Position numbers and translations under genes: made by a program
The notes under the pieces: generated by a model
Seen by the model: only the letters and a program-made list of their open reading frames with translations
Databases searched by the model: none
Told to the model about the DNA's origin: nothing
Assembly (NCBI GenBank): GCA_963815215.1
Contig: CAWFFU010000011.1
Span: 608,001 to 672,000 of the forward strand
Direction: 5' to 3'
Length of the DNA stretch: 64,000 nt
Source of the DNA: an uncultured Trueperaceae bacterium
GTDB lineage: Bacteria > Deinococcota > Deinococci > Deinococcales > Trueperaceae
Shown: one piece after another, positions 1 through 64,000 of the stretch
How positions within the stretch are numbered: position 1 is the stretch's first letter
Layout: the number at the start of each line of letters is the position of its first letter

Positions 1-1449
1 GTCTTCTGGCAGGGGCGCTGGTACGACTACGCCGAGATGAACCGCCGCGCCGAGCGGCTGGCCGGCCTGCTGGCGGGCCGCGGCATCGGCAAGGGCGATC
101 GGGTGGCGATCCTGGCGCTCAACCACATCGCCCACCTCGACCTGCTGCTCGCCACCGCCAAGACCGGCGCCATCTACACCCCCTTCAACCACCGCCTGTC
201 ACCGACCGAGACGCGCGCCATCGCCGCCTACGTGCGGCCCGGCCTGGTGCTCGCCGATGCCGAGCACCTCGACGTGGCCGCCACCCTCGGCGTCCCCGCG
301 GTATCGCTCGACGACTACGAGGCGCTGCTGGCGTCGGCGCCGCCCGCGCCCGAGCCGCCGCCGCTCGACCCTGAAGACATCCAGATGATCCTGTTCACGG
401 GCGGCACCACCGGGCTGCCCAAGGGGGCCATGCAGCCCTACCGGCAGGGCTTCTACAACGCCGTCAACACCATCGTGTCGTGGGGTCTGCGCGAGGACGA
501 CTGCGTGGTGCAGGCCACGCCCTGCTTCCACGCCGCGCTGAACGCCTTCACCGTGCCGCTGTTCCACCTGGGCGCACGCGTCGCCGTCGAGCGGTCGTTC
601 GAGCCCGGCGACTACCTGCGGCTGGCGGGCGAGTCCGGCGCCACCATCCTGTTCCTGGTACCCACCATGTACAAGATGGTGGCCGATCACCCGGCCTTCG
701 CCGCGACCGACCTGAGCGCCGTGCGCTGGGCCATCTCCGGCGGCGCCCCCTGTCCGGAGCCGGTACAGCGCGCCTACCGCGGGCGCGGCGTGCGCTTCAA
801 GCAGGGCTACGGCCTCACCGAGGCCGGCGTCAACTGCTTCACCATGTCGCTGGACGAAGCCGAGTCCCATCCCGAGTCCGTGGGCAAAGCCATCCTGCAC
901 GCGCGAGCCGCCGTTCGCCGACCCGACGGCGGCGTCTGCGACGCCGGCGAGGTAGGCGAGCTCACGCTGGCGGGCCCGCACGTCTTCGCTGGCTACTTCG
1001 AGCGCCCCCAGGAGACCGCCGACGCCCTCCGGGACGGCTGGCTGTGGACCGGCGACCTTGCCACCATGGACGCCGACGGCTTCGTCACCATCGCCGGCCG
1101 CCGCAAGGAGATGTTCATCTCCGGCGGCGAGAACGTCTTCCCCGTCGAGATCGAGAACGCGCTGTACGACCTGCCCGGCGTCTCCGAGTGTGCCGTGCTG
1201 GGGGTGTCCGACCCGCGCTGGGGCGAGGTGGGCCTGGCGGTGGTGGTGCCGCGCTCCGGCCTGGCGCTCGACGCCGACACGGTGCGCGCCTTCCTCACCG
1301 AGCGCCTCGCACGCTACAAGGTCCCCAAACACGTCCGCCTCGCCGAGCGTCTCCCCAAGAGCGGCGCCGGCAAGATCCTCAAGAGCGAGCTCAGGAACGA
1401 CTTCGAGCGCGGCCAGCATCCGGCGGACGGGAGCGACCGACGTGACTGA
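1..1449 (+). CDS. Acyl-CoA synthetase / AMP-binding enzyme (5'-truncated by window edge)
   Basis: ANL-superfamily motifs FTGGTTGLPKG, GYGLTE, TGD, SGGENVFPVEIE, PKSGAGKI; frame is open from base 1. Confidence 0.9.
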   Translation, partial: VFWQGRWYDYAEMNRRAERLAGLLAGRGIGKGDRVAILALNHIAHLDLLLATAKTGAIYTPFNHRLSPTETRAIAAYVRPGLVLADAEHLDVAATLGVPAVSLDDYEALLASAPPAPEPPPLDPEDIQMILFTGGTTGLPKGAMQPYRQGFYNAVNTIVSWGLREDDCVVQATPCFHAALNAFTVPLFHLGARVAVERSFEPGDYLRLAGESGATILFLVPTMYKMVADHPAFAATDLSAVRWAISGGAPCPEPVQRAYRGRGVRFKQGYGLTEAGVNCFTMSLDEAESHPESVGKAILHARAAVRRPDGGVCDAGEVGELTLAGPHVFAGYFERPQETADALRDGWLWTGDLATMDADGFVTIAGRRKEMFISGGENVFPVEIENALYDLPGVSECAVLGVSDPRWGEVGLAVVVPRSGLALDADTVRAFLTERLARYKVPKHVRLAERLPKSGAGKILKSELRNDFERGQHPADGSDRRD

Positions 1450-2299
1450 CGCGCCTGCCTGGAACGCCACCGACGATCTCGAGCTGCGCAGCGGCATCCG
1501 CATGCGGGTGGTGCAGACGGGCCGGCCCGACGGCGAACCGGTGGTGCTGATCAACGGCATCTTCATGCACACCGGCAGCTGGGAGGGACTCGAGCAGGCG
1601 CTCGCGGCCGACTACCGGGTGGTCCGCTACGACGGCCGCGGCCAGGGGGAGTCCTCCAAGCCCGAGGGACCCTACACCGTGGCGCAGCACACCGACGACC
1701 TCGAGGCGCTGCTCGACACCCTCGCGCTCGGGCCGGTCCACCTGGTGGGCCTCTCCAACGGCGCGCTGGCCGCCCTCGAGCTGGCCGGCCGGCGCCCCGA
1801 GCTGCTGCGCTCGCTCGCCATCCTCGACGGCTTCGGCCGCGTCGATGCGCTGCTGCGCGCGGTGCTGCGCTCCTGGCGGGCGGCCCTGGCGCTGGGAGGC
1901 ACCGGCGGCCGCTTCGACGTGGCCACGCCCTGGGTGTGGGGCCACAGCTTCCTCGCCGAGCACGAGGGCTGGCTGCTGGGCCTGCGCGACGAGGCGGCCC
2001 GGGCCGACCCCCGTCCCGTCCTGGCGCTGGTGGAGGGCGCGCTCGCCTACGGGGAGGAGGAGCGCGAGGCGGTGAGCGCCCTGCGCACCTACGCCGGACC
2101 GCTGCTGACCCTGGTGGGCGAGGACGACCTGCTGAGCCCGGCCCGCTACAGCCTCGAGATGCTGGAGGCGGCGGGGCGCGGCAGCCTGGTGACGGTGGCG
2201 CACGCCGGCCACGCTGCGCCGATCGAGCGGCCCGACGTCGTCGCCTCCGAGCTGGACGCCTTCTTCCGGCACGTCCGGGCCGAGGGGCCCACCCCATGA
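1442..2299 (+). CDS. Alpha/beta-fold hydrolase (enol-lactonase/esterase-like)
   Basis: YDGRGQGES, nucleophile elbow GLSNG, C-terminal AGH; GTG at 1442 overlaps the end of the upstream gene. Confidence 0.82.
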   Translation: MTDAPAWNATDDLELRSGIRMRVVQTGRPDGEPVVLINGIFMHTGSWEGLEQALAADYRVVRYDGRGQGESSKPEGPYTVAQHTDDLEALLDTLALGPVHLVGLSNGALAALELAGRRPELLRSLAILDGFGRVDALLRAVLRSWRAALALGGTGGRFDVATPWVWGHSFLAEHEGWLLGLRDEAARADPRPVLALVEGALAYGEEEREAVSALRTYAGPLLTLVGEDDLLSPARYSLEMLEAAGRGSLVTVAHAGHAAPIERPDVVASELDAFFRHVRAEGPTP

Positions 2300-3135
2300 G
2301 CGGCGCGGCGCGCGGCGCCCTGCAACGCCTGGAGGTCGCCGGGACCGTCGTCGCCTACGTGCGCGCCGGCGCAGGCGCGCCGGTGGTGCTGGTCCACGGC
2401 AACCTGGCGAGCCACCGCTACTGGCAGGAGCTGCTGAGCGCGCCGCCGGCGGGGCTCGAGCTCATCGCCCCCGACCTACCCAACTTCGGCGCCTCGGCCC
2501 CCCTGCCGGGACCGGTGACGATGCGCGCCTACGGCGCAGTGCTGGCCGCGTTCCTGGCGGCGCTCGACCTGCGCGACGTGACGCTGGTGGGCCACAGCCT
2601 CGGTGGCGCGGCGGCGCAGGCCTGCGCCGGCCTGGCAGCGGACCGCGTCACGCGCCTGCTGCTGATCGACTCCCCCGCGCCCGGCGCCTTCCACGCCCCC
2701 GAGGCGAGCCTGCGCGGCGCCGAGGTACTGGCCGCGGAGCCGGACCCGGCCGCGCGCCGCGCGATGATCGCCGGCGCGCTCCCCGCCGTGATGCCGACCC
2801 GCGTCCCTCCCTACTTCGACGAGCTGGTCGCCGAGGCCGCCCGCATCCCCCCCGAGGCCATCGTCCCGAACGCGCACGCGCTCGAGACCATGGACCTGCG
2901 CGACCTCGCGGCCGCCTACCGCGGCTCCGTCGTGGTGTTGCGGGGCGGCAGGGACGCGCTGGTCACCGATGCGCTGGCGCGCGCCACGCTCGACGCCTAC
3001 GGCGCCGAGCGCTGTCGGCACCTCACCTGGGACGACGTCGGCCACTCCCCCCAGATCGAGGCGCCCGACCGCTTCGCGAGACTCCTGAACGCTGTCGTTT
3101 CGGATCGAGACCCTGGGGGAACCGCCATGACCTGA
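2296..3135 (+). CDS. Alpha/beta-fold hydrolase
   Basis: HGN oxyanion region, DLPNFG, GHSLG nucleophile motif, GHSPQIE; ATGA overlap with the upstream stop. Confidence 0.85.
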   Translation: MSGAARGALQRLEVAGTVVAYVRAGAGAPVVLVHGNLASHRYWQELLSAPPAGLELIAPDLPNFGASAPLPGPVTMRAYGAVLAAFLAALDLRDVTLVGHSLGGAAAQACAGLAADRVTRLLLIDSPAPGAFHAPEASLRGAEVLAAEPDPAARRAMIAGALPAVMPTRVPPYFDELVAEAARIPPEAIVPNAHALETMDLRDLAAAYRGSVVVLRGGRDALVTDALARATLDAYGAERCRHLTWDDVGHSPQIEAPDRFARLLNAVVSDRDPGGTAMT

Positions 3136-3233
3136 CCCGCCCGAGCCCCGAGGAGGAACCCACCCATCATCCCCAGGTCATCCACCTTTCGCCGCGCGGC
3201 CGTTCCGCGGCCGCCCCATCACCAGGAGGCAGC

Positions 3234-4433
3234 ATGAAGCGCATCGTGTTCATACTCGTCGCGATCCTCGCGTCGCTGGCGCTGGCCCAGCCCGTGACCA
3301 TCGGCATCCTCAGCCCGCTCACCGGCGGCGCCGCCGGTACCGGTCAGGCCCAGAAGCAGGGCTTCGACCTGGCCCTCAAGGAGATCAACGCCGCCGGTGG
3401 CGTGCTGGGCCAGCCGCTCAAGGTCATCTACGCCGACACCCAGGCCAACGGCAAGGTCGCCGTCGCGGCCTTCGAGAAGCTCATGACCGAGGACAACGTC
3501 CAGTTCATCGGCGGCGGCTACAGCTCCGGCGTGACGCTCGCCCTGGCCGAGTCCTTCAAGACCTTCCAGCCCATCGTGAGCTGGATCGGCGGCGCCGTGT
3601 CGGGCGTCGGGATCGACAACTTCGACGGCATCGAGGAGATCCTCGGCAACGAGCCCTGGTTCTTCCACGTGCACCCCTGGGACTACCAGAACACCGAGGC
3701 GTCCACCAACTTCATCGCCGCCAGCGGCGTGAAGACGGTCGCCCTGCTGCACGAGGACTCCGCCTTCGGCGGACCCGGCTCCCAGGAGGCCCAGAAGCTG
3801 CTCGAGAAGGCGGGCCTCACGGTCACCATCAACGAGGCGTTCAAGTCGACGCTGTTCGGCGGCACCGGCGACTTCCGCGCCGCCATCAGCAAGGCGGCGG
3901 CCACCAAGGCCGACATGCTCTACTGGATCGGCTACGACTCCGACGTGGTGCCGATGATCAGCCAGACCCGCGAGCTCAACTACCGTCCGCAGCAGATCTT
4001 CGGGGCCCCTCCGGGATGGCCGAGCGACTTCGCCAAGGCGCCCGAAGCGCAGTGCGTCACCGGCCTGATCGGCTTCATGCCGAACCTGCCGACGCCAGAG
4101 GCCGCCGCCTTCACCAAGAGCTTCGAGGCCATGTACAACAAGGCGCCCGACAACTACATGTCGGCCCTGGCCTACGCGCAGCTGTGGTCGTACGCCGACA
4201 GCATCAACAAGGCGGGCACGACCGACCAGCAGGCCGTCATCAAGGCCATGGAGAGCCTCACCTTCAAGTCGCCCATGGGGCCCTGGAAGTTCCACGACTC
4301 CCAGATCACCCATCACCAGGGCTTCGGTGCCGACATGTGGCTGGTGTTCCAGTACCAGAACGGCGTGCGCCAGATCGTCTGGCCCACCAGCAAGGCCACC
4401 GCGCCGCTGCAGAGCTGCCAGGCGGGCCACTGA
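3234..4433 (+). CDS. Liv/HAAT-family ABC transporter substrate-binding protein
   Basis: Signal peptide, IGILSPLTG, EINAAGGVLG motif; AGGAGG RBS. Confidence 0.9.
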   Translation: MKRIVFILVAILASLALAQPVTIGILSPLTGGAAGTGQAQKQGFDLALKEINAAGGVLGQPLKVIYADTQANGKVAVAAFEKLMTEDNVQFIGGGYSSGVTLALAESFKTFQPIVSWIGGAVSGVGIDNFDGIEEILGNEPWFFHVHPWDYQNTEASTNFIAASGVKTVALLHEDSAFGGPGSQEAQKLLEKAGLTVTINEAFKSTLFGGTGDFRAAISKAAATKADMLYWIGYDSDVVPMISQTRELNYRPQQIFGAPPGWPSDFAKAPEAQCVTGLIGFMPNLPTPEAAAFTKSFEAMYNKAPDNYMSALAYAQLWSYADSINKAGTTDQQAVIKAMESLTFKSPMGPWKFHDSQITHHQGFGADMWLVFQYQNGVRQIVWPTSKATAPLQSCQAGH

Positions 4434-4439
4434 CCTCCC

Positions 4440-4510
4440 GCTGCGGCGCCCCGCGGGGGCACCGCAGCTGCCCGGTAGACGCGGTGGGTCGGCTCGAGCC
4501 GACCCACCGC
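4440..4510 (+). terminator. Two intergenic stem-loops after the SBP gene (mRNA stabiliser or attenuator)
   Basis: 4440-4468 is a 13-bp stem with one mismatch; 4481-4510 is a perfect 30-bp palindrome GCGGTGGGTCGGCTC/GAGCCGACCCACCGC. Confidence 0.55.
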
Positions 4511-4566
4511 CCCCGGGCGGACACGAACGCGGATCTGATGCCACTCTCCCTACCCTCCCCCCTCCC

Positions 4567-5433
4567 ATGGATCTGACCCTCCTCGCCCAGGGCCTGGTGT
4601 CCGGCGTTCTCGCCGCGGGGCTCTACGCCCTCGTGTCGGTGGGACTGGCGCTGGCCATCGGCGTCATCGGCATCATCAACTTCGCGCACGGCGAGTTCTT
4701 CATGATCGGGGCGTTCCTCGCCTACCAGCTCTCCGTGAGTCTGGGTCTCGACCCCCTGATCTCCCTTATCTTCGTGGCGCCCGCGCTCTTCATCATCGGC
4801 GCCGTCATCTATCAATCCACCATCCGCTACGTGTTGGAGGCTCCCGAACTCAACCAGATGCTCCTCACCTTCGGCCTCTCCATCGTGCTGCAGAACCTGG
4901 CGCTGGTGATCTGGGGCGGCGATCCCCGCTCCATCAGCAACGTGCCCTACCGCTCGGTGGGGTACCAGGTCGGCGGCATCAGCATCGGTCTGGTGCCGCT
5001 GGGGAGCTTCGTGATCTCGCTGGCGCTGGTCCTCGCCCTGTACTGGGTGCTGGCGCGCACCCGGCTCGGCCGGGCCATGCGCGCGGTGGCCCAGAACCGC
5101 GTCGGCGCCAGCCTGGTGGGCCTGGAGGTCAACCGCATCTACCTCGTGGCGTTCGCGCTGTCGGCGCTGCTGGCGGGCATCGGCGGGGTGATGATCGCGG
5201 TCATCCAGTCCCCAACGCCCACCGTCGGCTTCGCCTTCACCCTCAAGGCGTTCGCCATCGTGGTGCTGGCGGGGCTGGGCAACATCCGCGGCATCCTGTG
5301 GGCGTCACTGACGGTCGCTGTGTCCGAGTCGCTGGTGGCGACCCTGGTGCCCAACGGCGACGCGCTGCGCAACGCCGTGTTCTTCGCCATCATCTTCATC
5401 GTGCTGGTGGTCCGCGCCCGGAGGACGGCATGA
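4567..5433 (+). CDS. livH: Liv-family ABC permease (LivH-like)
   Basis: INFAHGEFFM, GRAMRAVAQN, multiple TM helices. Confidence 0.88.
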   Translation: MDLTLLAQGLVSGVLAAGLYALVSVGLALAIGVIGIINFAHGEFFMIGAFLAYQLSVSLGLDPLISLIFVAPALFIIGAVIYQSTIRYVLEAPELNQMLLTFGLSIVLQNLALVIWGGDPRSISNVPYRSVGYQVGGISIGLVPLGSFVISLALVLALYWVLARTRLGRAMRAVAQNRVGASLVGLEVNRIYLVAFALSALLAGIGGVMIAVIQSPTPTVGFAFTLKAFAIVVLAGLGNIRGILWASLTVAVSESLVATLVPNGDALRNAVFFAIIFIVLVVRARRTA

Positions 5434-6457
5434 GGCGCGCGCTGCCCGACCTGCTGTGGACGCTGCTGCTCGCCGCGGTCGTGGCGCTGGCGCCGACCGT
5501 GCTCAAGGCGCTGTTCGCCCAGGCGTCGGTGAGCTACCTGTCGCTGGCCTCCAACGCCGTCAGCCTCGCCATCCTGGCGCTGTCGTGGGACCTGCTGGCG
5601 CGCACCGGCCAGCTGTCGTTGGCCCACGCCGCCTTCTACGGCGCCGGCGCCTACACCGCCGCCATCCTCGCCAAGCTCGGCGGCCTGCCGCTCGCCTTCG
5701 ACCTACCGCTGGCGGGCGTGGTGGGGGCGATCCTGGCCCTCGGCCTCGGGTCGGTGACGCTACGGCTCAAGGGCATCTACTTCGCCATCGCCACGCTGGC
5801 CTTCACCGAGGTCCTCAAGGCGGTCGTGCAGGAACTCCCCACCGGATTGGCGGGGGGCGCCGCCGGCCTCAACGTGCCGCCGCTGTTCCGCCCCCACTTC
5901 GTGCCCGGCGCGATGCAGCGCTGGGAGATCGCCTACCAGCGCAACGAGGCCTACTTCTACGTCTACGGCGGGCTGTTGGTGCTGACCATCCTGGTGTCCG
6001 TGCTCGCGCAGCGCACCCGGCTCAAGGCCGCCTTCACGGCGGTCCGCACCAACGAGGAGGTCGCCGCCGTGATGGGCGTGCGTCCCGCCCGGGTCAAGCT
6101 GCTGGCGTTCGTGCTGTCGAGCGCGCTGGTGGGCATGCTCGGCGCGCTGGAAGCGATGCGGCTGGGGAGCGTGATCCCGGACGGGACCTTCGCCGTCTCG
6201 ACCACGGTGTTCGCGCTGGTGACGCCCATCTTCGGCGGCCTGTACACCACGCTCGGCCCCATCCTCGGCGCCGGCGTGCTGTCCGCGGTCGAGGAGACCC
6301 TCAGGCGCACCTTCGCCGAGGGCTACCTGATCGGCTACGGCATCGTGCTGGTGGCCTCCATCCTGTTCATGCCGCGCGGGCTGGTGGGGCTCGCCACTCG
6401 CCTGGCGCGCCGCCGTAGGGGCCCGCCGCCCTCCGCCGACGGCGAGGAGGCCGGCTG

Positions 6458-6458
<1 letters not shown>
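5430..6458 (+). CDS. livM: Liv-family ABC permease (LivM-like)
   Basis: GQLSLAHAAFYGAGAY, LRLKGIYFAIATLAF, MPRGLVG. Confidence 0.88.
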
Positions 6459-7956
<1,498 letters not shown>

Positions 7957-8047
7957 CGATAGAGCCTCTCGCTCCGGCCGACAGGCCCCCTCGCCCCGCG
8001 CCGCGGGCTCCCGGCCCCCCTCGGAGGGCCGGGACCCCGCTTCAGCT

Positions 8048-8896
8048 TCAGGTCCGGCCGCGCGGGTCGAGCACGTCCCGCAACCCGTCGCCGAGCAGGT
8101 TGAAGGCCAGCACCGTGAGCAGGATGGCGATGGCGGGCGCCGACGAGGCCCAGGGCGCCTCGTTGATGTAGTTGCGGGTCTCCGAGACGATCGCCCCCCA
8201 CTCGGGCGTCGGCGGCTGTGCGCCGAAGCCGATGAACCCCAGCCCGGCGGCGGTCAGGATGGCGCTGCCGATGTCGAAGCTCGCCTGCACCAGCAGCGGC
8301 GTCACCGTGTTGGGCAGCACGTGCAGGAACGCTTGACGGAAGCGCGCCGCGCCCAGGGCTCGTGACGCCTCCACGTAGTCGAGGGTCCGCACCGCCAGCA
8401 CCTGCGCTCGCAGCAAGCGGGCGTAGTTGGGCCACGACACGGCCGCCACCGCGATCATCACGTTCCCCAGGCTGGGGCCAAGCGCGGCCGAGATCGCCAT
8501 GGCCAGGATCAGCGCCGGGAACGCCAGGAAGATGTCGGTGACGCGCATCAGCAGCTCGTCCCAGAACCCCCCCACCATGCCGGCGAGGAGCCCTACCGAG
8601 CCCCCCACGAACAGCGACACCGCCACCACGACGAAGCCGATGCGCAGGCTGATGCGCGAGCCCCACACCACCCGCGCCCACACGTCGCGGCCGAGCTGGT
8701 CGGTGCCGAACCAGTGCTGGGCGCTGGGTCCCTGCAGCCGCTCCGCCAGGTTCTGGTGCAACGGGCTGCCGGCCAGAACCGGCGCCAGCAGCGCCACCAG
8801 GATCAGCGCCAACGATAGGCCGGTACCGATCACGGTCCCCGGGTTGCGCAGGAAGCGACGGGCCGGCTTGCTGCGGAGGAAAGCGGGGGCGGTCAT
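8048..8896 (-). CDS. Dpp/Opp-family ABC permease (DppC-like)
   Basis: HWFGTDQLGRD, EAA-like loop, QPPTPEWG, GDGLRDVLDPR; ATG 8896 overlaps the upstream stop. Confidence 0.9.
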   Translation of the reverse strand: MTAPAFLRSKPARRFLRNPGTVIGTGLSLALILVALLAPVLAGSPLHQNLAERLQGPSAQHWFGTDQLGRDVWARVVWGSRISLRIGFVVVAVSLFVGGSVGLLAGMVGGFWDELLMRVTDIFLAFPALILAMAISAALGPSLGNVMIAVAAVSWPNYARLLRAQVLAVRTLDYVEASRALGAARFRQAFLHVLPNTVTPLLVQASFDIGSAILTAAGLGFIGFGAQPPTPEWGAIVSETRNYINEAPWASSAPAIAILLTVLAFNLLGDGLRDVLDPRGRT

Positions 8897-9900
8897 GCGT
8901 AGGTGATACGCGGGTCGAAGACCGCGTAGGAGACGTCGACGAGGAGGTTGATGAAGCTGTACACCAGACCGGCCACCAGGGTGACGCCCATGACCGCCGG
9001 GAAGTCCAATCCGATGGCGCTGGAGGTGGCGTAGGAGCCGAGGCCCGGCCACGAGAAGATGGTCTCGGTGAGCACCGCTCCGGTGAGCAGGCTACCGAGC
9101 AGGCTGCCCATCACGGTGAGTACCGGCAGCGCGGCGTTGCGCAGCGCGTGCTTGAAGGTCACCACCCGGCTCGCCAGCCCCTTGGCGCGGGCCGTACGGA
9201 CGTAGTCCTGCGACAGCACCTCGAGCATGGCGCTGCGCACCATGCGGGCCAGCAGCGCGGTGGAGAACGCGCCCAGCACCGCGGCCGGCAGGATGAGGTG
9301 GCGGACCGCGCTGACGAAGGCCGGCCAGTCGCCGGCGATCGCCGAGTCGACGACGAGCATGCCGGTGACACGGTGGGGCTCGATCAGGTAGGCGTTGAGC
9401 TCACCGGGTCCCGGCAGCCAGCCGAGGCGGGAATGGAACAGCTCCAGCGCCAAAATGGCGAGCCAGTACACGGGCGTGGCCCCCCCGACCAGCGCCAGCG
9501 TGCGCACCGCCAGGTCGACGGGACGGTCCTGATAGAGCGCGGCGATCACCCCCGCCGGCAGGCCGAAGAGGACGGCGAACACCATGGCGCCGAGGGTGAG
9601 CTCGAGCGTCGCGGGGAAGAAATCCCGCAGGTCGGACAAGATAGGCCGCTGCGTGCGCAGCGAGTTCCCGAGGTCGCCCCGGAACAGATCCACCATATAG
9701 CGCAGGTACTGCTGGTAGGCGGGCAGGTCGAGCCCGTACTTGTGCCGGTAGGCCTCGATCTGTGCCGGGCGGGCGTTGCTCCCCAGGGCGGCCGCGGCGG
9801 GGTCGGCGGGGACGATGTGGGAGATGAAGAAGGCGGCGAACCCGACCCCCCAGACGACGAAGATCAGGTAGCCCAGGCGCCTCAGCAGGAACGCGAGCAC
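8893..9900 (-). CDS. Dpp/Opp-family ABC permease (DppB-like)
   Basis: GDLGNS, DYVRTARAKGL, ETIFSWPGLG, DPRI; GTG start inferred. Confidence 0.9.
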   Translation of the reverse strand: MLAFLLRRLGYLIFVVWGVGFAAFFISHIVPADPAAAALGSNARPAQIEAYRHKYGLDLPAYQQYLRYMVDLFRGDLGNSLRTQRPILSDLRDFFPATLELTLGAMVFAVLFGLPAGVIAALYQDRPVDLAVRTLALVGGATPVYWLAILALELFHSRLGWLPGPGELNAYLIEPHRVTGMLVVDSAIAGDWPAFVSAVRHLILPAAVLGAFSTALLARMVRSAMLEVLSQDYVRTARAKGLASRVVTFKHALRNAALPVLTVMGSLLGSLLTGAVLTETIFSWPGLGSYATSSAIGLDFPAVMGVTLVAGLVYSFINLLVDVSYAVFDPRITYA

Positions 9901-9924
9901 GGCGCCTCCGAGGGGACAGCGGGC

Positions 9925-9955
9925 GCGTGGGAGGGGCCGATGGCCCCTCCCACGC
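9925..9955 (-). terminator. Stem-loop between SBP and permease genes
   Basis: 14-bp perfect stem GCGTGGGAGGGGCC-GAT-GGCCCCTCCCACGC. Confidence 0.55.
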
Positions 9956-9979
9956 AGATCCCGCGAAGAGCGCTGAACC

Positions 9980-11566
9980 TCAAGGCTGCTTGCTGATGGC
10001 CGTGTAGTCGACGTCACCCTGCGCGCTGCGCGCGAAGCCGTCCACCTTGGCGGTGGTCACGATCGGCACGTTCGGCTGGTAGAGGATGGCGTAGGGACCG
10101 TTCTGCGCGACGTACTTGGTCAGCTGGGCGTAGAGTGCCTGGCGCTGCGCCGGGTCGGTGCTGGCCGCCGCCTCGGTCGCCAGCTTGGTGCCCTCGGCGT
10201 TGTTCCAGACGTTGCGCCATGCCAGCGACTTGGCGTTGTAGTCCGCCAGCGGGCTGGCGTTACCGTTCGGGTCCGGGTAGTCCGGGCTCCACGCCGCCAG
10301 CACCAGCTGCGCGGCCTGCTGCCGGTAGATGGTGTAGAGCTGGGCGCTGGTGGTCTGCTTGATGTTGGTGGTGATGCCGATCTTCGCCAGATCGGACTGG
10401 ATCTTCGCGGCCAGGTCGGCACAGGGCACACCGCCGGAGCAGGCGCCGGTGGCGATCAGGAACTCGACGGTCATGCCGCCGGACTTGCCCGCCTCGGCCA
10501 TGAGCTGCTTGGCCTTCTCGATGTCGTGCGTGTAGTACTGGGTGGTGTCGGCGCCCATCAGGCCGTAAGGGATGATGGTCTGCATCTTGCGCCCGAGGCC
10601 AGCCAGCAGGTCGTTGATGATGCCGTCCTGGTCGATGGCGTAGCGCACCGCGTCGCGCACGCGGTTGTCCGCGAAGGGCGCGCCTGGGCCGGAGTTCATC
10701 CCCAGGTAGGCCATCTGGAAGGTGTCGGTCTTGAGCGTCTTGAGGTTGGGATTGCTCTCGGCCTGCTTGAAGGCGTCGGGCGTGAAGTTGTAGGCGACGT
10801 CGATCTCACCGGAGGTGATGGCGGCGCGCTGGGCGTTCGACTCCTGCATGTAGCGCAGGATGACGCGCTTGATCGAGCCGGGGTTCGGGTACTCGGGGTT
10901 GGCCGTGAGGATCACCTGCGAGCCACGATCCCAACGGTCGAGCATGTAGGGGCCCGAGCCGGCCGAGTGGTCGTTGAGCCACTTCTGGCCGTAGTCGTTG
11001 CCTTCGATGTGCTTCTTCACCTCGGTGGCGTCCATGATGCCGCCGACGTTGAAGGTCAGCATGTTGAGGATGATCTGCGGGTTGACGCCTTTGGGCAGGG
11101 TGAGCTGCACCGTCTTGTCGTCGAGCGCCTTGGTGGAGCCCACCTTCATGCCGGCCACGTCGGTGAACAGGAAGGCAGACGGGCCGTTGATCTGGATGAC
11201 GCGGTCGAACGACCACACCACGTCGGCGGCCGTGACCGGCCGGCCGGTGGAGAACTTGGCGTCCTTGAGGTGGAAGGTGATGGTGCTGCCGCCGTCCGCG
11301 GTGGTGGCGATGTCCCAACTGCTGGCCAGGCCCGGAACGACCTTCGACAGATCGGTGCCGGCGAACTGCACCAGGCGCTCGTAGATGTTGTCGTCGATGG
11401 GCGTCGAGGAGAACTCGTAGGCGACGCCGGGATCGAGGGTGATGAGGTCGGTCCAGTCACCGCCGATGACGAGCGTCTGCTGCTGCGCGGACTGCGCGGC
11501 ACCGAAGCTGAAGAGCGTCGCAACGAGGGCGATGAGGATCGTCCAGAGGACTCGGGGTCTTCCCAT
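9980..11566 (-). CDS. Dpp/Opp-family ABC substrate-binding protein (SBP family 5)
   Basis: Signal peptide, TLDP, PGLASSW, GSGPY, VRDAVRYAID, WSPDYPDP. Confidence 0.9.
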   Translation of the reverse strand: MGRPRVLWTILIALVATLFSFGAAQSAQQQTLVIGGDWTDLITLDPGVAYEFSSTPIDDNIYERLVQFAGTDLSKVVPGLASSWDIATTADGGSTITFHLKDAKFSTGRPVTAADVVWSFDRVIQINGPSAFLFTDVAGMKVGSTKALDDKTVQLTLPKGVNPQIILNMLTFNVGGIMDATEVKKHIEGNDYGQKWLNDHSAGSGPYMLDRWDRGSQVILTANPEYPNPGSIKRVILRYMQESNAQRAAITSGEIDVAYNFTPDAFKQAESNPNLKTLKTDTFQMAYLGMNSGPGAPFADNRVRDAVRYAIDQDGIINDLLAGLGRKMQTIIPYGLMGADTTQYYTHDIEKAKQLMAEAGKSGGMTVEFLIATGACSGGVPCADLAAKIQSDLAKIGITTNIKQTTSAQLYTIYRQQAAQLVLAAWSPDYPDPNGNASPLADYNAKSLAWRNVWNNAEGTKLATEAAASTDPAQRQALYAQLTKYVAQNGPYAILYQPNVPIVTTAKVDGFARSAQGDVDYTAISKQP

Positions 11567-11760
11567 GTTTTCTCCCAACAGAGCGTGAAGTCTGACCATC
11601 TTACCCGAAGCGCAGGGGCCCACGGCCGCGCCGCGCCTGCTTCCCTGCCCGCCTCGGCCGACCGCGCGGCGACCACGGCGTCGTTGCTCGTCCCCCCTTT
11701 CAGGGCGCATAAGTACTCGCTACCTTAACAGAAGTTGCAGCGCCTCGGGTCGCGGCAGCG

Positions 11761-12800
11761 CTACCGGTCGGCGGTCCAGTCCAGGATGACCTTCCCCGAC
11801 CGCCCCGAGCGCATGGTGTCGAAGGCCTTCTGGAAGTCGTCCGCGGCGAAGCGGTGGGTGATGACGGGCGCCAGGTCGAGCCCTGCCTGCAGCATGGCGG
11901 CCATCTTGTACCAGGTGTCGAACATCTCGCGACCGTAGATGCCGCGGATCTCGAGCCCCTTGAAGATGACGCGGTTCCAGTCGATCGCGATGGTCTGATC
12001 CGGGATGCCCAGCAGCGCGATCTTGCCGCCGTGGTTGATCGAGCCCAGGATCTGCTCGAAGGCGCCCGGCGCCCCCGACATCTCCAGCACCACGTCGAAG
12101 CCCTCCGTCATGCCCAGCTCGGCCATCACGTCGTTCAGGTCGGTGCCGGGCCGGGACACGTCGACCGCCCGGTCGACCGCCCCCATGCGCTCCGCCATGG
12201 CGAGCCGCTCCGGGTTGACGTCGGTGATGACGACGTAGCGGGCGCCCACGAAGCGCGCCACCGCCGCCGCCATCTGGCCGATCGGGCCCGCGCCGGTCAC
12301 CAGCACGTCCTCCCCCACCAGCGGGAAGGCCAGCGCGGTGTGCACGGCGTTGCCGAACGGGTCCAGGATGGCCGCCCAATCATCGGGGATGCCGCTCGGC
12401 ACCTTGAAGGCATTCCCCGCCGGGAGCACGAAGCGCTCGGCGAACGCGCCGGGACGGTCGACGCCGACGCCCTGGGTGTTGCGGCACAAGTGGCGGCGGC
12501 CGGCCCGGCAGTTGCGGCAATGACCGCAGGTGATGTGGCCCTCGCCGGACACGCGGTCGCCGGGGGCGTAGCCCTGCACCTCCGAACCGACCGCCTCGAC
12601 CACCCCCACGTACTCGTGCCCGGTGATCATGGGGACCGGGACGGTACGCCGGGACCAGGCGTCCCAGTTGTAGATGTGCACGTCGGTGCCGCAGATGGAG
12701 GTGTGGGTGATGCCGATGAGCAGGTCGTTGGGCCCCATCTCCGGCTCGGGCGCGTCGATCATCCACATGCCCTCGCGCGGCTCGAGCTTCGCCAGCGCCT

Positions 12801-12804
<4 letters not shown>
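11761..12804 (-). CDS. tdh: L-threonine 3-dehydrogenase
   Basis: [15 protein letters not shown], Zn cluster CGHCRNC...[15 protein letters not shown]; directly downstream of kbl. Confidence 0.95.
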
Positions 12805-13994
<1,190 letters not shown>

Positions 13995-14432
13995 GACTGC
14001 TCCTCCCGGCATGGGGCCAGGCGAGGCGCACGCCCCCGCTCTCGCGCAGGATCCCCTTTCCACGCTACCGCGCCACCCGGCGCTGCGCGCGAGAACGCCC
14101 CATCCGTTGCGTCAGGCAACCACGGAGTCATCGACCCCAGCCACGATCCGGCCGGCCGCCGGCCGGGCCCGCCCACGACCCTGGTGTGACGCGAGAGAGC
14201 CCGTCAGGCACGTCTCATGCTACCGTCGTGGTCAGCGATACGAAGCGCCGAACCGATCGGTCGCGCCCTTACTCGTTCCCGTTCCATCTTCATGGCCGAA
14301 GCACGCACACGGCGTTCGATCGCGATCTCCGGTTCGTCGCCCGCGAGCCGCATCGTGGCGTAGCTGCACCCCGCCGCTGAACCCCACCACGCTGCCGCCC
14401 CCGGACCCGAACTCCGAAGCGAGGGGCCGTAC

Positions 14433-14630
14433 ATGAACTGGGATCAGATCCAAGGCAAGTGGAAACAGTTCACCGGGGAAGTCCAATCCAACTGGGGCAA
14501 GCTCACGAACGACGACCTCCAGGAGGTCAAGGGCGACCGCACCAAGCTCGCCGGCAAGCTCCAGGAACGCTATGGCGTCGGCAAGGAGGAAGCGGACCGT
14601 CAGATCGACCACTGGCTGAAGAAGCACTGA
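14433..14630 (+). CDS. csbD: CsbD-family general stress protein
   Basis: MNWDQIQGKWKQFTGEV...WGKLTNDDL...GKLQERYG is the characteristic CsbD/YjbJ pattern. Confidence 0.93.
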   Translation: MNWDQIQGKWKQFTGEVQSNWGKLTNDDLQEVKGDRTKLAGKLQERYGVGKEEADRQIDHWLKKH

Positions 14631-14905
14631 CGGCCGGCTCGCCGGGGGACGCACGGCGCGCCCTCGGTCGGCGCCCCGCCTCGCTTCCCACGTCACTTCG
14701 CACCCATGGGGCCGATGCTACCGTCGAAAGGTACGAAGCCGACCCAGCCCGGGTCGCCCGGGTCTGGTGTCGGTACCCGCCGGGCACCCGATCGGGCGAC
14801 GGTGCGGGCCGCTGGGTTGGGGCCCGCACCGCGACCAGAAGTGCGCGGTCGCTCGGTCCCGCAGAAGCGCAGCAACGTCCCAGCCCACAGAAGGCAGGTG
14901 ATCTG

Positions 14906-15223
14906 ATGGCACAGACGACCGATGTCCAACAGGAGATCGACAGCATCAAGGCCGATCTGAAGTCCCTGAAAGACGACCTCTCCGAGCTATCGAAGGCGAG
15001 TGGCAAGGCGGCAGGTGACAGCGTGCAGGCCGCTCGCGATGCCCTCCGCGAAGAGGCCGACAAGCTCATCGAGCGCTTGAAGAAGTCCGCTTCGACCGTG
15101 CAGGAGGAGGGCGAGCACGTCGCCAGTCAGGTACGTGACGAGGTCGCCGAGAAGCCGCTCCCCACGCTGTTGACCGCTTTCGGGGTCGGCGCGCTGGTGG
15201 GGTGGCTGGTCTCGCGCAAGTAG
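14906..15223 (+). CDS. DUF883 / ElaB-YqjD-like tail-anchored protein
   Basis: Charged coiled-coil body, then EKPLPTLLTAFGVGALVGWLVSRK C-terminal anchor. Confidence 0.8.
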   Translation: MAQTTDVQQEIDSIKADLKSLKDDLSELSKASGKAAGDSVQAARDALREEADKLIERLKKSASTVQEEGEHVASQVRDEVAEKPLPTLLTAFGVGALVGWLVSRK

Positions 15224-15502
15224 ATGCGCGCGGCCTTCGCCGACGTGCTCGTCGCGGCGCTCGAGCTGCTGGAGGCCGAGGCGCGCAGCGCCCGTAAGGG
15301 CCTGACGCGCATGGCCGGCGCCGTCGTGCTGCTGGCAGCCGCCGGACTCCTCGCGCTCGGCGCCGCCGTGTTGCTGGCCTGGGCGCTGTTGACGGCGCTC
15401 TATCCGGTGATGACGCCACCCCTGGCGCGCCTGCTCACGGGGTTCGGCGTCCTGATCGCCTCGGGAGGTCTCCTATGGGCCGCCACCCGCATGAGCCGCT
15501 GA
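15224..15502 (+). CDS. YqjE-like two-TM membrane protein (holin-X-like family)
   Basis: LELLEAEAR followed by two hydrophobic helices; sits directly after the DUF883 gene. Confidence 0.65.
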   Translation: MRAAFADVLVAALELLEAEARSARKGLTRMAGAVVLLAAAGLLALGAAVLLAWALLTALYPVMTPPLARLLTGFGVLIASGGLLWAATRMSR

Positions 15503-15711
15503 GCGTCGCAGACGCCAAGGCGCGTCTTCGTCGGGCGGCGGCTGGGGGCGCCACGAGCCCCGGCGAGACCGCCCTAGCCGGCGTGCGCCTGTTCGCTCGC
15601 ACCCGCCCCTGGGCCGCGCTGGGTGCGGCCCTGGCCGCGGGCGTCGTAGTAGGCGCATCGAAACGCGCCCGCGCAGAACTCCCTCGACTGCTGCTACGCC
15701 TCGTCGGCTGA
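15499..15711 (+). CDS. Small membrane protein (YqjK-like position); start uncertain
   Basis: RPWAALGAALAAGVVVG helix; overlaps the upstream stop; fills the gap to the convergent gene. Confidence 0.5.
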   Translation: MSVADAKARLRRAAAGGATSPGETALAGVRLFARTRPWAALGAALAAGVVVGASKRARAELPRLLLRLVG

Positions 15712-15721
15712 CCCGCCGGCG

Positions 15722-18145
15722 TCACTCGCCGTACGGCACCCAGATGTTCTTCACGTGCGTCGCGCGCCGCAGGTACTCTCGGCCCTCGCCCTGCTCGGGA
15801 TCGAACCAATCCCGCCTCTTGCCGGAGTTGACCCAGGTGGCCTTGAGGTTGTCGGCGCTCTCACGCTCCACCGCCGTCGACCCGTCGGCCGAGCCCACGT
15901 ACCACATCGCCGCCACGTCGGCGTGCTTCGCGAGCACCGCCGCGAGCTCGTCACGATCGCCGGTGACGATGTTGAGGGCCCCGGCGGGGAGATCGCTCGT
16001 GTCCATCACCTGATAGAAGTCGGTGGCGGCCAGCGGCCAGCGCGACGACGGGACCGCCACGACGCGGTTGCCCATCGCCAGCGACGGGGCCACGAGCGAC
16101 ACGAACGCCAGCAGTGGAGCCTCGTCGGGACACGCCACCGCCATCACGCCCCACGGCTCGGGCATGGCGAGCGTCACGTTGCGCAGCGGCGTGGCGTGTA
16201 CGGCACCGTCGTACTTATCGGCATGGGCGGCGTACGTGAACAGCCGCTGCACGCTCGCCGCGACCTCCCGCTCGGCGTCGGCCTTGCGGGCGCCGGTCAT
16301 CGCCCGCAGCCGGGCGGCGAACTCGGCGCCGCGCGCCTCCAGGTTCTCGGCCAGGTAGTACAGAACCTGCGCCCGGTTGTGCGCCGTCGCCTTGGTCCAG
16401 GCCGTCCCCTTGCGTGCCGCCTCGACGGCGTTGCGCACGTCCTTGCGGTTGCCGAGCGGGGCCTCGCCCAGGTGCGCGCCGTCGGCGCCGAGCACCGGGT
16501 AGCTGTAGGCCCCGTCGGGCCGGGTCTGCTTGCCGCCGATGTAGAGCTTGGCGGTACGGTCGATCGCACCCTCCCCGAGCGGCGCCCCCTCGCCCAGCGC
16601 GGCCCCGTCGGGGACGCCGCTCGGCGCTTCTCGGTAGGGCTCGAGCCGCGCCTCCCAGCTAGGCTTGAGGTACTCGTACATCCCCTCGCGCCCGCCCTCG
16701 CGCCCGTAGCCCGACTCGCGGTAGCCGCCGAAGCCGCTGGCCGCGTCGAAGACGTTGGTGCAGTTCACCCACACCACCCCGGCCGCCAGCTTGGGCGCGA
16801 CGTCGAGCGCCAGGTTGACGTTCTCCGTCCACACGCTCGCCGCCAGCCCGTAGCGGGTGTTGTTGGCCAGCTCCACGGCCTCGGCCGGCGTGCGGAAGGT
16901 CATGCTCACGATGACGGGGCCGAAGATCTCCTCCTGCGCTGCGGCCGACGAGGGTGCCACCTCGCTGAACAGCGTCGGTGGGAAGTACAGGCCACCGCCG
17001 TTGGAGACCTCCGCGGCCCAGGAGGGCTGATAGCAGCGTCCGCCCTCGGCCTTGCACTGCTCCACCAGCCGGGTGATCTTGTCGAGCTGCACCGGCGCGA
17101 TGATGGCGCCGATGTCCATGGCCTTGTCCAGCGACGGCCCCTCGCGGAGCGTCTCCATGCGGGCGCGCAGCTTCTCCTCCACGGCCGCGGCCACGCTCTC
17201 CTGCACCAGCAGCCGGCTACCGGCGCAGCACACCTCGCCCTGGTTGAACCAGATGGCGTCGACCACACCCTCCACCGCGCTGTCCAGATCGGCGTCGTCG
17301 AACACGATGAAGGGGCTCTTGCCGCCCAGCTCCAGCGACAGCTTCAACCCGCGACCGGCCGTCGCCTGCCGGATGATGCGCCCCACCTCGGTGGAGCCGG
17401 TGAACGCCACCTTCGCCAGGCCCTCGTGCGCCACCAGCGCCGCGCCGGTGCGGCCGTCGCCCGTCACCACGTTGAGCACACCTTCGGGCAGCCCCGCCTC
17501 GGCGGCCATCTCCGCGAAGGCGAGCGCCGTGAGCGGCGTGAACTCGGCCGGCTTGAGCACCACCGTATTGCCCGCCGCCAGCGCCGGCGCCACCTTCCAC
17601 GCCAGCATCAGCAGCGGGAAGTTCCAGGGGATGATCTGACCGCACACGCCGACCGGCTCGTAGCCGGCGAACTCGGAGTCGCGGAGCTGCGCCCAGCCGG
17701 CGTGGTGGTAGAAGTGGCGCGCCACCAGGGGGATGTCGATGTCGCGCGTCTCGCGGATGGTCTTGCCGTTGTCGAGCGCTTCCAGCACCGCCAGCAGGCG
17801 CGCGTGCTTCTGCACGTGGCGCGCCAGCGCGTACAGGTGCCGAGAGCGCGCGAAGGGCGTCAGCGCCTGCCACGCCGGCAGCGCCTCCTGCGCCGCACGC
17901 ACGGCGGCGTCGACGTCCGCTGCGCCGCCCTGCGCCACCTGCGCCAGCTCGGCGCCGTCGCCGGGGTGCGTCGTCGCGAAGCGCGCGCCGTCGACGGGAT
18001 CGACGAAGCGCCCGCCGACGAAGTGGCCGAAGCTGCGCTCGTGGCGCTCTAGCCAGGCCTGCGCCAGCTCCGCGCTCTCCGGCGCCGGACCGTACTCCAT
18101 GCTCTCGAAGATCGCCTTGACCGACGGTGTCGCGGTGCTGCTCAT
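15722..18145 (-). CDS. Two-module aldehyde dehydrogenase (ALDH16-like, 807 aa)
   Basis: Complete ALDH domain (IPWNFP, FTGST, ELGGKS, NQGEVCCAG, EEIFGP) plus a second truncated Rossmann module ending KNIWVPYGE. Confidence 0.9.
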   Translation of the reverse strand: MSSTATPSVKAIFESMEYGPAPESAELAQAWLERHERSFGHFVGGRFVDPVDGARFATTHPGDGAELAQVAQGGAADVDAAVRAAQEALPAWQALTPFARSRHLYALARHVQKHARLLAVLEALDNGKTIRETRDIDIPLVARHFYHHAGWAQLRDSEFAGYEPVGVCGQIIPWNFPLLMLAWKVAPALAAGNTVVLKPAEFTPLTALAFAEMAAEAGLPEGVLNVVTGDGRTGAALVAHEGLAKVAFTGSTEVGRIIRQATAGRGLKLSLELGGKSPFIVFDDADLDSAVEGVVDAIWFNQGEVCCAGSRLLVQESVAAAVEEKLRARMETLREGPSLDKAMDIGAIIAPVQLDKITRLVEQCKAEGGRCYQPSWAAEVSNGGGLYFPPTLFSEVAPSSAAAQEEIFGPVIVSMTFRTPAEAVELANNTRYGLAASVWTENVNLALDVAPKLAAGVVWVNCTNVFDAASGFGGYRESGYGREGGREGMYEYLKPSWEARLEPYREAPSGVPDGAALGEGAPLGEGAIDRTAKLYIGGKQTRPDGAYSYPVLGADGAHLGEAPLGNRKDVRNAVEAARKGTAWTKATAHNRAQVLYYLAENLEARGAEFAARLRAMTGARKADAEREVAASVQRLFTYAAHADKYDGAVHATPLRNVTLAMPEPWGVMAVACPDEAPLLAFVSLVAPSLAMGNRVVAVPSSRWPLAATDFYQVMDTSDLPAGALNIVTGDRDELAAVLAKHADVAAMWYVGSADGSTAVERESADNLKATWVNSGKRRDWFDPEQGEGREYLRRATHVKNIWVPYGE

Positions 18146-18699
18146 GCGCTACGCTCCTGACGCTGCCATTCGCTGCGAAGCAGGCCGAACACCTCCAGGT
18201 CGGCGGGTTCGCCGCCGCCGGCCGGGTGCACCGCGCGCAGCGTGCCCTCGTGTCGGAACCCCAGCCGCTCGGCGACCCGGCGGCTGGGGAGGTTGTCCGG
18301 CTGGCATCGGATCTCCACCCGGTTGAGGCCGTACTCCTCGAACATGACCCGGGTGAGGCCGGCCACCGCTCGGGTGACGATGCCGCGACCGCTGGCGCGG
18401 CGCGCGATCCAGTAGCCGAACTCGGTGCGCCCCACCACGCGGTCGAGGTAGTGCACGCCGAGCATGCCCACCAGCTCGCCGTCCAGCCATAGCCCCGTCT
18501 CGAAACCGTTGCCGCGGGAGAACTTCTCCAGCGCCCCCCGCAGGAAGGCCCGCACCGCGGACTCGTCGGTGGTGAGCGCCCACGGCAGGAAATGGCCCAG
18601 GTGCTCGCGGTTCTCCGCCACCAGGGCCGCCAGCAGGGGCGCGTGGCGCTCCTCGAGCAACGCCAGGGCGAGCGAATCGTCGAGCGGTAGACGGAACAT
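18142..18699 (-). CDS. GNAT acetyltransferase, RimL/RimJ family
   Basis: ENREHL..FLPW, EFGYWI, GRGIVT, NLPSRRVAERLGF..EG. Confidence 0.85.
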   Translation of the reverse strand: MFRLPLDDSLALALLEERHAPLLAALVAENREHLGHFLPWALTTDESAVRAFLRGALEKFSRGNGFETGLWLDGELVGMLGVHYLDRVVGRTEFGYWIARRASGRGIVTRAVAGLTRVMFEEYGLNRVEIRCQPDNLPSRRVAERLGFRHEGTLRAVHPAGGGEPADLEVFGLLRSEWQRQERSA

Positions 18700-19691
18700 C
18701 AGCCCACCGGGTGCCGGAAGCCGGCGGAGTAGCGGCCCGTGACGCCGTGCTCGAGCTGCCGCTCGATGTCGGCCAGCAGCGAGCTCGCTCCGATGCGGAA
18801 CAGGTCGGGCTCGAGCCAGCGCCGCCCCAGCTCCTCGCGCATCAACGCCAGCCACACCAGCACGTCCTTGGCGGTACGCATGCCCCCGGCCGGCTTGAAC
18901 CCCACGGCCACGCCGGTGCGCTCGTAGTATGCGCGGATGGCGCGCGCCATCACCAGCCCGACCGGGAGCGTCGCGTTCACGCTCTCCTTGCCGGTCGAGG
19001 TCTTCACGAAATCGGCGCCCGCCATCATCGCCACCAGGCTGGCGCGATAGACGTTGCGCAGCGTGCCAAGCTCGCCGGTGGCAAGGATGGTCTTGAGGTG
19101 CGCCTCGCCGGCCGCCTCGCGGAAAGCACGCACCTCGTCGTACAGCGCCTGCCAGTCCCCGGTGAGGACGTGACGGCGCGAGATCACGATGTCGATCTCG
19201 GCAGCACCCGCACGCACGCTGCGGGCGATCTCATCGAGGCGCGTCTCGAAGGGCGAGAGCCCCGCCGGGAAGCCGGCCGACACCGCCGCCACCGGGATCC
19301 CGCTGCCGCGCAAGGCCTCCACCGCCACCGGAACCATGTCGTGGTAGACGCACACGGCCGCCGTGGTGAGACCGGCGTCCGCCATGCCCAGCGCCTCCAG
19401 CAGGTCGCGCCTCACCGGGTGCTCCGCCTTGGCGCACAGACGCCGCACCCGTCCAGGGGTGTCGTCGCCCGACAGGGTCGTCAGGTCGATCAGGGTGATC
19501 GCCCGCAGCAGCCACGCGAGCTGCCACTGCTTCTTGACGGTACGACGGCCGGGCAACGTAGCGGCGCGCCGCTCGACCGCGCTGCGATTGACGTGGGCGT
19601 CCCGGACCCAGTCGAGCGTCAACGCCATGCCGGGGTTGCGGTCGTCGATCCCCTGCTGCGCCCGGTCCGCGGTGTCGCTTCCGATGCTCAT
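18699..19691 (-). CDS. deoC: Deoxyribose-phosphate aldolase (long form)
   Basis: IDLTTLSGDDT, AAVCVY, GFPAG, EIDIVI, DFVKTSTGK, GFKPAGG, RIGASSLL. Confidence 0.93.
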   Translation of the reverse strand: MSIGSDTADRAQQGIDDRNPGMALTLDWVRDAHVNRSAVERRAATLPGRRTVKKQWQLAWLLRAITLIDLTTLSGDDTPGRVRRLCAKAEHPVRRDLLEALGMADAGLTTAAVCVYHDMVPVAVEALRGSGIPVAAVSAGFPAGLSPFETRLDEIARSVRAGAAEIDIVISRRHVLTGDWQALYDEVRAFREAAGEAHLKTILATGELGTLRNVYRASLVAMMAGADFVKTSTGKESVNATLPVGLVMARAIRAYYERTGVAVGFKPAGGMRTAKDVLVWLALMREELGRRWLEPDLFRIGASSLLADIERQLEHGVTGRYSAGFRHPVG

Positions 19692-19842
19692 AGTTCGCTC
19701 CCCACCCGCGTCCCGAGAACGCCGGGCAACTCCCAGCATACACGTCGTAGTCGGTCGAACCCGCGCTGGACCGGGATATGATGCGGTGGCCGCCGAGCGC
19801 GGTTGCGGCCTCCCGGCCGCCGTTCACCCGGAGGGAGTCTCC

Positions 19843-20841
19843 ATGCACCTGGCGCGGTTCCCGCGACGCCGTTACACGCCCCAGCCCACGCCGATCGAGC
19901 CGCTCGACCGGCTCAGCGAACACCTGGGCGGCCCCAACCTGTTCATCAAGCGCGACGACCAGCTCGGGCTCACGGCCGGCGGCAACAAGACCCGCAAGCT
20001 CGAGTTCCTGGTCGCCGAGGCGCTGGCACAGGGCGCCGACACCCTCATCACCACCGGCGCCGTGCAGTCCAACCACTGCCGGCTGACCCTGGCCGCCGCC
20101 GTCCACGAGGGGTTGAAGTGCCGCCTGGTGCTGGAGGAGAGGGTACCGGGCAGCTACGACCCGGGCGCCAGCGGGAACAACTTCCTGTATCGCCTGCTGG
20201 GCGTCGAGTCCATCACCGTGGTCGAGGGCGGCACCGACCTGATGGCCGCCATGCGGCGCGAGGCCGAGACGCTCGACGCCGAGGGGCGCCGCGGCTACGT
20301 CATCCCCGGCGGCGGCTCCACTCCGCTGGGCGCACTGGGGTACGTGGCCTGCGCCGAGGAGCTGCTGTCGCAGACCTTCGACATGGGCTTGCGGCTCGAC
20401 CACATCGTGAGCGCCAGCGGCAGCGGCGGAACGCACGCCGGCCTGGTGGCGGGGGTCTGGGGCGCCAACGCCAACATCCCCATCACCGGCATCAGCGTGC
20501 GGGCACAGAAGGCGGCGCAGGAGGAGCGCATCCTGACGCTGGCGCGCCGCACCGCGGAGCTCGCCGGCGTGAATGTCGAGGTACCGCCCGAGTCGGTGAC
20601 CGTGCTCGACGACTACGTGGGGCCCGGCTACTCCCTGCCCACGGACGCCATGATCGAGGCCGTGAAGCTGTTCGCCTCGCTGGAGGGCATCCTGCTCGAT
20701 CCGGTCTACACCGGCAAGGCGGCCGCGGGGCTGATCGACCTGGTGCGGCGCGGCCGCTTCGAGCGTGACGACAACGTCCTGTTCCTGCACACCGGCGGCG
20801 CCCCCGCCCTCTACGCCTACCAGGACGTACTGCTGGGATGA
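19843..20841 (+). CDS. PLP-dependent D-cysteine desulfhydrase family protein, probable D-cysteate sulfo-lyase (CuyA-like)
   Basis: KRDD...GGNKTRKLEF, QSNHCR, PGGGS, DPVYTGK, LHTGG; followed by a racemase and an SlcC-like gene; TATGAT at 19777 and GGAG RBS. Confidence 0.85.
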   Translation: MHLARFPRRRYTPQPTPIEPLDRLSEHLGGPNLFIKRDDQLGLTAGGNKTRKLEFLVAEALAQGADTLITTGAVQSNHCRLTLAAAVHEGLKCRLVLEERVPGSYDPGASGNNFLYRLLGVESITVVEGGTDLMAAMRREAETLDAEGRRGYVIPGGGSTPLGALGYVACAEELLSQTFDMGLRLDHIVSASGSGGTHAGLVAGVWGANANIPITGISVRAQKAAQEERILTLARRTAELAGVNVEVPPESVTVLDDYVGPGYSLPTDAMIEAVKLFASLEGILLDPVYTGKAAAGLIDLVRRGRFERDDNVLFLHTGGAPALYAYQDVLLG

Positions 20842-21596
20842 ACGGCTCCCCCGACAGCGGGCGACGCCGGACGGTGGGGGTGCTCGGTGGACTGGGTCCC
20901 GAAGCCACCCTCGACTTCTTCGCCAAGGTGCTGCAGCGCACCCCCGCCGCGAGCGACCAGGAGCACCTGCACCTGCTGATCGACAACGACCCGTCGGTCC
21001 CCAACCGCAACGATGCGGTGGCGGGTCGAGGCCCCTCGCCGGCACCGCAGCTCGCCGCCATGGCGCGGCGCCTCGAGGGCGCCGGGGCCGACTTCCTGGT
21101 GATGGTCTGTAACGCCGCCCACGCCTTCCAGAGCGCGATCGTGGAGGCCGTCGACATACCCTTCGTCAGCATCGTCGAGGAGACGGTCGAGGCCACCCTG
21201 ACGCGCGCGCCGTCGGCACGCCGCGTCGGCGTCCTGGCGGCCGAGGGCGCCCTCGACGCCGGCCTGTACCAGCGCGCCTTCGCGGCGCGGGGGGTGACGG
21301 CGCTCGTGCCCGAGGGGGACGACCGGGCGCGGTTCATGGATGGGATGTACCGCATCAAGGCAGGCGACAAGGGCGAGGCGGTCCAGCGCGACATGCTCGG
21401 CCTGGCACGCGTCCTGCAGGGAGCCGGCGCCGAAGCGCTGGTGGCCGGCTGCACCGAGGTCCCGCTGGTGCTGACGCAGGCGGCGCTCGACGCCGCCGGG
21501 ACGGCGCTGCCGTTCGTCGCCTCGACCGACGCGCTGGTCGAGGCGACGGTGGCGCTGGCGCTGGGAGAGCGGGCCCTGCCGGGAACACGGCCGTGA
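20838..21596 (+). CDS. Asp/Glu racemase family protein, probable cysteate racemase (CuyB-like)
   Basis: GGLGPEAT and both catalytic cysteines (CNAAH, GCTEVP); ATGA-coupled to the lyase. Confidence 0.85.
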   Translation: MNGSPDSGRRRTVGVLGGLGPEATLDFFAKVLQRTPAASDQEHLHLLIDNDPSVPNRNDAVAGRGPSPAPQLAAMARRLEGAGADFLVMVCNAAHAFQSAIVEAVDIPFVSIVEETVEATLTRAPSARRVGVLAAEGALDAGLYQRAFAARGVTALVPEGDDRARFMDGMYRIKAGDKGEAVQRDMLGLARVLQGAGAEALVAGCTEVPLVLTQAALDAAGTALPFVASTDALVEATVALALGERALPGTRP

Positions 21597-22570
21597 GCCG
21601 CATCGCACACCGCAGCGCACACCGCATCGTGGTGGCGGAGTTCCTGCCGGAAGCGGCCCTGGCCCTGCTGCGCGAGGCCGGCGAGGTGGTCGGCGGGCCG
21701 GACCTGCACGCGCGCCGGCCCGAGCTGCTCGAGCTCCTCCACGACGCCGAGGCCCTGGTGGTGCGCAATCAGACGCGCGTCGACACGCATCTGCTCGAGG
21801 GCGCGCCGCGACTGCGCGTGGTCGGCCGGGTGGGCACCGGGCTCGACAACTTCGAGCTCGCCGCGCTACGCGAGCGCGGGGTGACCCTCACATACTCCCC
21901 GGGCGCCAACGCCGCCAGCGTGGCGGAGTACGTGATGGGAGCGGTGCTCACCGTCTACCGGCGCTTCGTGCCTGTGGCGGCCGCCGTGGCCGCCGGCGGT
22001 TGGGACCGCCAGGCCGCCACCGGACGCGAGTTGGTCGGCGGGGTGATGGGCATCGTGGGGCTGGGCGACATCGGCGCGCGCGTCGCTCGGCGGGCGCGCG
22101 CCTTCGGCATGACGGTCGTCGCCACCGATCCCTACCTGCACGAGGCCAGCCCTGCGGTGCAGGAGAACGGCGTCACGCTGCTCCCCCTCGAGGCGCTGCT
22201 CGAACGCTCGGACGTGGTCACGCTCCACTCACCGCTCTCCCCCGCCACCCGTCATCTGCTGGGCGAGGAGCAGCTGGCCCTCATGAGGCCCGGGTCCCTG
22301 CTCGTCAACACCGGTCGCGGCGGGTTGCTGGACGAACCGGCGCTGGCCCGCGCGCTGCGCCGCGGCCGGCCGGCCGCGGCCGTGCTCGACGTGCGCGATC
22401 CCGAGCCTCCGGGCGAGGACGACCCTCTGCGCGGGGCACCGAACCTGCTGGTGACACCCCACGTGGCGGGCGTCACCGAGCAGGCGCTCGAGCGCGGCGC
22501 CTGCCACGTGGCCCGCGACGTGGTCCGTGTCCTGTCGGGCCGACCGCCCGTCAGCGCCGTCCCTACCTAG
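21593..22570 (+). CDS. D-isomer-specific 2-hydroxyacid dehydrogenase, (S)-sulfolactate dehydrogenase SlcC-like
   Basis: IVVAEFL, ALVVRNQTRVD, GRVGTGLDN, GANAASVAEYV, GLGDIG, NTGRGG, TPHVAGVT; no ACT domain, unlike typical SerA. Confidence 0.8.
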   Translation: MSRIAHRSAHRIVVAEFLPEAALALLREAGEVVGGPDLHARRPELLELLHDAEALVVRNQTRVDTHLLEGAPRLRVVGRVGTGLDNFELAALRERGVTLTYSPGANAASVAEYVMGAVLTVYRRFVPVAAAVAAGGWDRQAATGRELVGGVMGIVGLGDIGARVARRARAFGMTVVATDPYLHEASPAVQENGVTLLPLEALLERSDVVTLHSPLSPATRHLLGEEQLALMRPGSLLVNTGRGGLLDEPALARALRRGRPAAAVLDVRDPEPPGEDDPLRGAPNLLVTPHVAGVTEQALERGACHVARDVVRVLSGRPPVSAVPT

Positions 22571-22651
22571 CCGGGCGCGCCGCGCTCCGCGGGTGCCCTC
22601 CGGGCGCGTCTCCCATGATTCTCAGCGCTTCCGGGCCCAGTTCTCCCCGTC

Positions 22652-22704
22652 ATGGACGCATTGCGTCCATTTCATTGACTTGCATGACGCAAAACTCCTA
22701 TGAT
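22652..22704 (+). promoter_or_regulatory. Sigma70-type promoter with upstream inverted repeat
   Basis: TTGACT(22675-22680)-N18-TATGAT(22699-22704); perfect 9-1-9 repeat ATGGACGCA-T-TGCGTCCAT at 22652-22670. Confidence 0.65.
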
Positions 22705-22769
22705 GTGAGGCGCCTGAAAAGTCATGCACACGGGAGGATGGGCCTTCGCGCAAGCGGGTCCGGCCTTGG

Positions 22770-23288
22770 ATGAGAATAGGGACGTATCACCAGCTCGACC
22801 GCATCGACCAGCAGATCGTCGATCTGCTGCGCACGGACGGACGCATGCCCTACCGCGAGATCGCCCGCCGCCTGTCGGTCTCCGAGTCGATGGTGCGCAA
22901 GCGCGCCGGCAAGCTCCTGGAGTCCGGTTGGATGCGGATCCTCGCCATCAGCGACCCCCTCAAGCTAGGGGTCCCTATCGTTGCCACCACCTACGCCAGC
23001 GTCAGTCCGAACGTGCTGGAGGAGGTGACCGACGCACTGGCCCGCAATGAGGCGGTCCGCTACCTGGCCATCGGCGTAGGCAGCCGCAACCTGGTCGTCG
23101 AGTCGCTCCACGCCTCGGTCGAGGACGTGCACGCCTTCATCCAGAACGAGTTGGGAAGGGAGGGAGTCTACGAGAGCGAGACCATCCACGTGGTGAAGAT
23201 CAAGAAGAGCGTATGGGACTGGCCCATGCCGACCGAGTCCGACGACAGCGCAACGACCCCGAATCCGGAACGGAGAGACGACACATGA
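22770..23288 (+). CDS. Lrp/AsnC-family transcriptional regulator
   Basis: LDRIDQQIVDLLRTDGRMPYREIARRLSVSESMVRKR HTH followed by a RAM-like domain. Confidence 0.9.
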   Translation: MRIGTYHQLDRIDQQIVDLLRTDGRMPYREIARRLSVSESMVRKRAGKLLESGWMRILAISDPLKLGVPIVATTYASVSPNVLEEVTDALARNEAVRYLAIGVGSRNLVVESLHASVEDVHAFIQNELGREGVYESETIHVVKIKKSVWDWPMPTESDDSATTPNPERRDDT

Positions 23289-24790
23289 AACGCTTGACCC
23301 TGACCCTCGGCCTGCTCGCGATGCTGGCCGCCGCCGGCATGGGCTTCGCCCAGAAGAGCGGTGGCACCCTGATCGCAGCCTGGGCCCAAGACCCGGTGAG
23401 CCTGGACCCGCAGGTCACCAGCGCCTACTCGAGCTTCCAGGTCCTGGAGAACGTGCTCGACACCCTGGTGGCGCTCGATCAGCAGGACAAGATCGTGCCG
23501 TCGCTGGCCACCAGCTGGGAGTCCTCGGCCGACGGCCTCACCTGGACCTTCCATCTGCGCCACGACGTCAAGTTCAGCAACGGCCGTCCGATGACGGCGC
23601 AGGACGTCGTCTACACCTACGACCGCATGCTCGACCCCAAGACCGGCTCCGGCAACGCCTACCTGCTGGCCGGCGTCGAGAAGGTCACGGCGCCCGACGA
23701 CTACACCGTGCAGTTCCAGCTCAAGGCGCCCAATGTCGCCCTGCTCGGCCATCTTGCGGTCAACAAGTCCGTCGGCATCATCGCCAAGGAGTCGGTCCAG
23801 AACGGCACCATCAAGACCCAGCCGATCGGCACCGGCCCGTTCATGATCTCCGACTTCGAACCGGGCAACAAGGTCGTGCTGAAGAAGAATCCCTACTACT
23901 GGAAGCCGGGCCTGCCCTACCTCGACGAGGTCGACATCAAGATCATCACCGACGAGTCGGTGCGGCAGACGGGCCTGCTCGCCGGTGACATCGACTGGGC
24001 CATCAGTGTGCCGCCGCAGAGCCTGGACCAGCTCCAGAACGCACAGGGCGTGGTAGTGGACAAGACCACGGCGGGCGCGTACTGGTATATCGGCGTCAAC
24101 CTCAACAACCAGTACCTCAAGAACCCCAAGGTCCGCGAGGCCATCAACTACGCCATCAACCGCAAGGACATCACCACCGCGATGACGTTCGGCACGGGCG
24201 AGCCCACCCAGGACCCCATCCCGTCGTCGAGCGCCTGGGCCTACAACTATGCCCCCTACAGCTACGACCCCGGCAAGGCCAAGCAGTTGCTGGCCGACGC
24301 CGGCTACCCCAACGGCTTCCGCATGATGATCATGCCCACCACGCAGTACCCGGAGTCGGTCCGTGGCGCCCAGGTGATCCAGCAGAATCTCGGCCAGATC
24401 GGCATCAAGGTGACCATCAAGACGCTGGAGTGGGCGCAGTGGCTGCAGGAGGAAGGCAAGGGCAACTACGACACCTACGTGTGCTCGTGGAACGGCCTCG
24501 TCGACCCCGACGACTACTTCTACGCGCAGCAGAAGACCGGCGAGGTCTTCAACTTCACGGGCTACAGCAACACCAAGGTCGATCAGCTGCTCTCCGAGGG
24601 CCGCAAGACGCAGGGCTTCGACCAGCGCAAGGCGATCTACCAGCAGGTCAACAAGATGGTGGTGGACGACGCTCCGTACATCTACATGTACAACCCCGCC
24701 AACATCAACGCCTACCGCTCCTACGTCAAGGGCTACGCTGCCCGCCCCGACCAGGCGGTGAACTTCACCCAGACCTGGCTCGACAAGTGA
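23285..24790 (+). CDS. Dpp/Opp-family ABC substrate-binding protein
   Basis: Signal peptide, GGTL, SLDP, PSLATSW, IGTGPF, VREAINYAINR. Confidence 0.9.
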   Translation: MKRLTLTLGLLAMLAAAGMGFAQKSGGTLIAAWAQDPVSLDPQVTSAYSSFQVLENVLDTLVALDQQDKIVPSLATSWESSADGLTWTFHLRHDVKFSNGRPMTAQDVVYTYDRMLDPKTGSGNAYLLAGVEKVTAPDDYTVQFQLKAPNVALLGHLAVNKSVGIIAKESVQNGTIKTQPIGTGPFMISDFEPGNKVVLKKNPYYWKPGLPYLDEVDIKIITDESVRQTGLLAGDIDWAISVPPQSLDQLQNAQGVVVDKTTAGAYWYIGVNLNNQYLKNPKVREAINYAINRKDITTAMTFGTGEPTQDPIPSSSAWAYNYAPYSYDPGKAKQLLADAGYPNGFRMMIMPTTQYPESVRGAQVIQQNLGQIGIKVTIKTLEWAQWLQEEGKGNYDTYVCSWNGLVDPDDYFYAQQKTGEVFNFTGYSNTKVDQLLSEGRKTQGFDQRKAIYQQVNKMVVDDAPYIYMYNPANINAYRSYVKGYAARPDQAVNFTQTWLDK

Positions 24791-24825
24791 GCGCGGCTCG
24801 CTGAGCCCCGTTCCACGAGCTCCGA

Positions 24826-24853
24826 GCGGGAGGCGGCGCGGGCCGCCTCCCGC
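24826..24853 (+). terminator. Stem-loop after the SBP gene
   Basis: 12-bp perfect stem GCGGGAGGCGGC-GCGG-GCCGCCTCCCGC. Confidence 0.5.
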
Positions 24854-24892
24854 ATCCCTTCGGGTTTCCGTTATCTTGTCTTCGAGGTACCT

Positions 24893-25843
24893 GTGAGCCT
24901 TCGCTATCTTCTGCAACGGTTGGGCACGTTGCTGCTGGTGCTGTTCGGGGTGTCGATCCTGACCTTCTCGATCATCCCGCTGGTGCCGGGCAGCCCGGCC
25001 CGCGTCACACTGGGCGTGCAGGCCACCGACGCGTCGGTGGCAGCGCTCGAGCACAGCATGGGCCTCGACCGCCCGCTCCCCGCCCAGTACTGGAGTTGGG
25101 TCACCGGAATCGTGCTGCACGGCGACTTCGGAAAGAGCTTGATCAGCGGCAAGCCGATCACGGAGCAGGTGCGCCACCGCCTGCCGGCCACCCTGATCCT
25201 GGCCTTCACCGCGCTCCTGATCGGCCTGCTCATCGCCGTCCCCAGCGGCATCGTCTCGGCCCTACGGCCCGGCAGCGCGCGCGACCTGGGGGTCTCCTTG
25301 ATGAGCCAGATCGGCGTGTCGATCCCGGACTTCTGGCTCGGTATCCTGCTCATCCTGCTCTTCGCCCAGGTCCTCCACTGGTTGCCCTCGAGCGGCTACG
25401 CCCCGCTCTCCGAAGGGCTGGGCGCCTATCTCAGGCACATCCTCCTGCCCGCCGCCACCGCCGGCGTCATCAGCGGCTCGATCATGGCGCGCTTCGTGCG
25501 CTCGGCCATGATGGAAGTGCTCGGCAACGACTACGTGCGGACGGCTCGAGCCAAGGGTCTGGACCCGCGCCGCGTCATCGGCAAGCACGTGCTCCGCAAC
25601 GCCGCCATCACCATCGTCACCATCGTCGGGCTGCAGATGGCGACGCTGCTGTCGTCGGTGGTGGTGGTGGAGATCATCTTCGCCTGGCCGGGCCTGGGCT
25701 CGATGGCCCTGACCGCCACCCTCCAGCGCGACTATCCCGTGCTACAGGCGTCGGTGCTGCTGTTCGCCACCTCCTTCGCGGTCATCAACCTGCTGACCGA
25801 CCTCTCCTACGTGCTGCTCGACCCGAGCGTGGAGTACGCATGA
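24893..25843 (+). CDS. Dpp/Opp-family ABC permease (DppB-like)
   Basis: GDFGKS, IPDFWLG, DYVRTARAKGL, EIIFAWPGLG, RDYPVLQ. Confidence 0.9.
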   Translation: MSLRYLLQRLGTLLLVLFGVSILTFSIIPLVPGSPARVTLGVQATDASVAALEHSMGLDRPLPAQYWSWVTGIVLHGDFGKSLISGKPITEQVRHRLPATLILAFTALLIGLLIAVPSGIVSALRPGSARDLGVSLMSQIGVSIPDFWLGILLILLFAQVLHWLPSSGYAPLSEGLGAYLRHILLPAATAGVISGSIMARFVRSAMMEVLGNDYVRTARAKGLDPRRVIGKHVLRNAAITIVTIVGLQMATLLSSVVVVEIIFAWPGLGSMALTATLQRDYPVLQASVLLFATSFAVINLLTDLSYVLLDPSVEYA

Positions 25844-25854
25844 GAGGTACACCA

Positions 25855-26745
25855 ATGAGCGACGCCGTCGTCGCCACCGCACCGGACGCCCTCGGCACCG
25901 AGGAGGCCACCGTCCGCCGCTCGCTGGTGAGGCGCGCCCTGCGCCACCCGCTGGTCGTCACCGGCAGCATCGTGGTGCTGGCGTTGGCCGTCGTCGCCGT
26001 GTTCGGCCACTGGCTCGCGCCCTTCGATCCGACCGCCATGGACTTCGCCGCGCGCTTCGCGCCGCCCTCGCTGGCACACCCCTTCGGCACCGATGATTTC
26101 GGTCGCGACGTCTTGTCACGCGTGCTCTACGGTGCGGCGGTGTCGTTCGAGGTGGCGTTCATCGCCGTCGGCATCTCCGGCACCGTGGGGGTGCTGCTCG
26201 GCCTGCTGGCCGGCTTCCTGGGGGGCTGGATCGACGAGCTGGTCATGCGCGTGATGGACATCCTGTTCGCGTTCCCCGCCGTCCTGCTGGCCATCACCGT
26301 GATGGCCATCCTGGGGCGCGGCGTGGGCAACGCCATGATCGCCATCGCCATCGTCTACATCCCCATCTTCGCGCGCGTCACGCGCGGGGCGGTCATCGGC
26401 GTGCGCGGTCGGGAGTTCGTGACCGCCGCCCGCGCCATGGGTCAGGGGCCGTGGCGGATCATGCTGAGGCACGTCCTTCCCAACGCGCTGGGGCCCATCA
26501 TCGTGCAGACCTCCCTGAGCCTCGCGTTCGCCATCCTGGCGGAAGCTGCGCTGTCGTTCTTCGGCCTCGGCACCCAACCGCCGGCGCCGAGCTGGGGACG
26601 CATGCTCTCCGAGGGACGCTCCTTCCTCCATCAGGCCCCGTGGATGGGCATCTTCCCGGGCCTGGCCATCATGGTGTCGGTACTCGGCTTCAACCTCCTC
26701 GGCGACGGCCTGCGCGACGTTCTCGATCCGCGCTCGAATCGTTGA
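25855..26745 (+). CDS. Dpp/Opp-family ABC permease (DppC-like); alternative start 25840
   Basis: HPFGTDDFGRD, QPPAPSWG, GDGLRDVLDPR. Confidence 0.9.
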   Translation: MSDAVVATAPDALGTEEATVRRSLVRRALRHPLVVTGSIVVLALAVVAVFGHWLAPFDPTAMDFAARFAPPSLAHPFGTDDFGRDVLSRVLYGAAVSFEVAFIAVGISGTVGVLLGLLAGFLGGWIDELVMRVMDILFAFPAVLLAITVMAILGRGVGNAMIAIAIVYIPIFARVTRGAVIGVRGREFVTAARAMGQGPWRIMLRHVLPNALGPIIVQTSLSLAFAILAEAALSFFGLGTQPPAPSWGRMLSEGRSFLHQAPWMGIFPGLAIMVSVLGFNLLGDGLRDVLDPRSNR

Positions 26746-26763
26746 GAGCGCCGCGGTGACGCC

Positions 26764-29052
26764 TTGAGCAACGTCGGGCCGCGCCCGCCGGCCGCGATCC
26801 TCGGCCTGCCGCGAATGCGCGCCGCGGTCTCGCTGCTGGCGGGCGCAGGGCTGCTGCTGGAGATCGCGCTCACGCGCATGCTGTCGCTGCTCTACTTCAG
26901 CCCGTTCGTCTACGTGCTGCTGGCGGTGGCGGTGCTCGGTTCGGGGTTGGGGGCCGCAGCCGCCACGCTCCTGCCACGGACGCGCCGGCGCTCCGGCGCA
27001 GCGCTGGCGGCGTTGGCCGGAGGCCTCGTCACCCCGCTGGTCGTGGTGCTGCTGCTCCAGGTCGCGACGACGCCCCTGCAGGGCCTGGCGCTGGCGCTGT
27101 GCGCCCTGCCGTTCGTCTTCCTGGGGCACGCGCTGGCGACCCTGTTCGCGTTGCGGAGCGCGGCTGCGCCGCGCCTGTACCTGAGCGACCTGGTGGGCGC
27201 CGGCGTCGGCGCACTCGCCTCCGTGGCGGGGCTCGACGCCCTCGGCGCCGTCGGCACGGTGCTGCTCGCCGGCCTGCTGGCGGCACTGGCGGGTTCGGTG
27301 CTGGCGCCGCGGCCGCTGCTCGGCGCGGCCTTGGTGGCGTCGGTCGCTTGCGGCGCGCTCCTGGCGGGGGAGCTCGCCAGCGGCTGGCCGCAGCCGCCGC
27401 TCGCCGCACTCGCCGCACCCAAGCCGCTGAGTCGCGAGCTGCGGAGCGGCGCGACACCGGTCGCACACGCCTGGGACGCGCTCGGGCGCAGCGACCTGGT
27501 GCGCCGACCCGACGGTAGCCTGTACCTCTATCTCGACGGAGGCGCCGGTTCGCTGGTGCCCGACACCTCCAGGCCGACCACCTACCTTCACGACGTCGGC
27601 GCCTACGCTTACGCCGTCCAGGAGCCGAAGAGCGTGTTCGTCGTCGGCCCGGGCGGGGGGCTCGACGTGGCGCTCGCCAAGGCCTTCAACGTCCCCTCGA
27701 TCACCGCCGTCGAGCTCAATGGCGCCGGCGTGCGGTTGGCCGAGCGCGCCTCGTCCTCCGGTCTGGTGGCGGGCGCCGCGGCCTACGCCGGTGTGGACCT
27801 CCACATCGACGAGGGCCGCAGCTTCCTGCGCCGCCGGGGCGGCCGGTACGACCTGATCCTGCTATCGCAGGTCGTCACCGACGCCGCCGAAGCGCGCTCG
27901 TACGCGCTGGTCGAGAACTCGGTGTACACGGTCGAGGCCTTCCGTGAGGACCTGGCCCACCTGACGTCCGGCGGCGCGCTGGCACTCAAGCTCTACGACG
28001 AGGTCACCCTGACGCGCGCGCTCACCACCGCCGTGACGGCACTCGCAGCGCGCGGCATGAGCCAGGCCGACGCCCTGCACCACACCCTGGCGGTGCTCGA
28101 CGCCCGTGGCAGCCGCCCGATCCCGCTACTCATGGTCTTCGACCATGCCCTCGGCCACGACGAGGCGCTCGCGTATGGGCGCCTGGCTCAGTCCGCGGGC
28201 CTACGGATCCTCTACCTGCCGGGCCTCGTGGAGAACCCGCCGCTCGATGCCCTCAGCGCAGGCCGCACCGATCTGGCCCACATCGAGGCGTCCAGCGGCG
28301 GCGTCGACATCGCTCCGACCTTCGATCGCCGCCCCTTCTTCTTCCAGTTCGAGCCCGGCCTGCCACGGCCGCTCGCGTCCCTGCTCTGGGGGCTGGCCGC
28401 GGTGGCGCTGGTCGGGGCGGGCCTCCTCGCGCTGCGTCAGCGGCGCCGGAGCGGGCCCGCCCGGCCTGCCCCGCTACTGTTCGCCTTCCTTGGGGCGGGC
28501 TTCATGCTGTTCGAAGTGGGCGCGCTGCAGCGCCTGCGGCTCTACCTCGGCCATCCCACCCTCACGCTGGCGGTGGGGCTGGCGGCCCTGCTGGTAGGCG
28601 CCGGGCTGGGCTCCGGCCTGGCCCCCCGCTTCGCCCGCAACGCGCGCCGGGAACCGGTCGCCATCGGCCTGGCCGCCGCCACGGTAGCGGGGGCGACCCT
28701 GGCCTGGAGCCTGCTCGTTCCGTTGTGGACGAACGCCACCCTGGCCTGGCCGACCGGCGCCCGAGCGACGCTGGCGGCGGCGTCGCTGCTGCTGGTCGCG
28801 CTCCCCATGGGCGTGCCGTTCCCGCTGGCGCTGCGGCTGGCGGGCCGGAGCGGTCCGGCCGAGGTCGCGTTGGGCTGGTCCGTCAACGGCGTGGCGGCCG
28901 TGGTGGGTAGTAGCGCAGCCACCGCCATCGCGGTGATGTGGGGCTTCCCCTACGTGCATGCGGCCGCCGCGGCGACCTACCTGCTGGCCGCGGGCGTGCC
29001 CCTCCTCATGGCGTCGAGCCGTCCGGCGTCGGCCGAAGCGCCACCACCGTAG
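26764..29052 (+). CDS. Membrane protein with central spermidine-synthase-like SAM-binding domain (start may be ATG 26815)
   Basis: N- and C-terminal TM bundles flank VVGPGGGLDV, AVELN, IDEGRSFL, YDLI and ENSVYTVEAF motifs. Confidence 0.75.
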   Translation: MSNVGPRPPAAILGLPRMRAAVSLLAGAGLLLEIALTRMLSLLYFSPFVYVLLAVAVLGSGLGAAAATLLPRTRRRSGAALAALAGGLVTPLVVVLLLQVATTPLQGLALALCALPFVFLGHALATLFALRSAAAPRLYLSDLVGAGVGALASVAGLDALGAVGTVLLAGLLAALAGSVLAPRPLLGAALVASVACGALLAGELASGWPQPPLAALAAPKPLSRELRSGATPVAHAWDALGRSDLVRRPDGSLYLYLDGGAGSLVPDTSRPTTYLHDVGAYAYAVQEPKSVFVVGPGGGLDVALAKAFNVPSITAVELNGAGVRLAERASSSGLVAGAAAYAGVDLHIDEGRSFLRRRGGRYDLILLSQVVTDAAEARSYALVENSVYTVEAFREDLAHLTSGGALALKLYDEVTLTRALTTAVTALAARGMSQADALHHTLAVLDARGSRPIPLLMVFDHALGHDEALAYGRLAQSAGLRILYLPGLVENPPLDALSAGRTDLAHIEASSGGVDIAPTFDRRPFFFQFEPGLPRPLASLLWGLAAVALVGAGLLALRQRRRSGPARPAPLLFAFLGAGFMLFEVGALQRLRLYLGHPTLTLAVGLAALLVGAGLGSGLAPRFARNARREPVAIGLAAATVAGATLAWSLLVPLWTNATLAWPTGARATLAAASLLLVALPMGVPFPLALRLAGRSGPAEVALGWSVNGVAAVVGSSAATAIAVMWGFPYVHAAAAATYLLAAGVPLLMASSRPASAEAPPP

Positions 29053-30100
29053 AGGCCTCCGCGAGCGAGCGCTCGACCGCCAGGCACAGGGCCACCGCCA
29101 CCCGCCCGTCCGCCCCGTCGGCCGGGACGGGCGTGCCCTCGGTCACGGCGCGGAGGAACGCCACGGTCTGACGCGGAAGGTCGAAGGCGTGCCCGCTGCG
29201 TTGCGGCACCGCCGCGCTGCGGATACCATCGCCGTCCTGCACCCACAGCGCCACCGTCGGTTCCTCGTCGGCGTCCCGGCGGCCGTCCCAACGCCCCCGC
29301 AGGGAGCCGTCGGCGGCGTTGAGATCGCAGTGCACGTGGTGCTCGAAGCCTGCGATGCTGCGCGTCACCATCGCCCGCGCACCGCTCTCGAAGGCGAGTC
29401 GCACGTCGAGGTTCTCGTACAGCCCCTCGCGGCCCGGGCGGCTCGTGGCCCACGCCTGCAGCTCGGTCACCTCGCCGAGGTACCAGCGGGCCAGGTCCAG
29501 ATAGTGGATGGGCTCCTCCAGGATGCTGCTGCCGAGCTTGACGGGATCCTGCTTCCAGCCCGACGAACCGGAGCGGTGCGGACGCCGGAACAGCCGCAGG
29601 TCGAGGTGGGTCGGCGGGCCCAGCCGCTCGGCTTCCTCGCGCAGCACCTCCAGCCAGCGGAACACGCGCATCTCGTGGCCCACGGCCAGCACGCGATCCG
29701 CACGCCCCGCCGCCGCCAGCATGCGGTCGCAATCCTCGATCGTGGTGGCCATGGGTTTCTCGACCAGCACGTGCTTGCCGGCATCCAGAGCGGCCACGGC
29801 ATGCTCAGCATGGAGGTAGTTGGGGCTGGCCACGATGACCGCGTCCATCTCGAAGGCCAGGAACGCCTCGATGTCGGTCGTGGCCGGCGTCCCCCATGCG
29901 TCCTGCAAGCGTCGGGCGCTGGCCGTGGTACGCACCAGCACCCCGGCCAGCGGTGTGCCCGTGCTCTCCAGCGCGCTGCGGTGGGCCGCCGCCCAGCGCC
30001 CCCCACCGATGATCCCCACCCGCACCGGAAGCGCCACGCCACCGCGCCGGCTCACACCGTGCCGGCTCACACCGTGCCGGCTCACACCGCGCTCGTTCAC
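29006..30100 (-). CDS. Gfo/Idh/MocA-family NAD(P) oxidoreductase (candidate NAD-dependent sulfoquinovosidase)
   Basis: VGIIGGG, SPNYLH, KHVLVEKPM, GHEMR, GSSILEEPIHYLDL; GTGA-coupled to the upstream gene. Confidence 0.8.
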   Translation of the reverse strand: MNERGVSRHGVSRHGVSRRGGVALPVRVGIIGGGRWAAAHRSALESTGTPLAGVLVRTTASARRLQDAWGTPATTDIEAFLAFEMDAVIVASPNYLHAEHAVAALDAGKHVLVEKPMATTIEDCDRMLAAAGRADRVLAVGHEMRVFRWLEVLREEAERLGPPTHLDLRLFRRPHRSGSSGWKQDPVKLGSSILEEPIHYLDLARWYLGEVTELQAWATSRPGREGLYENLDVRLAFESGARAMVTRSIAGFEHHVHCDLNAADGSLRGRWDGRRDADEEPTVALWVQDGDGIRSAAVPQRSGHAFDLPRQTVAFLRAVTEGTPVPADGADGRVAVALCLAVERSLAEASTVVALRPTPDGSTP

Positions 30101-30167
30101 ACCGCGCCCTCTCCGCGCGGGGCCGGGTCGCCGCGGACCTCGGCGCGGACCTCGGCGCGGACCTCTG
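30046..30167. repeat. Two short tandem-repeat arrays at the junction of the Gfo genes
   Basis: 15-bp GCCGGCTCACACCGT x3 (third ends in C) plus one degenerate copy (30046-30105); 12-bp CGCGGACCTCGG x3 (30132-30167, last imperfect). Confidence 0.85.
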
Positions 30168-31179
30168 TAGGGGCCACGTCGCGGTCCTCGGCGATGGAAA
30201 TCAACGCGGCCAGCGAGGTCCGCAGCGCGCCGATCCCGTCTTCGACCGTCGCCAGCGGAGCGTGTGGCAGACCCCGCAAGGCGCGGTGGAAGTGCCGGAT
30301 CTCCTCGTGCCAGGGATCGCCGGGCGGCGCCTCCCAGCGCACGGTCTCGTCGGAGCGCAGTAGGCTGACCTGCTGTGGCCACTCCACGGCGATCATGCCG
30401 TCCGGCCCCATGTAGGTGTGCCGCTCACTCGCCGGGACGCCGGCCGGCAGCCCCCACGACACCTGGATCTGCCCGAAGCCCCCACCCGGGTAGCGCAGCG
30501 TGATGTGGGCGCTGTCCACAGCCTTGTCACGGATTCCCGTCAGCTCCGGCTTGCCCTCGCCGAAGGTGTACCCGTAGGCACGCACGACACTCGGCGGCTC
30601 CCCGAAGAACGCCTCCCACTGGTCGAAGAGGTGGCAGCACATGTCGATGATGGGTCCGCCGTTGGCGGCGGCGTCGTGCATCAGCCGCTTGGGCCGGACG
30701 CCTGCTGCCAGCGTGGCCTGCGCCAGCACCGGACGGCCGACGGCCTCGCCGAAGGCCAGGATCTGGCCGGTGGCCGGATCGAAGCGGCGCATGAAACCGA
30801 TGCGCAGCAGCTTGCCGGAGGCCTCCGCCGCACGGCGCATGGCTTCCGCCTCGCTCAGCCGCAGGGCCACCGGTTTCTCGCACAGCACATGCTTCCCGGC
30901 CTCGAGCGCCGCCACCACGAAGCGCGCGTGGAGGAACGTGGGCGTGCACACCGAGGCAGCGTCGACGTCGGCGCGCTCCCAGGCCGGCGCGGGGTCGTCG
31001 AGCGCCAGCGCACCGAACTCGGCCGCCACCGCTCGCGCACGTGCCAGGTCGGGATCGGCCACGGCGACCACCTGCGCGCCGGCCTCCGTCCACCCACGGG
31101 CGTGGCGGGCACCCATGTCACCGGCGCCGACGACCACCACGCCGAGCCGTTCTTGGGACCCTCGCTCCGGGCGGCTCAT
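30097..31179 (-). CDS. Gfo/Idh/MocA-family NAD(P) oxidoreductase
   Basis: VVGAGDMG, CTPTFLH, KHVLCEKP, GFMRRFD, GGPIIDMCCH. Confidence 0.85.
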   Translation of the reverse strand: MSRPERGSQERLGVVVVGAGDMGARHARGWTEAGAQVVAVADPDLARARAVAAEFGALALDDPAPAWERADVDAASVCTPTFLHARFVVAALEAGKHVLCEKPVALRLSEAEAMRRAAEASGKLLRIGFMRRFDPATGQILAFGEAVGRPVLAQATLAAGVRPKRLMHDAAANGGPIIDMCCHLFDQWEAFFGEPPSVVRAYGYTFGEGKPELTGIRDKAVDSAHITLRYPGGGFGQIQVSWGLPAGVPASERHTYMGPDGMIAVEWPQQVSLLRSDETVRWEAPPGDPWHEEIRHFHRALRGLPHAPLATVEDGIGALRTSLAALISIAEDRDVAPTEVRAEVRAEVRGDPAPRGEGAV

Positions 31180-32243
31180 GGCAGGTACCTCCGGTGCCAG
31201 CCCTCCCCGGCACCCTCCATCGCGGGCGCGCCGCGATAGCGGCGGTGGTCGTACCACGGCAACGCGGCATCGGCCCGAGCCGAGATGGCACGGAGGTACG
31301 GTAGTGCGCGCGCCCGCAGCCGCTGCTCGACCGCCGCCGCGTCAGGGTAGGCCTCGAGGGCCTCCAACCACACCGCGCGGCCGGCCAGGAAACCGCTCGC
31401 GCCGGCGTCGAACGCGAGTTCGAGGTCGGCTTCGAATTCGGCGCGCCCGACGCCCGCGCTCAGCAGCACCCAGGGCGCGGGGCAGGCATCATCGAGCTCC
31501 GCCAGGAAGCCGCGCACCTCATCCACGGAGTAGAGGGCGGGACGCTCGCGACCGTCGAAAGCGCCGCCGTGATAGCCGCGGCAGTGCTTGAGGTCGGCAG
31601 GGAACTCTAGCTTGAAGATGTCCACCCCGAAGCGCGGCTCGGCGAAGCGCCGAACGGACGCGAGGACGCGCTCGGGCCGGCGCGCCTGGTACTCCGGCGA
31701 GGTCGCGTCCTCGCCCTTCCCCGGGTAGACCAGCAGCTCCAGGATGAACGGGATGTCGCTCGCACGGCAGGCCTCGCCCACCTCCGCAACCAGCCGCTCC
31801 TGATGCGCGCGCGTCGCTTCCGAGGTGTCGGGACGATACCAGGCCAGCAGCTTGACGCCGGACGCCCCTGCGCGCTTGATGGCCGCGACGCTCCACCCCT
31901 CGATGAGCCTGGAGCGACGCTCGCCGTCGACCACCTCGAACCCGTAGTCCTCGAGCGTGCCGATCAGCGCCGTGCTGCCGGGAACGGCCGACAGCGCGGT
32001 GGCGTGCGTCCAGACGGGATCGATGAGGATCGCACCCGCCTCGGGAGCCAGCACCCGGGTGAGGAGCGCCTTGGCGGCAGCCACCTCGTCGAAGCTCAGG
32101 CTCTGCGGGTCCCGGTCGCCGGCGCGCGCCAGCGCCTGGAACAGTGGCGGCCGCTGATCGACCGCCACCATACGGAACACGCCGTCGTCGTCGGCGAGCG
32201 TCATCATCGCGCGCAACTTGCCGGCACTCAGGACCTCGCTCAT
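31176..32243 (-). CDS. Class I LacD/YihT-family aldolase (candidate sulfofructose-1-phosphate aldolase)
   Basis: MVAVDQR, AILIDP, GVKLL, PFILE, VDIFKLEFP, PWVLLSAGV, GASGFLAGRAVW. Confidence 0.85.
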   Translation of the reverse strand: MSEVLSAGKLRAMMTLADDDGVFRMVAVDQRPPLFQALARAGDRDPQSLSFDEVAAAKALLTRVLAPEAGAILIDPVWTHATALSAVPGSTALIGTLEDYGFEVVDGERRSRLIEGWSVAAIKRAGASGVKLLAWYRPDTSEATRAHQERLVAEVGEACRASDIPFILELLVYPGKGEDATSPEYQARRPERVLASVRRFAEPRFGVDIFKLEFPADLKHCRGYHGGAFDGRERPALYSVDEVRGFLAELDDACPAPWVLLSAGVGRAEFEADLELAFDAGASGFLAGRAVWLEALEAYPDAAAVEQRLRARALPYLRAISARADAALPWYDHRRYRGAPAMEGAGEGWHRRYLP

Positions 32244-32312
32244 GCTCGCACCTCCATCGTCTATCTTCACGCAGTCCACCTCGGTTCGTGGGTCGGGTTC
32301 ATCGGGCCGCCG

Positions 32313-33248
32313 TCAGCGCGGGGACGTGCCGGCGTCCGGGCGCACGCCCCCCGTCCCGGTGGCAGCGCGGAAGGCGACCACCTCATCGTGACCGGGCAGA
32401 CCGGCGCGCGCCCCGAAGGAACGGCACGCCATCGCCGCGGCAGTGGCCGCGTAGCGGGCCGCCTCCTCTGCGCCCTCGCGCCGTGCGATGGCGGCGGCGT
32501 ATGCCCCGTGGAACACGTCGCCCGCGCCGGTGGTGTCCAGCGCCTCGACGCGCGGGGCGGGGACGTGCGTGGCGCGCTCACCCTCCAGCAGCAGCACCCC
32601 CTCCGCCCCCAGCGTGATCCCCACCACCTGGCCGGGGCGTCGCCGCAGGTGCGGCAACGCCGCCTCGGGGTCGTCCCGGCCGATCAACTCCTGCGCGCAC
32701 TCGCGCGCCACCAGCAGGTGGTCGGCCAGTACGGCGTCCTCCCAGTGGCGGAGGTTGCCGTAATCGGCGACGACGGGGATCTCGTCGGCGCGGGCGGCCT
32801 CGGCAGCAGCGCGGCACAGCCGAGGATGCCTCAGGTCGACGAGCACGGCCCCGGCCCCTTCGAGGAAGCCGGGGGGCAGACGGGCGGGATCGTCCTCGAG
32901 CCCACTGCCGCGGAAGGGGAAGATCCAGCGTTCCCCGTCGGGCGCCACCAGCACGGCGCTGACGAACGTGCGCGCGCCTGGGAGACGGCGCACGCCGGAG
33001 ACGTCCACCCCGTGCGCCTCGAGGTCTTCGAGGGCGGTGGCGCCGGCGGCGTCGTCGCCGTGGAGCGCCACCAGCGCGGCAGCCACCCCGAGGTGCGCGG
33101 CCGCTGCGGCGGCCGTAGCGGCCGGCCCGCCCCCCTGCGTCCGGAAGGCCGTGGCATCGGTACGCGAATGCGCCGGCGGGAAGCGCTCGACCCGCCACAC
33201 GTGATCCAGACACGACAGCCCGACGCACACCACGCGCGGACCCCTCAC
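32313..33248 (-). CDS. PfkB-family sugar kinase, sulfofructose kinase YihV-like
   Basis: VVCVG..CLD, GGGPAATAA, SAVLVAPDGER, VLVDLR, DTTGAGDVFHGAY. Confidence 0.85.
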   Translation of the reverse strand: MRGPRVVCVGLSCLDHVWRVERFPPAHSRTDATAFRTQGGGPAATAAAAAAHLGVAAALVALHGDDAAGATALEDLEAHGVDVSGVRRLPGARTFVSAVLVAPDGERWIFPFRGSGLEDDPARLPPGFLEGAGAVLVDLRHPRLCRAAAEAARADEIPVVADYGNLRHWEDAVLADHLLVARECAQELIGRDDPEAALPHLRRRPGQVVGITLGAEGVLLLEGERATHVPAPRVEALDTTGAGDVFHGAYAAAIARREGAEEAARYAATAAAMACRSFGARAGLPGHDEVVAFRAATGTGGVRPDAGTSPR

Positions 33249-34648
33249 GATCGCAGGTAGGGCGCCGGGGGCAGCGCCGGCAGGACGTCAGCACCGAGGT
33301 AGGCGCACAACTCGTAGAGCGCGTCGACCCTGTCGCCGCGACCGAAAGCGAGGTGGTGCGGCAACCGCCGGTCGAGCAGGTTGGCGACGAAGGCGCGCAC
33401 GTTGACGGGGCTCTCACCCCAGCGCAGCCCGCCGATCCAACCGCGGACGCCGTCGTACCCCGCCTTCTCCGTCCGCCCGACCTCGCCGCCGACGATGACG
33501 GCGCGACGACCGGAGCTCAGCAGGCGGAACCCGGTCACGGGACCGGCTCGCAGGCGCATGTCGCGCACGACGCCGGTACCGTCGCGATTGAAGTGCGTGG
33601 TGAGACGGGTGTCGGGGCTGCCCGAGGGTCCCGGCGCCGCCCACGCCACGGGCGCGTTGCCGCAGTGCCAGACCTGGAGGGTGTCGTCGGTGTCGTCCGC
33701 GTCGGAGAGATCCATGAGGATGGCGGGGTCGCCGCTGACGCCCTGCAGCGCCAGCATCGACAGCGCCCCCATCACGTCCCCCTCGCAGGCGGCGGGCACC
33801 TCACGGCCGCTCGAGTCCCCCATCGCAGCGCACGCCATCGAGCCGCAGGTCTCCGCCACCTCTGGCCAGCACCGCACGGCCAGCGCCGTCGCTCCCGCCT
33901 CCTCGGCCAGGCTCTCGAGGGCGGCGTCGATGCGCGCGCCCCGGACGAGCTGCTCGAACGTCACGTCCGTGCGCTCGCGGTCCTGCCAGACGCGAGCGCG
34001 CGCCTCGGCCTCAGCGTCAGGCACCGCCGCCACGCGCTCGAACAGCGCCGCCAGATCGCGCGCGACGACCTCGACTCCGACGAGGTCGGGCGCCTCTTGC
34101 AGTCCGTAGAAGCCCGGCGCGGTACCCCCGATCGCCAGGATGCGGGCGCTCCGCACCGCGGCCAGGCCGCGGAGCGCGCCTACCGTGGCCGCCAACCGCC
34201 GCACGAACTCGGGGTCATCTGGCAGCCCGTAGAACCACTTGACGGGTCCGGACTTGGCCACCTGCGGCGCGTCCAGCAGCGAGAGCGTCATGTTGAGGCC
34301 ACACAGCGAGTTGAGCGGCAGCGGCCCCTCGCTCCAACCGCCCACGCGCTCCGGCACACCCCACAGCCCGACCCGCTCGGTGGCCGCGAGCAGCGGGGCG
34401 ACCACGTCGCCGGTCGCGAAGGTGGTGAGCTGCACCAGCAGGTAGTCGAGGCGCTCTTCGGCGAGCACGCGCGCCGCACGCGCGGCCTCGGGCGCGTCGC
34501 GTACCGCCCGCTCGGACGCCACCAGCTCGAACCCGAGCCGATCTGCGAGCTTCCCCAGACCGTCGAGGCTGAGGCGCGCCGCTGCGGCGGCGTCCCCCTT
34601 GAAGGCGGGCCGCGTCACCGAGACGAACCCGATGCGGGGTCGGATCAT
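33245..34648 (-). CDS. L-fucose/L-arabinose isomerase-like protein, sulfoquinovose isomerase SqvD/SftI-like
   Basis: R..F, TTFA, LNSLCG, APGF, AVRCWP, CEGD..GALSM, MDL, WHCG, HFNR, PHH, in the order I recall for SqvD-type isomerases. Confidence 0.78.
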   Translation of the reverse strand: MIRPRIGFVSVTRPAFKGDAAAAARLSLDGLGKLADRLGFELVASERAVRDAPEAARAARVLAEERLDYLLVQLTTFATGDVVAPLLAATERVGLWGVPERVGGWSEGPLPLNSLCGLNMTLSLLDAPQVAKSGPVKWFYGLPDDPEFVRRLAATVGALRGLAAVRSARILAIGGTAPGFYGLQEAPDLVGVEVVARDLAALFERVAAVPDAEAEARARVWQDRERTDVTFEQLVRGARIDAALESLAEEAGATALAVRCWPEVAETCGSMACAAMGDSSGREVPAACEGDVMGALSMLALQGVSGDPAILMDLSDADDTDDTLQVWHCGNAPVAWAAPGPSGSPDTRLTTHFNRDGTGVVRDMRLRAGPVTGFRLLSSGRRAVIVGGEVGRTEKAGYDGVRGWIGGLRWGESPVNVRAFVANLLDRRLPHHLAFGRGDRVDALYELCAYLGADVLPALPPAPYLRS

Positions 34649-34655
34649 GATTGGA

Positions 34656-35585
34656 TCATCCCTTCACGCCTCCGGCGGTGAGACCGCTGATGATGCGCTG
34701 CTGGAAGAACAGGATCAGCAGCACCAGAGGCACGATGCCGATCGTGACGGCTGCGCTGATCAGGGCCCAGGGGAAGGCGAACTCGCCCTGGTACAAGGTG
34801 ATGCCCACGGGCACGGTGCGCATGGTCGTGGCGGTGTTGAACGTCAAGGCCAGCAGGAACTCGTTCCAGGAGTTCACGAACGCGATGATGCCGGCGGTCA
34901 CGACCCCCGGCGCCGAGAGCGGCGCCACCACGCGGAACAGCGCCCCCACGCGGCTGGTGCCGTCGACGGTGGCGGCGGCCTCCAGGTCCTCCGGGATGAG
35001 CTGGAAGAAGCTGGTCAGGATGAGCGTGGTGATCGGCAGGCTCAGCGCAACGTAGGGGATGATCAGCGCCCAGTAGGTGTTGAGCAGGTTGGGCGTCATC
35101 AACGTGGTGGGCAGGAAGCCCCAACCTAGCGCGTGCAGGTACCCGAACAACGGCGTCAGCAAGGGCACCTCGACGCCCACGAACAGACGGTACAGCGGCA
35201 CCAGCATCACCAGCGCCGGGAACATGCTGGTCATCACGATGGAGGTGAGGATCGCCCGGCGGCCGCGCAATCTGAGCCGCGCGAGCGCGTAGCCGGCCAG
35301 CGAGGCGAACAGCACGCATACCAACGTGGCCGCCAGCGACACCACGGCGGAGTTCAGGAGGAAGCGGCCGAAGGGGTTCTCGGTGAAGACCGATCCGTAG
35401 TTGTGGAGCGTGGCGTGCAGAGGAAGGTAGGTGATGGGGATGCGGGTCAGCTCGTTCTCGGACTTCAGCGACGTGAGGAACAGCCATACCGCCGGGAACA
35501 GCCCGTTGACGATCATCAGCAGCAGTCCGAGTCGCACCACCACGTAGCGCACGCGTCGACGGGGTCCTCTCGCGGGGGCCGTCAT
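34656..35585 (-). CDS. Carbohydrate ABC permease (MalG-type)
   Basis: LAGYALAR, IPEDLEAAATVDG (EAA), SWNEFL, FQQRIISGLTAGGVKG. Confidence 0.9.
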   Translation of the reverse strand: MTAPARGPRRRVRYVVVRLGLLLMIVNGLFPAVWLFLTSLKSENELTRIPITYLPLHATLHNYGSVFTENPFGRFLLNSAVVSLAATLVCVLFASLAGYALARLRLRGRRAILTSIVMTSMFPALVMLVPLYRLFVGVEVPLLTPLFGYLHALGWGFLPTTLMTPNLLNTYWALIIPYVALSLPITTLILTSFFQLIPEDLEAAATVDGTSRVGALFRVVAPLSAPGVVTAGIIAFVNSWNEFLLALTFNTATTMRTVPVGITLYQGEFAFPWALISAAVTIGIVPLVLLILFFQQRIISGLTAGGVKG

Positions 35586-36703
35586 TCGGTGTAGATCCAT
35601 CGCAGGTAGAAGACCGTGATCGCCAGACTGATCAGGAACAGCACCACCGACAGCGCCGCGGCATAGCCGATGTTGAGCGCCAGCGTCGAGTTGTAGATGT
35701 ACACCCCCAGGGTCTCCAGGCTGCGACCGGGGCCGCCGCGGGTCATGGCGAAGGGGATGTCGAAGGTCTGGATAGCGGTGAGCGTACGGAAGATGAGGGC
35801 CACGGCGATCGACGGACGCAGCAGCGGAAGGGTGATGCGCCAGAAGCGCTGCCAGGCGTTGGCGCCGTCGACCACCGCTGCCTCGTAGAGGCTGGCGTCG
35901 ATCGACTGCAGGCCGGCGAGCAGGATGAGCCCCACGAACGAGGAGGTCTTCCACACGATCGTGATGTTGACCGCCGCGATCGCCGGCGAAACCCGCGCCA
36001 GCCACAACGGCCCGTGCAAGCCGATGCGGCCCAGCAGGTCGTTGATCACGCCGTACTGGCTCTGGAACAACCAGGCGAAGGTGAGGCCGGCGAAGACGCG
36101 CGGCATCGCCCACGGCAGCAGCAGCGCCACTCTGCCGAGCCACCGCAAGCGGGACTCGACGTTCGCCAGGAGCGCCAGCGGCAGGCCGGCGACGAAGGAG
36201 CCGACCACGCTGACCACGATGATCAGCATGGTGATCGAGAAGGAGTTCCAGAAGCGGCCGTCGGTCCAGCGACCACCGGCGCCCGGATGGAACCCCAGCA
36301 GGTAGGCGAACAGCAGCACCATCAGCAGGCCCAGCACGGTGCCGGAGAGGCGACCGATCCAACGCCGACGCACGGCCCACAGCAGCGGGGCCAACGCGGC
36401 CAGCCCCAGCAACCGCAGCCACAGCAGGTGCGAAGCATTCCAGATCAGCCCTTCACCCCAGAGCATGCGCCGGAAGTTGCCGAGGCCGATGAAGGGCGTG
36501 CCCCGGAAGGGCTGGTTGAGCCGGTTGAAGTGCAGCGATTGCCACAGCACGGTGAGCATGGGATAGAGCATGACCGCGGCCAGCGTCAGCAGAGCCGGCA
36601 GCAGCAACAGCACGGCGAGCTGCCCGTCGGACAGGTTGCCGGTGCGCAGCCGGCGCCAGAAGCCCGGCCTGCGGTAGGGGGTGGTGGGAACGGTGCGAGC
36701 CAT
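35582..36703 (-). CDS. Carbohydrate ABC permease (MalF-type)
   Basis: FIGLGNF, LLPWAMP, LAGLQSID..LYEAAVVDGA, TRGGPG. Confidence 0.9.
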   Translation of the reverse strand: MARTVPTTPYRRPGFWRRLRTGNLSDGQLAVLLLLPALLTLAAVMLYPMLTVLWQSLHFNRLNQPFRGTPFIGLGNFRRMLWGEGLIWNASHLLWLRLLGLAALAPLLWAVRRRWIGRLSGTVLGLLMVLLFAYLLGFHPGAGGRWTDGRFWNSFSITMLIIVVSVVGSFVAGLPLALLANVESRLRWLGRVALLLPWAMPRVFAGLTFAWLFQSQYGVINDLLGRIGLHGPLWLARVSPAIAAVNITIVWKTSSFVGLILLAGLQSIDASLYEAAVVDGANAWQRFWRITLPLLRPSIAVALIFRTLTAIQTFDIPFAMTRGGPGRSLETLGVYIYNSTLALNIGYAAALSVVLFLISLAITVFYLRWIYTE

Positions 36704-36777
36704 GGAAGATAGGGGAGGCAAGATCGGGTGGGGCGCCGCGCGAACGCCCCACCCCTGGATCGACGCCTTCGCCGAGC

Positions 36778-38043
36778 CTACTGCGAGAGGATGTCCTGCA
36801 GGCCGGTCTGCATCTTCTGCAGGGCCTGGTCGGCCGTCATCGAGCGCGCGAAGAAGGCATTCATGGTGGTGCGGATGAGGTCGCTGACGTCAGGGTAGAG
36901 CGGCGTCACCGGCCGCGGCCGGGCGTTGATGATGACGTCGTAGAAGTCGGCGTACTGCGGGGCCGTGGCGAGCACGGCCGGGTCCTTGTACAGCGCCTTG
37001 CGCGCCGGGATGTTGCTGGCCTTCACCGCCAGCGTGCGCTGGCTGTCCTCGTTGGCCAGGAAGCGCATGAGCTTGAAGGCGTCCTGCTTGTGCGCGCTGT
37101 AGGGGTTCATCGCCCACTGCCAGCCGCCCACGCAGGTAGCGGAGGTGTGGCCTTGGAAGGCGGGCAGCGGCGCCACCCCGACCTTGCCCTTGACGGCGGT
37201 GTCGGCGTCGCTCTGGAAGTGCGCCCAGGCATAGCCCCAGTTCAGCATGAACACCACGTCACCGGACTGGAACATCTTGCGCGAGGTGTCGGTGGCGACC
37301 TCGGCGATGTTGGGGATGGTGATGCCCGAAGAGAGCGTCTGGTCGTACCAGTCGAGCGCCTGCTTGCCGGCCGCCGTGTTGATGGTGATGTTCCCGTTGG
37401 CGTCGCGCCAGTTGCCGCCGGCCGTCCACAGCGCCTCGAGGAACGTGCAGTTGGTGCCCTCGATGGCGGCGCCCTGGTAGTTGAAGCCCTGCAGGTTGGG
37501 GTTGTTCTCCCCCTTCATGATCGTCAGGGCCTGGTTCTTGAGCTCCTCCCAGGTCTTGGGCGGCTGGAAGCCGTACTTGTCGAGCAGGTCCTTGCGGTAG
37601 TACAGGAACTGCGCGTCGGTGAAGGCAGGGATGGCATACAGCTTGCCGTTCACCGTGTCGGCGTTGATGGGGCCCGGAAGGAACGACGCCAGGTAGGTCT
37701 TCTCAGCGTCGGCGGAGGCGAAGTAGCTGTCGAGCGGCTCGGCCCATCCCGACGCCGCGTACTGCGCGGGGCGCACCACGTCGACGAGCATGACGTCGAT
37801 GGCCGAGGACTTGCTGGTCAACACGGTGCTGAGGTACTGCTGCTGCACGTCGCTTGTCGCGCCGCCCACCTCGAAGGTGGCGTGGATGTCGGGGTTCTCG
37901 GCGTTGAACTTGTCGAGCAAGGGTCCGATGACATCGGGCCGCTGCTGGCCGCCGATGAAGACCTTGAGGTTCACCTGGGCGGCGCCGGTCGCGAACAGCG
38001 CAGCGAACGCCAGGGCGAGCAGGACGCGGATGGGTCGGTTCAT
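36778..38043 (-). CDS. Carbohydrate ABC substrate-binding protein, sulfoquinovose-binding SmoF-like
   Basis: GGATS.VQQQYL.TV, DVVRPAQ, PAF.D..FLYYRKDLL, QG.AIEG..CTFL, EVATD..RK.FQ.G, NW.YAW.HFQ, TC.GGW, RPVTP, which align with the Agrobacterium SmoF sequence as I recall it. Confidence 0.85.
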   Translation of the reverse strand: MNRPIRVLLALAFAALFATGAAQVNLKVFIGGQQRPDVIGPLLDKFNAENPDIHATFEVGGATSDVQQQYLSTVLTSKSSAIDVMLVDVVRPAQYAASGWAEPLDSYFASADAEKTYLASFLPGPINADTVNGKLYAIPAFTDAQFLYYRKDLLDKYGFQPPKTWEELKNQALTIMKGENNPNLQGFNYQGAAIEGTNCTFLEALWTAGGNWRDANGNITINTAAGKQALDWYDQTLSSGITIPNIAEVATDTSRKMFQSGDVVFMLNWGYAWAHFQSDADTAVKGKVGVAPLPAFQGHTSATCVGGWQWAMNPYSAHKQDAFKLMRFLANEDSQRTLAVKASNIPARKALYKDPAVLATAPQYADFYDVIINARPRPVTPLYPDVSDLIRTTMNAFFARSMTADQALQKMQTGLQDILSQ

Positions 38044-38090
38044 GGATACCTCCGGAATCGTGTTGGGTGGTTGGCGAACGGACGGGTCGT

Positions 38091-39125
38091 CTACGCAGGC
38101 GGCACCTCCATCAGGGCAGGGGGACCTGTGCTGTCGCGGACGATGAGCTGGGTCGCCAGACGCGCCGACGGGACGGTACCGCCGGCCATCAGGGTGAGGA
38201 GCGCGTCGAAGGCCATCTCGCCCAGGCGACGCGTCGGTTGCCGGACCGTGGTGAGCGCCGGGCTGGCCACCGCGGCCAGCGGTGTGTCGTCGAAGCCGAC
38301 GACGGACACGTCGCCCGGCACACGGCGGCCCGCCGCCACGAGAGCGCTCAAGGCGCCCAGCGCCACCAGGTCGTTGTTGCCGAGAACGGCGTCGAAGGGC
38401 GTCGCGCCGGCGAGCAGGCGCGCGCAAGCGGCGGCGCCGCCCGTCTTGCTGTCGTCGGTCGGCGCGAGCAGCTCGGGGTCGGCCTCCAGACCGAAGGTCT
38501 CGACGCCGGTACGGTAGGCGCGGATGCGACGCTCGGCGTAGCGTGAGCCGCGGGGACCGCTCAGGAAGGCCACCCGACGCAGGCCGAGTTGGTGCAGGTG
38601 CGCCAGCGCCTGCCACACCCCGGCACGCTCGTTGCTTCCGATACTCACGGCCTGGAGTGTGCGCGGACCGGCATGGATGGCCACCACCGGGTAGTGGGCG
38701 GCGATCAACCGGTTGAGGCCCTCGACGTCCTCGTCGGCTACGCTCGAACCGAGCACGAGCAGGCCGTCGACCCGCCCCTCGCGTAGCCACAGGGTGAAGT
38801 CGGGGCGGGGCGCGGTCGAGAGCAACAGCGGGAAGCCCGCCTCCTCGGCCCGGCCGGTGACGCCGAGCAGCAGCTCGTTGAAGTAGGGGTTGGCGAACAC
38901 CAGCTCGGAGCTGCGAGGCAGCATCAGCCCGACGACTTGCGCCTTCCGGCGCGTCAGCGCCCTCGCCGCCGCGTCGGGATGGTACCCCAGCGTGTCGGCG
39001 AGCTCGCGCACACGCGCACGCGTACCGCGTGCGATCTGCGGGTCGTCGCGCAGGGCCCGTGACACGGTCGAGCGAGCCAGTCCCAGCCGTTCGGAGAGGT
39101 CCTTCAGCGTGAGCTTGCGCCTCAC
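38091..39125 (-). CDS. LacI-family transcriptional regulator
   Basis: TLKDLSERLGLARSTVSRAL HTH, GYHPDAAARAL hinge, VPGDVSVVGFDD, LTTVRQP. Confidence 0.93.
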   Translation of the reverse strand: MRRKLTLKDLSERLGLARSTVSRALRDDPQIARGTRARVRELADTLGYHPDAAARALTRRKAQVVGLMLPRSSELVFANPYFNELLLGVTGRAEEAGFPLLLSTAPRPDFTLWLREGRVDGLLVLGSSVADEDVEGLNRLIAAHYPVVAIHAGPRTLQAVSIGSNERAGVWQALAHLHQLGLRRVAFLSGPRGSRYAERRIRAYRTGVETFGLEADPELLAPTDDSKTGGAAACARLLAGATPFDAVLGNNDLVALGALSALVAAGRRVPGDVSVVGFDDTPLAAVASPALTTVRQPTRRLGEMAFDALLTLMAGGTVPSARLATQLIVRDSTGPPALMEVPPA

Positions 39126-39196
39126 GAATGACCGCCCGCCTCCCCGCCCCCGGGCGCATCGCGATGCGCGGCCAGAGGGCGATTCGATAGCTTCTA

Positions 39197-39242
39197 CGCA
39201 ACCGGTTGCGGCAACGGTAGCACAGCCCCAGGAGCACCGCAA
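39197..39242 (-). promoter_or_regulatory. Promoter and LacI-type operator of the sugar operon
   Basis: Minus strand TTGCGG(39242-39237)-N17-TACCGT(39219-39214) with an extended TG; perfect palindrome CGCAACCGGTTGCG (39197-39210) over the predicted TSS. Confidence 0.7.
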
Positions 39243-39269
39243 GAGTGCTTCCGCCAGGGTCTGCGGCCC

Positions 39270-42200
39270 CTACATCGTCCGTTGGGTCTGGAGGCGCCGC
39301 CCCACCTCATCGGGGGACAACGCCGGCGCGAAGAGGTGTCCCTGTCCGTAGCCGCAGCCCAGCTCGAGCAGCGTCTGAAGCTCCTCCTCGCGCTCGATGC
39401 CCTCGGCCACGACGTCGACGCTCAGGTTGCGCGCAAGCCCGATGATGGCGCTCACGACCTCACGGTTGGCCGAGTGGGTGTCGATCGCATGGACGAAGGA
39501 GCCGTCGATCTTGAGCGAATCGATGGGGAGACGCTGGAGGTGTTTCAAGGAGGAGAAGCCGGTGCCGAAGTCGTCGACCTGGACGCGCACGCCCAGCTCG
39601 CGAAGACGTGTCAGCGCCTCGACGGCGGCCTCCGGGTAGTTCATGAGCGCGCCCTCGCCGATCTCCAGTTTGAGGCTGGAGGCCGGCACGCCGGCCTCCT
39701 CCAAGATGCTCCGCAATACCGTGTCCACATCCTGCAACGCGAGGTGCCGGGCCGACACGTTGACGCTCACCACGGGCGGCGGCACGCCGGGGCCCAGGTC
39801 GCGCAGCCAGACCGCGAGCTGACGGGTGGCCTGGCCCAGTACCCAGCGATCGATCGCGACGATCTGGCCCGACTCCTCGGCCAGCGGAACGAACTCGGAC
39901 GGGGGCACGAGACCACGTTCCGGGTGCCGCCAGCGCAGCAGGGCCTCCACTCCCACCAGCCGGCGCGGCTCCAACTGGTAGATCGGCTGGTACTCCAGGA
40001 ACAGTTCGTCGCGCTCGGGCGCACGGTGGAGGCTGGTCTCGAGTTGCATCTGGCCGAGGGCCCGAGCGTGCATCCCCTCGTCGAAGATGGCGAAGCGCGC
40101 CTTCCCCGTGGCCTTGGCGCGGTACATGGCGATGTCGGCGTCGCGCAGCAGCTCTTGCGGCTCGCGGTAGTGCGGTGCCGAGAATGCGATACCGATCGAG
40201 GCGCTGGTGAAGATGTCGTGCCCGTGGAGGGTGAACGGCTCGGCCAGTGAGCTCTGGATCCGTGCCGCCGTGGCGGTGGCGTGGTCGGGACCCTCGACGT
40301 TCTCGATGAGGACGCAGAACTCGTCGCCACCGAGGCGGGCCACCGTGTCGGAGCCGCGCACGCAGGTCTTGAGACGGCCCGCCAGGGTCTTGAGGAGATC
40401 GTCGCCGGCGTTGTGACCCAGGCTGTCGTTGACCACCTTGAAGCGATCGAGGTCGAGGAACAAGAGCGCGAAGCGCCATGCTTCGTTACGGGCGGAGCGC
40501 GACAGCGCCTGGCGCAGGCGATCGAGCAGCAGCACGCGGTTGGCCAGCCCCGTCAGCTCGTCGAAGAGCGCGCCCTGCACCAGGCGCTCCTCGATGCGCT
40601 TGCGCTCGGTGATGTCCCGCGAGGAGGTGACCATGTGCACCATCTCGCCGCGCTCGTCGCGCACGGGCTGAGCGAAGGTCTCGAGCCACACGTAATGGCC
40701 GTCGGCATGCCGCAGACGGTAGCTGACCTGGATCGAGTCGTGGCCCTCGAACAGCCGCTGATGCCCACTCTCGCGCACGCGCTCACGGTCCTCCTGGTGG
40801 ATCATCTCGTAGGGGTCCACCCCGACCAGCGCGTCCGGGTCGTAGCCGAGCACGGTCTTCGCCGACGGGCTCACGTAGAGGTAGCGCCCATCACGGTCGT
40901 GCAGACAGACCAGGTCGTGCATGTGCTCGGCGAGGAGTCGGAACCGCTGCTCGCTCTGCTGCACGGCGCCGTAGAGGCGCCCCCGCTCCGCCGCAACCCC
41001 CAGTTGCTCCCCCACGGCCCGCAACAGCCTCAGGTCCTCGTCGGCCGATCCGGCCGAGCGGCCCTCCGCCACCAGGACACCCACCACCCCTGCACCGGCC
41101 ACCAGAGGGACCGCCGCCTGCCAGGGACCATCGACGTCGCCCGCCTCGCCGGCGCCGCCTCCGACGAGCAGCGGCTCGCCGGTCGCACTCACGCGCGCCG
41201 CGATCTGAGCCACCCCTCCGCCCTCCAACGCCTGGCGCACGGCAGCGTCGTCGTATCCGAGCTGATGCTGTAGTAGGAGATCGTCCCCGGAGCGCGCGAA
41301 CAATCCGACCCTGCGGTATCCCAGCACCTCCACGGTCGCTTCGGCCGCGGCCTCGAACACCGCCTGCAGGTCGAGTTCGCTGGCGACCGCACCCCGCACC
41401 CGGTCGAGCAGCGTCAGCTCGGCCGCCTGGCGCTTGGCCGCCTCGAACAGCGATCGGTACTCCGCCGCCTGTGCACGGCTCTGCTCCACCAACGCCAACC
41501 GGTCGAGGGCGTTGCCGCACGCCAGCGCGATGGCCTCGAGGAAGCCGCCGTCCTCGCGTTCGAGACTCCGGCCTCCGGAGAAGGCGAGGGCGCTTACCAC
41601 CCCGACGATCTCCCCGGCGCCGTTGCGGAGCGGAGTGCCCAGGTAGGCCGTCGGACGTGGCGCCCCGGTCGGTACGGGCACGTCCGCCAGGCCGGAAGGA
41701 TCGCGGGCGCCCACCGTCCTGGCGGCTTCCACCACCCGCCACAGCAGATCACCCTCACCGCGCGCCACGGCCTCACCGCCCACCGGGTGGGGGACCCGCC
41801 CGGCCTCCGCGCGGCTGCCGACCCTCCGCAGCACGTCGGCCTCGCCGTCGATCAGGTAGAGGTCGCACCCCTCGGCACGCGTCATGTCGAGCACGGCCTG
41901 GAGTGCGCGAACTACCACGTCGCGCCGGCGCGTGGCGCCGCGCAGCGCTTCGCTGGTGCTCACAATCGCCTCGAGCTTGGCGAGCTGCCACTCCCGCTGC
42001 TCGGCGTCGCGCTGCCGCACCAGCGCCAGCTCGATGCTGCTGGCGAGCTGGGCGAGCATGTCCCGCACCTGGCCGTCGAAGGTCCGCGGCTCGCGGGCGC
42101 AGAACACGATCATCCCCCACGGCTGTCCGCGCAGCACCAGGGGGTGCGCGGCGTAGGCGCCCACGGGCCCGCCGTCATCGGTACGGTCGCGGAACCGCGG

Positions 42201-44528
42201 TCCGGGATCGGCCCCCAGACCTGCGAGCGGACCGCGCGCGGCGCCGATCCACCCGGCCTCGACGAGCGCCGCCTCGAGGCCATCGTCGTGCGCGCCCTCG
42301 GGATCGAAGGCGTCGAGGGAGGCGCCGTCGCCGTCGGGGCGCAAGACGACCATGCGCTCGAAGCCCATCCCGGGGACCTCCAGCACCAACCGGGCCAGCA
42401 CCGGGAAGAAGTCGCTCAGCTTGCCGCCGGTCAGGAGCAGGCGCTCGATGTCCGCCAGCAGAGCGTTCATGCGTGCGGCACGATCGCGGCGCTCCTCCAG
42501 GCGGAGTCTGTGCAACAGTGCGGCGACCTGCAACCCGAATGCCTCCGCCATACCCACCGCTTCGGGCGGGAAGCCGTCCTCGGCGTCGAGGTTGTCGAGG
42601 CGCAGCGACGCCTCCAGGCGCCCGCTCAACTCGACCGGCACGGCCAGCGACACCGCCGGCCCCGGTCCCGCCCCGGTCTCCCGCGCCGCACGCGCGCGGG
42701 CACCATCCGCGCCCCGGTCGAGCGCGTCGCCCTTGACCAAGCGCGGTCCCGCGCGGCCCGGCTCCCCATGGCCGAGATCGCGTTCACTGAAGCGCACCTC
42801 GGCCAGCACGGCCGCCTCCGCGCCGGTCGCCGCGGCCAGAGCGAAACTGCCGTCCGGGCCGCGCACCAGGACACAACCGCCTTGCGCCCCGGGGATCACC
42901 CCCACCGCGCGTTCCAACAGCGCCTGATAGAACGCGGGCGTGACCTCCTGGGCCAGCAGCTCTCGCGTCACCTCCAACAACGACTCCTGGTACCTGCGCG
43001 AGCGCTCGCCCGCGAGCTCGCCGCTCCGCCGCCGGACTGCCGCCTCGAGCGCGGCCGGTGCCGCTCGGAGGGTGTCGACCACCAGCGGCAACCAACGCGG
43101 ATACGGGGCCGACCACTCGAAGGCCAGCACCCGGACCGTGCCGTCGCCGGCCGAGACCGGCAGCAGCGCCAGGTACCCCAGACCCAGCGCGTGCAGAACG
43201 TCGCGATCATGCGCCGGCACGCCGTCCACCTCGCCGGCGAAGCCGGGAGGGGACGCCCCCCACGCCAGCAGCTGCGACCCGTAGGGGGGTTGCCCCTGGT
43301 CCCAGGCCGCGGGGTGGAGCGCCTCCCACCGCCGCGCACGACGCGCGATCGGCAGCACCTCCGGATGCGCTCCGCCCGGCACGCCCTCGACTTCCAGCAG
43401 CGCCACCCGGTCGGCCTCCACGGCGATCCCCAGGCTGGCGAGCAGGCCGTCCACGGCCGCCGCCCAGTCCGGCTCCTCGAGGAACTCACGGGCGGCGGCC
43501 TCGGTCGCGGCGAGCACTTCCGCGCGCCGTCCGAGCGCGTCGGCGGCGGCGCGCCGAGCGGTCACGTCCCGGATGATGAGCAGCCGCCCGGCACCGGGCA
43601 ACGGGTGGCTCCTCGCCTCGTACACCGGGCCCGCGTCGACCGGAGGCAGCTCCACGGACTCCCTGCCCATGACCGCGAAGTCACGGCGGATGGAGGACAG
43701 CGGCCGGCCCAGCGCGACCTGCGCGGTCGCGCCCAACGCTTCCTCGGCGGCCGGGTTCATGTCGAGCACGATGCCGTGCTCGTCGACCAGGATGAGCCCG
43801 TCACCGAGGCCGGCGAAGACTTCCCGGTACTCGATCGGACCCCGCAACTCCGCCCAGCGCCGCTCCATGCCCCACGCCAGCAACAGCGCGCTGGCACCGA
43901 GGCCGACCGGCACGAGGTCGATGGCCGCCAGGTTGCCCGGCGACACGAATGCGTAGACCACCAGCGCCAGGGGCGGAACCGGCGCCAGCGCCAGCAAGCC
44001 CATGCCGGCCCCCGCTCGCGGCCTCTGGCCGCGCGCGCCCAGCGCCAGCACGAGCGACGCCGCGATCCCCAGCACGAGCCCTGCGCCCATCCACCAAACC
44101 CAGAACGCCGGGCCCGGGACGACGGCGAGGCCGGCTACGCCGACGATGTCGATCGGAACCAGCCCGCGCCACACCCAGGGCGTGACAGCGGGGGTCCACA
44201 CCCATGCGGTCGCAGCCACCGCGGGAAGCAGCAGCAGACGGGCAAGCGAAGCGTCTCGCCCCGTCAGCCGCAGGGCGGCGATCAGCGAGAGCGTGGGGGC
44301 CAGGGCTCCTGCACTGAGCGCGAGCCGGACGGCGAACGCGAGCTGGGCATCGGTCGTTCGCGTCCACGAGAGCAGCACCGCCAACGACCACGTCACCACG
44401 ACCACGGCCAGCAGGCCGAACGCCCTACGCCCGGGCTCGTGCCGCCGCAGGGCCGCCCAAGCGATCGCCGGAAACGCGATCAGGGCCGCCAGCAACGGCA
44501 ACGCCAGCAGTACCAGCTCGAAGTTCAT
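39270..44528 (-). CDS. Membrane diguanylate cyclase/phosphodiesterase: 7TM-PAS-(GAF)x~5-PAS-GGDEF-EAL
   Basis: N-terminal TM helices, PAS motifs, DLDRFKVVNDSLGH, RGSD I-site, GGDEF, EAL, DDFGTG, KID, EGIE. Confidence 0.9.
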   Translation of the reverse strand: MNFELVLLALPLLAALIAFPAIAWAALRRHEPGRRAFGLLAVVVVTWSLAVLLSWTRTTDAQLAFAVRLALSAGALAPTLSLIAALRLTGRDASLARLLLLPAVAATAWVWTPAVTPWVWRGLVPIDIVGVAGLAVVPGPAFWVWWMGAGLVLGIAASLVLALGARGQRPRAGAGMGLLALAPVPPLALVVYAFVSPGNLAAIDLVPVGLGASALLLAWGMERRWAELRGPIEYREVFAGLGDGLILVDEHGIVLDMNPAAEEALGATAQVALGRPLSSIRRDFAVMGRESVELPPVDAGPVYEARSHPLPGAGRLLIIRDVTARRAAADALGRRAEVLAATEAAAREFLEEPDWAAAVDGLLASLGIAVEADRVALLEVEGVPGGAHPEVLPIARRARRWEALHPAAWDQGQPPYGSQLLAWGASPPGFAGEVDGVPAHDRDVLHALGLGYLALLPVSAGDGTVRVLAFEWSAPYPRWLPLVVDTLRAAPAALEAAVRRRSGELAGERSRRYQESLLEVTRELLAQEVTPAFYQALLERAVGVIPGAQGGCVLVRGPDGSFALAAATGAEAAVLAEVRFSERDLGHGEPGRAGPRLVKGDALDRGADGARARAARETGAGPGPAVSLAVPVELSGRLEASLRLDNLDAEDGFPPEAVGMAEAFGLQVAALLHRLRLEERRDRAARMNALLADIERLLLTGGKLSDFFPVLARLVLEVPGMGFERMVVLRPDGDGASLDAFDPEGAHDDGLEAALVEAGWIGAARGPLAGLGADPGPRFRDRTDDGGPVGAYAAHPLVLRGQPWGMIVFCAREPRTFDGQVRDMLAQLASSIELALVRQRDAEQREWQLAKLEAIVSTSEALRGATRRRDVVVRALQAVLDMTRAEGCDLYLIDGEADVLRRVGSRAEAGRVPHPVGGEAVARGEGDLLWRVVEAARTVGARDPSGLADVPVPTGAPRPTAYLGTPLRNGAGEIVGVVSALAFSGGRSLEREDGGFLEAIALACGNALDRLALVEQSRAQAAEYRSLFEAAKRQAAELTLLDRVRGAVASELDLQAVFEAAAEATVEVLGYRRVGLFARSGDDLLLQHQLGYDDAAVRQALEGGGVAQIAARVSATGEPLLVGGGAGEAGDVDGPWQAAVPLVAGAGVVGVLVAEGRSAGSADEDLRLLRAVGEQLGVAAERGRLYGAVQQSEQRFRLLAEHMHDLVCLHDRDGRYLYVSPSAKTVLGYDPDALVGVDPYEMIHQEDRERVRESGHQRLFEGHDSIQVSYRLRHADGHYVWLETFAQPVRDERGEMVHMVTSSRDITERKRIEERLVQGALFDELTGLANRVLLLDRLRQALSRSARNEAWRFALLFLDLDRFKVVNDSLGHNAGDDLLKTLAGRLKTCVRGSDTVARLGGDEFCVLIENVEGPDHATATAARIQSSLAEPFTLHGHDIFTSASIGIAFSAPHYREPQELLRDADIAMYRAKATGKARFAIFDEGMHARALGQMQLETSLHRAPERDELFLEYQPIYQLEPRRLVGVEALLRWRHPERGLVPPSEFVPLAEESGQIVAIDRWVLGQATRQLAVWLRDLGPGVPPPVVSVNVSARHLALQDVDTVLRSILEEAGVPASSLKLEIGEGALMNYPEAAVEALTRLRELGVRVQVDDFGTGFSSLKHLQRLPIDSLKIDGSFVHAIDTHSANREVVSAIIGLARNLSVDVVAEGIEREEELQTLLELGCGYGQGHLFAPALSPDEVGRRLQTQRTM

Positions 44529-44785
44529 CGTCCCGTCCCCCACCGTGGCTCGGACGCATTGATGACCCGCAGCGGGCCGCGCCGGTAAGGTTCATAGCAG
44601 CGGCGCCGTGCACGCCCGAGACTCAGGCGGCGTCGATCGTCCATTGTCCTCGCAGCCCGTCCCAGCCCTCGTGAAATCGCGTACCTGTCTCGTCTCGCCG
44701 CTTCTCGCCGGCACCGCGTGCGGTAGGCTGGACGTCCCCGCCCCCGTCTCGGGGTCGAGGCACCGCATCGATGGGAGCCCAAGCG

Positions 44786-45220
44786 ATGAGCAGCTACACT
44801 GGCGAACAACGTACCCTCCTGCTGGACGCCGCCGCGGAGGTCCTGGTCGCCGCAGTGGCAGCCGAGCGGACCGGTCCCATCGGGTACTTCCGCGAGATCA
44901 TGGCGGCCGGCCGCTACCTCTACGATGCCCGGCGACGCTATCACGACAACGCTCTCGTTCAGGAGCTCTTCAGCCGCGCCGAGGAGCGAAGCGTCGACCT
45001 CGACGAGGTCACCCGTGAGAACCTGCTCGCGCGCATCGAGGAGGTCGGCTCCATCGTGCACGATGACGCCGAGGGGACGGAGTTCAAGCGGTTCCTGCTG
45101 GAACTCGCCGAGCGCGTGGCCGACGCGTCGCGCAGCGGGCTCTTCGGGCGGCGCCTGTCGTCCAACGAGGCCGCGTTCCTGGTCGAGCTGAAGGAGCGCC
45201 TCCGCCTCTCGGACACCTGA
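44786..45220 (+). CDS. Hypothetical protein (helical, possibly TerB-like)
   Basis: Typical codon usage and GGAG RBS; C-terminal VADASRSGLFG...SSNEAAFL.EL pattern. Confidence 0.6.
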   Translation: MSSYTGEQRTLLLDAAAEVLVAAVAAERTGPIGYFREIMAAGRYLYDARRRYHDNALVQELFSRAEERSVDLDEVTRENLLARIEEVGSIVHDDAEGTEFKRFLLELAERVADASRSGLFGRRLSSNEAAFLVELKERLRLSDT

Positions 45221-45242
45221 CGACGGCCGGCCCCGCCGGCGC

Positions 45243-45791
45243 CTAGCGACCCGAGTCGGGATCGAAATCCTTGCCACGATTGAACGCCGACGTGCCGCCC
45301 TTGGGGATCGACAGCGTCCGCCAGCGCTCGCCACGCGCGTGCTTGGCGAGCAGCACGATCTGGCCCACATGCTGGGCCGTGTGTGTGAGCTGACGCAACA
45401 GCGCGGCGGGGACGCTGTGGTCCTCGCCCCGGATCCGGACGTGGGCGGCGAGGTCCTCCTCGCGCAGGGCGTCGAGCTCCCGCGACGCCACCTCCCACGC
45501 CTCCTCCCACCAGCGCACCACGTCGGCGGCAGTGGCCGTGTCGACCTCGAACTCGCCGTCACGGTCACGCTCGGGCTTCTCCCCATCGCTGTGCAGGAAG
45601 TCCGTCCAGCGCGACAGCATGTTGCCCCTCAGGTGCTTGACGATGACCGCGACGCTGTTGCTGACCGGGTCCGGTCGTTCGACGACGTCGGCGTCCTCGA
45701 GTTGCCGCAAGGCGCCGTCGCCCAGCGCCTTCTGGGATCGGAACGAGTTCTTCAGCTCGTCGAGAATCCCACCCGCCAGCGTCTGCGTCAT
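45243..45791 (-). CDS. DUF1572 / DinB-superfamily protein
   Basis: NSVAVIVKHLRGNMLSRWTDFL.SDGEK..RDRD.EF, H..QHVGQI, W..LSIPKG. Confidence 0.85.
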   Translation of the reverse strand: MTQTLAGGILDELKNSFRSQKALGDGALRQLEDADVVERPDPVSNSVAVIVKHLRGNMLSRWTDFLHSDGEKPERDRDGEFEVDTATAADVVRWWEEAWEVASRELDALREEDLAAHVRIRGEDHSVPAALLRQLTHTAQHVGQIVLLAKHARGERWRTLSIPKGGTSAFNRGKDFDPDSGR

Positions 45792-45859
45792 GGTCGTCCT
45801 CCTCTTCCGCAATACGGACCGTCGCCGGATCCGCGCTCCAGGGTCTGCCTGGCGCCAGC

Positions 45860-47038
45860 CTACCGGACTCCCTGCCCGGCACCCCCGTCGACACCTGCCC
45901 GCGCGGGTCCGCGGTTGCTGCGCCACAGCAGCCCGACCACCAGCAGAAGCGCCAGCACCAGTGACCCGAGGGCGGGCGGGATGGTTCCGGTCCCGGCGAG
46001 CGATACCCCCCAGCCGATGGCGGGGGCCGTGAGGACAGGCCCCAGGTTGGCGACCGCGAAGACCAGCGGCGCGATCTGCTCGGCCCGCTGCGGGAACACC
46101 TGCTGCAGCCATGCCAGCGCCGTCGGGAAGACGGGCGCGAAAGCGAACCCCACCAGCGCGTAGGCGAGCGGCGCCAGCCCGCCCAGGGTCGCCGTCCAAG
46201 CGGCCGCTAGCGCCAACACCACGGCGGCGAGCACCATGTCCGCCGGCCGCAGTCGGTCCCCCAGCGCGGCCGCGATGAAGCGCCCGAGGGTGAGCGCGGC
46301 CCAGTACAGGCCGGTGAAGAACGCCGCGCGAGCGTCGCCGAACAGGGGCGCGAGGTAGGTCGGCTCCCAGCTCGCCACGCCCACCTCCGAGGCGACGTAG
46401 AGGAAGTACAGCAGCATGAAACCCGCGATCGGCCCGCGCCGCGCCCGCAGCACTCCGGCGGGGACGTCCAGCGGCCTCGGCATGGGCGCGCGACCGATGA
46501 ACAGCGCCGCGATGCCCGTGACGACCGCGACCAGCAGGAAGGCGGGGGCGACCCGGGGCGCCAGCAATCCGACGAGCACCGGGCCCACCACGGCGCCCAC
46601 CCCGAAGGCGGCGTTGAGGAGGTTCAGCGCTCCGGTGGAGCGGTCACCGTACCAGCGCGCGAACAGCAGGTTGGTGGCCACGTCGAGCAGTCCGAAGCCG
46701 AGGCCGCCCAGCAGGGCGGCGGCCAGCGTGAGGCTCCACAGCGGGCTCAACGCCACGCCGGCGGCTCCCATGGCCAGCAGGGCCGCACCCCCAAGCATCA
46801 GCCTTCGGTACCCGAAGCGCGCCAGCAACATCCCGCTCGCCGCGATGGTCACGAACGAACCGAGGAAGTGCACGCTCACCACCGCGCCCACCTGGCCCAC
46901 GCCCACGCCATACCGTGCCAGGAAGGCCGGGAAGGCGGGGCCGTACATCGCCTGCACGGCTCCGATGGCCAGGAACGAGAGGGTCCCCGCCACGAAGATC
47001 ACCCGCCGTTCCGGGGTGTCGACCAGGCCGCGCAGCAT
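45860..47038 (-). CDS. MFS transporter (FucP/TsgA-like)
   Basis: About 12 TM helices, LNLLNAAFGVGAVVGP, FLYVASEVG..SW; TACGAT 7 nt before ATG 47038. Confidence 0.85.
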   Translation of the reverse strand: MLRGLVDTPERRVIFVAGTLSFLAIGAVQAMYGPAFPAFLARYGVGVGQVGAVVSVHFLGSFVTIAASGMLLARFGYRRLMLGGAALLAMGAAGVALSPLWSLTLAAALLGGLGFGLLDVATNLLFARWYGDRSTGALNLLNAAFGVGAVVGPVLVGLLAPRVAPAFLLVAVVTGIAALFIGRAPMPRPLDVPAGVLRARRGPIAGFMLLYFLYVASEVGVASWEPTYLAPLFGDARAAFFTGLYWAALTLGRFIAAALGDRLRPADMVLAAVVLALAAAWTATLGGLAPLAYALVGFAFAPVFPTALAWLQQVFPQRAEQIAPLVFAVANLGPVLTAPAIGWGVSLAGTGTIPPALGSLVLALLLVVGLLWRSNRGPARAGVDGGAGQGVR

Positions 47039-47157
47039 GTCGCACATCGTACGCCCGCAGGGCGCGCCTCCGAGCGCCCATCGCGGTGCCCGCAGCGGCC
47101 CGGAGCGCGCCTCCGGGCCGGTATAATGCTGCCTCAGTGCGAGCGGGAGGCACCAAC

Positions 47158-49836
<2,679 letters not shown>

Positions 49837-49844
49837 GCGCGACC

Positions 49845-50708
49845 GTGGCGTCCGCTCCCCGGTCGGGAACGCTCCCGCGTCTGGTGGCGCTCGACCTCGA
49901 CGGGACCCTCCTGACCAGCGACAAGCGTCTGACGCCGCGCGCGCGCAACGCCGTGCGGGGCCTGACCGAACGAGGCGTCCACGTGGTGGTGTGCACCGGG
50001 CGGCCGCCGCGGAGCGCGCTCGACTACGCCGCCGAGCTCGAGCTGGAGCACCCCTTCATCTGCTTCAACGGGGCCGCCGTGTTCGACCCACCGGCCACGG
50101 CGCTCCGCGTTCGGCACCACCTCGACGCCGCCGTGGCGCGCCTCGCGCTGGCACGACTCCGCGACGGCTTCGCGAACCTGATGGCGGGGTTGGAGACCGA
50201 CCACGGTTGGTTCCTCGATCCCGCCCTCTATCGGCTGCGGTCCTCGGAGGCCCGGCTCGGTCCCGAGGAGCCGACCGGCGTGGGCCGCGTCGAGGGCTTC
50301 CTGGGGAGTGGGGCCATCAAGCTCTTCGCCCGCGCCGAGGGGACGGACGCAGCCGCGCTGGCGGCGGTCCTGGAGGGCCTGCCTCTCTACCGCACCTGGA
50401 GCTCGCCGGTCATGCTCGAGGTGCTCGATCCGCGCGTCGACAAGCGCGGGGCTCTGCAGGAGCTGTGTGCCGAGCTCGGCATCGATCGGACCGAGGTGGC
50501 CGCCTTCGGCGACCAGCGGAACGACATCGAGATGTTGCGCTGGGCGGGCCTGGGCGTCGCCGTCGCCAACGCCGACGCGGCGATCCGTCGGGCGTCCGAC
50601 CTGGTCATCGGGAGCAACGACGAAGATGCGGTGGCGCAGACTCTCGAGACGTGGCTGGCCTCCGCGCCGCCGGGCGCCGCACACGCCGCGCCCACGACCG
50701 GACGGTAG
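49845..50708 (+). CDS. Cof-type HAD-IIB hydrolase
   Basis: DLDGTLL, CTGR, NGA, VDK, AFGDQRNDIEML. Confidence 0.9.
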   Translation: MASAPRSGTLPRLVALDLDGTLLTSDKRLTPRARNAVRGLTERGVHVVVCTGRPPRSALDYAAELELEHPFICFNGAAVFDPPATALRVRHHLDAAVARLALARLRDGFANLMAGLETDHGWFLDPALYRLRSSEARLGPEEPTGVGRVEGFLGSGAIKLFARAEGTDAAALAAVLEGLPLYRTWSSPVMLEVLDPRVDKRGALQELCAELGIDRTEVAAFGDQRNDIEMLRWAGLGVAVANADAAIRRASDLVIGSNDEDAVAQTLETWLASAPPGAAHAAPTTGR

Positions 50709-50709
50709 C

Positions 50710-51237
50710 GTGCGAAGCGTGGTCCTGGGACTCGACGTCGGACGCGCCCGCATCGGCGTGGCGCGCGCCGAACGCGGCAGCGAACTGGCCTTCGGACGCG
50801 GAGCCATCGTGCGCCGCGGCACGGTCGCCGACGTCGCGGCCGTGCGCGCCCTGGCGACTGCCGAGGGCGCGGCCACCGTTGTGGTCGGCCTGCCCCGTCC
50901 CACGCGGGGCGAGGAGACGCCGCAGACGCGGCTCGTCCGAGGCTTCGCGTCCGCGCTGAGCCGGGCCGGGCTCGAGGTCGTCTTCGAAGACGAGCGCTTC
51001 ACCACCGCGCTCTCGGAGCGGCGCCTGCACGAGAGTTCGCTCCCGAGGGAGAAGCGGCACGCCAAGGGGGCCGTCGATGAGGCGTCGGCGATCCTCATCC
51101 TGGAGAGCTACCTGACCCGCACCGGCAACCACTCCGAAGCGGGAGACGACGCCCCCGGTGAGACACGGGACGACGGGCCCGACGACGGGCCCGACGACGG
51201 ACTCGACGACGGACTCGACGACGGGCGGGAGCGCTGA
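50710..51237 (+). CDS. ruvX: RuvX/YqgF pre-16S rRNA nuclease
   Basis: LGLDVG..RIGVA, VVGLP, DERFTT, VDEASAILILESYL; alaS-ruvX-mltG synteny. Confidence 0.9.
   Translation: MRSVVLGLDVGRARIGVARAERGSELAFGRGAIVRRGTVADVAAVRALATAEGAATVVVGLPRPTRGEETPQTRLVRGFASALSRAGLEVVFEDERFTTALSERRLHESSLPREKRHAKGAVDEASAILILESYLTRTGNHSEAGDDAPGETRDDGPDDGPDDGLDDGLDDGRER
51169..51228 (+). repeat. 12-bp tandem repeat x5 encoding the acidic RuvX tail (DDGP/DDGL)
   Basis: GACGACGGGCCC x2, GACGACGGACTC x2, GACGACGGGCGG. Confidence 0.9.
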
Positions 51238-51241
51238 CGTC

Positions 51242-52354
51242 GTGCCTGACGAGCCCCGCCCCGAACCCCCCCGCCCCGCTGCCCCCGGCGGCGCCCCGGC
51301 GCCCGCCGCCGTCCCACCCTGGCGTCGCGCCCGGCCCTGGATCCTGGCCGCCCTCGGGGTCTTCCTCCTACTGATGGCCCTCGCGCTGGTGGTCGCCTAC
51401 GAGCTCACCCCGGTGAGCGCCAACCCATCCAAGGTGACCTTCGACGTGAAGCCCGGTTGGGGGGGCAAGGAGGTCGCCGCCATGCTTCGGCGCGACGGCC
51501 TGGTGCGCAACGGCCGCATCTTCGAGCTCTACCTGCGCGCCCGGGGGCTCGACAGGAGCATCGGCGAAGGCCTCTACGACCTGAGCCCGTCGATGGGCGC
51601 GGCGCGGCTCGCGGCCGCTCTCGAGAAGGGCGGTCGCCCCCGCACCGTTCACGTTGTCATCCCCGAGGGGTGGCGGGCCACTCACATCGCGCAGGCGCTG
51701 CAGGAGGCCGGGCTGGGAACGGCCGACGCCTTCCTGGCGCTGATCCACGCCCCTGGCGACCTGCGCCCCGGCTTCGTCCCGGCGGGCGACGGACTCGAGG
51801 GTTACCTCTTCCCGGCCGCTTACGACATCCCGGTGAAGAGCACCCCCGAGGAGGTGCTCCAGCTCATGCTGCAACGCTTCCGGCAGGAGCTCGACGCGTC
51901 CACCGAGCAGCAGCTCCGCGCCAGGGGGATGACGGTACGCGCCTGGGTGACGTTGGCCAGCATGATCCAGGCCGAAGCCGCCAACCCGGGTGAGATGCCG
52001 ATCATCGCCGGCGTGTTCTTGAACCGCCTCGACCTCGGCATGCCGCTGCAATCCGACCCGACGGTGGCCTACGGGCTGGGCAAACCGCTTCCGAATCTCG
52101 AGGCCGGCGACCTGCACAAGGACAACCCCTGGAACACCTACACCCGCACCGGACTGCCGAAGGGTCCCATCGACAGCCCGGGCGACGCCGCCCTGCGTGC
52201 CGTGCTCGATCCCGTGCGCACCAACGCTCGGGGCGAGCGCTACCTCTACTTCCTCCATGCCCACCAGGGCGGGACGATCGTGTTCCGGCCCAACACCACC
52301 CTGCAGGCTCACAACGAGGACGTCCGGCGCTACCTGCAGGGCAACGCTCCCTGA
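51242..52354 (+). CDS. mltG: Endolytic transglycosylase MltG
   Basis: N-terminal TM, IPEG, LEGYLFP, ASMIQAE, NRL..GMPLQSDPT, NTY...GLPKGPI, YLYF; start inferred. Confidence 0.9.
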   Translation: MPDEPRPEPPRPAAPGGAPAPAAVPPWRRARPWILAALGVFLLLMALALVVAYELTPVSANPSKVTFDVKPGWGGKEVAAMLRRDGLVRNGRIFELYLRARGLDRSIGEGLYDLSPSMGAARLAAALEKGGRPRTVHVVIPEGWRATHIAQALQEAGLGTADAFLALIHAPGDLRPGFVPAGDGLEGYLFPAAYDIPVKSTPEEVLQLMLQRFRQELDASTEQQLRARGMTVRAWVTLASMIQAEAANPGEMPIIAGVFLNRLDLGMPLQSDPTVAYGLGKPLPNLEAGDLHKDNPWNTYTRTGLPKGPIDSPGDAALRAVLDPVRTNARGERYLYFLHAHQGGTIVFRPNTTLQAHNEDVRRYLQGNAP

Positions 52355-52433
52355 CGCGGGCAAGACGTCGTGAGGGCTCCTCTACACCGCCGCGAAGCTG
52401 CGCGGGCGGCTGTGTCCCTCGCGCCCGCGCGCG

Positions 52434-52463
52434 TTGACGTCCCGCGAAGTTAGCGAATACCAT
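52434..52463 (+). promoter_or_regulatory. Putative sigma70 promoter of the TRAP permease genes
   Basis: TTGACG-N18-TACCAT upstream of AAGGAG RBS. Confidence 0.45.
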
Positions 52464-52511
52464 GCTGTCAGTCGACCACGCGACAACCGGGTCCTTCGAA
52501 GGAGCGACACG

Positions 52512-53120
52512 TTGAAGTTCTTCCTTGCGGTGGCCAGAGGGATCGACGCCTTCACCACGGCGATCGGCAAGCTGATGTGGTGGCTCACGCTGTTCATGGT
52601 GCTCGTCGGCGTCTACAACGTCCTCACGCGCTACGGTTACAGCGTAGTGGCCGCGGTCTTCGGTGACGCCATCGCGGAGAAGGCGAGCGGCAACACCTAC
52701 CTCGAGCTGCAGACCTACGCCTACGATCTGGTGTTCCTGCTGGGAGCGGCCTACGTCTTGCGGACCGACGGCCACGTGCGCGTCGACGTTGTGTTCTCGA
52801 ACCTCCGCGCCCGCGTCAAGGCCTGGATCGACATCGTCGCAACGGTGCTGTTCCTGGTGCCCTTCAGTCTGATGGGCATCTACTTCAGCCATCGATACGT
52901 GGCGGCGAGCTGGCGGGCGCACGAGATGAGCCCCAACCCCGGCGGGCTGGCGCGCTACCCCATCAAGACGGTGATCGTCATCGCCTTCGCGCTACTGATC
53001 GCACAGGGCATCAGCGAGGTCATCAAGAACATCGCCTTCTTGTCGGGCCGCAAGAGATCGGGCAGCATGTACGCCACGGAGGAAGAGGACCCGCAAGACG
53101 AGAGCGCGGTGCGCGCCTGA
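52512..53120 (+). CDS. TRAP transporter small permease (DctQ)
   Basis: ELQ.Y, LGAAY.L..DGHVRVDV, E.SPNPGGL..YPIK; TTG start after AAGGAG. Confidence 0.88.
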   Translation: MKFFLAVARGIDAFTTAIGKLMWWLTLFMVLVGVYNVLTRYGYSVVAAVFGDAIAEKASGNTYLELQTYAYDLVFLLGAAYVLRTDGHVRVDVVFSNLRARVKAWIDIVATVLFLVPFSLMGIYFSHRYVAASWRAHEMSPNPGGLARYPIKTVIVIAFALLIAQGISEVIKNIAFLSGRKRSGSMYATEEEDPQDESAVRA

Positions 53121-54490
53121 TGCTCGGCCTGTGGATGTTCGCCGCGGCCGTCGTGCTGCTGCTGATCGGCTACCCGGTGGCGTTCAGCCTGGGCGGCACC
53201 GCGGTGCTCTTCACCTTCATCGGCAGCGACTTCACCGAGAAGTTCCTCGGCTTCGGTTTCCCGTGGCACCCCATCTTCACCGTGGCCCGCCTCAACATCC
53301 TGCCGCAGCGCATCTTCGGCAACATCATGGACAACTACACGTTGGTGGCGGTGCCGTTCTTCGTGTTCATGGGCGTCATGCTCGAGAAGTCCGGCCTGGC
53401 CGAGGAACTCTTGGAGACCATGGGCATCCTGTTCGGGAGCCTGCGCGGCGGGCTTGCCATCTCGGTGGTCGCCGTCGGCGCGCTGCTGGCCGCCTCGACC
53501 GGCGTCGTCGGCGCGTCGGTGGTGACGATGGGCGTCCTGGCCCTGCCGGTGATGCTGAAGTACAACTACAGCAAGCCGCTGGCGACGGGGGTCGTAGCCG
53601 CGTCCGGGACCCTCGGCCAGATCATCCCGCCGAGCATCGTGCTCGTGATCCTGGGCGACCAGCTCGGGGTTTCGGTCGGCGACCTCTTCCTGGGATCGTT
53701 CATCCCGGGCTTCGTGCTGGCCGGCCTGTACATGGTGTGGGTGGCCCTCGTTGCGTTGCTCCGTCCGAACGAGGCACCCGCGCTCCCGAAGGAGGCACGC
53801 AACATCTCCGGCGGGCAGCTCGCGTTGAAGGTCATCAAGAACCTCATCCCGCCCCTGTTCTTGATCCTGCTGGTCCTGGGCACCATCTTCTTCGGCATCG
53901 CCACGCCCACCGAGGCGGGCGCCATGGGCGCCGTCGGCGCCATGTTGCTGGCGATCTTCAACCGCCGGCTCACTCTCCGGAACCTCATCAACACCATGGA
54001 CCAGACGCTGAAGCTCACCAGCATGGTGTTCATGATCCTGGTAGGCGCGACCGCCTTCTCGATGGTGTTCCGTGCGCTACACGGCGACATCGCGGTCGAC
54101 AACTTCCTTACCAACCTGCCCTGGGGCGCCTTCGGCTTCGTGCTCTTCACGATGCTGGCGATCTTCCTGCTCGGCTTCTTCATCGACTTCATCGAGATCA
54201 CCTTCATCGTGGTGCCGCTCATCGCGCCGATCGCCCTGCGCATGTTCGGCCCCGACATGATGGTGTGGTTCGGCGTTCTCATCGCCATGAACCTGCAGGC
54301 GTCGTTCCTGACGCCGCCCTTCGGCTTCGCGTTGTTCTACCTCAAGGGGGTCGCGCCGCCCAACGTGCGCACGGTCGACATCTACCGCGGCATCATCCCC
54401 TTCGTGGTGATCCAGGTGATCGCGGTCGTGATCATCGCGATCGCGCCGGGAATCGTGCGCTTCCTGCCGGCCCTGGCGGCCGGGCACTGA
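53120..54490 (+). CDS. TRAP transporter large permease (DctM)
   Basis: AVPFFVFMG..LEKSG, ASTGVVGASV, GTLGQIIPPS, ATPTEA, SFLTPPFG. Confidence 0.92.
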   Translation: MLGLWMFAAAVVLLLIGYPVAFSLGGTAVLFTFIGSDFTEKFLGFGFPWHPIFTVARLNILPQRIFGNIMDNYTLVAVPFFVFMGVMLEKSGLAEELLETMGILFGSLRGGLAISVVAVGALLAASTGVVGASVVTMGVLALPVMLKYNYSKPLATGVVAASGTLGQIIPPSIVLVILGDQLGVSVGDLFLGSFIPGFVLAGLYMVWVALVALLRPNEAPALPKEARNISGGQLALKVIKNLIPPLFLILLVLGTIFFGIATPTEAGAMGAVGAMLLAIFNRRLTLRNLINTMDQTLKLTSMVFMILVGATAFSMVFRALHGDIAVDNFLTNLPWGAFGFVLFTMLAIFLLGFFIDFIEITFIVVPLIAPIALRMFGPDMMVWFGVLIAMNLQASFLTPPFGFALFYLKGVAPPNVRTVDIYRGIIPFVVIQVIAVVIIAIAPGIVRFLPALAAGH

Positions 54491-54595
54491 ACCGGCCAGG
54501 TACGGATCCGAGCGGGTACTGAACCGGGGCCGCGGGGCGGACGAGCGCCGGCCGGGCCCAGGACGCAGCACCCTCACGGACTCGAGTTCGACACT

Positions 54596-54630
54596 GCGAT
54601 GGCGCGCCCCGCTGGGGGCGCGCCATCGCT
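54596..54630. terminator. Stem-loop between convergent TRAP genes
   Basis: GCGATGGCGCGCCCC-GCTG-GGGGCGCGCCATCGC, a 15-bp stem. Confidence 0.6.
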
Positions 54631-54657
54631 CTTGCCGGCCACCGTCGCCGCGACGGC

Positions 54658-55740
54658 TCAGGTGTTGTTGTAGATGAAGTTCAGGTAGGCGTACTGGTTG
54701 ATCTTGTCGAAGCCACGCACCTGCGCCATGAAGGGCGTCATGGAATCGGAGATCTTCTTGTACATGGCATTGCTGCCGCGCAGACCGTCGTTGACCTTGA
54801 CCCAGTTCTCGTAGAGGACCTTCAGCACCGGCTCGGGGAACACCTTCGGCTGCGTGCCGCCGGCGACCAGTCGCTTGAAGGCGGCCGGATCCTTGTCGGT
54901 GTAGTCCGACAGCATCTGGATGTTGGTGGCCTGGGTGGCGTCGGCCACGATCGACTGGACGTCGGAGGGCATGCCCTTCCAAGTATCGAGGTTGACGTAG
55001 AGGCAGAACGCCGCGCCCGGCTCCTGCCAGCCCGGGCTGTAGTAGTACTTGGCAGCCTTGTTGAGGCCCAGGATCTCGTCGTCGTGCGGGCCGACCCACT
55101 CGGCGGCGTCCAGCACGCCACGCTGCAGCGCCAGGAAGATCTCGCCGCCGCCCAGGGTCTGGACGTTGACGCCAGCGGACGAGTACACCTTGGCGCCGAG
55201 CCCGGCCGTACGGAACGACAAGCCCTGCAGGTCAGCCGGGGTGTTGATCTCCTTGTTGAACCAGCCCGCCATCTGCTGGCCGGTGTTGCCGGCGAGCAGC
55301 GGCTTGAGGTTGCTGTTGCCGCTCAGCTCGTCCCACAGCGCCTGCCCGCCTCCGGATTCGATCCAGGAGTTGATCTGCTTGGGAGTCAGGCCGAACGGCA
55401 CCGTCGTGAAGAACGCATGCGCCGGGTCCTTGCCGACGTAGTAGTAGGAGGCGGTGTGCCCCATCTCGAAGGCGCCGCTCGACACCGCGTCGAACACCTC
55501 GAGGGCACCGACCTGGGCGCCGGCTTCGTACACCTGGATGGTGATGTCGCCGTTGGTCGCCGCCTTCACCCGGTCGGCGATGCTCTGGGCGCCGCCGAAC
55601 AGGATGTCGAGCGACCGCGGCCACGAGGTGACCATGCTCCACTGCATCTTGGACCGTTGGGCGTTGGCGAACATGAGGGGCGACAGGGTCGCGCCAGCCG
55701 CAACAACGCCAGCCTTCTTGAGGAAATCACGGCGCTTCAT
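54658..55740 (-). CDS. TRAP substrate-binding protein, TakP (2-oxoacid/monocarboxylate) subfamily, Tat-exported
   Basis: KRRDFLK twin-arginine signal, W.MVTSWP, HTASYYY.GK, GNTG.QMAGWF.KEI, AEWVGP.DD. Confidence 0.88.
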   Translation of the reverse strand: MKRRDFLKKAGVVAAGATLSPLMFANAQRSKMQWSMVTSWPRSLDILFGGAQSIADRVKAATNGDITIQVYEAGAQVGALEVFDAVSSGAFEMGHTASYYYVGKDPAHAFFTTVPFGLTPKQINSWIESGGGQALWDELSGNSNLKPLLAGNTGQQMAGWFNKEINTPADLQGLSFRTAGLGAKVYSSAGVNVQTLGGGEIFLALQRGVLDAAEWVGPHDDEILGLNKAAKYYYSPGWQEPGAAFCLYVNLDTWKGMPSDVQSIVADATQATNIQMLSDYTDKDPAAFKRLVAGGTQPKVFPEPVLKVLYENWVKVNDGLRGSNAMYKKISDSMTPFMAQVRGFDKINQYAYLNFIYNNT

Positions 55741-55996
55741 AGAACCTCCCGGTACTGGTCTCGCAGGTTTTTGAGCCAGGCTCAGTATACGGATGGTCGA
55801 CCGGCCCGTGCGGGGCGCAACTGTGTACGCCGCTCGTGGCCGCGTCGTCGAGCCCGGCACGAGAAGGGCCGGGGACGGCCGATCCCGTTCGCCCCGCCCC
55901 GCTCCTCGTCCCCAACCGCTCCATGACACCAAGGTGGTAGGTTTGGACGGGTTGCTCATCGCAACCTCACAATCCAGCCACCCCTAGGAGGGAATC

Positions 55997-56890
55997 GTGT
56001 TGAAGTTGCTCGGCCGGGCTCTGGCCACTATCGTGCTCGTTGGCACCCTGGGAACGGCGGCCGCCCAACAGGCCATCACCGTCCGCATCGGGTTCAACCC
56101 TACCCAGAATTCGGATCAGCTGTCCGCTGCCTCCAACGCCATCGCCACCTACCTGGAGAAGCAGTTCGGCGGCGCGGTCGAGGTGAAGGTCTACATGCCC
56201 ACCGACTACCGCGGCCTGATCGAGGCGATGGGCTCGGGCAACCTGGACTTCGCGTTCTTCCCGCCCGACGGCTTCGTGATCGCCAACCAGGAGATCGGCG
56301 CCCAGGTGCTGCTGAAGTCCGTTCGTTTCGGCAACCCCTACTACTGGTCGGCCATCGTGGTTCGCAAGGACAGCGGCATCAGCAAGCTCGCCGACCTCGA
56401 AGGCAAGTCGATCGCCTGGGTGGACCCGAACTCGGCGGCCGGCTACACCTTCCCGCGCGCCGCGTTGATCCAGGCCGGCATCAATCCCGACACCTTCTTC
56501 TCCAAGCAGACCTTCGCAGGCGGCCACGACGCCGCCGTGCTGGCGGTCTACAACGGCTCGGTCGACGCCGCAGCGGTGTTCGCCAACGACGACCAGAACA
56601 AGTCGGGCGCCTGGACCCAGTTCCTCAAGGCCGATCAGGCGCAGGCGCTCACCGCCATCTACTACACGCGCCCCATCCCCGGCGACACCTTCAGCGTCTC
56701 CAAGCAGTTCGCGGCCGATCACCCGGCGCTGACGTACCAGATCGCGGCCGCCATCGCTGCCATCAAGGCGCCCGACAACAAGCTCCTGTACAACCTCTAC
56801 CAGATCGACTACATGATCCCCGCTGACAGCCAGGACTACGCCGTCGTTCGCGACACGCGGCGGATCCTCGGGTTGGACAAGAAGCAGTAG
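55997..56890 (+). CDS. phnD: Phosphate/phosphite/phosphonate ABC substrate-binding protein
   Basis: Signal peptide, DY..LIEAM, YYWSAIVV, DPNSAAGY.FP, GGHD, IPGD. Confidence 0.85.
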   Translation: MLKLLGRALATIVLVGTLGTAAAQQAITVRIGFNPTQNSDQLSAASNAIATYLEKQFGGAVEVKVYMPTDYRGLIEAMGSGNLDFAFFPPDGFVIANQEIGAQVLLKSVRFGNPYYWSAIVVRKDSGISKLADLEGKSIAWVDPNSAAGYTFPRAALIQAGINPDTFFSKQTFAGGHDAAVLAVYNGSVDAAAVFANDDQNKSGAWTQFLKADQAQALTAIYYTRPIPGDTFSVSKQFAADHPALTYQIAAAIAAIKAPDNKLLYNLYQIDYMIPADSQDYAVVRDTRRILGLDKKQ

Positions 56891-56896
56891 CGTCCC

Positions 56897-56930
56897 CGGG
56901 GGCCGGGCGGTCTCCGCCGCCCGGCCCCCG
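56897..56930 (+). terminator. Stem-loop after phnD
   Basis: 14-bp stem CGGGGGCCGGGCGG-TCTCCG-CCGCCCGGCCCCCG. Confidence 0.5.
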
Positions 56931-56940
56931 TCACCGCCCC

Positions 56941-57690
56941 ATGATCGAGGTCAACAACCTCCACAAGGTCTTCCCGGACGGCACGAAGGCGCTCCAGGAC
57001 GTGAGCGTATCCATCCCCGACGGCGACTTCGTCGCCGTCATCGGTCTCTCCGGCGCCGGCAAGTCGACCTTCCTGCGCTGCCTCAACCGCCTGGTCGATC
57101 CCACCGGCGGCACCATCGCCGTGGGCGGAAGCGATGTCGCGGCGTTGCGCGGCCGCGCGCTCCAGCGCTACCGCCGCACCGTTGGCTTCATCTTCCAGCA
57201 GTTCAATCTCGTCACCCGTCTCTCGGTGCTCGACAACGTGCTCTCCGGCCGGCTCGGCTACCACCGGACCTGGCGCGGCATGCTGGCGCTGTACAACGAT
57301 CGCGACTACGAGCTCGCCCAGGCGGCGATCCGCGAGGTCGGACTGGCGGGGCGCGAGAACACGCGCGTCGACCAGCTCTCAGGCGGGCAGCAGCAACGTG
57401 TCGCCATCGCCCGCGCCATGACGCAGGAGCCCGATCTCATCCTTGCCGACGAGCCCATGGCCAGCCTCGATCCGCGCCTCTCCGACGTCATCCTCGGACT
57501 CCTCAAGCAATACAACGAGGCGCGCGGGGTGACGGTTCTGGTCAACATCCACGTGATCGAGCTGGCGAAGCGCTACGCCCGCCGCGTGATCGCGTTCAAC
57601 CAGGGGCGCATCGTCTTCGACGGACCGGTCTCCGAGCTCGACCACGACCTCGAGTCCACCATCTACGCGGGATCGCTGGAGACGCTCTGA
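56941..57690 (+). CDS. phnC: Phosphonate ABC ATPase
   Basis: [51 protein letters not shown]. Confidence 0.9.
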
Positions 57691-59321
57691 TGTGGGTCGC
57701 CTTCGCTCTCGGTGGGATCGCCGCCGTCCTCATGGGCCTGGCGAACGGCTCCATGCGCCGCCTGGTGATCGGCGGCGGCGTCGCCCTGGCCGTCGCCTAC
57801 TTCGCCTTCCCCATGTTCGCGGCCGACGGCTTCGTCAGCCGCGACACCGTCAGTCCGACGCTGTTCGGATTGGCGCCGACCCATCCGGCGCTGGTACTGG
57901 TGCTGCTCGCAGCACTCGTCGCCGTCGCGACTGCGCGGCTGCCGCGACGCGTCGGTGGCTCGCTGGTCGCACTGGGTGCGCTGGTCACAGCCGGGCTGAC
58001 GTGGAGCGCCCAGGCGGGGTCACCGCAACTGGTGCACCTGCTGCCGCTCCCGGGCGTGATGGAGGCCCTGACCGGCCTGGCTCTCGCAGCGGCCCTGACG
58101 CTGCTCGGCTGGGGCTCGCGCCGCCTGCGGATCCCCATGCTGGTGATCGGCGTAGCGGCAGGCGTGGTGGCCTTCGGCTTCCTGGTCGGGCCGGCGGGCC
58201 ACCGGTTGTTCCCCAACGCCGATGGCTACTACCGACTGACGACGCCCGTCGGCGAGAGCGTGCAGACGGCCATCGTCGCCGAGTACAACGCCAACCTGGA
58301 CACCATCAACGCACAGCGCACGCGCATCGGACTCCACACCCTGCCGCCGATCGAGTCCGTGAAGAACCTCGACACAGAGCGGCTTCCGGAGGCGGCATCC
58401 GGCAAGGGCTACCGCATGGTGCGACCGGCGAAGAGCCGCTACGGCGTGTGGGTGGCGATGTTGCTCGCCGGCGTCCTGCTGGGGAGCGGTGCCATGCTCG
58501 CCTGGCGCCCGCGGTTGCACGAATCGGGCGACGTGGCGGGCGGCATCCTGTACGCGGCGGTGCTGTTGTCTCTGGCTCCGGCGTTCGCTTCGACCGAGTT
58601 CAGCTTCGCCAAGCTGGCTGAGGGCTGGCCCTTCTTGATGAAGTTCCTGGACCGGGCCTGGCCACCGCTGTGGGCCGACCCGAGCTACGGCCAGTTCGGC
58701 ATCTTCCCGCTCCAGGAGGTCGCCAGCCAGATGCTCATCACGCTCGAGATCGCGCTGGTGGGCACGTTCCTGGGCGCGCTCTTCGCGGTGCCTCTGAGCT
58801 TCCTTGCGGCGCGCAACCTGACGCAGGGCAACGCCCTGATGCGCGTGGTGTTCGCGGTCACGCGAGGGTTGTTCAATCTCGACCGCGGCGTGGACACCCT
58901 CATCCTGGCCCTGATCTTCGTGGCGGCCGTCGGGCTGGGCCCCTTCGCCGGAGTGCTGGCCATGGCCATCCACTCGATCGCCGACCTCGGGAAGCTCTAC
59001 TCCGAGTCGATCGAGAACGTCGATCGGGGGCCGATCGAGGCGTTGGAGGCGGTGGGGGCATCGGGCAGCAACGTCGTCAGGTGGTCGATCCTGCCACAGG
59101 TGTCGCCGCTGTTCCTGGGGTGGACCCTGTACCGCTTCGAGATCAACTTCCGCGTGTCCATCGTGCTCGGGCTGGTGGGCGCGGGAGGCATCGGCTTCTT
59201 CATCCAGGACAAGATGTCATCGGGTCGCTACGATCAGATGATCATCGCCATCCTCGCCATCGTCATCGTGGTGAACATCATCGACTTCGCCTCCTCCTGG
59301 CTGCGCTCCCGGCTCGTATGA
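57690..59321 (+). CDS. phnE: Phosphonate ABC permease PhnE with long N-terminal extension
   Basis: C-terminal FLAARN, AVGLGPFAGVLA, LGKLYSE.IE, YRFEINFR, LVGAGGIG; about 300 extra N-terminal residues. Confidence 0.82.
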   Translation: MWVAFALGGIAAVLMGLANGSMRRLVIGGGVALAVAYFAFPMFAADGFVSRDTVSPTLFGLAPTHPALVLVLLAALVAVATARLPRRVGGSLVALGALVTAGLTWSAQAGSPQLVHLLPLPGVMEALTGLALAAALTLLGWGSRRLRIPMLVIGVAAGVVAFGFLVGPAGHRLFPNADGYYRLTTPVGESVQTAIVAEYNANLDTINAQRTRIGLHTLPPIESVKNLDTERLPEAASGKGYRMVRPAKSRYGVWVAMLLAGVLLGSGAMLAWRPRLHESGDVAGGILYAAVLLSLAPAFASTEFSFAKLAEGWPFLMKFLDRAWPPLWADPSYGQFGIFPLQEVASQMLITLEIALVGTFLGALFAVPLSFLAARNLTQGNALMRVVFAVTRGLFNLDRGVDTLILALIFVAAVGLGPFAGVLAMAIHSIADLGKLYSESIENVDRGPIEALEAVGASGSNVVRWSILPQVSPLFLGWTLYRFEINFRVSIVLGLVGAGGIGFFIQDKMSSGRYDQMIIAILAIVIVVNIIDFASSWLRSRLV

Positions 59322-59377
59322 GGCCGCCTTTTCCGGCTCCTCACGGTCCGCGCGCCAACGCCGCTACAATGGCGGGC

Positions 59378-59866
59378 ATGAGGTCTTCCCTGAGAACCCG
59401 CGTCCTGTTGGGACTGATCGTCGCTGTGCTGGTCTCCGGAATCTCGAGCGCCAGCGCCCAGGGCAACTGGTTCGGCGTCAGGACCGGCTACCCGCTGGGC
59501 GTCACCATCCACTACGGCATCGCCAATGCCCTGTCCAACGGCTTCGACCTGCGGGTCAGCGGGCACGTCGTCGCCCACGGCGGCCAGGCGCGCATCGGCA
59601 TCGGCCTCGACGCCATGCACACCATCGCCGCGGCGTCGCCCTTCTCCCTGTACCTTGGGGCGGGACCGGCCATCGAGTTCGGGGCCGGCAAGGCGTGGCT
59701 CGACCTGCACGCCCTTCTCGGCGGTGAGTTCCGCTTCGTGGACCTCGGCCTACCCCAACTCGGGATCTTCGCCGAAGGCACGCTCGGAGCCGCCATCGGG
59801 CTCTCCGACGGCTCGGCCGAGATCCCGACGTTCGGCGCGGCGCTGGGCGTCAACTACCACTTCTGA
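59378..59866 (+). CDS. Exported hypothetical protein, probable small outer-membrane beta-barrel
   Basis: Signal peptide ending ASAQ, alternating Gly/aromatic strands, C-terminal GVNYHF; TACAAT 7 nt before the ATG. Confidence 0.65.
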   Translation: MRSSLRTRVLLGLIVAVLVSGISSASAQGNWFGVRTGYPLGVTIHYGIANALSNGFDLRVSGHVVAHGGQARIGIGLDAMHTIAAASPFSLYLGAGPAIEFGAGKAWLDLHALLGGEFRFVDLGLPQLGIFAEGTLGAAIGLSDGSAEIPTFGAALGVNYHF

Positions 59867-60428
59867 TCGACCCGCGCTCAAAGCCCCCGTTGCGCTCGAC
59901 CAGCGCCACCAGGGCCTCGGGATCGCGCGGCGCCAGCAGCAGCGGCGGCCCCTTCTCGAAGTGAAGGAGCACGCCGTCGCCCCGGGGTGAGGCCACGACC
60001 ACACGCGCTGAACGCGCGCCGCGCAGGCGCCAGCGCCCCACGTAGTAGCCGGGAAGATGGCTCTGCCCCCACCCGAGACGTGCGCCGGGCAGGATCAGCA
60101 GGTCGTAGCGCAGGACCTCGGCCCTGCGCACGCTCGCCAGCGGGACTCGGAAGCGCGACAGCAGCGTGGTGACCTCCAGGGAGCGGCCGCGCAGCCGGTA
60201 GTCGAGTCGACGCGGCGCGTTGCTCAGCGACCACGCGCCGATCCCCACGGCGCCGAGCCCGATGGCCGTGCCGAGAACGGCCAGAACGGGCTGGAGCCGC
60301 TGATCGCGCGGTGTCTGCGGATCCACCGCACCCCACAACAGAGCGGCGGGCACGGCCAGGCCGGCCGTGAGCAGGAGCACCAGCGGCCAGCTCCGAGCGG
60401 GTTCACGTCGCGGCCCCAGCTCACGCAT
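59850..60428 (-). CDS. Membrane protein with bacterial PH-like domain
   Basis: Two TM helices, then Y.L....L.V, RLGWG...[20 protein letters not shown]. Confidence 0.65.
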
Positions 60429-60609
60429 CCGGCGACTCCTTCCCGCCTTCGGAGCGGTCACGACGGGCGCGGCCCGCGCGCGAGAGCGCGTCCTTGAGGA
60501 GGAATTCGATCTGGGCGTTCACGCTCCGCAGGTCGTCCGCCGCCCACTTCTCGAGGGCGCGGTAGACCTCAGGATCGATCCGGAGCAGGAAGCGCTTCTT
60601 CTCGGCCAT
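60421..60609 (-). CDS. Arc-like ribbon-helix-helix DNA-binding protein
   Basis: [38 protein letters not shown]. Confidence 0.85.
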
Positions 60610-60639
60610 CGTTCCACGTTCCGCTCCCGGCGTGCGCCG

Positions 60640-62355
60640 TCAGGGTGCGACAAGCAGGTGTCCCGCCAGGTAGCTGTGCAGCCCATCGAACAGGGTCGTG
60701 GACAGCAGCGTTCCTGGACCCGGGGTGGCGTGATCGATGGCGTTGCCCGACACCTCGTACAGGTCGTGCTCGAGGTCGGGCAGGTACAGATAGCTCACGT
60801 GCGGGGCGGCGTGCGCCAGGGCCTCGCCGTTGCGCGGTGGGACCTGCACGTCTTTGCCACCCTGGACCACCAGGACGGGAACGCTGACCTGTGAGGCCAG
60901 CAGCGCCGGATCCTCGTCGATCTCGCTTCGCAGTAGCCCTGCGGCGTGCGCGAAGGCAGCCGCAACGGGGTTCTTGGCAAGCTCGCCCGTGAGTTCCATG
61001 CGCGTCCCGCTGCTGGCCCGGATCGCCTCGACGGCCTGCCGGGCCTGCGCCTCGACCGCCGCGACCTCGTTCGCCGACGCGCCACGCAGCCGCACCAGCC
61101 GGGCGAGCTGAGCGATGATCACTTGTCCCAGCGGCAATCCGGGGGACTCGAGCAGCACCACCGTGGCGGGGTCGACGTAGCCGTTGGCGACTGCGTACAA
61201 CGCCACCAGGCCCCCTTCGGAGTGCCCCACCAGGCCTACGCGCCGGGGATCGATGTCGGGGCGGGCGCGGAGCAGGGCCACCCAGTCCGCCACGTTGCGG
61301 GCGTAGGTCGCCAGCGTCACCGCGTTGCCGTCTCCGCTGCTGGCGCCGATGCCGAGCTTGTCGATGCGCAGCACGGCGTAGCCCTGGCAGGCCAGGGCGT
61401 AGGCGAACTGCCGGTACATGCCGTTGGTGATCAGGGGCGGCGCATTGCCATCGCGATCGACCGCGCCGCTTCCGGGGATCAGGAGCAGGGCGGGGGCTCC
61501 CACCCCCGACGGCGACGCCACCGGGACACTCAGCGTGCCCGCCAGCGTCTCACCGCCGCTGTGCACCTGCACGACGTGCTCGCGCAGGCAGCGGCGCTCG
61601 TCCGAGAGGTGCCGCTGCAGCGCGGCGGTAGCCGCTCGCGCGTCGGCGGCGGCGCTCGCCGCTGCGGCCGACGATGCGGGCGTCTCGAGCTCGTAGCGCA
61701 GCGAGGTCAGCGGCTGCTCGAAGGCGACGATGCGGCCGGTCCCGTCGAGCCACAGCACCAGATCCACCGACTGCCCGGCGACGTTCATGGTGGCGTCGTA
61801 GCGCTCCGCGCTCTGCGAGGCGCCCCCCACCTCGACGCTCCCCTTGCCCGCGGCACGCACGCTGACAGTGCCGGCGCGGGCCGCCTGGGGGACCAGCACG
61901 TCGAAGCGCTGCGGCTGGACCGCACCGGGGTCCAGCCGGTCGGCGAGGATCTGCCAACCGTCGAGCATGCTGTTGTCGAGGATGAGCACGGGGCCGGGCA
62001 GCGGGACCTGTAGCGTCTGCTTGGCGCCGCCCTGCTCGATGGTGAAGCTCGCCTGGGGGCCGCTGAGGGCCACGTCCATCGTCAGGGGCGCGCCGCGAGC
62101 CGTCCCCTCCAGATGGTAGCTGCGGGCGTTCCCCGCAGCATCGGTGACAAGGTGATCGGTCAGGTCGGCGAGGCCGGTCAGGGACAGGCTGGAGTCGCTG
62201 ACGGTGCCACCGGGCGCGCGTGTGAGCGCCACCTGGAAGCTCCCCAGCGTCGATCCTGCCTGGCGGATCTGGTAGCTCTGCGCGGCCGCCGCCCCCATGG
62301 CGAGCAAGGCGGTCAGCGCCAGTGAAACGAGTGCGCTACGGGTCATGCGCTTCAT
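60640..62355 (-). CDS. Exported alpha/beta hydrolase with N-terminal beta-rich domain
   Basis: Signal peptide; GSGAVDRDGN, RIDKLGIG.S, GHSEGG, QGGKDVQV, LEH. Confidence 0.82.
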   Translation of the reverse strand: MKRMTRSALVSLALTALLAMGAAAAQSYQIRQAGSTLGSFQVALTRAPGGTVSDSSLSLTGLADLTDHLVTDAAGNARSYHLEGTARGAPLTMDVALSGPQASFTIEQGGAKQTLQVPLPGPVLILDNSMLDGWQILADRLDPGAVQPQRFDVLVPQAARAGTVSVRAAGKGSVEVGGASQSAERYDATMNVAGQSVDLVLWLDGTGRIVAFEQPLTSLRYELETPASSAAAASAAADARAATAALQRHLSDERRCLREHVVQVHSGGETLAGTLSVPVASPSGVGAPALLLIPGSGAVDRDGNAPPLITNGMYRQFAYALACQGYAVLRIDKLGIGASSGDGNAVTLATYARNVADWVALLRARPDIDPRRVGLVGHSEGGLVALYAVANGYVDPATVVLLESPGLPLGQVIIAQLARLVRLRGASANEVAAVEAQARQAVEAIRASSGTRMELTGELAKNPVAAAFAHAAGLLRSEIDEDPALLASQVSVPVLVVQGGKDVQVPPRNGEALAHAAPHVSYLYLPDLEHDLYEVSGNAIDHATPGPGTLLSTTLFDGLHSYLAGHLLVAP

Positions 62356-62360
62356 CCGGC

Positions 62361-63227
62361 TCAGCCCCCGTAGAGCGTGCCGGCGTTCAGCACGGGCGTG
62401 CTAGCCTGCTCGCTGGTCAGCGCCACCATGAGGTTGTTGGCCATAGCGGCGCGCTTGTCCTGGTCGAGCTCGACCACGCCGCGTGAGGCGAGGCCGTCCA
62501 AGGCGTCCTCCACCATGCCCACCGCGGCCTCCACGATGAGCCGCCGGGCGGACACGACCGCCTGGGCCTGCTGACGGCGCAGCATCGCCTGGGCGATCTC
62601 GGGCGCGTAGGCGAGGTGCGTCAGCCGCGCCTCGATGACGTCCACGCCGGCGACCTCGAGGCGAGCGTCGAGCTCCTCCTTGAGCGCAAGGGCGAGTTCC
62701 TCGGGGTTCTCCCGGAGGCTCTGCCGGTCCTGGCCGCTGGCATCGTACGGATAGCGGGTGGCGAGGCTGCGGATGGCCGTCTCCGCCTGGATGTCCACGA
62801 ACTCCTCGTAGTCGTCGACGTCGAACACCGCCTTGGCCGACTCCACCACCCGCCACACCACCACGGCTGCGATCTCGACGGGGTTGCCGTCGGCATCGTT
62901 CACCTTCAGCTTGTCGCTGTTGAAGTTGCGCACGCGCAGGCTCACCCGGCGCTTGCTGGTGAACGGGTTGGCCCACCAGAAGCCCGGCAGGCGAACGCTG
63001 CCGACGTAGCTACCGAAGAACACCAGCACCCGGGCCTCGTTGGGCTGCACGGCGAAGAAGCCCGGGGCGAGCAGCACCACTAGGATGATCATGACCACCC
63101 GGAGCAGGAGCCCGGGCAGATGTCCATACGCTGCGCCGGCCACCAGATAGCCGATCAGAGCCAACTCGACGACGAGTACCGGAAAGCCGTTGATGGCGAA
63201 CGCACGCTTCTCTTGCACGCGAATCAT
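62361..63227 (-). CDS. SPFH/Band 7 domain protein
   Basis: VQPNEA.V..FFG.Y.G, GFWWANPF, KVND..GNP.EIAAVVVW, LAYAPEIAQAML.RQQA, N.GTLY. Confidence 0.92.
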   Translation of the reverse strand: MIRVQEKRAFAINGFPVLVVELALIGYLVAGAAYGHLPGLLLRVVMIILVVLLAPGFFAVQPNEARVLVFFGSYVGSVRLPGFWWANPFTSKRRVSLRVRNFNSDKLKVNDADGNPVEIAAVVVWRVVESAKAVFDVDDYEEFVDIQAETAIRSLATRYPYDASGQDRQSLRENPEELALALKEELDARLEVAGVDVIEARLTHLAYAPEIAQAMLRRQQAQAVVSARRLIVEAAVGMVEDALDGLASRGVVELDQDKRAAMANNLMVALTSEQASTPVLNAGTLYGG

Positions 63228-63238
63228 GACGCCTCCTT

Positions 63239-63268
63239 TGGCATCAGTATGATATCACACCGATACCA
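63239..63268 (-). promoter_or_regulatory. Extended -10 promoter overlapped by three 8-bp boxes at 11-bp spacing
   Basis: Minus strand TGGTATCG-gtg-TGATATCA-tac-TGATGCCA, containing TGaTATCAT and ending just before the AAGGAGG RBS. Confidence 0.6.
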
Positions 63269-63300
63269 GGAGTCAGGGACGTCCGTCCCCCTTTGCGTCG

Positions 63301-63999
63301 TCAGGTGCGCTCGGCCAGCAACCGCAATCCGCGAAGGGTGAGCAGCGGGTCGGTGACGTCGATCCGCTTCGCATGTGGCTTCACTACGTCGGCGAAACCT
63401 CCGGTCGCGATGACGAACGGCTCGCCGTGCTGGGGGTCGATCTCCGCGGCCAGGCGCTCCACCATGCCGTCGACCATGGCGGCGTACCCGAACACCAGCC
63501 CCGACTGCAGCGCGCTCACCGTGTTGCGCCCGATGGCGCGCTCCGGCGCCACCAGGTCGACCCGCGGCAGCTTGGCGGCACGGGCGAAGAGCGCCTCGGC
63601 GGCCACCCCGGGACCGGGGGCCAGGGCCACGCCCAACAGCCGGTTGGGCCGGACCACCACGTCGAAGTTGGTGGCCGTGCCGAAGTCGACCACGATGAAC
63701 GCGTCGGCCCGGTACTGCAGCGCCGCCACGGCGTTGACCATGCGATCGGCGCCGACCTCGCGCGGGTTGTCGGTGGCGACGTCCAACAGCGGCGCCACCA
63801 GCTCCGACGTGACCAGTTGCACCGACACCCCCCAGTAACGTTCGAGGGCGTTCGTCAACTCCGGCGCCACCGGCGGCACGACCGAGGAGACGATGGCCCG
63901 ACCCGGCGGCTCGAGCCCGGCGAGCTCGAACAGCCGGCTCAGCAGCACCGCGTACTCGTCGGCCATGCGCATGCGGTCGGTCGACACGCGCCACGAAGC
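63301..63999 (-). CDS. coaX: Type III pantothenate kinase (5'-truncated by window edge)
   Basis: SSVVP, EVGADR..N, VDFGTATNFD, PG, IGRNT..ALQSG, IATGG, LTLRGL. Confidence 0.93.
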   Translation of the reverse strand, partial: ASWRVSTDRMRMADEYAVLLSRLFELAGLEPPGRAIVSSVVPPVAPELTNALERYWGVSVQLVTSELVAPLLDVATDNPREVGADRMVNAVAALQYRADAFIVVDFGTATNFDVVVRPNRLLGVALAPGPGVAAEALFARAAKLPRVDLVAPERAIGRNTVSALQSGLVFGYAAMVDGMVERLAAEIDPQHGEPFVIATGGFADVVKPHAKRIDVTDPLLTLRGLRLLAERT

Positions 64000-64000
64000 C

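Follow-up and report, generated by a model that had tools for sequence, protein, structure and literature searches.

A predicted sulfoquinovose operon facing cysteate desulfonation genes in Trueperaceae, a candidate for sulfosugar mineralisation in one cell

Sulfoquinovose (SQ) is an abundant plant sulfosugar, and its complete mineralisation is commonly split between two species. A locus of a Trueperaceae (Deinococcota) bacterium raises the question of whether one cell could carry the whole route. In the window, the whole 64,000-nucleotide stretch of DNA analysed here, two blocks of genes converge with 6.4 kb between them (22570 to 29006): a plus-strand block (19843-22570) encoding CuyA, CuyB and a PGDH-like 2-hydroxyacid dehydrogenase, and a minus-strand block (39125-29006) encoding a LacI regulator, an ABC importer, an isomerase, a PfkB kinase, a class I aldolase and two Gfo/Idh/MocA proteins. 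This arrangement, noted in a first-pass annotation, was borne out by the coordinates and by the Pfam and NCBIfam family assignments. The same annotation read the locus as a possible path from SQ to sulfite in a single cell, which our results uphold in part: CuyA and CuyB, a SmoF-like binding protein, a kinase near YihV and co-location in eight genera speak for it, whereas the isomerase, the aldolase, the Gfo proteins and the search for a shared operator do not.

The plus-strand lyase and racemase passed the NCBIfam equivalog cut-offs for the enzymes they had been taken to be. CuyA (19843-20841; Pfam PALP), a PLP-dependent D-cysteate sulfo-lyase, scored 534.4 bits on NF052482 (cut-off, 450), and CuyB (20838-21596; Pfam Asp_Glu_race), a cysteate racemase, scored 263.1 bits on NF052483 (cut-off, 190). 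The third gene (21593-22570) encodes a short D-2-hydroxyacid dehydrogenase of the SerA clade that is translationally coupled to CuyB; because stop and start codons overlap, the three genes form one operon. This dehydrogenase is distinct from the housekeeping SerA, the true SerA being encoded elsewhere in the genome. It scored 264 bits on TIGR01327, under the cut-off of 454, and its best PDB match was the PGDH 1wwk (222 bits). An available excerpt of one study places SlcC in or beside the SerA clade (PMC6303947). Clade membership and the retention of both substrate-anion arginines are consistent with the earlier proposal of an SlcC-like enzyme, for which (S)-sulfolactate would be the presumed substrate.

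On the minus strand, the importer comprises a CUT1 ABC binding protein with a signal peptide (36778-38043; SBP_bac_1; start and SD located) and two permeases. The top PDB match of the binding protein was SmoF (7nbz; E = 1e-111, 377 bits), the next match reaching 257 bits. Of the nine residues through which SmoF contacts its ligand, eight are unchanged in this protein (Gln12, Ser43, Asp67, Asp113, Gly166, Thr220, Trp276 and Arg345) and the remaining one, His13, is replaced by Gln. The Asp, Asp, Gly, Thr and Arg of the pocket were kept in all 23 orthologues (23/23), whereas the Gln12 position varied among them (15 with Gln, 6 with Arg and 2 with Thr). The trehalose/maltose-binding protein, in contrast, has Glu at the Thr220 position, where SmoF and this protein have Thr. 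Judged by its sequence, the protein is SmoF-like with a conserved sulfonate pocket, suggesting binding of SQ or sulfoquinovosyl-glycerol. Permease 1 (35582-36721) is MalF/UgpA-like (Pfam BPD_transp_1; NCBIfam UgpA-like). The MalG-like permease 2 lies at 34656-35585, in a frame corrected from the GC3 profile and start, in which it scored 56 bits on BPD_transp_1; its longest ATG open reading frame (34645-35487) is in the wrong frame.

The catabolic enzymes of this operon are less uniform in their affinities. The isomerase (33245-34648, minus strand) belongs to the L-fucose/L-arabinose superfamily of aldose-ketose isomerases. Its sole NCBIfam match was SftI, with a score of 122 bits where the cut-off is 700; the PDB sequence search returned no match, and its ESM Atlas neighbours were fucose/arabinose isomerase families. 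Relatives from non-sulfonate polyol clusters scored 115 to 163 bits on the SftI model, and seven of the eight distant relatives tested (135 to 163 bits) beat the 122 bits; three of these seven were annotated and located in ROK / ribose-ABC / FGGY-kinase clusters. At the level of sequence, the isomerase is a superfamily relative of SftI, no closer than relatives from non-sulfonate clusters, a weaker likeness than first assumed. The YihV-like label of the PfkB-family kinase (32313-33248, minus strand) held up better, YihV being its best solved relative (7ag6, 137 bits), followed by the sugar kinase 2rbc (126 bits) and ribokinase (96 bits). Aligned to Escherichia coli YihV, it keeps R138, which binds the sulfonate, as well as D244, D13 and S95; K27 is changed to Arg, still basic, and the triad residue N109 to Pro. 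The class I (Schiff-base) aldolase (31176-32243, minus strand; DeoC/LacD) falls in the LacD/PRK12858 subfamily (NF009498, 312 bits; cut-off, 184). Its PDB scores were 242 bits for 8tnf, about 137 for LacD and 79 for YihT, and it keeps the residues matching YihT Lys193 (the Schiff-base lysine) and Arg253. These scores make it LacD-like rather than YihT-like.

The two Gfo/Idh/MocA oxidoreductases (both minus strand; Pfam) had been marked for comparison with SqgA, to which neither sequence nor fold showed a specific likeness, the best matches being generic. Gfo 1 (30097-31179), with EKP and DxxxH motifs, had generic PDB sequence matches, with SqgA at 51 bits; its model (pLDDT 90) gave 4hkt and 3ezy as top Foldseek matches and SqgA at rank 49. 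Gfo 2 (29006-30037) carries EKP and ExxxH motifs and a basic loop; its model (pLDDT 91) had the 1,5-anhydro-D-fructose reductase 2glx as top Foldseek match, with SqgA chains absent from the matches listed. No GH31 enzyme was named as a sulfoquinovosidase.

The sugar operon begins with a LacI-family repressor (38091-39125, minus strand; Pfam LacI, Peripla_BP_1 and Peripla_BP_3; start read from the sequence). A perfect 14-bp palindrome, CGCAACCGGTTGCG, at 39197..39210, 72 to 85 bp upstream of the LacI start, is probably its operator. It is the single mismatch-free copy in the window (11 other matches, with three mismatches, are no more than shuffles give), and the same palindrome occurs once in each of 12 orthologous loci, upstream of LacI. 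None was found near CuyA, either in the window or in the orthologous loci that include CuyA; no operator common to the two blocks was seen, the probable LacI site occurring with the sugar operon only. The 6.4 kb between the blocks is filled by genes co-oriented with the Cuy block: an AsnC/Lrp regulator (22770-23288), an SBP_bac_5 binding protein (23213-24790), two Dpp-type permeases (24893-25843 and about 25849-26745), all assigned by Pfam and NCBIfam, and a 762-aa polytopic membrane protein (ORF762; 26764-29052) with about 12 hydrophobic segments. The Pfam search gave no family for ORF762, and its Atlas neighbours were spermidine-synthase-like.

Synteny in related genomes of eight genera confirmed that the operon and the Cuy block are neighbours: isomerase and CuyA genes lay at most 20 kb apart in 15 of the 18 genomes that have both on one contig. 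Gene order is conserved between related genomes, while the outer flanks vary by genus. The AsnC, Dpp and ORF762 set is present in one layout (i) and absent from another (ii), in which the operon abuts the Cuy block; in three genera the sugar operon directly abuts HADH-CuyB-CuyA. The juxtaposition, recurring across eight genera, is not due to chance. The association is not strict in every lineage, since the blocks are 1.7 Mb apart in G003, 0.31 Mb in G038 and 45 kb in G104; genus g10 lacks the dehydrogenase, and loci L016, L065 and L089 lack the aldolase. Among the 121 family genomes, CuyA was found in 103 and the isomerase in 59; where an isomerase orthologue was identified (54 genomes), 52 also had CuyA, as did 51 of the 67 without one. 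CuyA is therefore much the more widespread of the two, and the Cuy block also exists independently of the sugar operon.

To join the two blocks, sulfolactaldehyde would have to be oxidised and sulfopyruvate aminated. The first-pass annotation saw no recognisable aldehyde dehydrogenase in the window, which is wrong: divergent from CuyA, a minus-strand operon (15722..19691) encodes DeoC (18699-19691; TIGR00126, 145 bits; cut-off, 117), a GNAT acetyltransferase (18142 to about 18700; Pfam GNAT) and an 807-aa ALDH16-type aldehyde dehydrogenase (15722-18145; Pfam Aldedh), a candidate sulfolactaldehyde dehydrogenase. The best PDB match of the latter was the 767-aa 6mvr (696 bits), and we know of no substrate for ALDH16. 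This operon adjoins CuyA in L016, G022, G006 and G041 and is nearby in G075. The locus holds neither a known SlaB/GabD-type sulfolactaldehyde dehydrogenase nor a dedicated aminotransferase or exporter. The sole class I/II PLP-fold protein of the window, Kbl, was rejected as a cysteate aminotransferase, being a glycine C-acetyltransferase paired with Tdh. Elsewhere in the genome, the search for the missing steps recovered a GabD-like aldehyde dehydrogenase, six TauE matches above the cut-off, a SoxC/SorA-like enzyme and 12 class I/II aminotransferase-fold matches.

Could the blocks be independent sulfonate modules, neighbours by happenstance? The SQ operon would then stop at excreted sulfolactaldehyde, sulfolactate or DHPS, and excretion of the C3 sulfonate is the habit of most sulfoglycolytic bacteria. 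The Cuy operon, with AsnC and the co-directional Dpp-type importer downstream of it, would handle cysteate or sulfolactate imported into the cell, or else some related peptide or amino-sulfonate. The wide occurrence of CuyA, also without the isomerase, the distant blocks of three genomes, the separate regulators (LacI and AsnC) with no LacI operator near CuyA, and the want of a known sulfolactaldehyde dehydrogenase in the locus all fit this account. However, adjacency is kept in eight genera despite changing flanks, layout (ii) dispenses with the Dpp and AsnC genes, nearly all operon-bearing genomes have CuyA, and a sulfolactate-making cell with a route from sulfolactate to sulfite would be expected to use it. 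We consider independence somewhat unlikely.

It is unlikely, too, that the sugar operon acts on a neutral or modified sugar (a 6-deoxyhexose, ketose or polyol) by generic isomerase, 1-kinase and aldolase logic, with the Gfo enzymes oxidising a polyol or epimerising a sugar. The polyol-cluster relatives of the isomerase, the LacD/PRK12858-type aldolase, the nearness of the Gfo enzymes to inositol and anhydrofructose oxidoreductases and the almost equal kinase scores for 2rbc and YihV would suit such a substrate. In an available excerpt, the SmoF authors also state that SQ-binding proteins are poorly predicted from sequence alone; their warning, however, concerns non-conserved pockets (PMC8940949). 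Here the SmoF sulfonate pocket (Gln/Arg, Ser, Gly, Thr) is conserved together with all four hydroxyl contacts, the kinase has the sulfonate-binding Arg of YihV, and C3-sulfonate genes adjoin the locus in eight genera. A further account, which we judge improbable, would credit a SuyAB-type sulfolactate sulfo-lyase, rather than CuyA, with most of the C3 desulfonation in this genome. A region 56 to 66 kb upstream of the window (C11:541.9-552.9 kb) has a fitting gene content: GntR, a PGDH-like 2-hydroxyacid dehydrogenase, SAF small and GD_AH large subunits, Gfo and TctA/TctC, with a divergent SsuABC-like transporter. Its layout presumably resembles the suyAB-slcC-slcHFG cluster of Chromohalobacter salexigens. 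In JGI, many large-subunit relatives carry the label "(2R)-sulfolactate sulfo-lyase subunit beta," but this label is automatic, and NCBI names the same proteins UxaA family hydrolase; moreover, no ComC-type (R)-sulfolactate dehydrogenase was seen in the cluster. The SuyB-like gene occurs in 9 of the 121 genomes, all from the window's own genus, and therefore cannot explain the operon-Cuy neighbourhood of the other seven genera. Such a lyase would also be compatible with CuyA working in parallel.

We give about even credence to a variant sulfo-EMP system for SQ or its glycerol glycoside, coupled to CuyAB and mineralising SQ in one cell. Family membership, ligand-binding residues and gene neighbourhood are the basis on which we infer its substrates, aldehyde oxidation, transamination and co-expression. 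The SmoF-type protein and two permeases would import the sugar, the Gfo/Idh/MocA enzymes would have an accessory redox role and may release SQ from its glycoside, and the isomerase would convert SQ to sulfofructose. The kinase would then form sulfofructose-1-phosphate, to be split by the aldolase into DHAP and sulfolactaldehyde. An aldehyde dehydrogenase, perhaps the neighbouring ALDH16 or the GabD-like enzyme, would yield sulfolactate, to be oxidised to sulfopyruvate by the SlcC-like dehydrogenase encoded with CuyA and CuyB. A housekeeping aminotransferase may make cysteate, racemised by CuyB before CuyA releases pyruvate, ammonium and sulfite. The layout had been thought undescribed; a predicted precedent exists in actinobacterial clusters, which place SuyAB beside sulfo-EMP-like genes (PMC11465081). 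The Trueperaceae coupling of a sulfo-EMP system to CuyAB is probably a new variant. With a predicted SQ-splitting operon beside sulfite-releasing C3-sulfonate genes, one cell of these bacteria may fully mineralise SQ.

The two blocks lie in a stretch with a G+C content of about 70%, for which coding frames were chosen first by third-position G+C and then by family searches. On the + strand, positions 19843-22570 (the Cuy block) encode a PALP enzyme, an Asp/Glu-type racemase and a D-isomer 2-hydroxyacid dehydrogenase (21593-22570), each stop overlapping the next start. Downstream on this strand come genes for an AsnC regulator, an SBP_bac_5 binding protein and two Dpp-type permeases, and then a 762-aa ORF. 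The sugar operon runs on the - strand from 39125 to 29006 and encodes LacI, an SBP_bac_1 binding protein with a signal peptide, two permeases (the second, at 34656-35585, - strand, matching BPD_transp_1), a 467-aa protein, a PfkB kinase, a DeoC/LacD aldolase and two Gfo/Idh/MocA proteins (Gfo1, 30097-31179; Gfo2, 29006-30037). The first-pass annotation had described two converging blocks about 6.4 kb apart. The blocks do converge, and this distance separates the ends of the dehydrogenase gene and of Gfo2.

Other features of the region are worth recording. The 762-aa ORF (26764-29052, +) has no Pfam family; about 12 of its segments are hydrophobic, and its centre weakly resembles spermidine synthase. 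Its 3' end and the convergent Gfo2 gene overlap by 47 bp. A 15-bp unit is present in about four copies between the end of Gfo1 and the start of Gfo2 (about 30040-30100) and reads GVSRH-GVSRH-GVSRR within an upstream extension of the Gfo2 ORF. Farther along the window, positions 52434-59321 encode a TRAP transporter (DctQ, DctM and a divergent DctP) and a phosphonate-type ABC transporter.

The first protein of the Cuy block scored 534.4 bits on the NCBIfam equivalog for the D-cysteate sulfo-lyase CuyA (NF052482; cut-off, 450), and all its scores on D-cysteine desulfhydrase and ACC deaminase models were under the cut-offs. The second scored 263.1 bits on the equivalog for the cysteate racemase CuyB (NF052483; cut-off, 190), and its start overlaps the cuyA stop codon. 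At the family level, the predicted Cuy module is secure. The dehydrogenase (325 aa) lacks an ACT domain and reached 264 bits on the phosphoglycerate dehydrogenase (PGDH) model, against a cut-off of 454. Among solved structures, it is closest to the short PGDH 1wwk (222 bits). Alignment with this structure showed that two arginines are retained, one in the SerA "Arg-Ser" motif, which reads Arg-Asn here, and one in the GRxGxGxDN loop. A true SerA, full-length and over the cut-off, is encoded elsewhere in the genome, the dehydrogenase being its paralogue. The characterised (S)-sulfolactate dehydrogenase SlcC is placed in or beside the SERA clade of 2-hydroxyacid dehydrogenases, and 3-sulfolactate is described as a mimic of 3-phosphoglycerate (PMC6303947). 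Since the protein is a SerA-like paralogue translationally coupled to CuyB, and SlcC belongs in or beside the same clade, it most plausibly interconverts sulfolactate and sulfopyruvate, its likeness to SlcC being judged by clade. In two genomes of one genus (G075 and G118 of g10; loci L034-L037), the Cuy block has no 2-hydroxyacid dehydrogenase and CuyB is directly followed by AsnC. This arrangement does not fit a strict need for the enzyme.

On the side of the sugar operon, the strongest evidence for a role in sulfoquinovose (SQ) use is the predicted binding protein. Its best match in the PDB is to SmoF, which binds sulfoquinovosyl-glycerol in Agrobacterium (E value of 1e-111; 377 bits), 120 bits ahead of the runner-up, a trehalose/maltose-binding protein (257 bits). 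SQ is contacted in SmoF by Gln12, His13, Ser43, Asp67, Asp113, Gly166, Thr220, Trp276 and Arg345 (PMC8940949). Eight of these nine residues are identical in the window protein (Gln12, Ser43, Asp67, Asp113, Gly166, Thr220, Trp276 and Arg345), and His13 is changed to Gln; the trehalose/maltose-binding protein has a Glu at the position of Thr220. Among 23 orthologues from related loci, the two Asp, the Gly, the Thr and the Arg are invariant, and the position of Gln12 is occupied by Gln (15), Arg (6) or Thr (2). The conservation of this pocket is informative, because most putative SQ-binding proteins lack it according to the SmoF study (PMC8940949).

The enzymes of the operon gave less specific signals. 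The putative isomerase (467 aa) matched no Pfam family at an E value of 1e-5, and no relative was found in a sequence search of the PDB. Its neighbours in the ESM Atlas are the L-fucose/L-arabinose isomerase families, and the only NCBIfam model that it matched was that of the SQ isomerase SftI (NF048012 equivalog). The score was 122 bits for a cut-off of 700, so that the protein does not qualify as an SftI/SqvD equivalog. Distant relatives (25-36% identity) were also scored on the SftI model: seven of eight reached 135-163 bits and the other one 115. Three annotated ones (L017, L018 and L020) are found amid ROK regulators, ribose-type ABC transporters, Zn-dehydrogenases, SDRs and FGGY kinases. 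Because such distant relatives, including those in non-sulfonate clusters, match the model equally well or better, the likeness of the predicted isomerase to SftI is a superfamily signal and not evidence of SQ specificity. In two loci (L021:8962-9975 and L017:8878-9891), the gene immediately upstream of the isomerase homologue encodes an aldo/keto reductase; their clusters otherwise differ, one being Trueperaceae-like and the other spirochaetal.

The best solved relative of the kinase is E. coli YihV (35% identity; 137 bits, versus 126 for 2rbc and 96 for ribokinase). The sulfonate-binding KRN triad of YihV consists of Lys27, Arg138 and Asn109 (PMC8006165); the kinase retains Arg138 and the catalytic Asp244, with Lys27 changed to Arg and Asn109 to Pro. 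The aldolase belongs to class I (PF01791, DeoC/LacD) and retains the equivalents of the Schiff-base Lys193 and of Arg253 of YihT. An SqiA-type enzyme was ruled out, since this requires a metal-dependent class II fold and the window aldolase is a class I enzyme with a conserved Schiff-base lysine. Within its family, it falls in the PRK12858 "tagatose-bisphosphate aldolase" subfamily (312 bits; cut-off, 184), and its PDB scores were 242 bits for 8tnf, about 137 for LacD and 79 for YihT. The structure 8tnf is named "DUF2090 domain-containing protein"; a full-text literature search on 8tnf gave unrelated papers only, and one on DUF2090 gave, among the matches listed, only papers on gap filling in the inositol pathway. 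In three orthologous operons (L016 of genome G036, L065 and L089), no gene for a LacD-type aldolase separates the kinase from Gfo1, although a DeoC-like aldolase still adjoins CuyA in L016.

Two sources of sulfoquinovosidase activity were considered. SqgA carries an ExxxH motif and a basic loop (PMC10755693), and membership of its family, GH188, would be marked by a sulfonate triad (Arg166, the backbone of Leu170, and Lys172), the catalytic residues Lys107, Tyr136, Glu189, His193 and His321, and the GH188 HMM. Gfo2 presents the ExxxH motif and the basic loop, with a spacing unlike that of SqgA. Both Gfo proteins scored 41-51 bits against SqgA chains, versus 73-85 bits against generic members of the Gfo family. 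Their AlphaFold models are confident (pLDDT of 90-91), and the nearest structures retrieved with Foldseek were 1,5-anhydrofructose reductase and inositol-dehydrogenase-like proteins; SqgA ranked 49th for Gfo1 and was not among the matches listed for Gfo2. Sequence and structure searches returned generic Gfo/Idh/MocA matches only, and neither Gfo1 nor Gfo2 shows a specific likeness to SqgA. Two GH31 genes were rejected as YihQ, their products being MalA/alpha-xylosidase-like and under the cut-offs of those families.

We then analysed the neighbourhood across the family. The nearest public relatives are MAGs of Trueperaceae/Deinococcales, and the survey covered 121 family genomes, including that of the window and an unpublished one (G033). 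The isomerase was matched at an E value of 1e-40 or better in 59 of them, with at least 50% identity in 54, and CuyA was found in 103. Of the 54 genomes that have an isomerase orthologue, 52 also have CuyA, as do 51 of the 67 others. Both genes were on the same contig in 18 genomes, a count that leaves out genomes with the genes on different contigs and five (G004, G020, G030, G037 and G057) where the isomerase match was of 29-36% identity only. In 15 of these 18, from 8 genera, the genes were 5-17 kb apart; the distances in the others were 1.7 Mb (G003), 0.31 Mb (G038) and 45 kb (G104).

Two layouts were observed among the stretches that were compared. In layout (i), found in genera g1, g11, g25, g7 and g10, the sugar operon is followed by ORF762-DppC-DppB-SBP5-AsnC and then by dehydrogenase-CuyB-CuyA. 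In layout (ii), found in g36, g23 and g32, the last Gfo gene directly abuts dehydrogenase-CuyB-CuyA. Genomes of layout (i) keep the 762-aa ORF, flanked by DppC and the last Gfo gene, at 44-96% identity. A DeoC gene, usually accompanied by GNAT and a long aldehyde dehydrogenase (ALDH), is divergent from CuyA in L016, G022, G006 and G041 and lies 5 kb away in G075. The outer genes (GGDEF/EAL protein, MFS, AlaS and Tdh/Kbl) adjoin the locus in some genera only: within the flanks of about 8 kb that were examined, none of them was found in G022, G032, G054, G036, G006 and G041. In the window, the GGDEF/EAL gene (39270-44543, -) is directly upstream of LacI, a position retained only in g1 and g11, and encodes a 1757-aa signalling protein with 7TM, GAF, PAS, GGDEF and EAL domains. 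Since the outer flanks vary between genera, the neighbourhood of the operon and the Cuy block outlasts general synteny. The support that it provides is qualitative, because related genomes are not independent.

An independent phylum would have served as a cross-check, and no usable one was found among the isomerase loci retrieved by the genome scan (10 loci) and the metagenome scan (80 loci). All loci with an isomerase at least 43% identical resemble the operon of this same lineage, and the kinase was adjacent in 30 of the 42 such metagenome loci. Among the 35 metagenome loci with an identity of 36% or less, none had a kinase or aldolase homologue beside the isomerase. Two DNA runs, one labelled as a soil and one as a sediment metagenome, matched at least half of the sampled words, and one of them may be the source sample of the window; none of the 20 matching runs listed was an RNA run.

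The regulatory signals differ between the blocks. The window has a single copy of the perfect palindrome CGCAACCGGTTGCG, 72-85 bp upstream of the LacI start, and 12 orthologous loci each carry one copy at the equivalent position. It was not found near CuyA, including in the orthologous loci that contain CuyA, and a separate AsnC-type regulator accompanies the Cuy block. A shared operator was thus discarded, the palindrome lying upstream of LacI only and lending no support to co-regulation. The separate palindrome and AsnC argue against a single regulon and are compatible with sequential induction.

The steps linking the two blocks were sought in the window and in the rest of the genome. The first-pass annotation had reported no recognisable aldehyde dehydrogenase in the window, which proved wrong: an 807-aa ORF (15722-18145, -) encodes one. 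Its best PDB chain is the 767-aa 6mvr (696 bits), which we take to be ALDH16, and its C-terminal part gives a second, partial Aldedh match. It thus presents the two-part chain by which ALDH16 was recognised (about 770-800 aa, with an ALDH domain and a C-terminal ALDH-like extension). To our knowledge, no function has been assigned to this family. The gene is in an operon with DeoC and a GNAT acetyltransferase and stays beside CuyA in several genera. Known sulfolactaldehyde (SLA) dehydrogenases belong to the GabD/SSADH class, and an enzyme of this type is encoded on another contig (630 bits; cut-off, 646). The genome also contains 12 matches to the class I/II aminotransferase fold, 6 TauE matches over the cut-off and a SoxC/SorA-like molybdoenzyme under its cut-off. 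None of these candidates lies inside the locus, so that aldehyde oxidation, transamination and sulfite disposal are all inferred steps. The Tdh-Kbl pair at 11761-14063 (-) was considered for the SLA dehydrogenase (Tdh) and the aminotransferase (Kbl) and rejected, since the two proteins exceed the equivalog cut-offs for L-threonine 3-dehydrogenase and glycine C-acetyltransferase, respectively; this pair has no bearing on the two blocks.

Desulfonation may also follow a second route. On the same contig, 56-66 kb upstream of the window (541.9-552.9 kb; L136:3969-14854), a putative sulfolactate module encodes GntR, a second PGDH-like 2-hydroxyacid dehydrogenase, a SAF small and a GD_AH large subunit, a Gfo enzyme and TctA/TctC, with a divergent SsuABC-like transporter. 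The SAF and GD_AH subunits make up a split UxaA-type lyase. Many relatives of the large subunit are labelled as sulfolactate sulfo-lyase beta by JGI and as UxaA family hydrolase by NCBI. This lyase may give the window's genus a SuyAB route. The SuyB-like gene was found in 9 of the 121 genomes, all of them from that genus, and since the module is confined to it, it cannot explain the neighbourhood of the operon and the Cuy block elsewhere. We regard a mineralisation route running specifically through CuyA as somewhat less likely than not.

Two EMP-type pathways for SQ have been described, sulfo-EMP (YihS, YihV and YihT) and sulfo-EMP2 (SqvD, SqiK and the class II aldolase SqiA) (PMC12890257). 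The window, with a fucose-isomerase-superfamily isomerase, a YihV-like kinase and a LacD-like class I aldolase, fits neither. It resembles the sulfo-EMP pathway of E. coli and Arthrobacter in the proposed order of isomerase, 1-kinase and class I aldolase (which would yield DHAP and sulfolactaldehyde), in its PfkB kinase and in the DeoC/LacD family of its aldolase. As in Arthrobacter, an ABC importer is present and a GH31 sulfoquinovosidase is absent from the cluster (PMC8873060). However, the isomerase is of the fucose/arabinose superfamily and not of YihS type, the aldolase is LacD-like, and the cluster has two Gfo genes and neither YihU nor a GabD-type SLA dehydrogenase. With the sulfo-EMP2 pathway of Firmicutes it would share a fucose-isomerase-like SQ isomerase (SqvD belongs to the SftI family) and the same intermediates. 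It differs in its class I aldolase, SqiA being a metal-dependent class II enzyme (PMC10665668), and in its isomerase, which scores 122 bits on SftI for a cut-off of 700.

The closest described layout is that of the actinobacterial GH188 "Tyr-variant" clusters, predicted to encode a fucose isomerase, a sulfofructose kinase, a sulfofructose-1-phosphate aldolase, an ABC transporter, a regulator, a Gfo-fold enzyme, an SLA dehydrogenase, a "D-3-phosphoglycerate dehydrogenase" and SuyAB (PMC11465081). In both cases, sulfoglycolysis and desulfonation are predicted to be encoded at one locus, but these clusters have SuyAB and a recognised SqgA, and the window has CuyA/CuyB and Gfo proteins whose assignment is tentative. 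The chemistry proposed downstream of sulfolactate is that of Roseovarius and Bilophila, with CuyB again beside CuyA. Roseovarius nubinhibens reportedly degrades sulfolactate via sulfopyruvate, cysteate and CuyA. The CuyB/CuyA pair of Bilophila wadsworthia is specific for D-cysteate (PMC11193023). Unlike in these bacteria, the cuyAB operon of the window takes in an SlcC-like soluble dehydrogenase and adjoins a sulfosugar operon, without an adjacent CuyZ/TauE exporter or RidA. Paracoccus wurundjeri couples a sulfofucose ED pathway to SlcC/ComC-SuyAB (PMC12421959). As proposed for the window, one organism cleaves the sulfosugar and releases sulfite there, and the SLA dehydrogenase is still to be identified, but the sugar is sulfofucose, the cleavage is of ED type, the lyase is SuyAB and the pathway was demonstrated experimentally.

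The SQ mineralisation island proposed by the first-pass annotation stands as an arrangement of two blocks, with the Cuy module established at the family level; its interpretation is supported in part. Judging mainly from the binding protein and the neighbourhood, the sugar operon probably acts on SQ. For complete mineralisation in one cell, we consider the case evenly balanced. The boldest reading appears unlikely: Trueperaceae would mineralise SQ fully and non-oxygenolytically by a hybrid route, from sulfo-EMP to sulfolactate, sulfopyruvate, cysteate and CuyAB, with ALDH16 as the SLA dehydrogenase and the Gfo pair as a new NAD-dependent pair cleaving or epimerising sulfoquinovosides.

About 10 billion tons of SQ are made per year, according to the figure quoted in the literature. 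In the accepted two-tier picture, the species that cleaves SQ excretes a C3 sulfonate, from which a second species liberates the sulfur. A 2026 review presents complete SQ catabolism by a single organism as undemonstrated outside oxygenolytic routes (PMC13436972), and the table of another review of the same year has no Deinococcota for any pathway (PMC12890257). Among the matches listed in our literature searches, no title or abstract opening links SQ catabolism to this phylum. The locus, present in at least 8 genera of Trueperaceae, is a testable candidate for a complete SQ mineraliser in a phylum not yet linked to SQ, and it offers candidates for an SLA dehydrogenase outside the SlaB/GabD type and for a function of ALDH16.

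Follow-up and report, generated by a model that had tools for sequence, protein, structure and literature searches.

Our analysis of a 64,000-nucleotide (nt) stretch of DNA from an uncultured Trueperaceae bacterium (hereafter, the window) points to an operon that joins a D-cysteate sulfo-lyase (CuyA), a cysteate racemase (CuyB) and a probable SlcC-like (S)-sulfolactate dehydrogenase. We think it probable that this operon desulfonates C3 sulfonates by a 'cysteate lyase route', with (S)-sulfolactate fed mainly by an adjoining sugar cluster. The SlcC-like enzyme would oxidize (S)-3-sulfolactate to 3-sulfopyruvate with NAD+, an aminotransferase encoded elsewhere would make L-cysteate, CuyB would convert L-cysteate to D-cysteate, and CuyA would cleave D-cysteate into pyruvate, ammonium and sulfite; cysteate taken up from outside could join at CuyB. 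Most of the (S)-sulfolactate probably comes from the cluster at 29006-39269 on the minus strand, which would take up sulfosugars through a SmoF-like ABC importer and, by means of isomerase, kinase and class I aldolase, yield DHAP and sulfolactaldehyde. Four elements of this scheme are proposed from context and homology: the compound that the dehydrogenase oxidizes, the transamination, the step from sulfolactaldehyde to sulfolactate, and the assignment of the cluster to sulfosugars. The chemistry is not new: passage from sulfolactate through sulfopyruvate to L-cysteate, and then through CuyB and CuyA, has been drawn as a third sulfolactate route in the available text of PMC11382572. What is new is the replacement of SlcD by SlcC, the single operon and the host family.

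All three genes lie on the plus strand. cuyA (19843..20841, 332 aa) opens at ATG 19843, closes at TGA 20839-20841 and shares an ATGA overlap (20838-20841) with cuyB (20838..21596, 252 aa), which in turn shares a GTGA overlap (21593-21596) with gene 3 (21593..22570, 325 aa), whose frame stops at TAG 22570. Gene 3 opens with the earliest possible start codon past the preceding stop, a GTG that lies upstream of the conserved HRIVVAEF block, where alignment with relatives begins; an identical 325-aa protein is present in the database (P0004). Four-base overlaps are frequent in operons and prove nothing by themselves. Of 53 loci retrieved with gene 3, 4 have the order cuyA-cuyB-dehydrogenase; so do 10 of a further 29 CuyA loci from Trueperaceae, and several of these 29 end before the position of the third gene. 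The first-pass annotation had proposed a translationally coupled triplet; the frames as read agree with it, the gene order recurs and, judged by sequence, the three genes are one operon. In one locus with the same order (L001; 54% G+C, against 71% here), gaps of a few bases separate the genes in place of overlaps. cuyB adjoins cuyA in 25 of the 29 loci; in five of the 29, an Lrp gene and not slcC follows cuyB, and in five further Trueperaceae loci (L004-L007 and L009) the dehydrogenase gene neighbours the sugar cluster and cuyAB are absent. The genes thus occur in several arrangements, of which the triplet is one.

The first two genes are CuyA and CuyB by curated models, and D-cysteate cleavage and cysteate racemization are the predicted activities. 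Gene 1 scores 534.4 bits against NF052482 (CuyA; cut-off 450), and gene 2 scores 263.1 bits against NF052483 (CuyB; cut-off 190), as expected from the earlier proposal that the two form the cysteate degradation pair of Bilophila, in the terms in which PMC11193023 describes it. CuyA is a PLP enzyme of fold type II, with a PALP fold at residues 14-318 (Pfam) and GGNKTRK, the lysine-bearing N-terminal motif of such enzymes, at residue 46. CuyB is a PLP-independent racemase with an Asp_Glu_race domain at residues 16-236 (Pfam), and its only cysteines are Cys91 in VMVCNAAH and Cys205 in AGCTEV. cuyA is present as a single copy in this genome, and CuyA is found above cut-off in 103 of 128 Trueperaceae genomes. 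Both ACC deaminase models were below cut-off for gene 1 (258.9 versus 392 bits). Gene 1 also passes the D-cysteine desulfhydrase family model TIGR01275 (322.6 bits, cut-off 289.4), its closest solved relative is 7ysk, named D-cysteine desulfhydrase (382 bits), and partial D-cysteine activity in characterized CuyA enzymes is described in PMC11193023. On these grounds the pair could instead have nothing to do with sulfonates and consist of a D-cysteine desulfhydrase and an aspartate/glutamate racemase that serve to use or detoxify D-amino acids. We regard this as scarcely plausible, however, given that the three D-cysteine desulfhydrase (DcyD) equivalogs are below cut-off (NF003030, NF003029 and NF003032; 316.5 versus 429, 292.3 versus 610 and 286.4 versus 469), that the CuyA and CuyB equivalogs pass, and that the neighbours are sulfonate-related.

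Gene 3 carries 2-Hacid_dh and 2-Hacid_dh_C domains only (Pfam), with no ACT domain. Its GLGDIG, VATDP, NTGRGG, DPEPP and TPHVAG motifs align with all relatives; we assign to them the GxGxxG NAD site and the catalytic Arg, Glu and His. Among NCBIfam models, gene 3 passes no curated equivalog, and its top match, the phosphoglycerate dehydrogenase model, gives 264 bits against a cut-off of 454. The assignment comes instead from comparative evidence. Relatives of gene 3 at 42-51% identity are located in SuyAB/ComC/TTT/HpsN sulfolactate clusters, and eight of the 53 gene 3 loci carry an Ldh_2 (ComC-type) gene, accompanied by HpsN and SuyB in L011, by SuyB in L019 and by TauE in L026. As stand-ins for the Chromohalobacter salexigens enzyme SLCC_CHRSD we used Halomonadaceae proteins of suyAB-tctCAB-2HADH-Ldh_2 clusters. 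A homologue of gene 3, 42-47% identical, occurs in 16 of 151 Halomonadaceae genomes; of 10 short loci, 9 have it together with TctA and Ldh_2, as do all 5 long loci, which are wider cuts from genomes already within the 16. SuyB also accompanies it in three of the five long loci, two of which have the order suyA-suyB-tctCAB-2HADH-Ldh_2.

Within its own genome, gene 3 is the reciprocal best hit of these SlcC-context proteins (190-248 bits, against at most 183 for paralogues, including a 548-aa SerA). Gene 3 also has in common with them an Arg-Asn loop motif, VRN(Q/R)T; in the wider form VRN(Q/R/G)(T/S) it is present in all 21 SlcC-context rows shown, whereas both SerA rows have RS at that site. 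In the tree, nine Trueperaceae rows form a clade (support 99/95) whose sister group (90/91) is L008, L010, L011 and L023; the backbone is open, and no single clade of all SlcC-context proteins is resolved apart from SerA. Many homologues bear the JGI label '(S)-sulfolactate dehydrogenase', an automatic name. SlcC is described in PMC6303947, as far as its available text goes, as a 2-hydroxyacid dehydrogenase (2HADH) inside or sister to the SerA clade that refuses 3-phosphoglycerate. Cluster context, reciprocal best hits and the loop motif together favour the SlcC-like third enzyme that the first-pass annotation had suggested; gene 3 is probably an (S)-sulfolactate dehydrogenase, and the operon offers a well-defined candidate on which SlcC activity beyond the Proteobacteria could be tested.

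An unlikely alternative is that CuyB and CuyA act only on imported L- or D-cysteate, and that the dehydrogenase uses another substrate (hydroxypyruvate/glycerate, D-lactate or 3-phosphoglycerate) and was placed here by local synteny with the sugar cluster. The phosphoglycerate dehydrogenase model at the top of the gene 3 matches would suit this explanation, as would the loci in which cuyA-cuyB-Lrp stands without the dehydrogenase or the dehydrogenase without cuyAB, and the peptide-type ABC importer downstream of the operon. However, the genome encodes a full-length SerA elsewhere, gene 3 shares its best-hit relationship and its loop motif with SlcC-context proteins, the four-base overlap puts it on the cuyB transcript, and a locus from Acidimicrobiia has the same pairing with the same sugar genes.

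The rest of the genome (estimated to be 97% complete) bears on the route. No Ldh_2/ComC was found in it, and no Xsc above cut-off, which upholds the earlier claim that the pathway does without Xsc. The companion claim, that it does without SuyAB, does not stand: on the same contig, 62 kb upstream, lie a SAF-like 141-aa gene and a 384-aa GD_AH gene, a SuyB homologue that is 65% identical to SuyB of the Halomonadaceae suyAB-tctCAB-slcC-comC clusters. A TTT transporter and a sulfonate-type ABC transporter neighbour this gene, and another 2HADH, 39% identical, adjoins it. Such a locus would suit a reductive direction, in which sulfopyruvate arises from cysteate by transamination and is then reduced, the resulting sulfolactate being excreted or fed to the SuyAB-like lyase; a route from cysteate through sulfopyruvate and sulfolactate to SuyAB is recorded for Paracoccus pantotrophus in the available text of PMC11193023. 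We find this direction distinctly improbable: a D-specific 2HADH would yield (S)-sulfolactate, whereas SuyAB takes the R form (PMC11382572, in its available text; PMC13436972), the ComC-type enzyme is missing from the genes found, and a reductive branch would compete with CuyA of the same operon. In the oxidative direction that we prefer, the stereochemistry fits, because sulfoglycolysis gives the S enantiomer (PMC11382572, available text; PMC13436972), as would suit both a D-specific dehydrogenase and a genome without ComC.

No aminotransferase gene is linked to the triplet, so the transamination step, for which the first-pass annotation had a housekeeping aspartate aminotransferase borrowed, would depend on an enzyme encoded elsewhere. 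A glycine C-acetyltransferase gene (12801-14063) is the sole class I/II PLP gene in the vicinity; the genome has seven further strong Aminotran_1_2 matches at other places. The operon itself narrows the search for a sulfopyruvate/cysteate aminotransferase.

The adjoining cluster, separated from slcC by 6.4 kb of other genes, is headed by a LacI-family regulator (38091..39269; NCBIfam LacI-family matches, none above cut-off) that is kept at the equivalent place in L118. The next gene, as for all of the cluster on the minus strand, encodes the binding protein of a sugar ABC importer (36781..38097). It matches SmoF, the sulfoquinovosyl glycerol-binding protein (7nbz/7ofy), over its full length with 377 bits (E 9.9e-112); the runner-up is a trehalose/maltose binding protein at 257 bits. 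By this likeness we read the transporter as a sulfosugar importer, with one permease at 35582..36721 (BPD_transp_1) and probably a second within 34660-35580. A FucI/AraA-family isomerase (33245..34663) is a candidate sulfosugar isomerase: its sole NCBIfam match, which spans the full length, is to the sulfoquinovose isomerase model for SftI (NF048012), where it reaches 122 bits, well short of the 700-bit cut-off; no solved relative was found, and the Atlas gives generic family names only. The PfkB-family kinase (32313..33287), a candidate sulfofructose kinase, has as its top solved relative 7ag6, the sulfofructose kinase YihV (136.9 bits, E 9.5e-39; ribokinases at most 96 bits). A class I DeoC/LacD-type aldolase (31176..32312; PRK12858, 311.5 bits, cut-off 184) is a candidate sulfoketose-1-phosphate aldolase; its top solved chain is 8tnf at 242 bits, with YihT/SFP aldolase at 79 bits, so that it is nearer LacD and 8tnf than YihT. 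The isomerase and the aldolase are only distantly related to known sulfoquinovose (SQ) enzymes. Because the aldolase is of the tagatose type, sulfofucose, by way of sulfotagatose, is a possible substrate beside sulfoquinovose. Two Gfo/Idh/MocA oxidoreductases (about 29006-30100 and 30097-31257; Pfam) complete the cluster; they show weak likeness (41-51 bits) to chains 8qc2 and 8qc3, the former cited in the SqgA paper, and the pair is conserved in L116-L118.

No sulfoquinovosidase (GH31 YihQ or GH188 SqgA) was found; the genome's two GH31 genes, on other contigs, reach 150 and 103 bits against the cut-off of 553 of NF007746, presumably the model that covers Escherichia coli YihQ. Inside the cluster there is no standard sulfolactaldehyde dehydrogenase or reductase. 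In L116-L118, a SmoF-permease-isomerase-kinase(-aldolase)-Gfo-Gfo series runs straight into slcC-cuyB-cuyA, and in L047, the Acidimicrobiia locus, the same aldolase, an SftI-like isomerase (274 bits) and a Gfo gene adjoin an SlcC-like gene. A SmoF-like protein is found in 53 of the 128 Trueperaceae genomes, and in 13 genomes, from 7 genera, match tables place cuyA and a SmoF-like gene on the same contig, at most 20 kb apart. The triplet and the adjoining cluster suggest sulfosugar mineralization by one organism.

Two genes on the minus strand diverge from cuyA. The nearer encodes a DeoC aldolase (18699-19739; TIGR00126, 145.5 bits, cut-off 117.3), which is divergent from cuyA in 13 of the 29 loci. 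The other encodes an 807-aa ALDH16-type aldehyde dehydrogenase (15722-18145; 6mvr, 960 bits over residues 8-806) with its catalytic Cys306/307 within FNQGEVCCAGSR; it stands beside cuyA here and in L117 and L118, and is unlinked in G027 and G025. This enzyme is the only candidate sulfolactaldehyde dehydrogenase nearby, and the link of both divergent neighbours to the pathway is uncertain. Downstream of slcC, an AT-richer intergenic region (22652..22728) is a putative control region. It contains a perfect palindrome, ATGGACGCA-T-TGCGTCCAT, that occurs once in the window, another inverted repeat, TGCATGAC/GTCATGCA, and, at 22675-22704, a site that resembles a promoter. The plus-strand gene that follows (22770..23288) encodes an HTH_AsnC-type Lrp/AsnC-family protein, a candidate regulator of the cuy genes; besides the five loci in which its homologue directly follows cuyB, one more has it after cuyA. 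Parts of a peptide/opine-type ABC importer come next on the same strand (23213..26745; SBP_bac_5, BPD_transp_1 and OppC_N): a family-5 binding protein at 23213-24790 and permeases at 24893-25843 and about 25840-26745. They have no ATPase gene at their side, and 26701-30100 holds no Walker A or LSGGQ motif; this importer is missing at the corresponding position in L001-L003.

More tentatively, many Trueperaceae may carry a supercluster of about 17-24 kb for complete sulfosugar mineralization per cell, comprising SmoF-type uptake, a hybrid split of the Embden-Meyerhof-Parnas (EMP) type, (S)-sulfolactaldehyde oxidation, possibly by an ALDH16-type enzyme, and SlcC, transaminase, CuyB and CuyA. Sulfoquinovose production amounts to some 10 billion tons a year (PMC10755693), and accounts of its degradation usually give two tiers, in which sulfoglycolytic bacteria export sulfolactate or DHPS and others desulfonate (PMC13436972). 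If our reading is true, a family-wide locus of sulfosugar importer and splitter with SlcC-CuyB-CuyA would unite both tiers in one organism and would handle (S)-sulfolactate without the ComC/SuyAB pair. It would be the first sulfoglycolytic cluster wired to cysteate lyase, not to C3 sulfonate export or SuyAB, and would give bacterial ALDH16 a first physiological role. Deinococcota of soil, sediment and salt-marsh samples, origins that serve as a lead only, would join the known sulfonate mineralizers.

Parts of this arrangement are known elsewhere, here compared with the available text of each report. Bilophila wadsworthia has an adjacent D-cysteate sulfo-lyase and cysteate racemase, with an SDF transporter and RidA as neighbours, no dehydrogenase, and sulfite as electron acceptor (PMC11193023), whereas the cuy neighbours here are a 2HADH and an Lrp-type regulator. 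In C. salexigens the dehydrogenase is likewise a 2HADH that lacks an ACT domain and falls near the SerA clade, but there ComC reduces sulfopyruvate to (R)-sulfolactate for SuyAB (Denger and Cook 2010, as cited in later papers); the partners here are cuyB and cuyA, and no ComC was found. The D-cysteinolate cluster hpsN-cuyC-cuyA-cuyB likewise extends cuyA-cuyB by an upstream, cysteate-feeding dehydrogenase, but with HpsN (histidinol dehydrogenase family), the PLP racemase CuyC and cysteinolate as substrate (PMC12814064); neither hpsN nor cuyC is in the window. The sulfofucolytic-SuyAB system of Paracoccus wurundjeri similarly combines sulfosugar cleavage and sulfolactate mineralization via SlcC in one organism and one locus, by Entner-Doudoroff and SuyAB, whereas a split of EMP type (isomerase, kinase and aldolase) and CuyA are predicted here from genes alone (PMC12421959). 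Closest in chemistry is the 'CuyA pathway' of Roseovarius nubinhibens and Ruegeria pomeroyi, from sulfolactate to pyruvate, ammonium and sulfite, in which the aminotransferase gene is likewise not assigned (PMC11382572). Those Alphaproteobacteria use SlcD (PMC11382572), and in R. pomeroyi cuyB lies apart from cuyA (PMC11193023), whereas the Deinococcota host described here has a soluble SlcC-type 2HADH in start/stop overlap with cuyB and cuyA.

Three overlapping plus-strand genes make up the triplet: cuyA (19843–20841, 332 amino acids), cuyB (20838–21596, 252 amino acids) and an slcC-like gene with a GTG start (21593–22570, 325 amino acids). They are joined by ATGA (20838–20841) and GTGA (21593–21596), 4-base overlaps of a kind commonplace in operons, and lie in a window of 70.6% G+C (G000:C11:608001–672000) from a 3.3-Mb genome of 14 contigs with an estimated completeness of 97%, whose closest public relatives are Trueperaceae MAGs. 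Pfam and NCBIfam place the first product among fold-type II PLP enzymes of the D-cysteine desulfhydrase family, where it clears the CuyA equivalog cut-off of 450 with 534.4 bits and stays below cut-off on every NCBIfam DcyD and ACC-deaminase model. The second belongs to the Asp/Glu-type racemases and exceeds the CuyB equivalog cut-off of 190 with 263.1 bits; Cys91 and Cys205 are its sole cysteines. The third is a D-2-hydroxyacid dehydrogenase (2HADH) without an ACT domain or a curated name, its top NCBIfam model being PGDH at 264 bits, under the cut-off of 454. The frames, overlaps and family results therefore bear out the first-pass annotation in each detail of its description: the joints, the enzyme families, the two-cysteine racemase and the missing ACT domain.

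CuyA above cut-off is found in 103 of 128 Trueperaceae genomes (102 of 127 leaving out the unpublished G090). Among 29 other CuyA loci fetched, cuyB adjoins cuyA in 25, the dehydrogenase comes next after cuyB in 10 (several loci end before a third gene), and an Lrp/AsnC gene directly follows cuyB in five and cuyA in one. Because of these adjacency counts, we read cuyA-cuyB as the constant core, to which the dehydrogenase and an Lrp-type regulator are frequent additions; the window carries the two together, arranged as cuyA-cuyB-slcC-lrp. Among the 53 loci fetched with the dehydrogenase, the triplet order occurs in four (L001, L002, L003 and L012), all from Trueperaceae.

Several lines of sequence evidence point to an SlcC-type enzyme as the product of the third gene. 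Of the 53 loci, eight with more distant homologues (42–51% identity) also contain Ldh_2 (ComC-type), in most cases directly 3′ of the 2HADH gene, and further partners are HpsN with a SuyB-type lyase (L011), SuyB (L019) and TauE (L026). A homologue at 42–47% identity is present in 16 of 151 sampled Halomonadaceae genomes, and two of the three wider Halomonadaceae regions scanned have the order suyA-suyB-tctC-tctA-(tctB)-2HADH-Ldh_2. The same gene set is assigned to the breakdown of (S)-sulfolactate through SlcC, ComC and SuyAB in two published reports (PMC11193023; PMC12814064). When 2HADHs clustered with Ldh_2, SuyB, TTT/Tct or HpsN genes (SlcC-context proteins) are compared with this genome, their best match is the triplet dehydrogenase (190–248 bits); its paralogues, including a separate 548-amino-acid SerA at 918–919 kb of contig C3, reach at most 183 bits.

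A maximum-likelihood tree with 63 rows groups the Trueperaceae dehydrogenases in a single clade (support 99/95), sister (90/91) to the proteins of loci L008, L010, L011 and L023; the backbone does not unite all SlcC-context proteins against SerA. According to PMC6303947, SlcC itself falls within the SerA clade or next to it, and refuses 3-phosphoglycerate. All 21 aligned SlcC-context rows share VRN(Q/R/G)(T/S), a loop signature that is an observation of the present analysis and not a published rule, and both SerA rows have RS in the same loop. GR(L/V)G(V/T)GL(D/E) and (T/S)PH.AG.T are also common to the SlcC-context rows, and many homologues carry the JGI automatic name '(S)-sulfolactate dehydrogenase'.

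Downstream, a spacer of about 200 bases before the Lrp gene contains a perfect 9+9 palindrome, ATGGACGCA-T-TGCGTCCAT (22652–22670), within a control region (22652–22728) that also has, shortly before the Lrp/AsnC gene, a promoter-like site set between the arms of another inverted repeat, of 8 bases. The region is a likely candidate operator, and because the spacer is built in this way the triplet looks like its own unit; no intrinsic terminator-like site was found in 19500–23400. An operator shared by cuyA and the Lrp gene was rejected, as the palindrome has no second copy upstream of cuyA or elsewhere in the window. The interval 22770–25843, wrongly taken for a TRAP/TTT transporter, encodes the Lrp regulator and a family-5 ABC system, and no Walker A or LSGGQ motif of an accompanying ATPase is present in 26701–30100. 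After the two ABC permeases, where an ATPase would be expected, stands a 762-amino-acid, Ala/Leu-rich membrane protein without a Pfam family (26764–29052, plus strand) that has a central GxGxG, SAM-binding-like stretch. Farther along the window are a TRAP transporter (52434–55959; DctQ and DctM, with DctP divergent) and a phosphonate-type ABC importer (55997–59321).

On the other side of the triplet, the minus strand encodes a DeoC aldolase and then an 807-amino-acid ALDH16-type dehydrogenase (15722–19739). The latter matches the 767-amino-acid chain 6mvr, which we take to be Loktanella ALDH16, at 960 bits; it keeps the catalytic cysteine and has a second, partial ALDH domain at its C terminus. 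Thirteen of 29 Trueperaceae loci have these two genes transcribed divergently from cuyA, and in two other genomes (G025 and G027) the ALDH16-type enzyme lies away from cuyA. An enzyme of this type is encoded by 36 of 40 sampled Trueperaceae genomes and by 17 of 57 in a second family; a third family has none in 92. A selenocysteine-containing ALDH16 was rejected, since the single TGA flagged in three genomes precedes residue 8, outside the enzyme. We know of no physiological role for a bacterial ALDH16.

The proposed route would run from (S)-sulfolactate through sulfopyruvate, L-cysteate and D-cysteate to pyruvate, ammonium and sulfite. No aminotransferase gene is linked to the triplet, and seven strong class I/II aminotransferase matches occur elsewhere in the genome. 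The gene at 12801–14063 was rejected as a cysteate transaminase, being glycine C-acetyltransferase (Kbl; 671 bits, cut-off 460).

Sulfolactate could come from a minus-strand sugar cluster (29006–39269), a candidate for sulfosugar uptake and EMP-type cleavage; the dehydrogenase stands at the end of such a cluster in every Trueperaceae locus examined. The cluster encodes a LacI regulator, a permease, two Gfo/Idh/MocA oxidoreductases and a binding protein (36781–38097) that, among solved proteins, is far closer to the sulfoquinovosyl-glycerol-binding SmoF (377 bits, E = 1e-111) than to the next in line (257 bits). The sole curated match of its FucI/AraA-family isomerase is the sulfoquinovose isomerase SftI, at 122 bits far below the cut-off of 700; the top solved relative of its PfkB kinase is the sulfofructose kinase YihV (137 bits); and its class I LacD-type aldolase scores 242 bits to 8tnf, 138 to LacD and 79 to YihT. 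The Atlas gives the isomerase and aldolase generic family names only, and a literature search on 8tnf brought up nothing but unrelated papers. Directly after the LacI gene lies a 1757-amino-acid signalling protein (39270–44543, minus strand) with a 7TM N-terminal region and GAF, PAS, GGDEF and EAL domains.

In L116–L118, cut more widely from the records that also gave L002, L003 and L001, the sugar genes run straight into slcC-cuyB-cuyA, with DeoC and the ALDH16-type dehydrogenase on the far side of the triplet in L117 and L118. In this window and in the near relative L012, the Lrp gene, the peptide-type ABC system and the 762-amino-acid membrane protein lie between slcC and the sugar cluster. 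A SmoF-like protein occurs in 53 of 128 Trueperaceae genomes, representing 21 of 36 genera (52 of 127 genomes without G090), and lies within 20 kb of cuyA on one contig in 13 genomes from seven genera, most other assemblies being too fragmented to show the distance. An Acidimicrobiia locus (L047) shows the pairing again: its SlcC-like gene is accompanied by the same aldolase, a Gfo gene and an SftI-like isomerase (274 bits). Directly upstream of these it encodes a threonine-synthase-family PLP enzyme (4725–5990; PRK08197, 625 bits) with a weak likeness to cysteate synthase, which could be another way of handling a C3 sulfonate. In a further locus (L115; G126:C9:1366001–1386000), cuyB-cuyA immediately adjoins the genes for a SmoF-like binding protein and two permeases, and ThuA-like and Gfo genes lie upstream; no isomerase, kinase or aldolase was found in its 20 kb, so importer and EMP-type genes do not always go together.

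Sulfoglycolysis yields S enantiomers (PMC11382572; PMC13436972), the form on which a D-specific 2HADH would act. No standard sulfolactaldehyde dehydrogenase is present inside the sugar cluster, and no sulfoquinovosidase was found in the genome; its GH31 genes were rejected in that role with scores far below cut-off. The two Gfo proteins bear only a weak likeness to SqgA, scoring 41–51 bits to 8qc2/8qc3, less than to many other oxidoreductases, so that an SqgA-type role for them would be no more than a possibility.

The first-pass interpretation, a sulfolactate-to-cysteate route operating without SuyAB or Xsc, is partly supported. Xsc indeed has no match above cut-off in the genome (258.6 bits versus 676). 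For SuyAB the claim is wrong at genome level, because some 62 kb before the window there is a second sulfonate locus (L064; G000:C11:543000–552900). It encodes a 141-amino-acid SAF-like protein and a 384-amino-acid SuyB-like lyase that shares 65% identity with SuyB of Halomonadaceae, along with a 2HADH sharing 39% with the triplet enzyme, a GntR regulator, TctA, TctC and a Gfo oxidoreductase; a sulfonate-type (NitT/TauT-type) ABC importer is divergent to it. Elsewhere the genome has seven TauE matches, two sulfite-oxidase-type molybdoenzymes and no Ldh_2/ComC. The two lyases may divide the enantiomers, with SuyAB acting on (R)-sulfolactate and SlcC, a transaminase and CuyBA on the S form, which a genome without ComC presumably cannot invert.

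The sources searched, including two 2026 reviews, yielded in their available parts no cuyA-cuyB-slcC operon and no sulfonate use by Trueperaceae; the supplements of two JBC papers may list such neighbourhoods. Judged by its genes, the triplet appears to represent a pathway already on record whose gene arrangement and host phylum are new, and the probable link with a sulfosugar cluster adds interest. The cuyA-cuyB pair was described in 2024 (PMC11193023), and its extension by hpsN and cuyC (PMC12814064) and a sulfosugar route with SlcC, ComC and SuyAB in one organism (PMC12421959) in 2025. The chemistry has been laid out before: of the three sulfolactate routes in PMC11382572, one proceeds by way of sulfopyruvate and L-cysteate, with CuyB and CuyA acting last and the aminotransferase marked unknown. 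In Roseobacters the dehydrogenase of the sulfolactate/cysteate route is SlcD, whereas here it would be an SlcC-type 2HADH.

What the first reader, a model, noticed from the sequence alone, without database searches (positions are those of the whole stretch)
29006..39125. Mosaic sulfo-EMP operon built from parts of different known SQ pathways
Seen: nine co-oriented, mostly overlapping genes. By recalled similarity the importer is SmoF-type (Agrobacterium sulfo-SMO), the isomerase is SqvD/SftI-type (Bacillus sulfo-TAL/EMP2, fucose-isomerase fold rather than YihS), the kinase is YihV-type PfkB (E. coli sulfo-EMP), and the aldolase is class I LacD/YihT family rather than class II SqiA. Three independent SQ-associated resemblances point the same way. 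Automated annotation would probably call this a generic sugar or tagatose operon.
Basis: partly seen in the sequence, partly recalled or inferred. Interest (0 to 1): 0.85.

Follow-up and report, generated by a model that had tools for sequence, protein, structure and literature searches.

The report
Sulfosugar breakdown operon in Deinococcota
These nine genes most likely let a Truepera-family bacterium import and break down sulfoquinovose, the sulfur-bearing sugar of plant and algal membranes, by a variant of a known route, and two unexplained enzymes in the operon may be a new way of freeing that sugar from its carrier.

Summary
Nine co-oriented genes are real (4 of 8 junctions overlap). The host is a Trueperaceae bacterium. 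A sulfosugar substrate, probably sulfoquinovose (SQ), is well supported. The binding protein's best solved relative is SmoF, with 8 of 9 SQ-binding residues kept. In Thermaceae the same core travels with suyAB in the same 34 of 68 genomes, 30 of which carry a GH188 SQase. The window itself holds cuyA and cuyB (above NCBIfam cut-offs) and an slcC-like gene 6.4 kb away. The 'mosaic of known parts' is overstated: hybrid sulfo-EMP1/2 clusters are already published, and the isomerase (26-29% to SqvD-like proteins), kinase (KRN triad reads R-R-P) and aldolase (28% to YihT) are separate subfamilies, not borrowed orthologues. I found no report of SQ catabolism in Deinococcota in three library searches. 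The open part is the Gfo/Idh/MocA pair. The genome has no YihQ or GH188, and in five genomes of one genus the pair stays with the importer although no aldolase is found, so it is a candidate new NAD-dependent SQ-glycoside-releasing step. Nothing here is shown biochemically. New variant of a known kind.

The parts
38091..39125 (-). LacI-family repressor (likely local regulator)
   Evidence: PF00356+PF13377; kept upstream of the SBP in several Trueperaceae loci
36778..38043 (-). SmoF-type SQ/SQ-glycoside-binding protein of an ABC importer
   Evidence: Best PDB hit 7NBZ E 8.6e-112; Q12,S43,D67,D113,G166,T220,W276,R345 kept, H13->Q; nearest plasmid relatives lie in sulfo-ED clusters in 4 of 4 opened
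35582..36703 (-). ABC permease (MalF/UgpA-type)
   Evidence: PF00528
34656..35585 (-). ABC permease (MalG/UgpE-type); no ATPase gene in the operon, UgpC-like ATPases elsewhere in the genome (46-50%)
33245..34648 (-). Fucose/arabinose-isomerase-fold aldose-ketose isomerase, Deinococcota clade; predicted SQ to sulfofructose
   Evidence: NF048012 122 bits, below cut-off 700; profile hits L-arabinose isomerase E 4e-6; invariant E289, D291, H431, H432; tree
32313..33248 (-). PfkB kinase, YihV-like (35%); predicted sulfofructose 1-kinase
   Evidence: Best PDB hit 7AG6; R138 kept, K27->R, N109->P
31176..32243 (-). Class I (DeoC/LacD) aldolase; predicted sulfofructose-1-phosphate to DHAP + sulfolactaldehyde
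   Evidence: PF01791, PRK12858 above cut-off; 8TNF 1e-70 > LacD > YihT; K193, S226, R253 equivalents kept but not diagnostic
30097..31179 (-). Gfo/Idh/MocA oxidoreductase 1 (Gfo1); invariant R162-P-K164 loop; role open, candidate glycoside-release step
   Evidence: 37% to the Gfo in a Chlorohelix SqvD-like/PfkA/GabD cluster
29006..30100 (-). Gfo/Idh/MocA oxidoreductase 2 (Gfo2; start codon uncertain); aligns with SqgA K107,R166,E189,H193,H321 but lacks Y136 and K172
   Evidence: 24% to SqgA-like proteins; GH188 structures not among the Foldseek matches shown
   Evidence: NF052482 534 bits, cut-off 450
20838..21596 (+). cuyB, cysteate racemase
   Evidence: NF052483 263 bits, cut-off 190
21629..22570 (+). 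D-2-hydroxyacid dehydrogenase, SlcC-like (candidate sulfolactate to sulfopyruvate)
   Evidence: 50% to the one in the Thermaceae suyAB operon, 43% to the one in a Paracoccus aestuarii suyAB-Ldh cluster

Best explanation
An inducible EMP-type sulfoglycolysis operon for sulfoquinovose and its glycosides. The ABC importer (SmoF-like SBP, two permeases, shared ATPase) takes up SQ or SQ-glycerol; the fucose-isomerase-fold enzyme converts SQ to sulfofructose; the PfkB kinase makes sulfofructose-1-phosphate; the class I aldolase splits it into DHAP (central metabolism) and sulfolactaldehyde (SLA). SLA is probably oxidised to sulfolactate by the unlinked GabD-like enzyme (G000 C3:1086370-1087806) and can be desulfonated through the neighbouring slcC-like/cuyB/cuyA genes (sulfolactate, sulfopyruvate, cysteate, then sulfite + pyruvate + ammonia; the aminotransferase was not identified) or the unlinked suyAB. 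The Gfo pair most likely acts before the isomerase; my best guess (about 40%) is NAD-dependent oxidation-elimination release of SQ from its glycoside, standing in for the missing SQase. Shown: gene content, residues, co-occurrence. Inferred: every substrate and reaction.
For: SBP: SmoF best hit, 8 of 9 ligand residues kept, including the sulfonate pocket Q12/S43/G166/T220; three alpha-glucoside-type controls have Glu at 220 and Gly at 12; it groups with SBPs of sulfo-ED clusters against those controls (clusters). Thermaceae: isomerase in 34 of 68 genomes and SuyB in the same 34, within 8 kb in 31 of 31 cases on one contig; that SuyB is 58% identical to the one in the Cupriavidus pinatubonensis hpsN/hpsO cluster, with SAF, 2-hydroxyacid dehydrogenase and Ldh_2 genes co-oriented. 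30 of those 34 carry a GH188 homologue with the SqgA residues, within 20 kb in 18 of 18 same-contig cases. The Deinococcus peraridilitoris copy has GabD-like, GH31 and AEC exporter genes; one Thermaceae copy has glpK/glpD directly after the GH31. The window holds cuyA and cuyB above cut-off; cuyA lies within 12 kb of Gfo2 in 18 of 21 Trueperaceae genomes where both are on one contig. For an upstream role of the Gfo pair: SBP-permease-permease-Gfo1-Gfo2 stands alone in 5 of 5 genomes of genus g24 examined, none with an aldolase match and 4 of 5 with no isomerase match.
Against: No enzyme was assayed. The isomerase scores 122 of 700 bits on SftI, and closer homologues (29-35%) sit with xylulokinase-like and psicose-epimerase-like genes (L008, L010). 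The kinase lacks two of three KRN residues. Aldolase residues are shared with a paralogue elsewhere in the genome and its best NCBIfam hit is tagatose-bisphosphate aldolase. The genome has no YihQ orthologue (best 25-27%), no GH188, no YihS, YihR or close YihU, and no hit to a TauE query. cuyA is in 107 of 128 Trueperaceae genomes, many without the operon, so it may serve cysteate in general; 3 of 21 same-contig cases are 41 kb to 1.7 Mb away, and short contigs favour near pairs. The genome lacks Ldh_2/ComC, so its suyAB route has no evident racemase partner. The strongest context evidence comes from Thermaceae orthologues at 40-48% identity, not from this genome. Four Trueperaceae genomes carry both Gfo2 and GH188 (G256, G322, G323, G324). 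The TIM-barrel lyase that stepwise glycoside cleavage needs is beside the operon in only 3 of 12 Trueperaceae loci and has no orthologue here. A first SBP tree with long-branch rows left the Trueperaceae clade unresolved.
Confidence: 0.78

Rival explanations
1. The same chemistry on another sulfohexose, for example sulfofucose going through sulfotagatose and sulfotagatose-1-phosphate, or with the Gfo pair acting as an oxidation-reduction epimerase that funnels an SQ epimer into the route.
For: The aldolase is far closer to 8TNF and LacD than to YihT; PMC12421959 proposed a sulfotagatose EMP route from a PfkB + PF01791 pair in Paracoccus strain Merri (that 8TNF is this aldolase is recalled, not shown by a call); the isomerase profile hits L-arabinose isomerase; KRN is altered; no SQase in this genome.
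Against: The SBP keeps D67 and R345, which bind C3/C4 hydroxyls of SQ in SmoF; GH188 SQase accompanies the orthologous core in 30 of 34 Thermaceae genomes; PMC12421959 found no sulfotagatose and no induction of that pair; an epimerase would be of little use in g24 genomes lacking the aldolase.
Confidence: 0.12
2. A neutral rare-sugar or polyol operon (tagatose, psicose, fucose or inositol-like), as automated annotation would say.
For: Aldolase passes the PRK12858 tagatose-bisphosphate aldolase cut-off; best NCBIfam hits of kinase and Gfo proteins are ribokinase and IolG; isomerase homologues occur in neutral-sugar and iol clusters; g24 modules often have an IolE-like gene divergent from the SBP.
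Against: SmoF sulfonate pocket with Thr/Gln rather than Glu at 220; exact co-distribution with suyAB in Thermaceae; GH188, GabD-like and cuyAB neighbours.
Confidence: 0.07
3. Within the SQ reading: the Gfo pair acts downstream on SLA (reduction to DHPS or oxidation to sulfolactate) rather than upstream on the glycoside.
For: The genes follow the aldolase, translationally coupled; the operon has no YihU or SlaB.
Against: The pair is kept with the importer where no aldolase is found; a GabD-like enzyme 63% identical to one in a Thermaceae SQ cluster is present in the genome; Gfo2 has a sugar-sized SqgA-like site.
Confidence: 0.15

Closest known systems
Hybrid sulfo-EMP1/2 clusters (Sharma et al. 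2023, PMC10665668; Wei et al. 2022, PMC9594981)
   Same: Combination of a PF02952-type isomerase with a PF00294 kinase and PF01791 aldolase fits their definition of a hybrid; same predicted intermediates.
   Different: Reported from Proteobacteria, Actinobacteria and Firmicutes ('deinococc' 0 hits in PMC10665668); here no YihQ, SqgA, mutarotase, YihU/SlaB or exporter in the operon, and two Gfo/Idh/MocA genes instead.
E. coli sulfo-EMP (yihSVT)
   Same: PfkB kinase (35% to YihV) and class I aldolase (28% to YihT).
   Different: No YihS; KRN triad is R-R-P; ABC import rather than MFS; no YihQ/YihR/YihU orthologues.
Sulfo-EMP2 / sulfo-TAL SqvD (SftI)
   Same: Fucose-isomerase superfamily, conserved acidic and His metal-ligand motifs.
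   Different: 122 of 700 bits on NF048012, 26-29% to SqvD-like proteins, separate clade; no SqiK, SqiA or transaldolase.
SmoF (Agrobacterium sulfo-SMO) and SBPs of rhizobial sulfo-ED clusters
   Same: 8 of 9 ligand residues; 42-46% identity to the sulfo-ED SBPs.
   Different: H13->Q; no monooxygenase or ED genes in this operon.
GH188 SqgA (PMC10755693) and stepwise 3-keto-glycoside systems (AL/BT1-4, bioRxiv 2024.03.25.586180)
   Same: Same Rossmann fold; Gfo2 aligns with K107,R166,E189,H193,H321; a Gfo pair with a TIM-barrel gene in some relatives resembles the stepwise systems.
   Different: Only 20-25% identity to SqgA-like proteins, Y136 and K172 missing; no DUF1080 gene in the operon and no linked TIM-barrel lyase in this genome.
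Tandem sulfosugar-mineralisation routes (Paracoccus sulfofucose ED + SuyAB, PMC12421959; sulfo-TAL + SuyAB predicted in Thermotogae/Chloroflexi, PMC9594981) and CuyA/CuyB (PMC11193023)
   Same: Sugar cleavage genes linked to C3-sulfonate lyase genes in one cell.
   Different: Here an EMP-type upper part, linked to suyAB in Thermaceae and to cuyA/cuyB/slcC-like in many Trueperaceae.

Membership tests
sulfo-EMP1 (E. coli) | YihS-type isomerase (PF07221) | tested here: not met
   No tblastn hit of YihS in the genome
sulfo-EMP1 (E. coli) | YihV kinase with K27-R138-N109 triad | tested here: not met
   R138 kept, K27->R, N109->P in the window and in 11 other Deinococcota cluster kinases aligned, N109 uncertain in one
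[quoted passage not shown]
   Family and residues met, but also present in an unlinked paralogue; 28% to YihT
sulfo-EMP1 (E. coli) | GH31 SQase with R301/W304/Y508 | tested here: not met
   Best GH31 in genome 25-27%, motif absent; the NF007746 cut-off test is uninformative because no control genome passed it
sulfo-EMP2 / sulfo-TAL | SqvD/SftI isomerase (NF048012 cut-off 700) | tested here: not met
   122 bits; separate clade
sulfo-EMP2 | SqiK (PF00365) and SqiA (PF01116) | tested here: not met
   Kinase is PF00294, aldolase PF01791
hybrid sulfo-EMP1/2 (Pfam definition of PMC10665668) | Mixed set PF02952 + PF00294 + PF01791 in one cluster | tested here: met
   PF02952 is below its gathering score (20.7 vs 29.3 bits), backed
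SmoF-type SQ-binding protein | Q12,H13,S43,D67,D113,G166,T220,W276,R345 | tested here: met
   8 of 9; controls differ at 12, 220 and 345
GH188 SqgA | K107,Y136,R166,L170,K172,E189,H193,H321 and family-level identity | tested here: not met
   Gfo2 5 of 8, 24% identity; Gfo1 20-24%; Foldseek lists no GH188 entry among those shown
CuyA / CuyB | NCBIfam NF052482 and NF052483 cut-offs | tested here: met
   534/450 and 263/190 bits
any sulfoglycolytic pathway | Growth on SQ, or SF/SFP/SLA formation by the enzymes | not testable with these tools
   needs assays

The most novel reading that the evidence does not exclude
Deinococcota run their own sulfo-EMP, assembled from separate enzyme subfamilies, and mineralise SQ to sulfite within one cell (through SuyAB in Thermaceae, through cysteate and CuyAB in Trueperaceae); and the Trueperaceae Gfo1/Gfo2 pair is a third kind of SQ-glycoside-cleaving system, neither GH31 nor GH188, that some species keep alone to harvest glycerol from SQ-glycerol.
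Probability: 0.3. Interest if true: 0.75.

Novelty: new variant of a known kind. Interest (0 to 1): 0.52.

Why it matters
[quoted passage not shown] This operon passes none of those markers in this genome, yet its isomerase is found in 102 of 364 Deinococcota genomes, so a sizeable group of degraders may be missed. Linkage to suyAB or cuyAB predicts single-cell release of sulfite rather than excretion of a C3 sulfonate. If the Gfo pair frees SQ from glycosides it would be a new entry enzyme and a new marker. The mosaic idea alone adds little, since hybrids are already in print.

Tried and rejected
PDB sequence search with the isomerase alone: 0 hits. Literature search for 8TNF: 5 irrelevant papers; the name is not in PMC12421959, so its origin stays recalled. 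Gfo1 or Gfo2 as GH188 members: rejected on identity, motif and fold ranking. Plasmid searches with Gfo1/Gfo2 gave one orthologue (Chlorohelix) and otherwise generic 28-33% hits; Atlas look-ups gave only the Gfo/Idh/MocA family. Distant Gfo2 homologues (36-40%) in metagenomes sit beside other ABC transporters with no SQ genes recognised by my reference set. The TIM-barrel gene next to the g24 modules is IolE-like, unrelated to the Chlorohelix/L049 type, and missing in 2 of 5 g24 loci, so I do not count it as a lyase partner. Aldolase active-site residues do not separate SFP from other substrates. The control failed within g24 (0 of 4 isomerase-bearing g24 genomes matched the aldolase; G290 matched only a 33% paralogue), so the query's power rests. 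No promoter- or terminator-like sites were found. The VIA-align second look on the Gfo2 model was not obtained, so the active-site match rests on sequence alignment. Earlier findings of the scan: none. No complex prediction was run, as no binding claim is made.
Full report
Observation. The nine minus-strand genes are there at the stated coordinates, with high GC3 in the chosen frames. Four of eight junctions overlap by 4 nt; the others are 7-74 nt apart. Families: LacI, SBP_bac_1, two permeases, a fucose-isomerase-fold protein, PfkB, DeoC/LacD, two Gfo/Idh/MocA. The nearest named relatives are Trueperaceae assemblies; the window is on contig C11 of a 97% complete genome.

Testing the resemblances. 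SBP: best solved relative SmoF. PMC8940949 (passages) lists nine ligand residues; eight are kept, including the sulfonate pocket, and three controls beside alpha-glucosidase or maltose-type annotations have Glu at 220. I opened 4 of the 19 plasmid hits at 42-48% other than the Deinococcus one; all 4 are sulfo-ED-type clusters with alpha-glucosidase and TauE/TSUP genes. With long-branch rows left out, the SBP groups with these against the controls; with them in, the tree was unresolved. Kinase: best solved relative YihV, 35% identity, but the KRN triad of PMC8006165 (passages) reads R-R-P. Aldolase: 8TNF > LacD > YihT; catalytic residues are not diagnostic. Isomerase: SftI model at 122 of 700 bits; own clade, 26-29% to SqvD-like proteins from Chlorohelix and Zymomonas, 29-35% to homologues in other clusters. 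So the resemblances are real but the genes are not orthologues borrowed from the named pathways.

Context in relatives. The isomerase matches in 102 of 364 Deinococcota genomes at E<=1e-30 (62 of 127 other Trueperaceae, 34 of 68 in family f5, 4 of 125 in f2; the tally includes distant paralogues and the unpublished G325, on which no claim depends). In f5 the core is co-oriented with SAF, GD_AH, 2-hydroxyacid dehydrogenase and Ldh_2 genes. The GD_AH protein is 58% identical to the one in the C. pinatubonensis hpsN/hpsO cluster, which PMC9594981 (passages) describes as SuyAB. It is found in exactly the 34 genomes with the isomerase, within 8 kb in 31 of 31 same-contig cases (the G220 copy has two stops; kin are not independent). 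Thirty of the 34 also carry a GH188 homologue with the SqgA residues given in PMC10755693 (passages). Two of the four without it carry a cluster GH31. The D. peraridilitoris copy has GabD-like, GH31 and exporter genes.

This genome. No YihQ, GH188, YihS, YihR or close YihU. A GabD-like gene, 63% to one in an f5 cluster, is on another contig. The window holds cuyA and cuyB above their cut-offs and an slcC-like gene 6.4 kb beyond Gfo2. PMC11193023 (passages) shows CuyB racemises cysteate and CuyA releases sulfite, and that SlcC oxidises (S)-sulfolactate. cuyA is near Gfo2 in 18 of 21 same-contig cases out of 58 genomes with both, but it is in 107 of 128 Trueperaceae, so the link is suggestive only. 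A suyAB locus lies about 90 kb away without a ComC-type gene in the genome.

The Gfo pair. Gfo2 orthologues are confined to Trueperaceae within the phylum (61 of 364) and lie within 10 kb of the isomerase in 38 of 38 same-contig cases. In five g24 genomes picked because they had Gfo2 but no isomerase, SBP-permeases-Gfo1-Gfo2 stands alone; none has an aldolase match, four have no isomerase match, and kinase matches are weak except in G310. This favours a role on the imported compound, before sulfoglycolysis. Gfo2 aligns with five of eight SqgA site residues; K107, E189 and H193 are general to the family, R166 is kept across distant homologues, and H321 is kept mainly in the close clade. Gfo1 has an invariant Arg-Pro-Lys in the same loop, shared with the Chlorohelix orthologue. 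Both models are confident (pLDDT 91 and 89) and match generic sugar dehydrogenases/reductases, not GH188. bioRxiv 2024.03.25.586180 (passages) describes clusters with a Gfo pair and TIM-barrel lyases that cleave glycosides through 3-keto intermediates, one of them slowly on sulfoquinovosides. A TIM-barrel gene is next to the operon in 3 of 12 Trueperaceae loci and in Chlorohelix, not here. My estimate: glycoside release 0.4, epimerisation or oxidation of a related sulfosugar 0.25, SLA processing 0.15, other 0.2; a redox-neutral sulfite elimination (reverse of UDP-SQ synthase chemistry, from recall) is not excluded but below 0.05.

Comparison with what is known. PMC10665668 (abstract, passages, section 7) already defines hybrid sulfo-EMP1/2 clusters and speaks of mosaic combinations; PMC12890257 (parts 1-2 of 7) repeats this; PMC9594981 notes SqvD replacing YihS and SuyAB in sulfo-TAL clusters. 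PMC12421959 (parts 1-2 of 9 and passages; its preprint, outline only) shows single-cell mineralisation for sulfofucose. I found no report of SQ catabolism in Deinococcota: search for SuyAB/sulfoquinovose/Deinococc (25 of 31 listed, none on this), Meiothermus + sulfolactate (0 papers), sulfoglycoly with four taxon words (30 of 383 listed; two hold both terms, community surveys, not read). The library lacks most subscription papers, Liu et al. 2021 was not seen, and supplements with accession lists were not opened, so prior bioinformatic mention is possible.

Verdict. Works like a sulfo-EMP (0.78 for SQ, 0.90 for some sulfosugar); files as a hybrid sulfo-EMP by Pfam content, not as a member of EMP1 or EMP2. 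The mosaic point is known. What is worth following is the phylum-wide spread with linked desulfonation genes and the unexplained Gfo pair. Novelty: new variant of a known kind. Interest 0.52.

Noticed in passing
window 19843-22570 (+): cuyA, cuyB and an slcC-like dehydrogenase, followed by an AsnC-type regulator-like gene and a family-5 peptide ABC transporter that converge on the operon; cuyA is in 107 of 128 Trueperaceae genomes.
   Followed up: yes
G000 C11:536135-552854 (L068): Second sulfonate-like locus about 90 kb away: GntR, 2-hydroxyacid dehydrogenase, suyA/suyB (60% to Cupriavidus SuyB), a Gfo protein, TctABC, LVIVD protein, AprA-like flavoprotein with ferredoxin, creatininase, and a divergent nitrate/taurine-type ABC transporter; SuyB is in 9 of 10 genomes of this genus and no other Trueperaceae at E<=1e-90.
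   Followed up: partly
L042:17194-19380, L066, L067, L174: A GH31 of the alpha-xylosidase type sits in the SQ cluster of 7 of 364 Deinococcota genomes or elsewhere in them, all with the isomerase; it keeps Arg at the YihQ R301 position but has F/W and F at W304 and Y508: a possible divergent SQase.
   Followed up: partly
L042:7598-8659, L059:13665-14795, L115:6841-7971, L174:15763-16764: An M24 (aminopeptidase P-like) gene recurs inside these clusters in separate lineages, between Gfo1 and Gfo2 in some; absent from this genome; role unknown.
   Followed up: no
L046, L047 (Neorhizobium, Shinella plasmids): Clusters with related kinase and aldolase but a Zn alcohol dehydrogenase instead of an isomerase, with GabD-like and TSUP genes in L047: may take up a sulfo-alditol.
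   Followed up: no
L043 (Chlorohelix plasmid) 7230-23079: SqvD-like isomerase, PfkA-type kinase, GabD-like, Gfo1 orthologue and TIM-barrel gene next to sulfite reductase and siroheme genes: looks like SQ use as a sulfur source.
   Followed up: partly
L163 (Zymomonas mobilis pZZM402) 128-11361: Class II aldolase, mutarotase, SqvD-like isomerase, GH188, TonB receptor, GabD-like; the same plasmid carries a 54% CuyA homologue.
   Followed up: no
L176:8565-11292 (G291): A 33% isomerase homologue lies between an iol cluster and a gene above the sulfolactaldehyde reductase cut-off.
   Followed up: no
window 30043-30100 and 30120-30165: Short tandem repeats at the Gfo1/Gfo2 junction (three RHGVS-like and three EVRA-like units), lacking in relatives; the Gfo2 start is uncertain.
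   Followed up: no
window 26764-29052 (+): 762-aa membrane protein with a weak spermidine-synthase-like domain, convergent on Gfo2 and kept there in many Trueperaceae loci.
   Followed up: no
window 39270-44528 (-): Large 7TM-PAS-GAF-GGDEF-EAL protein directly upstream of the LacI gene.
   Followed up: no
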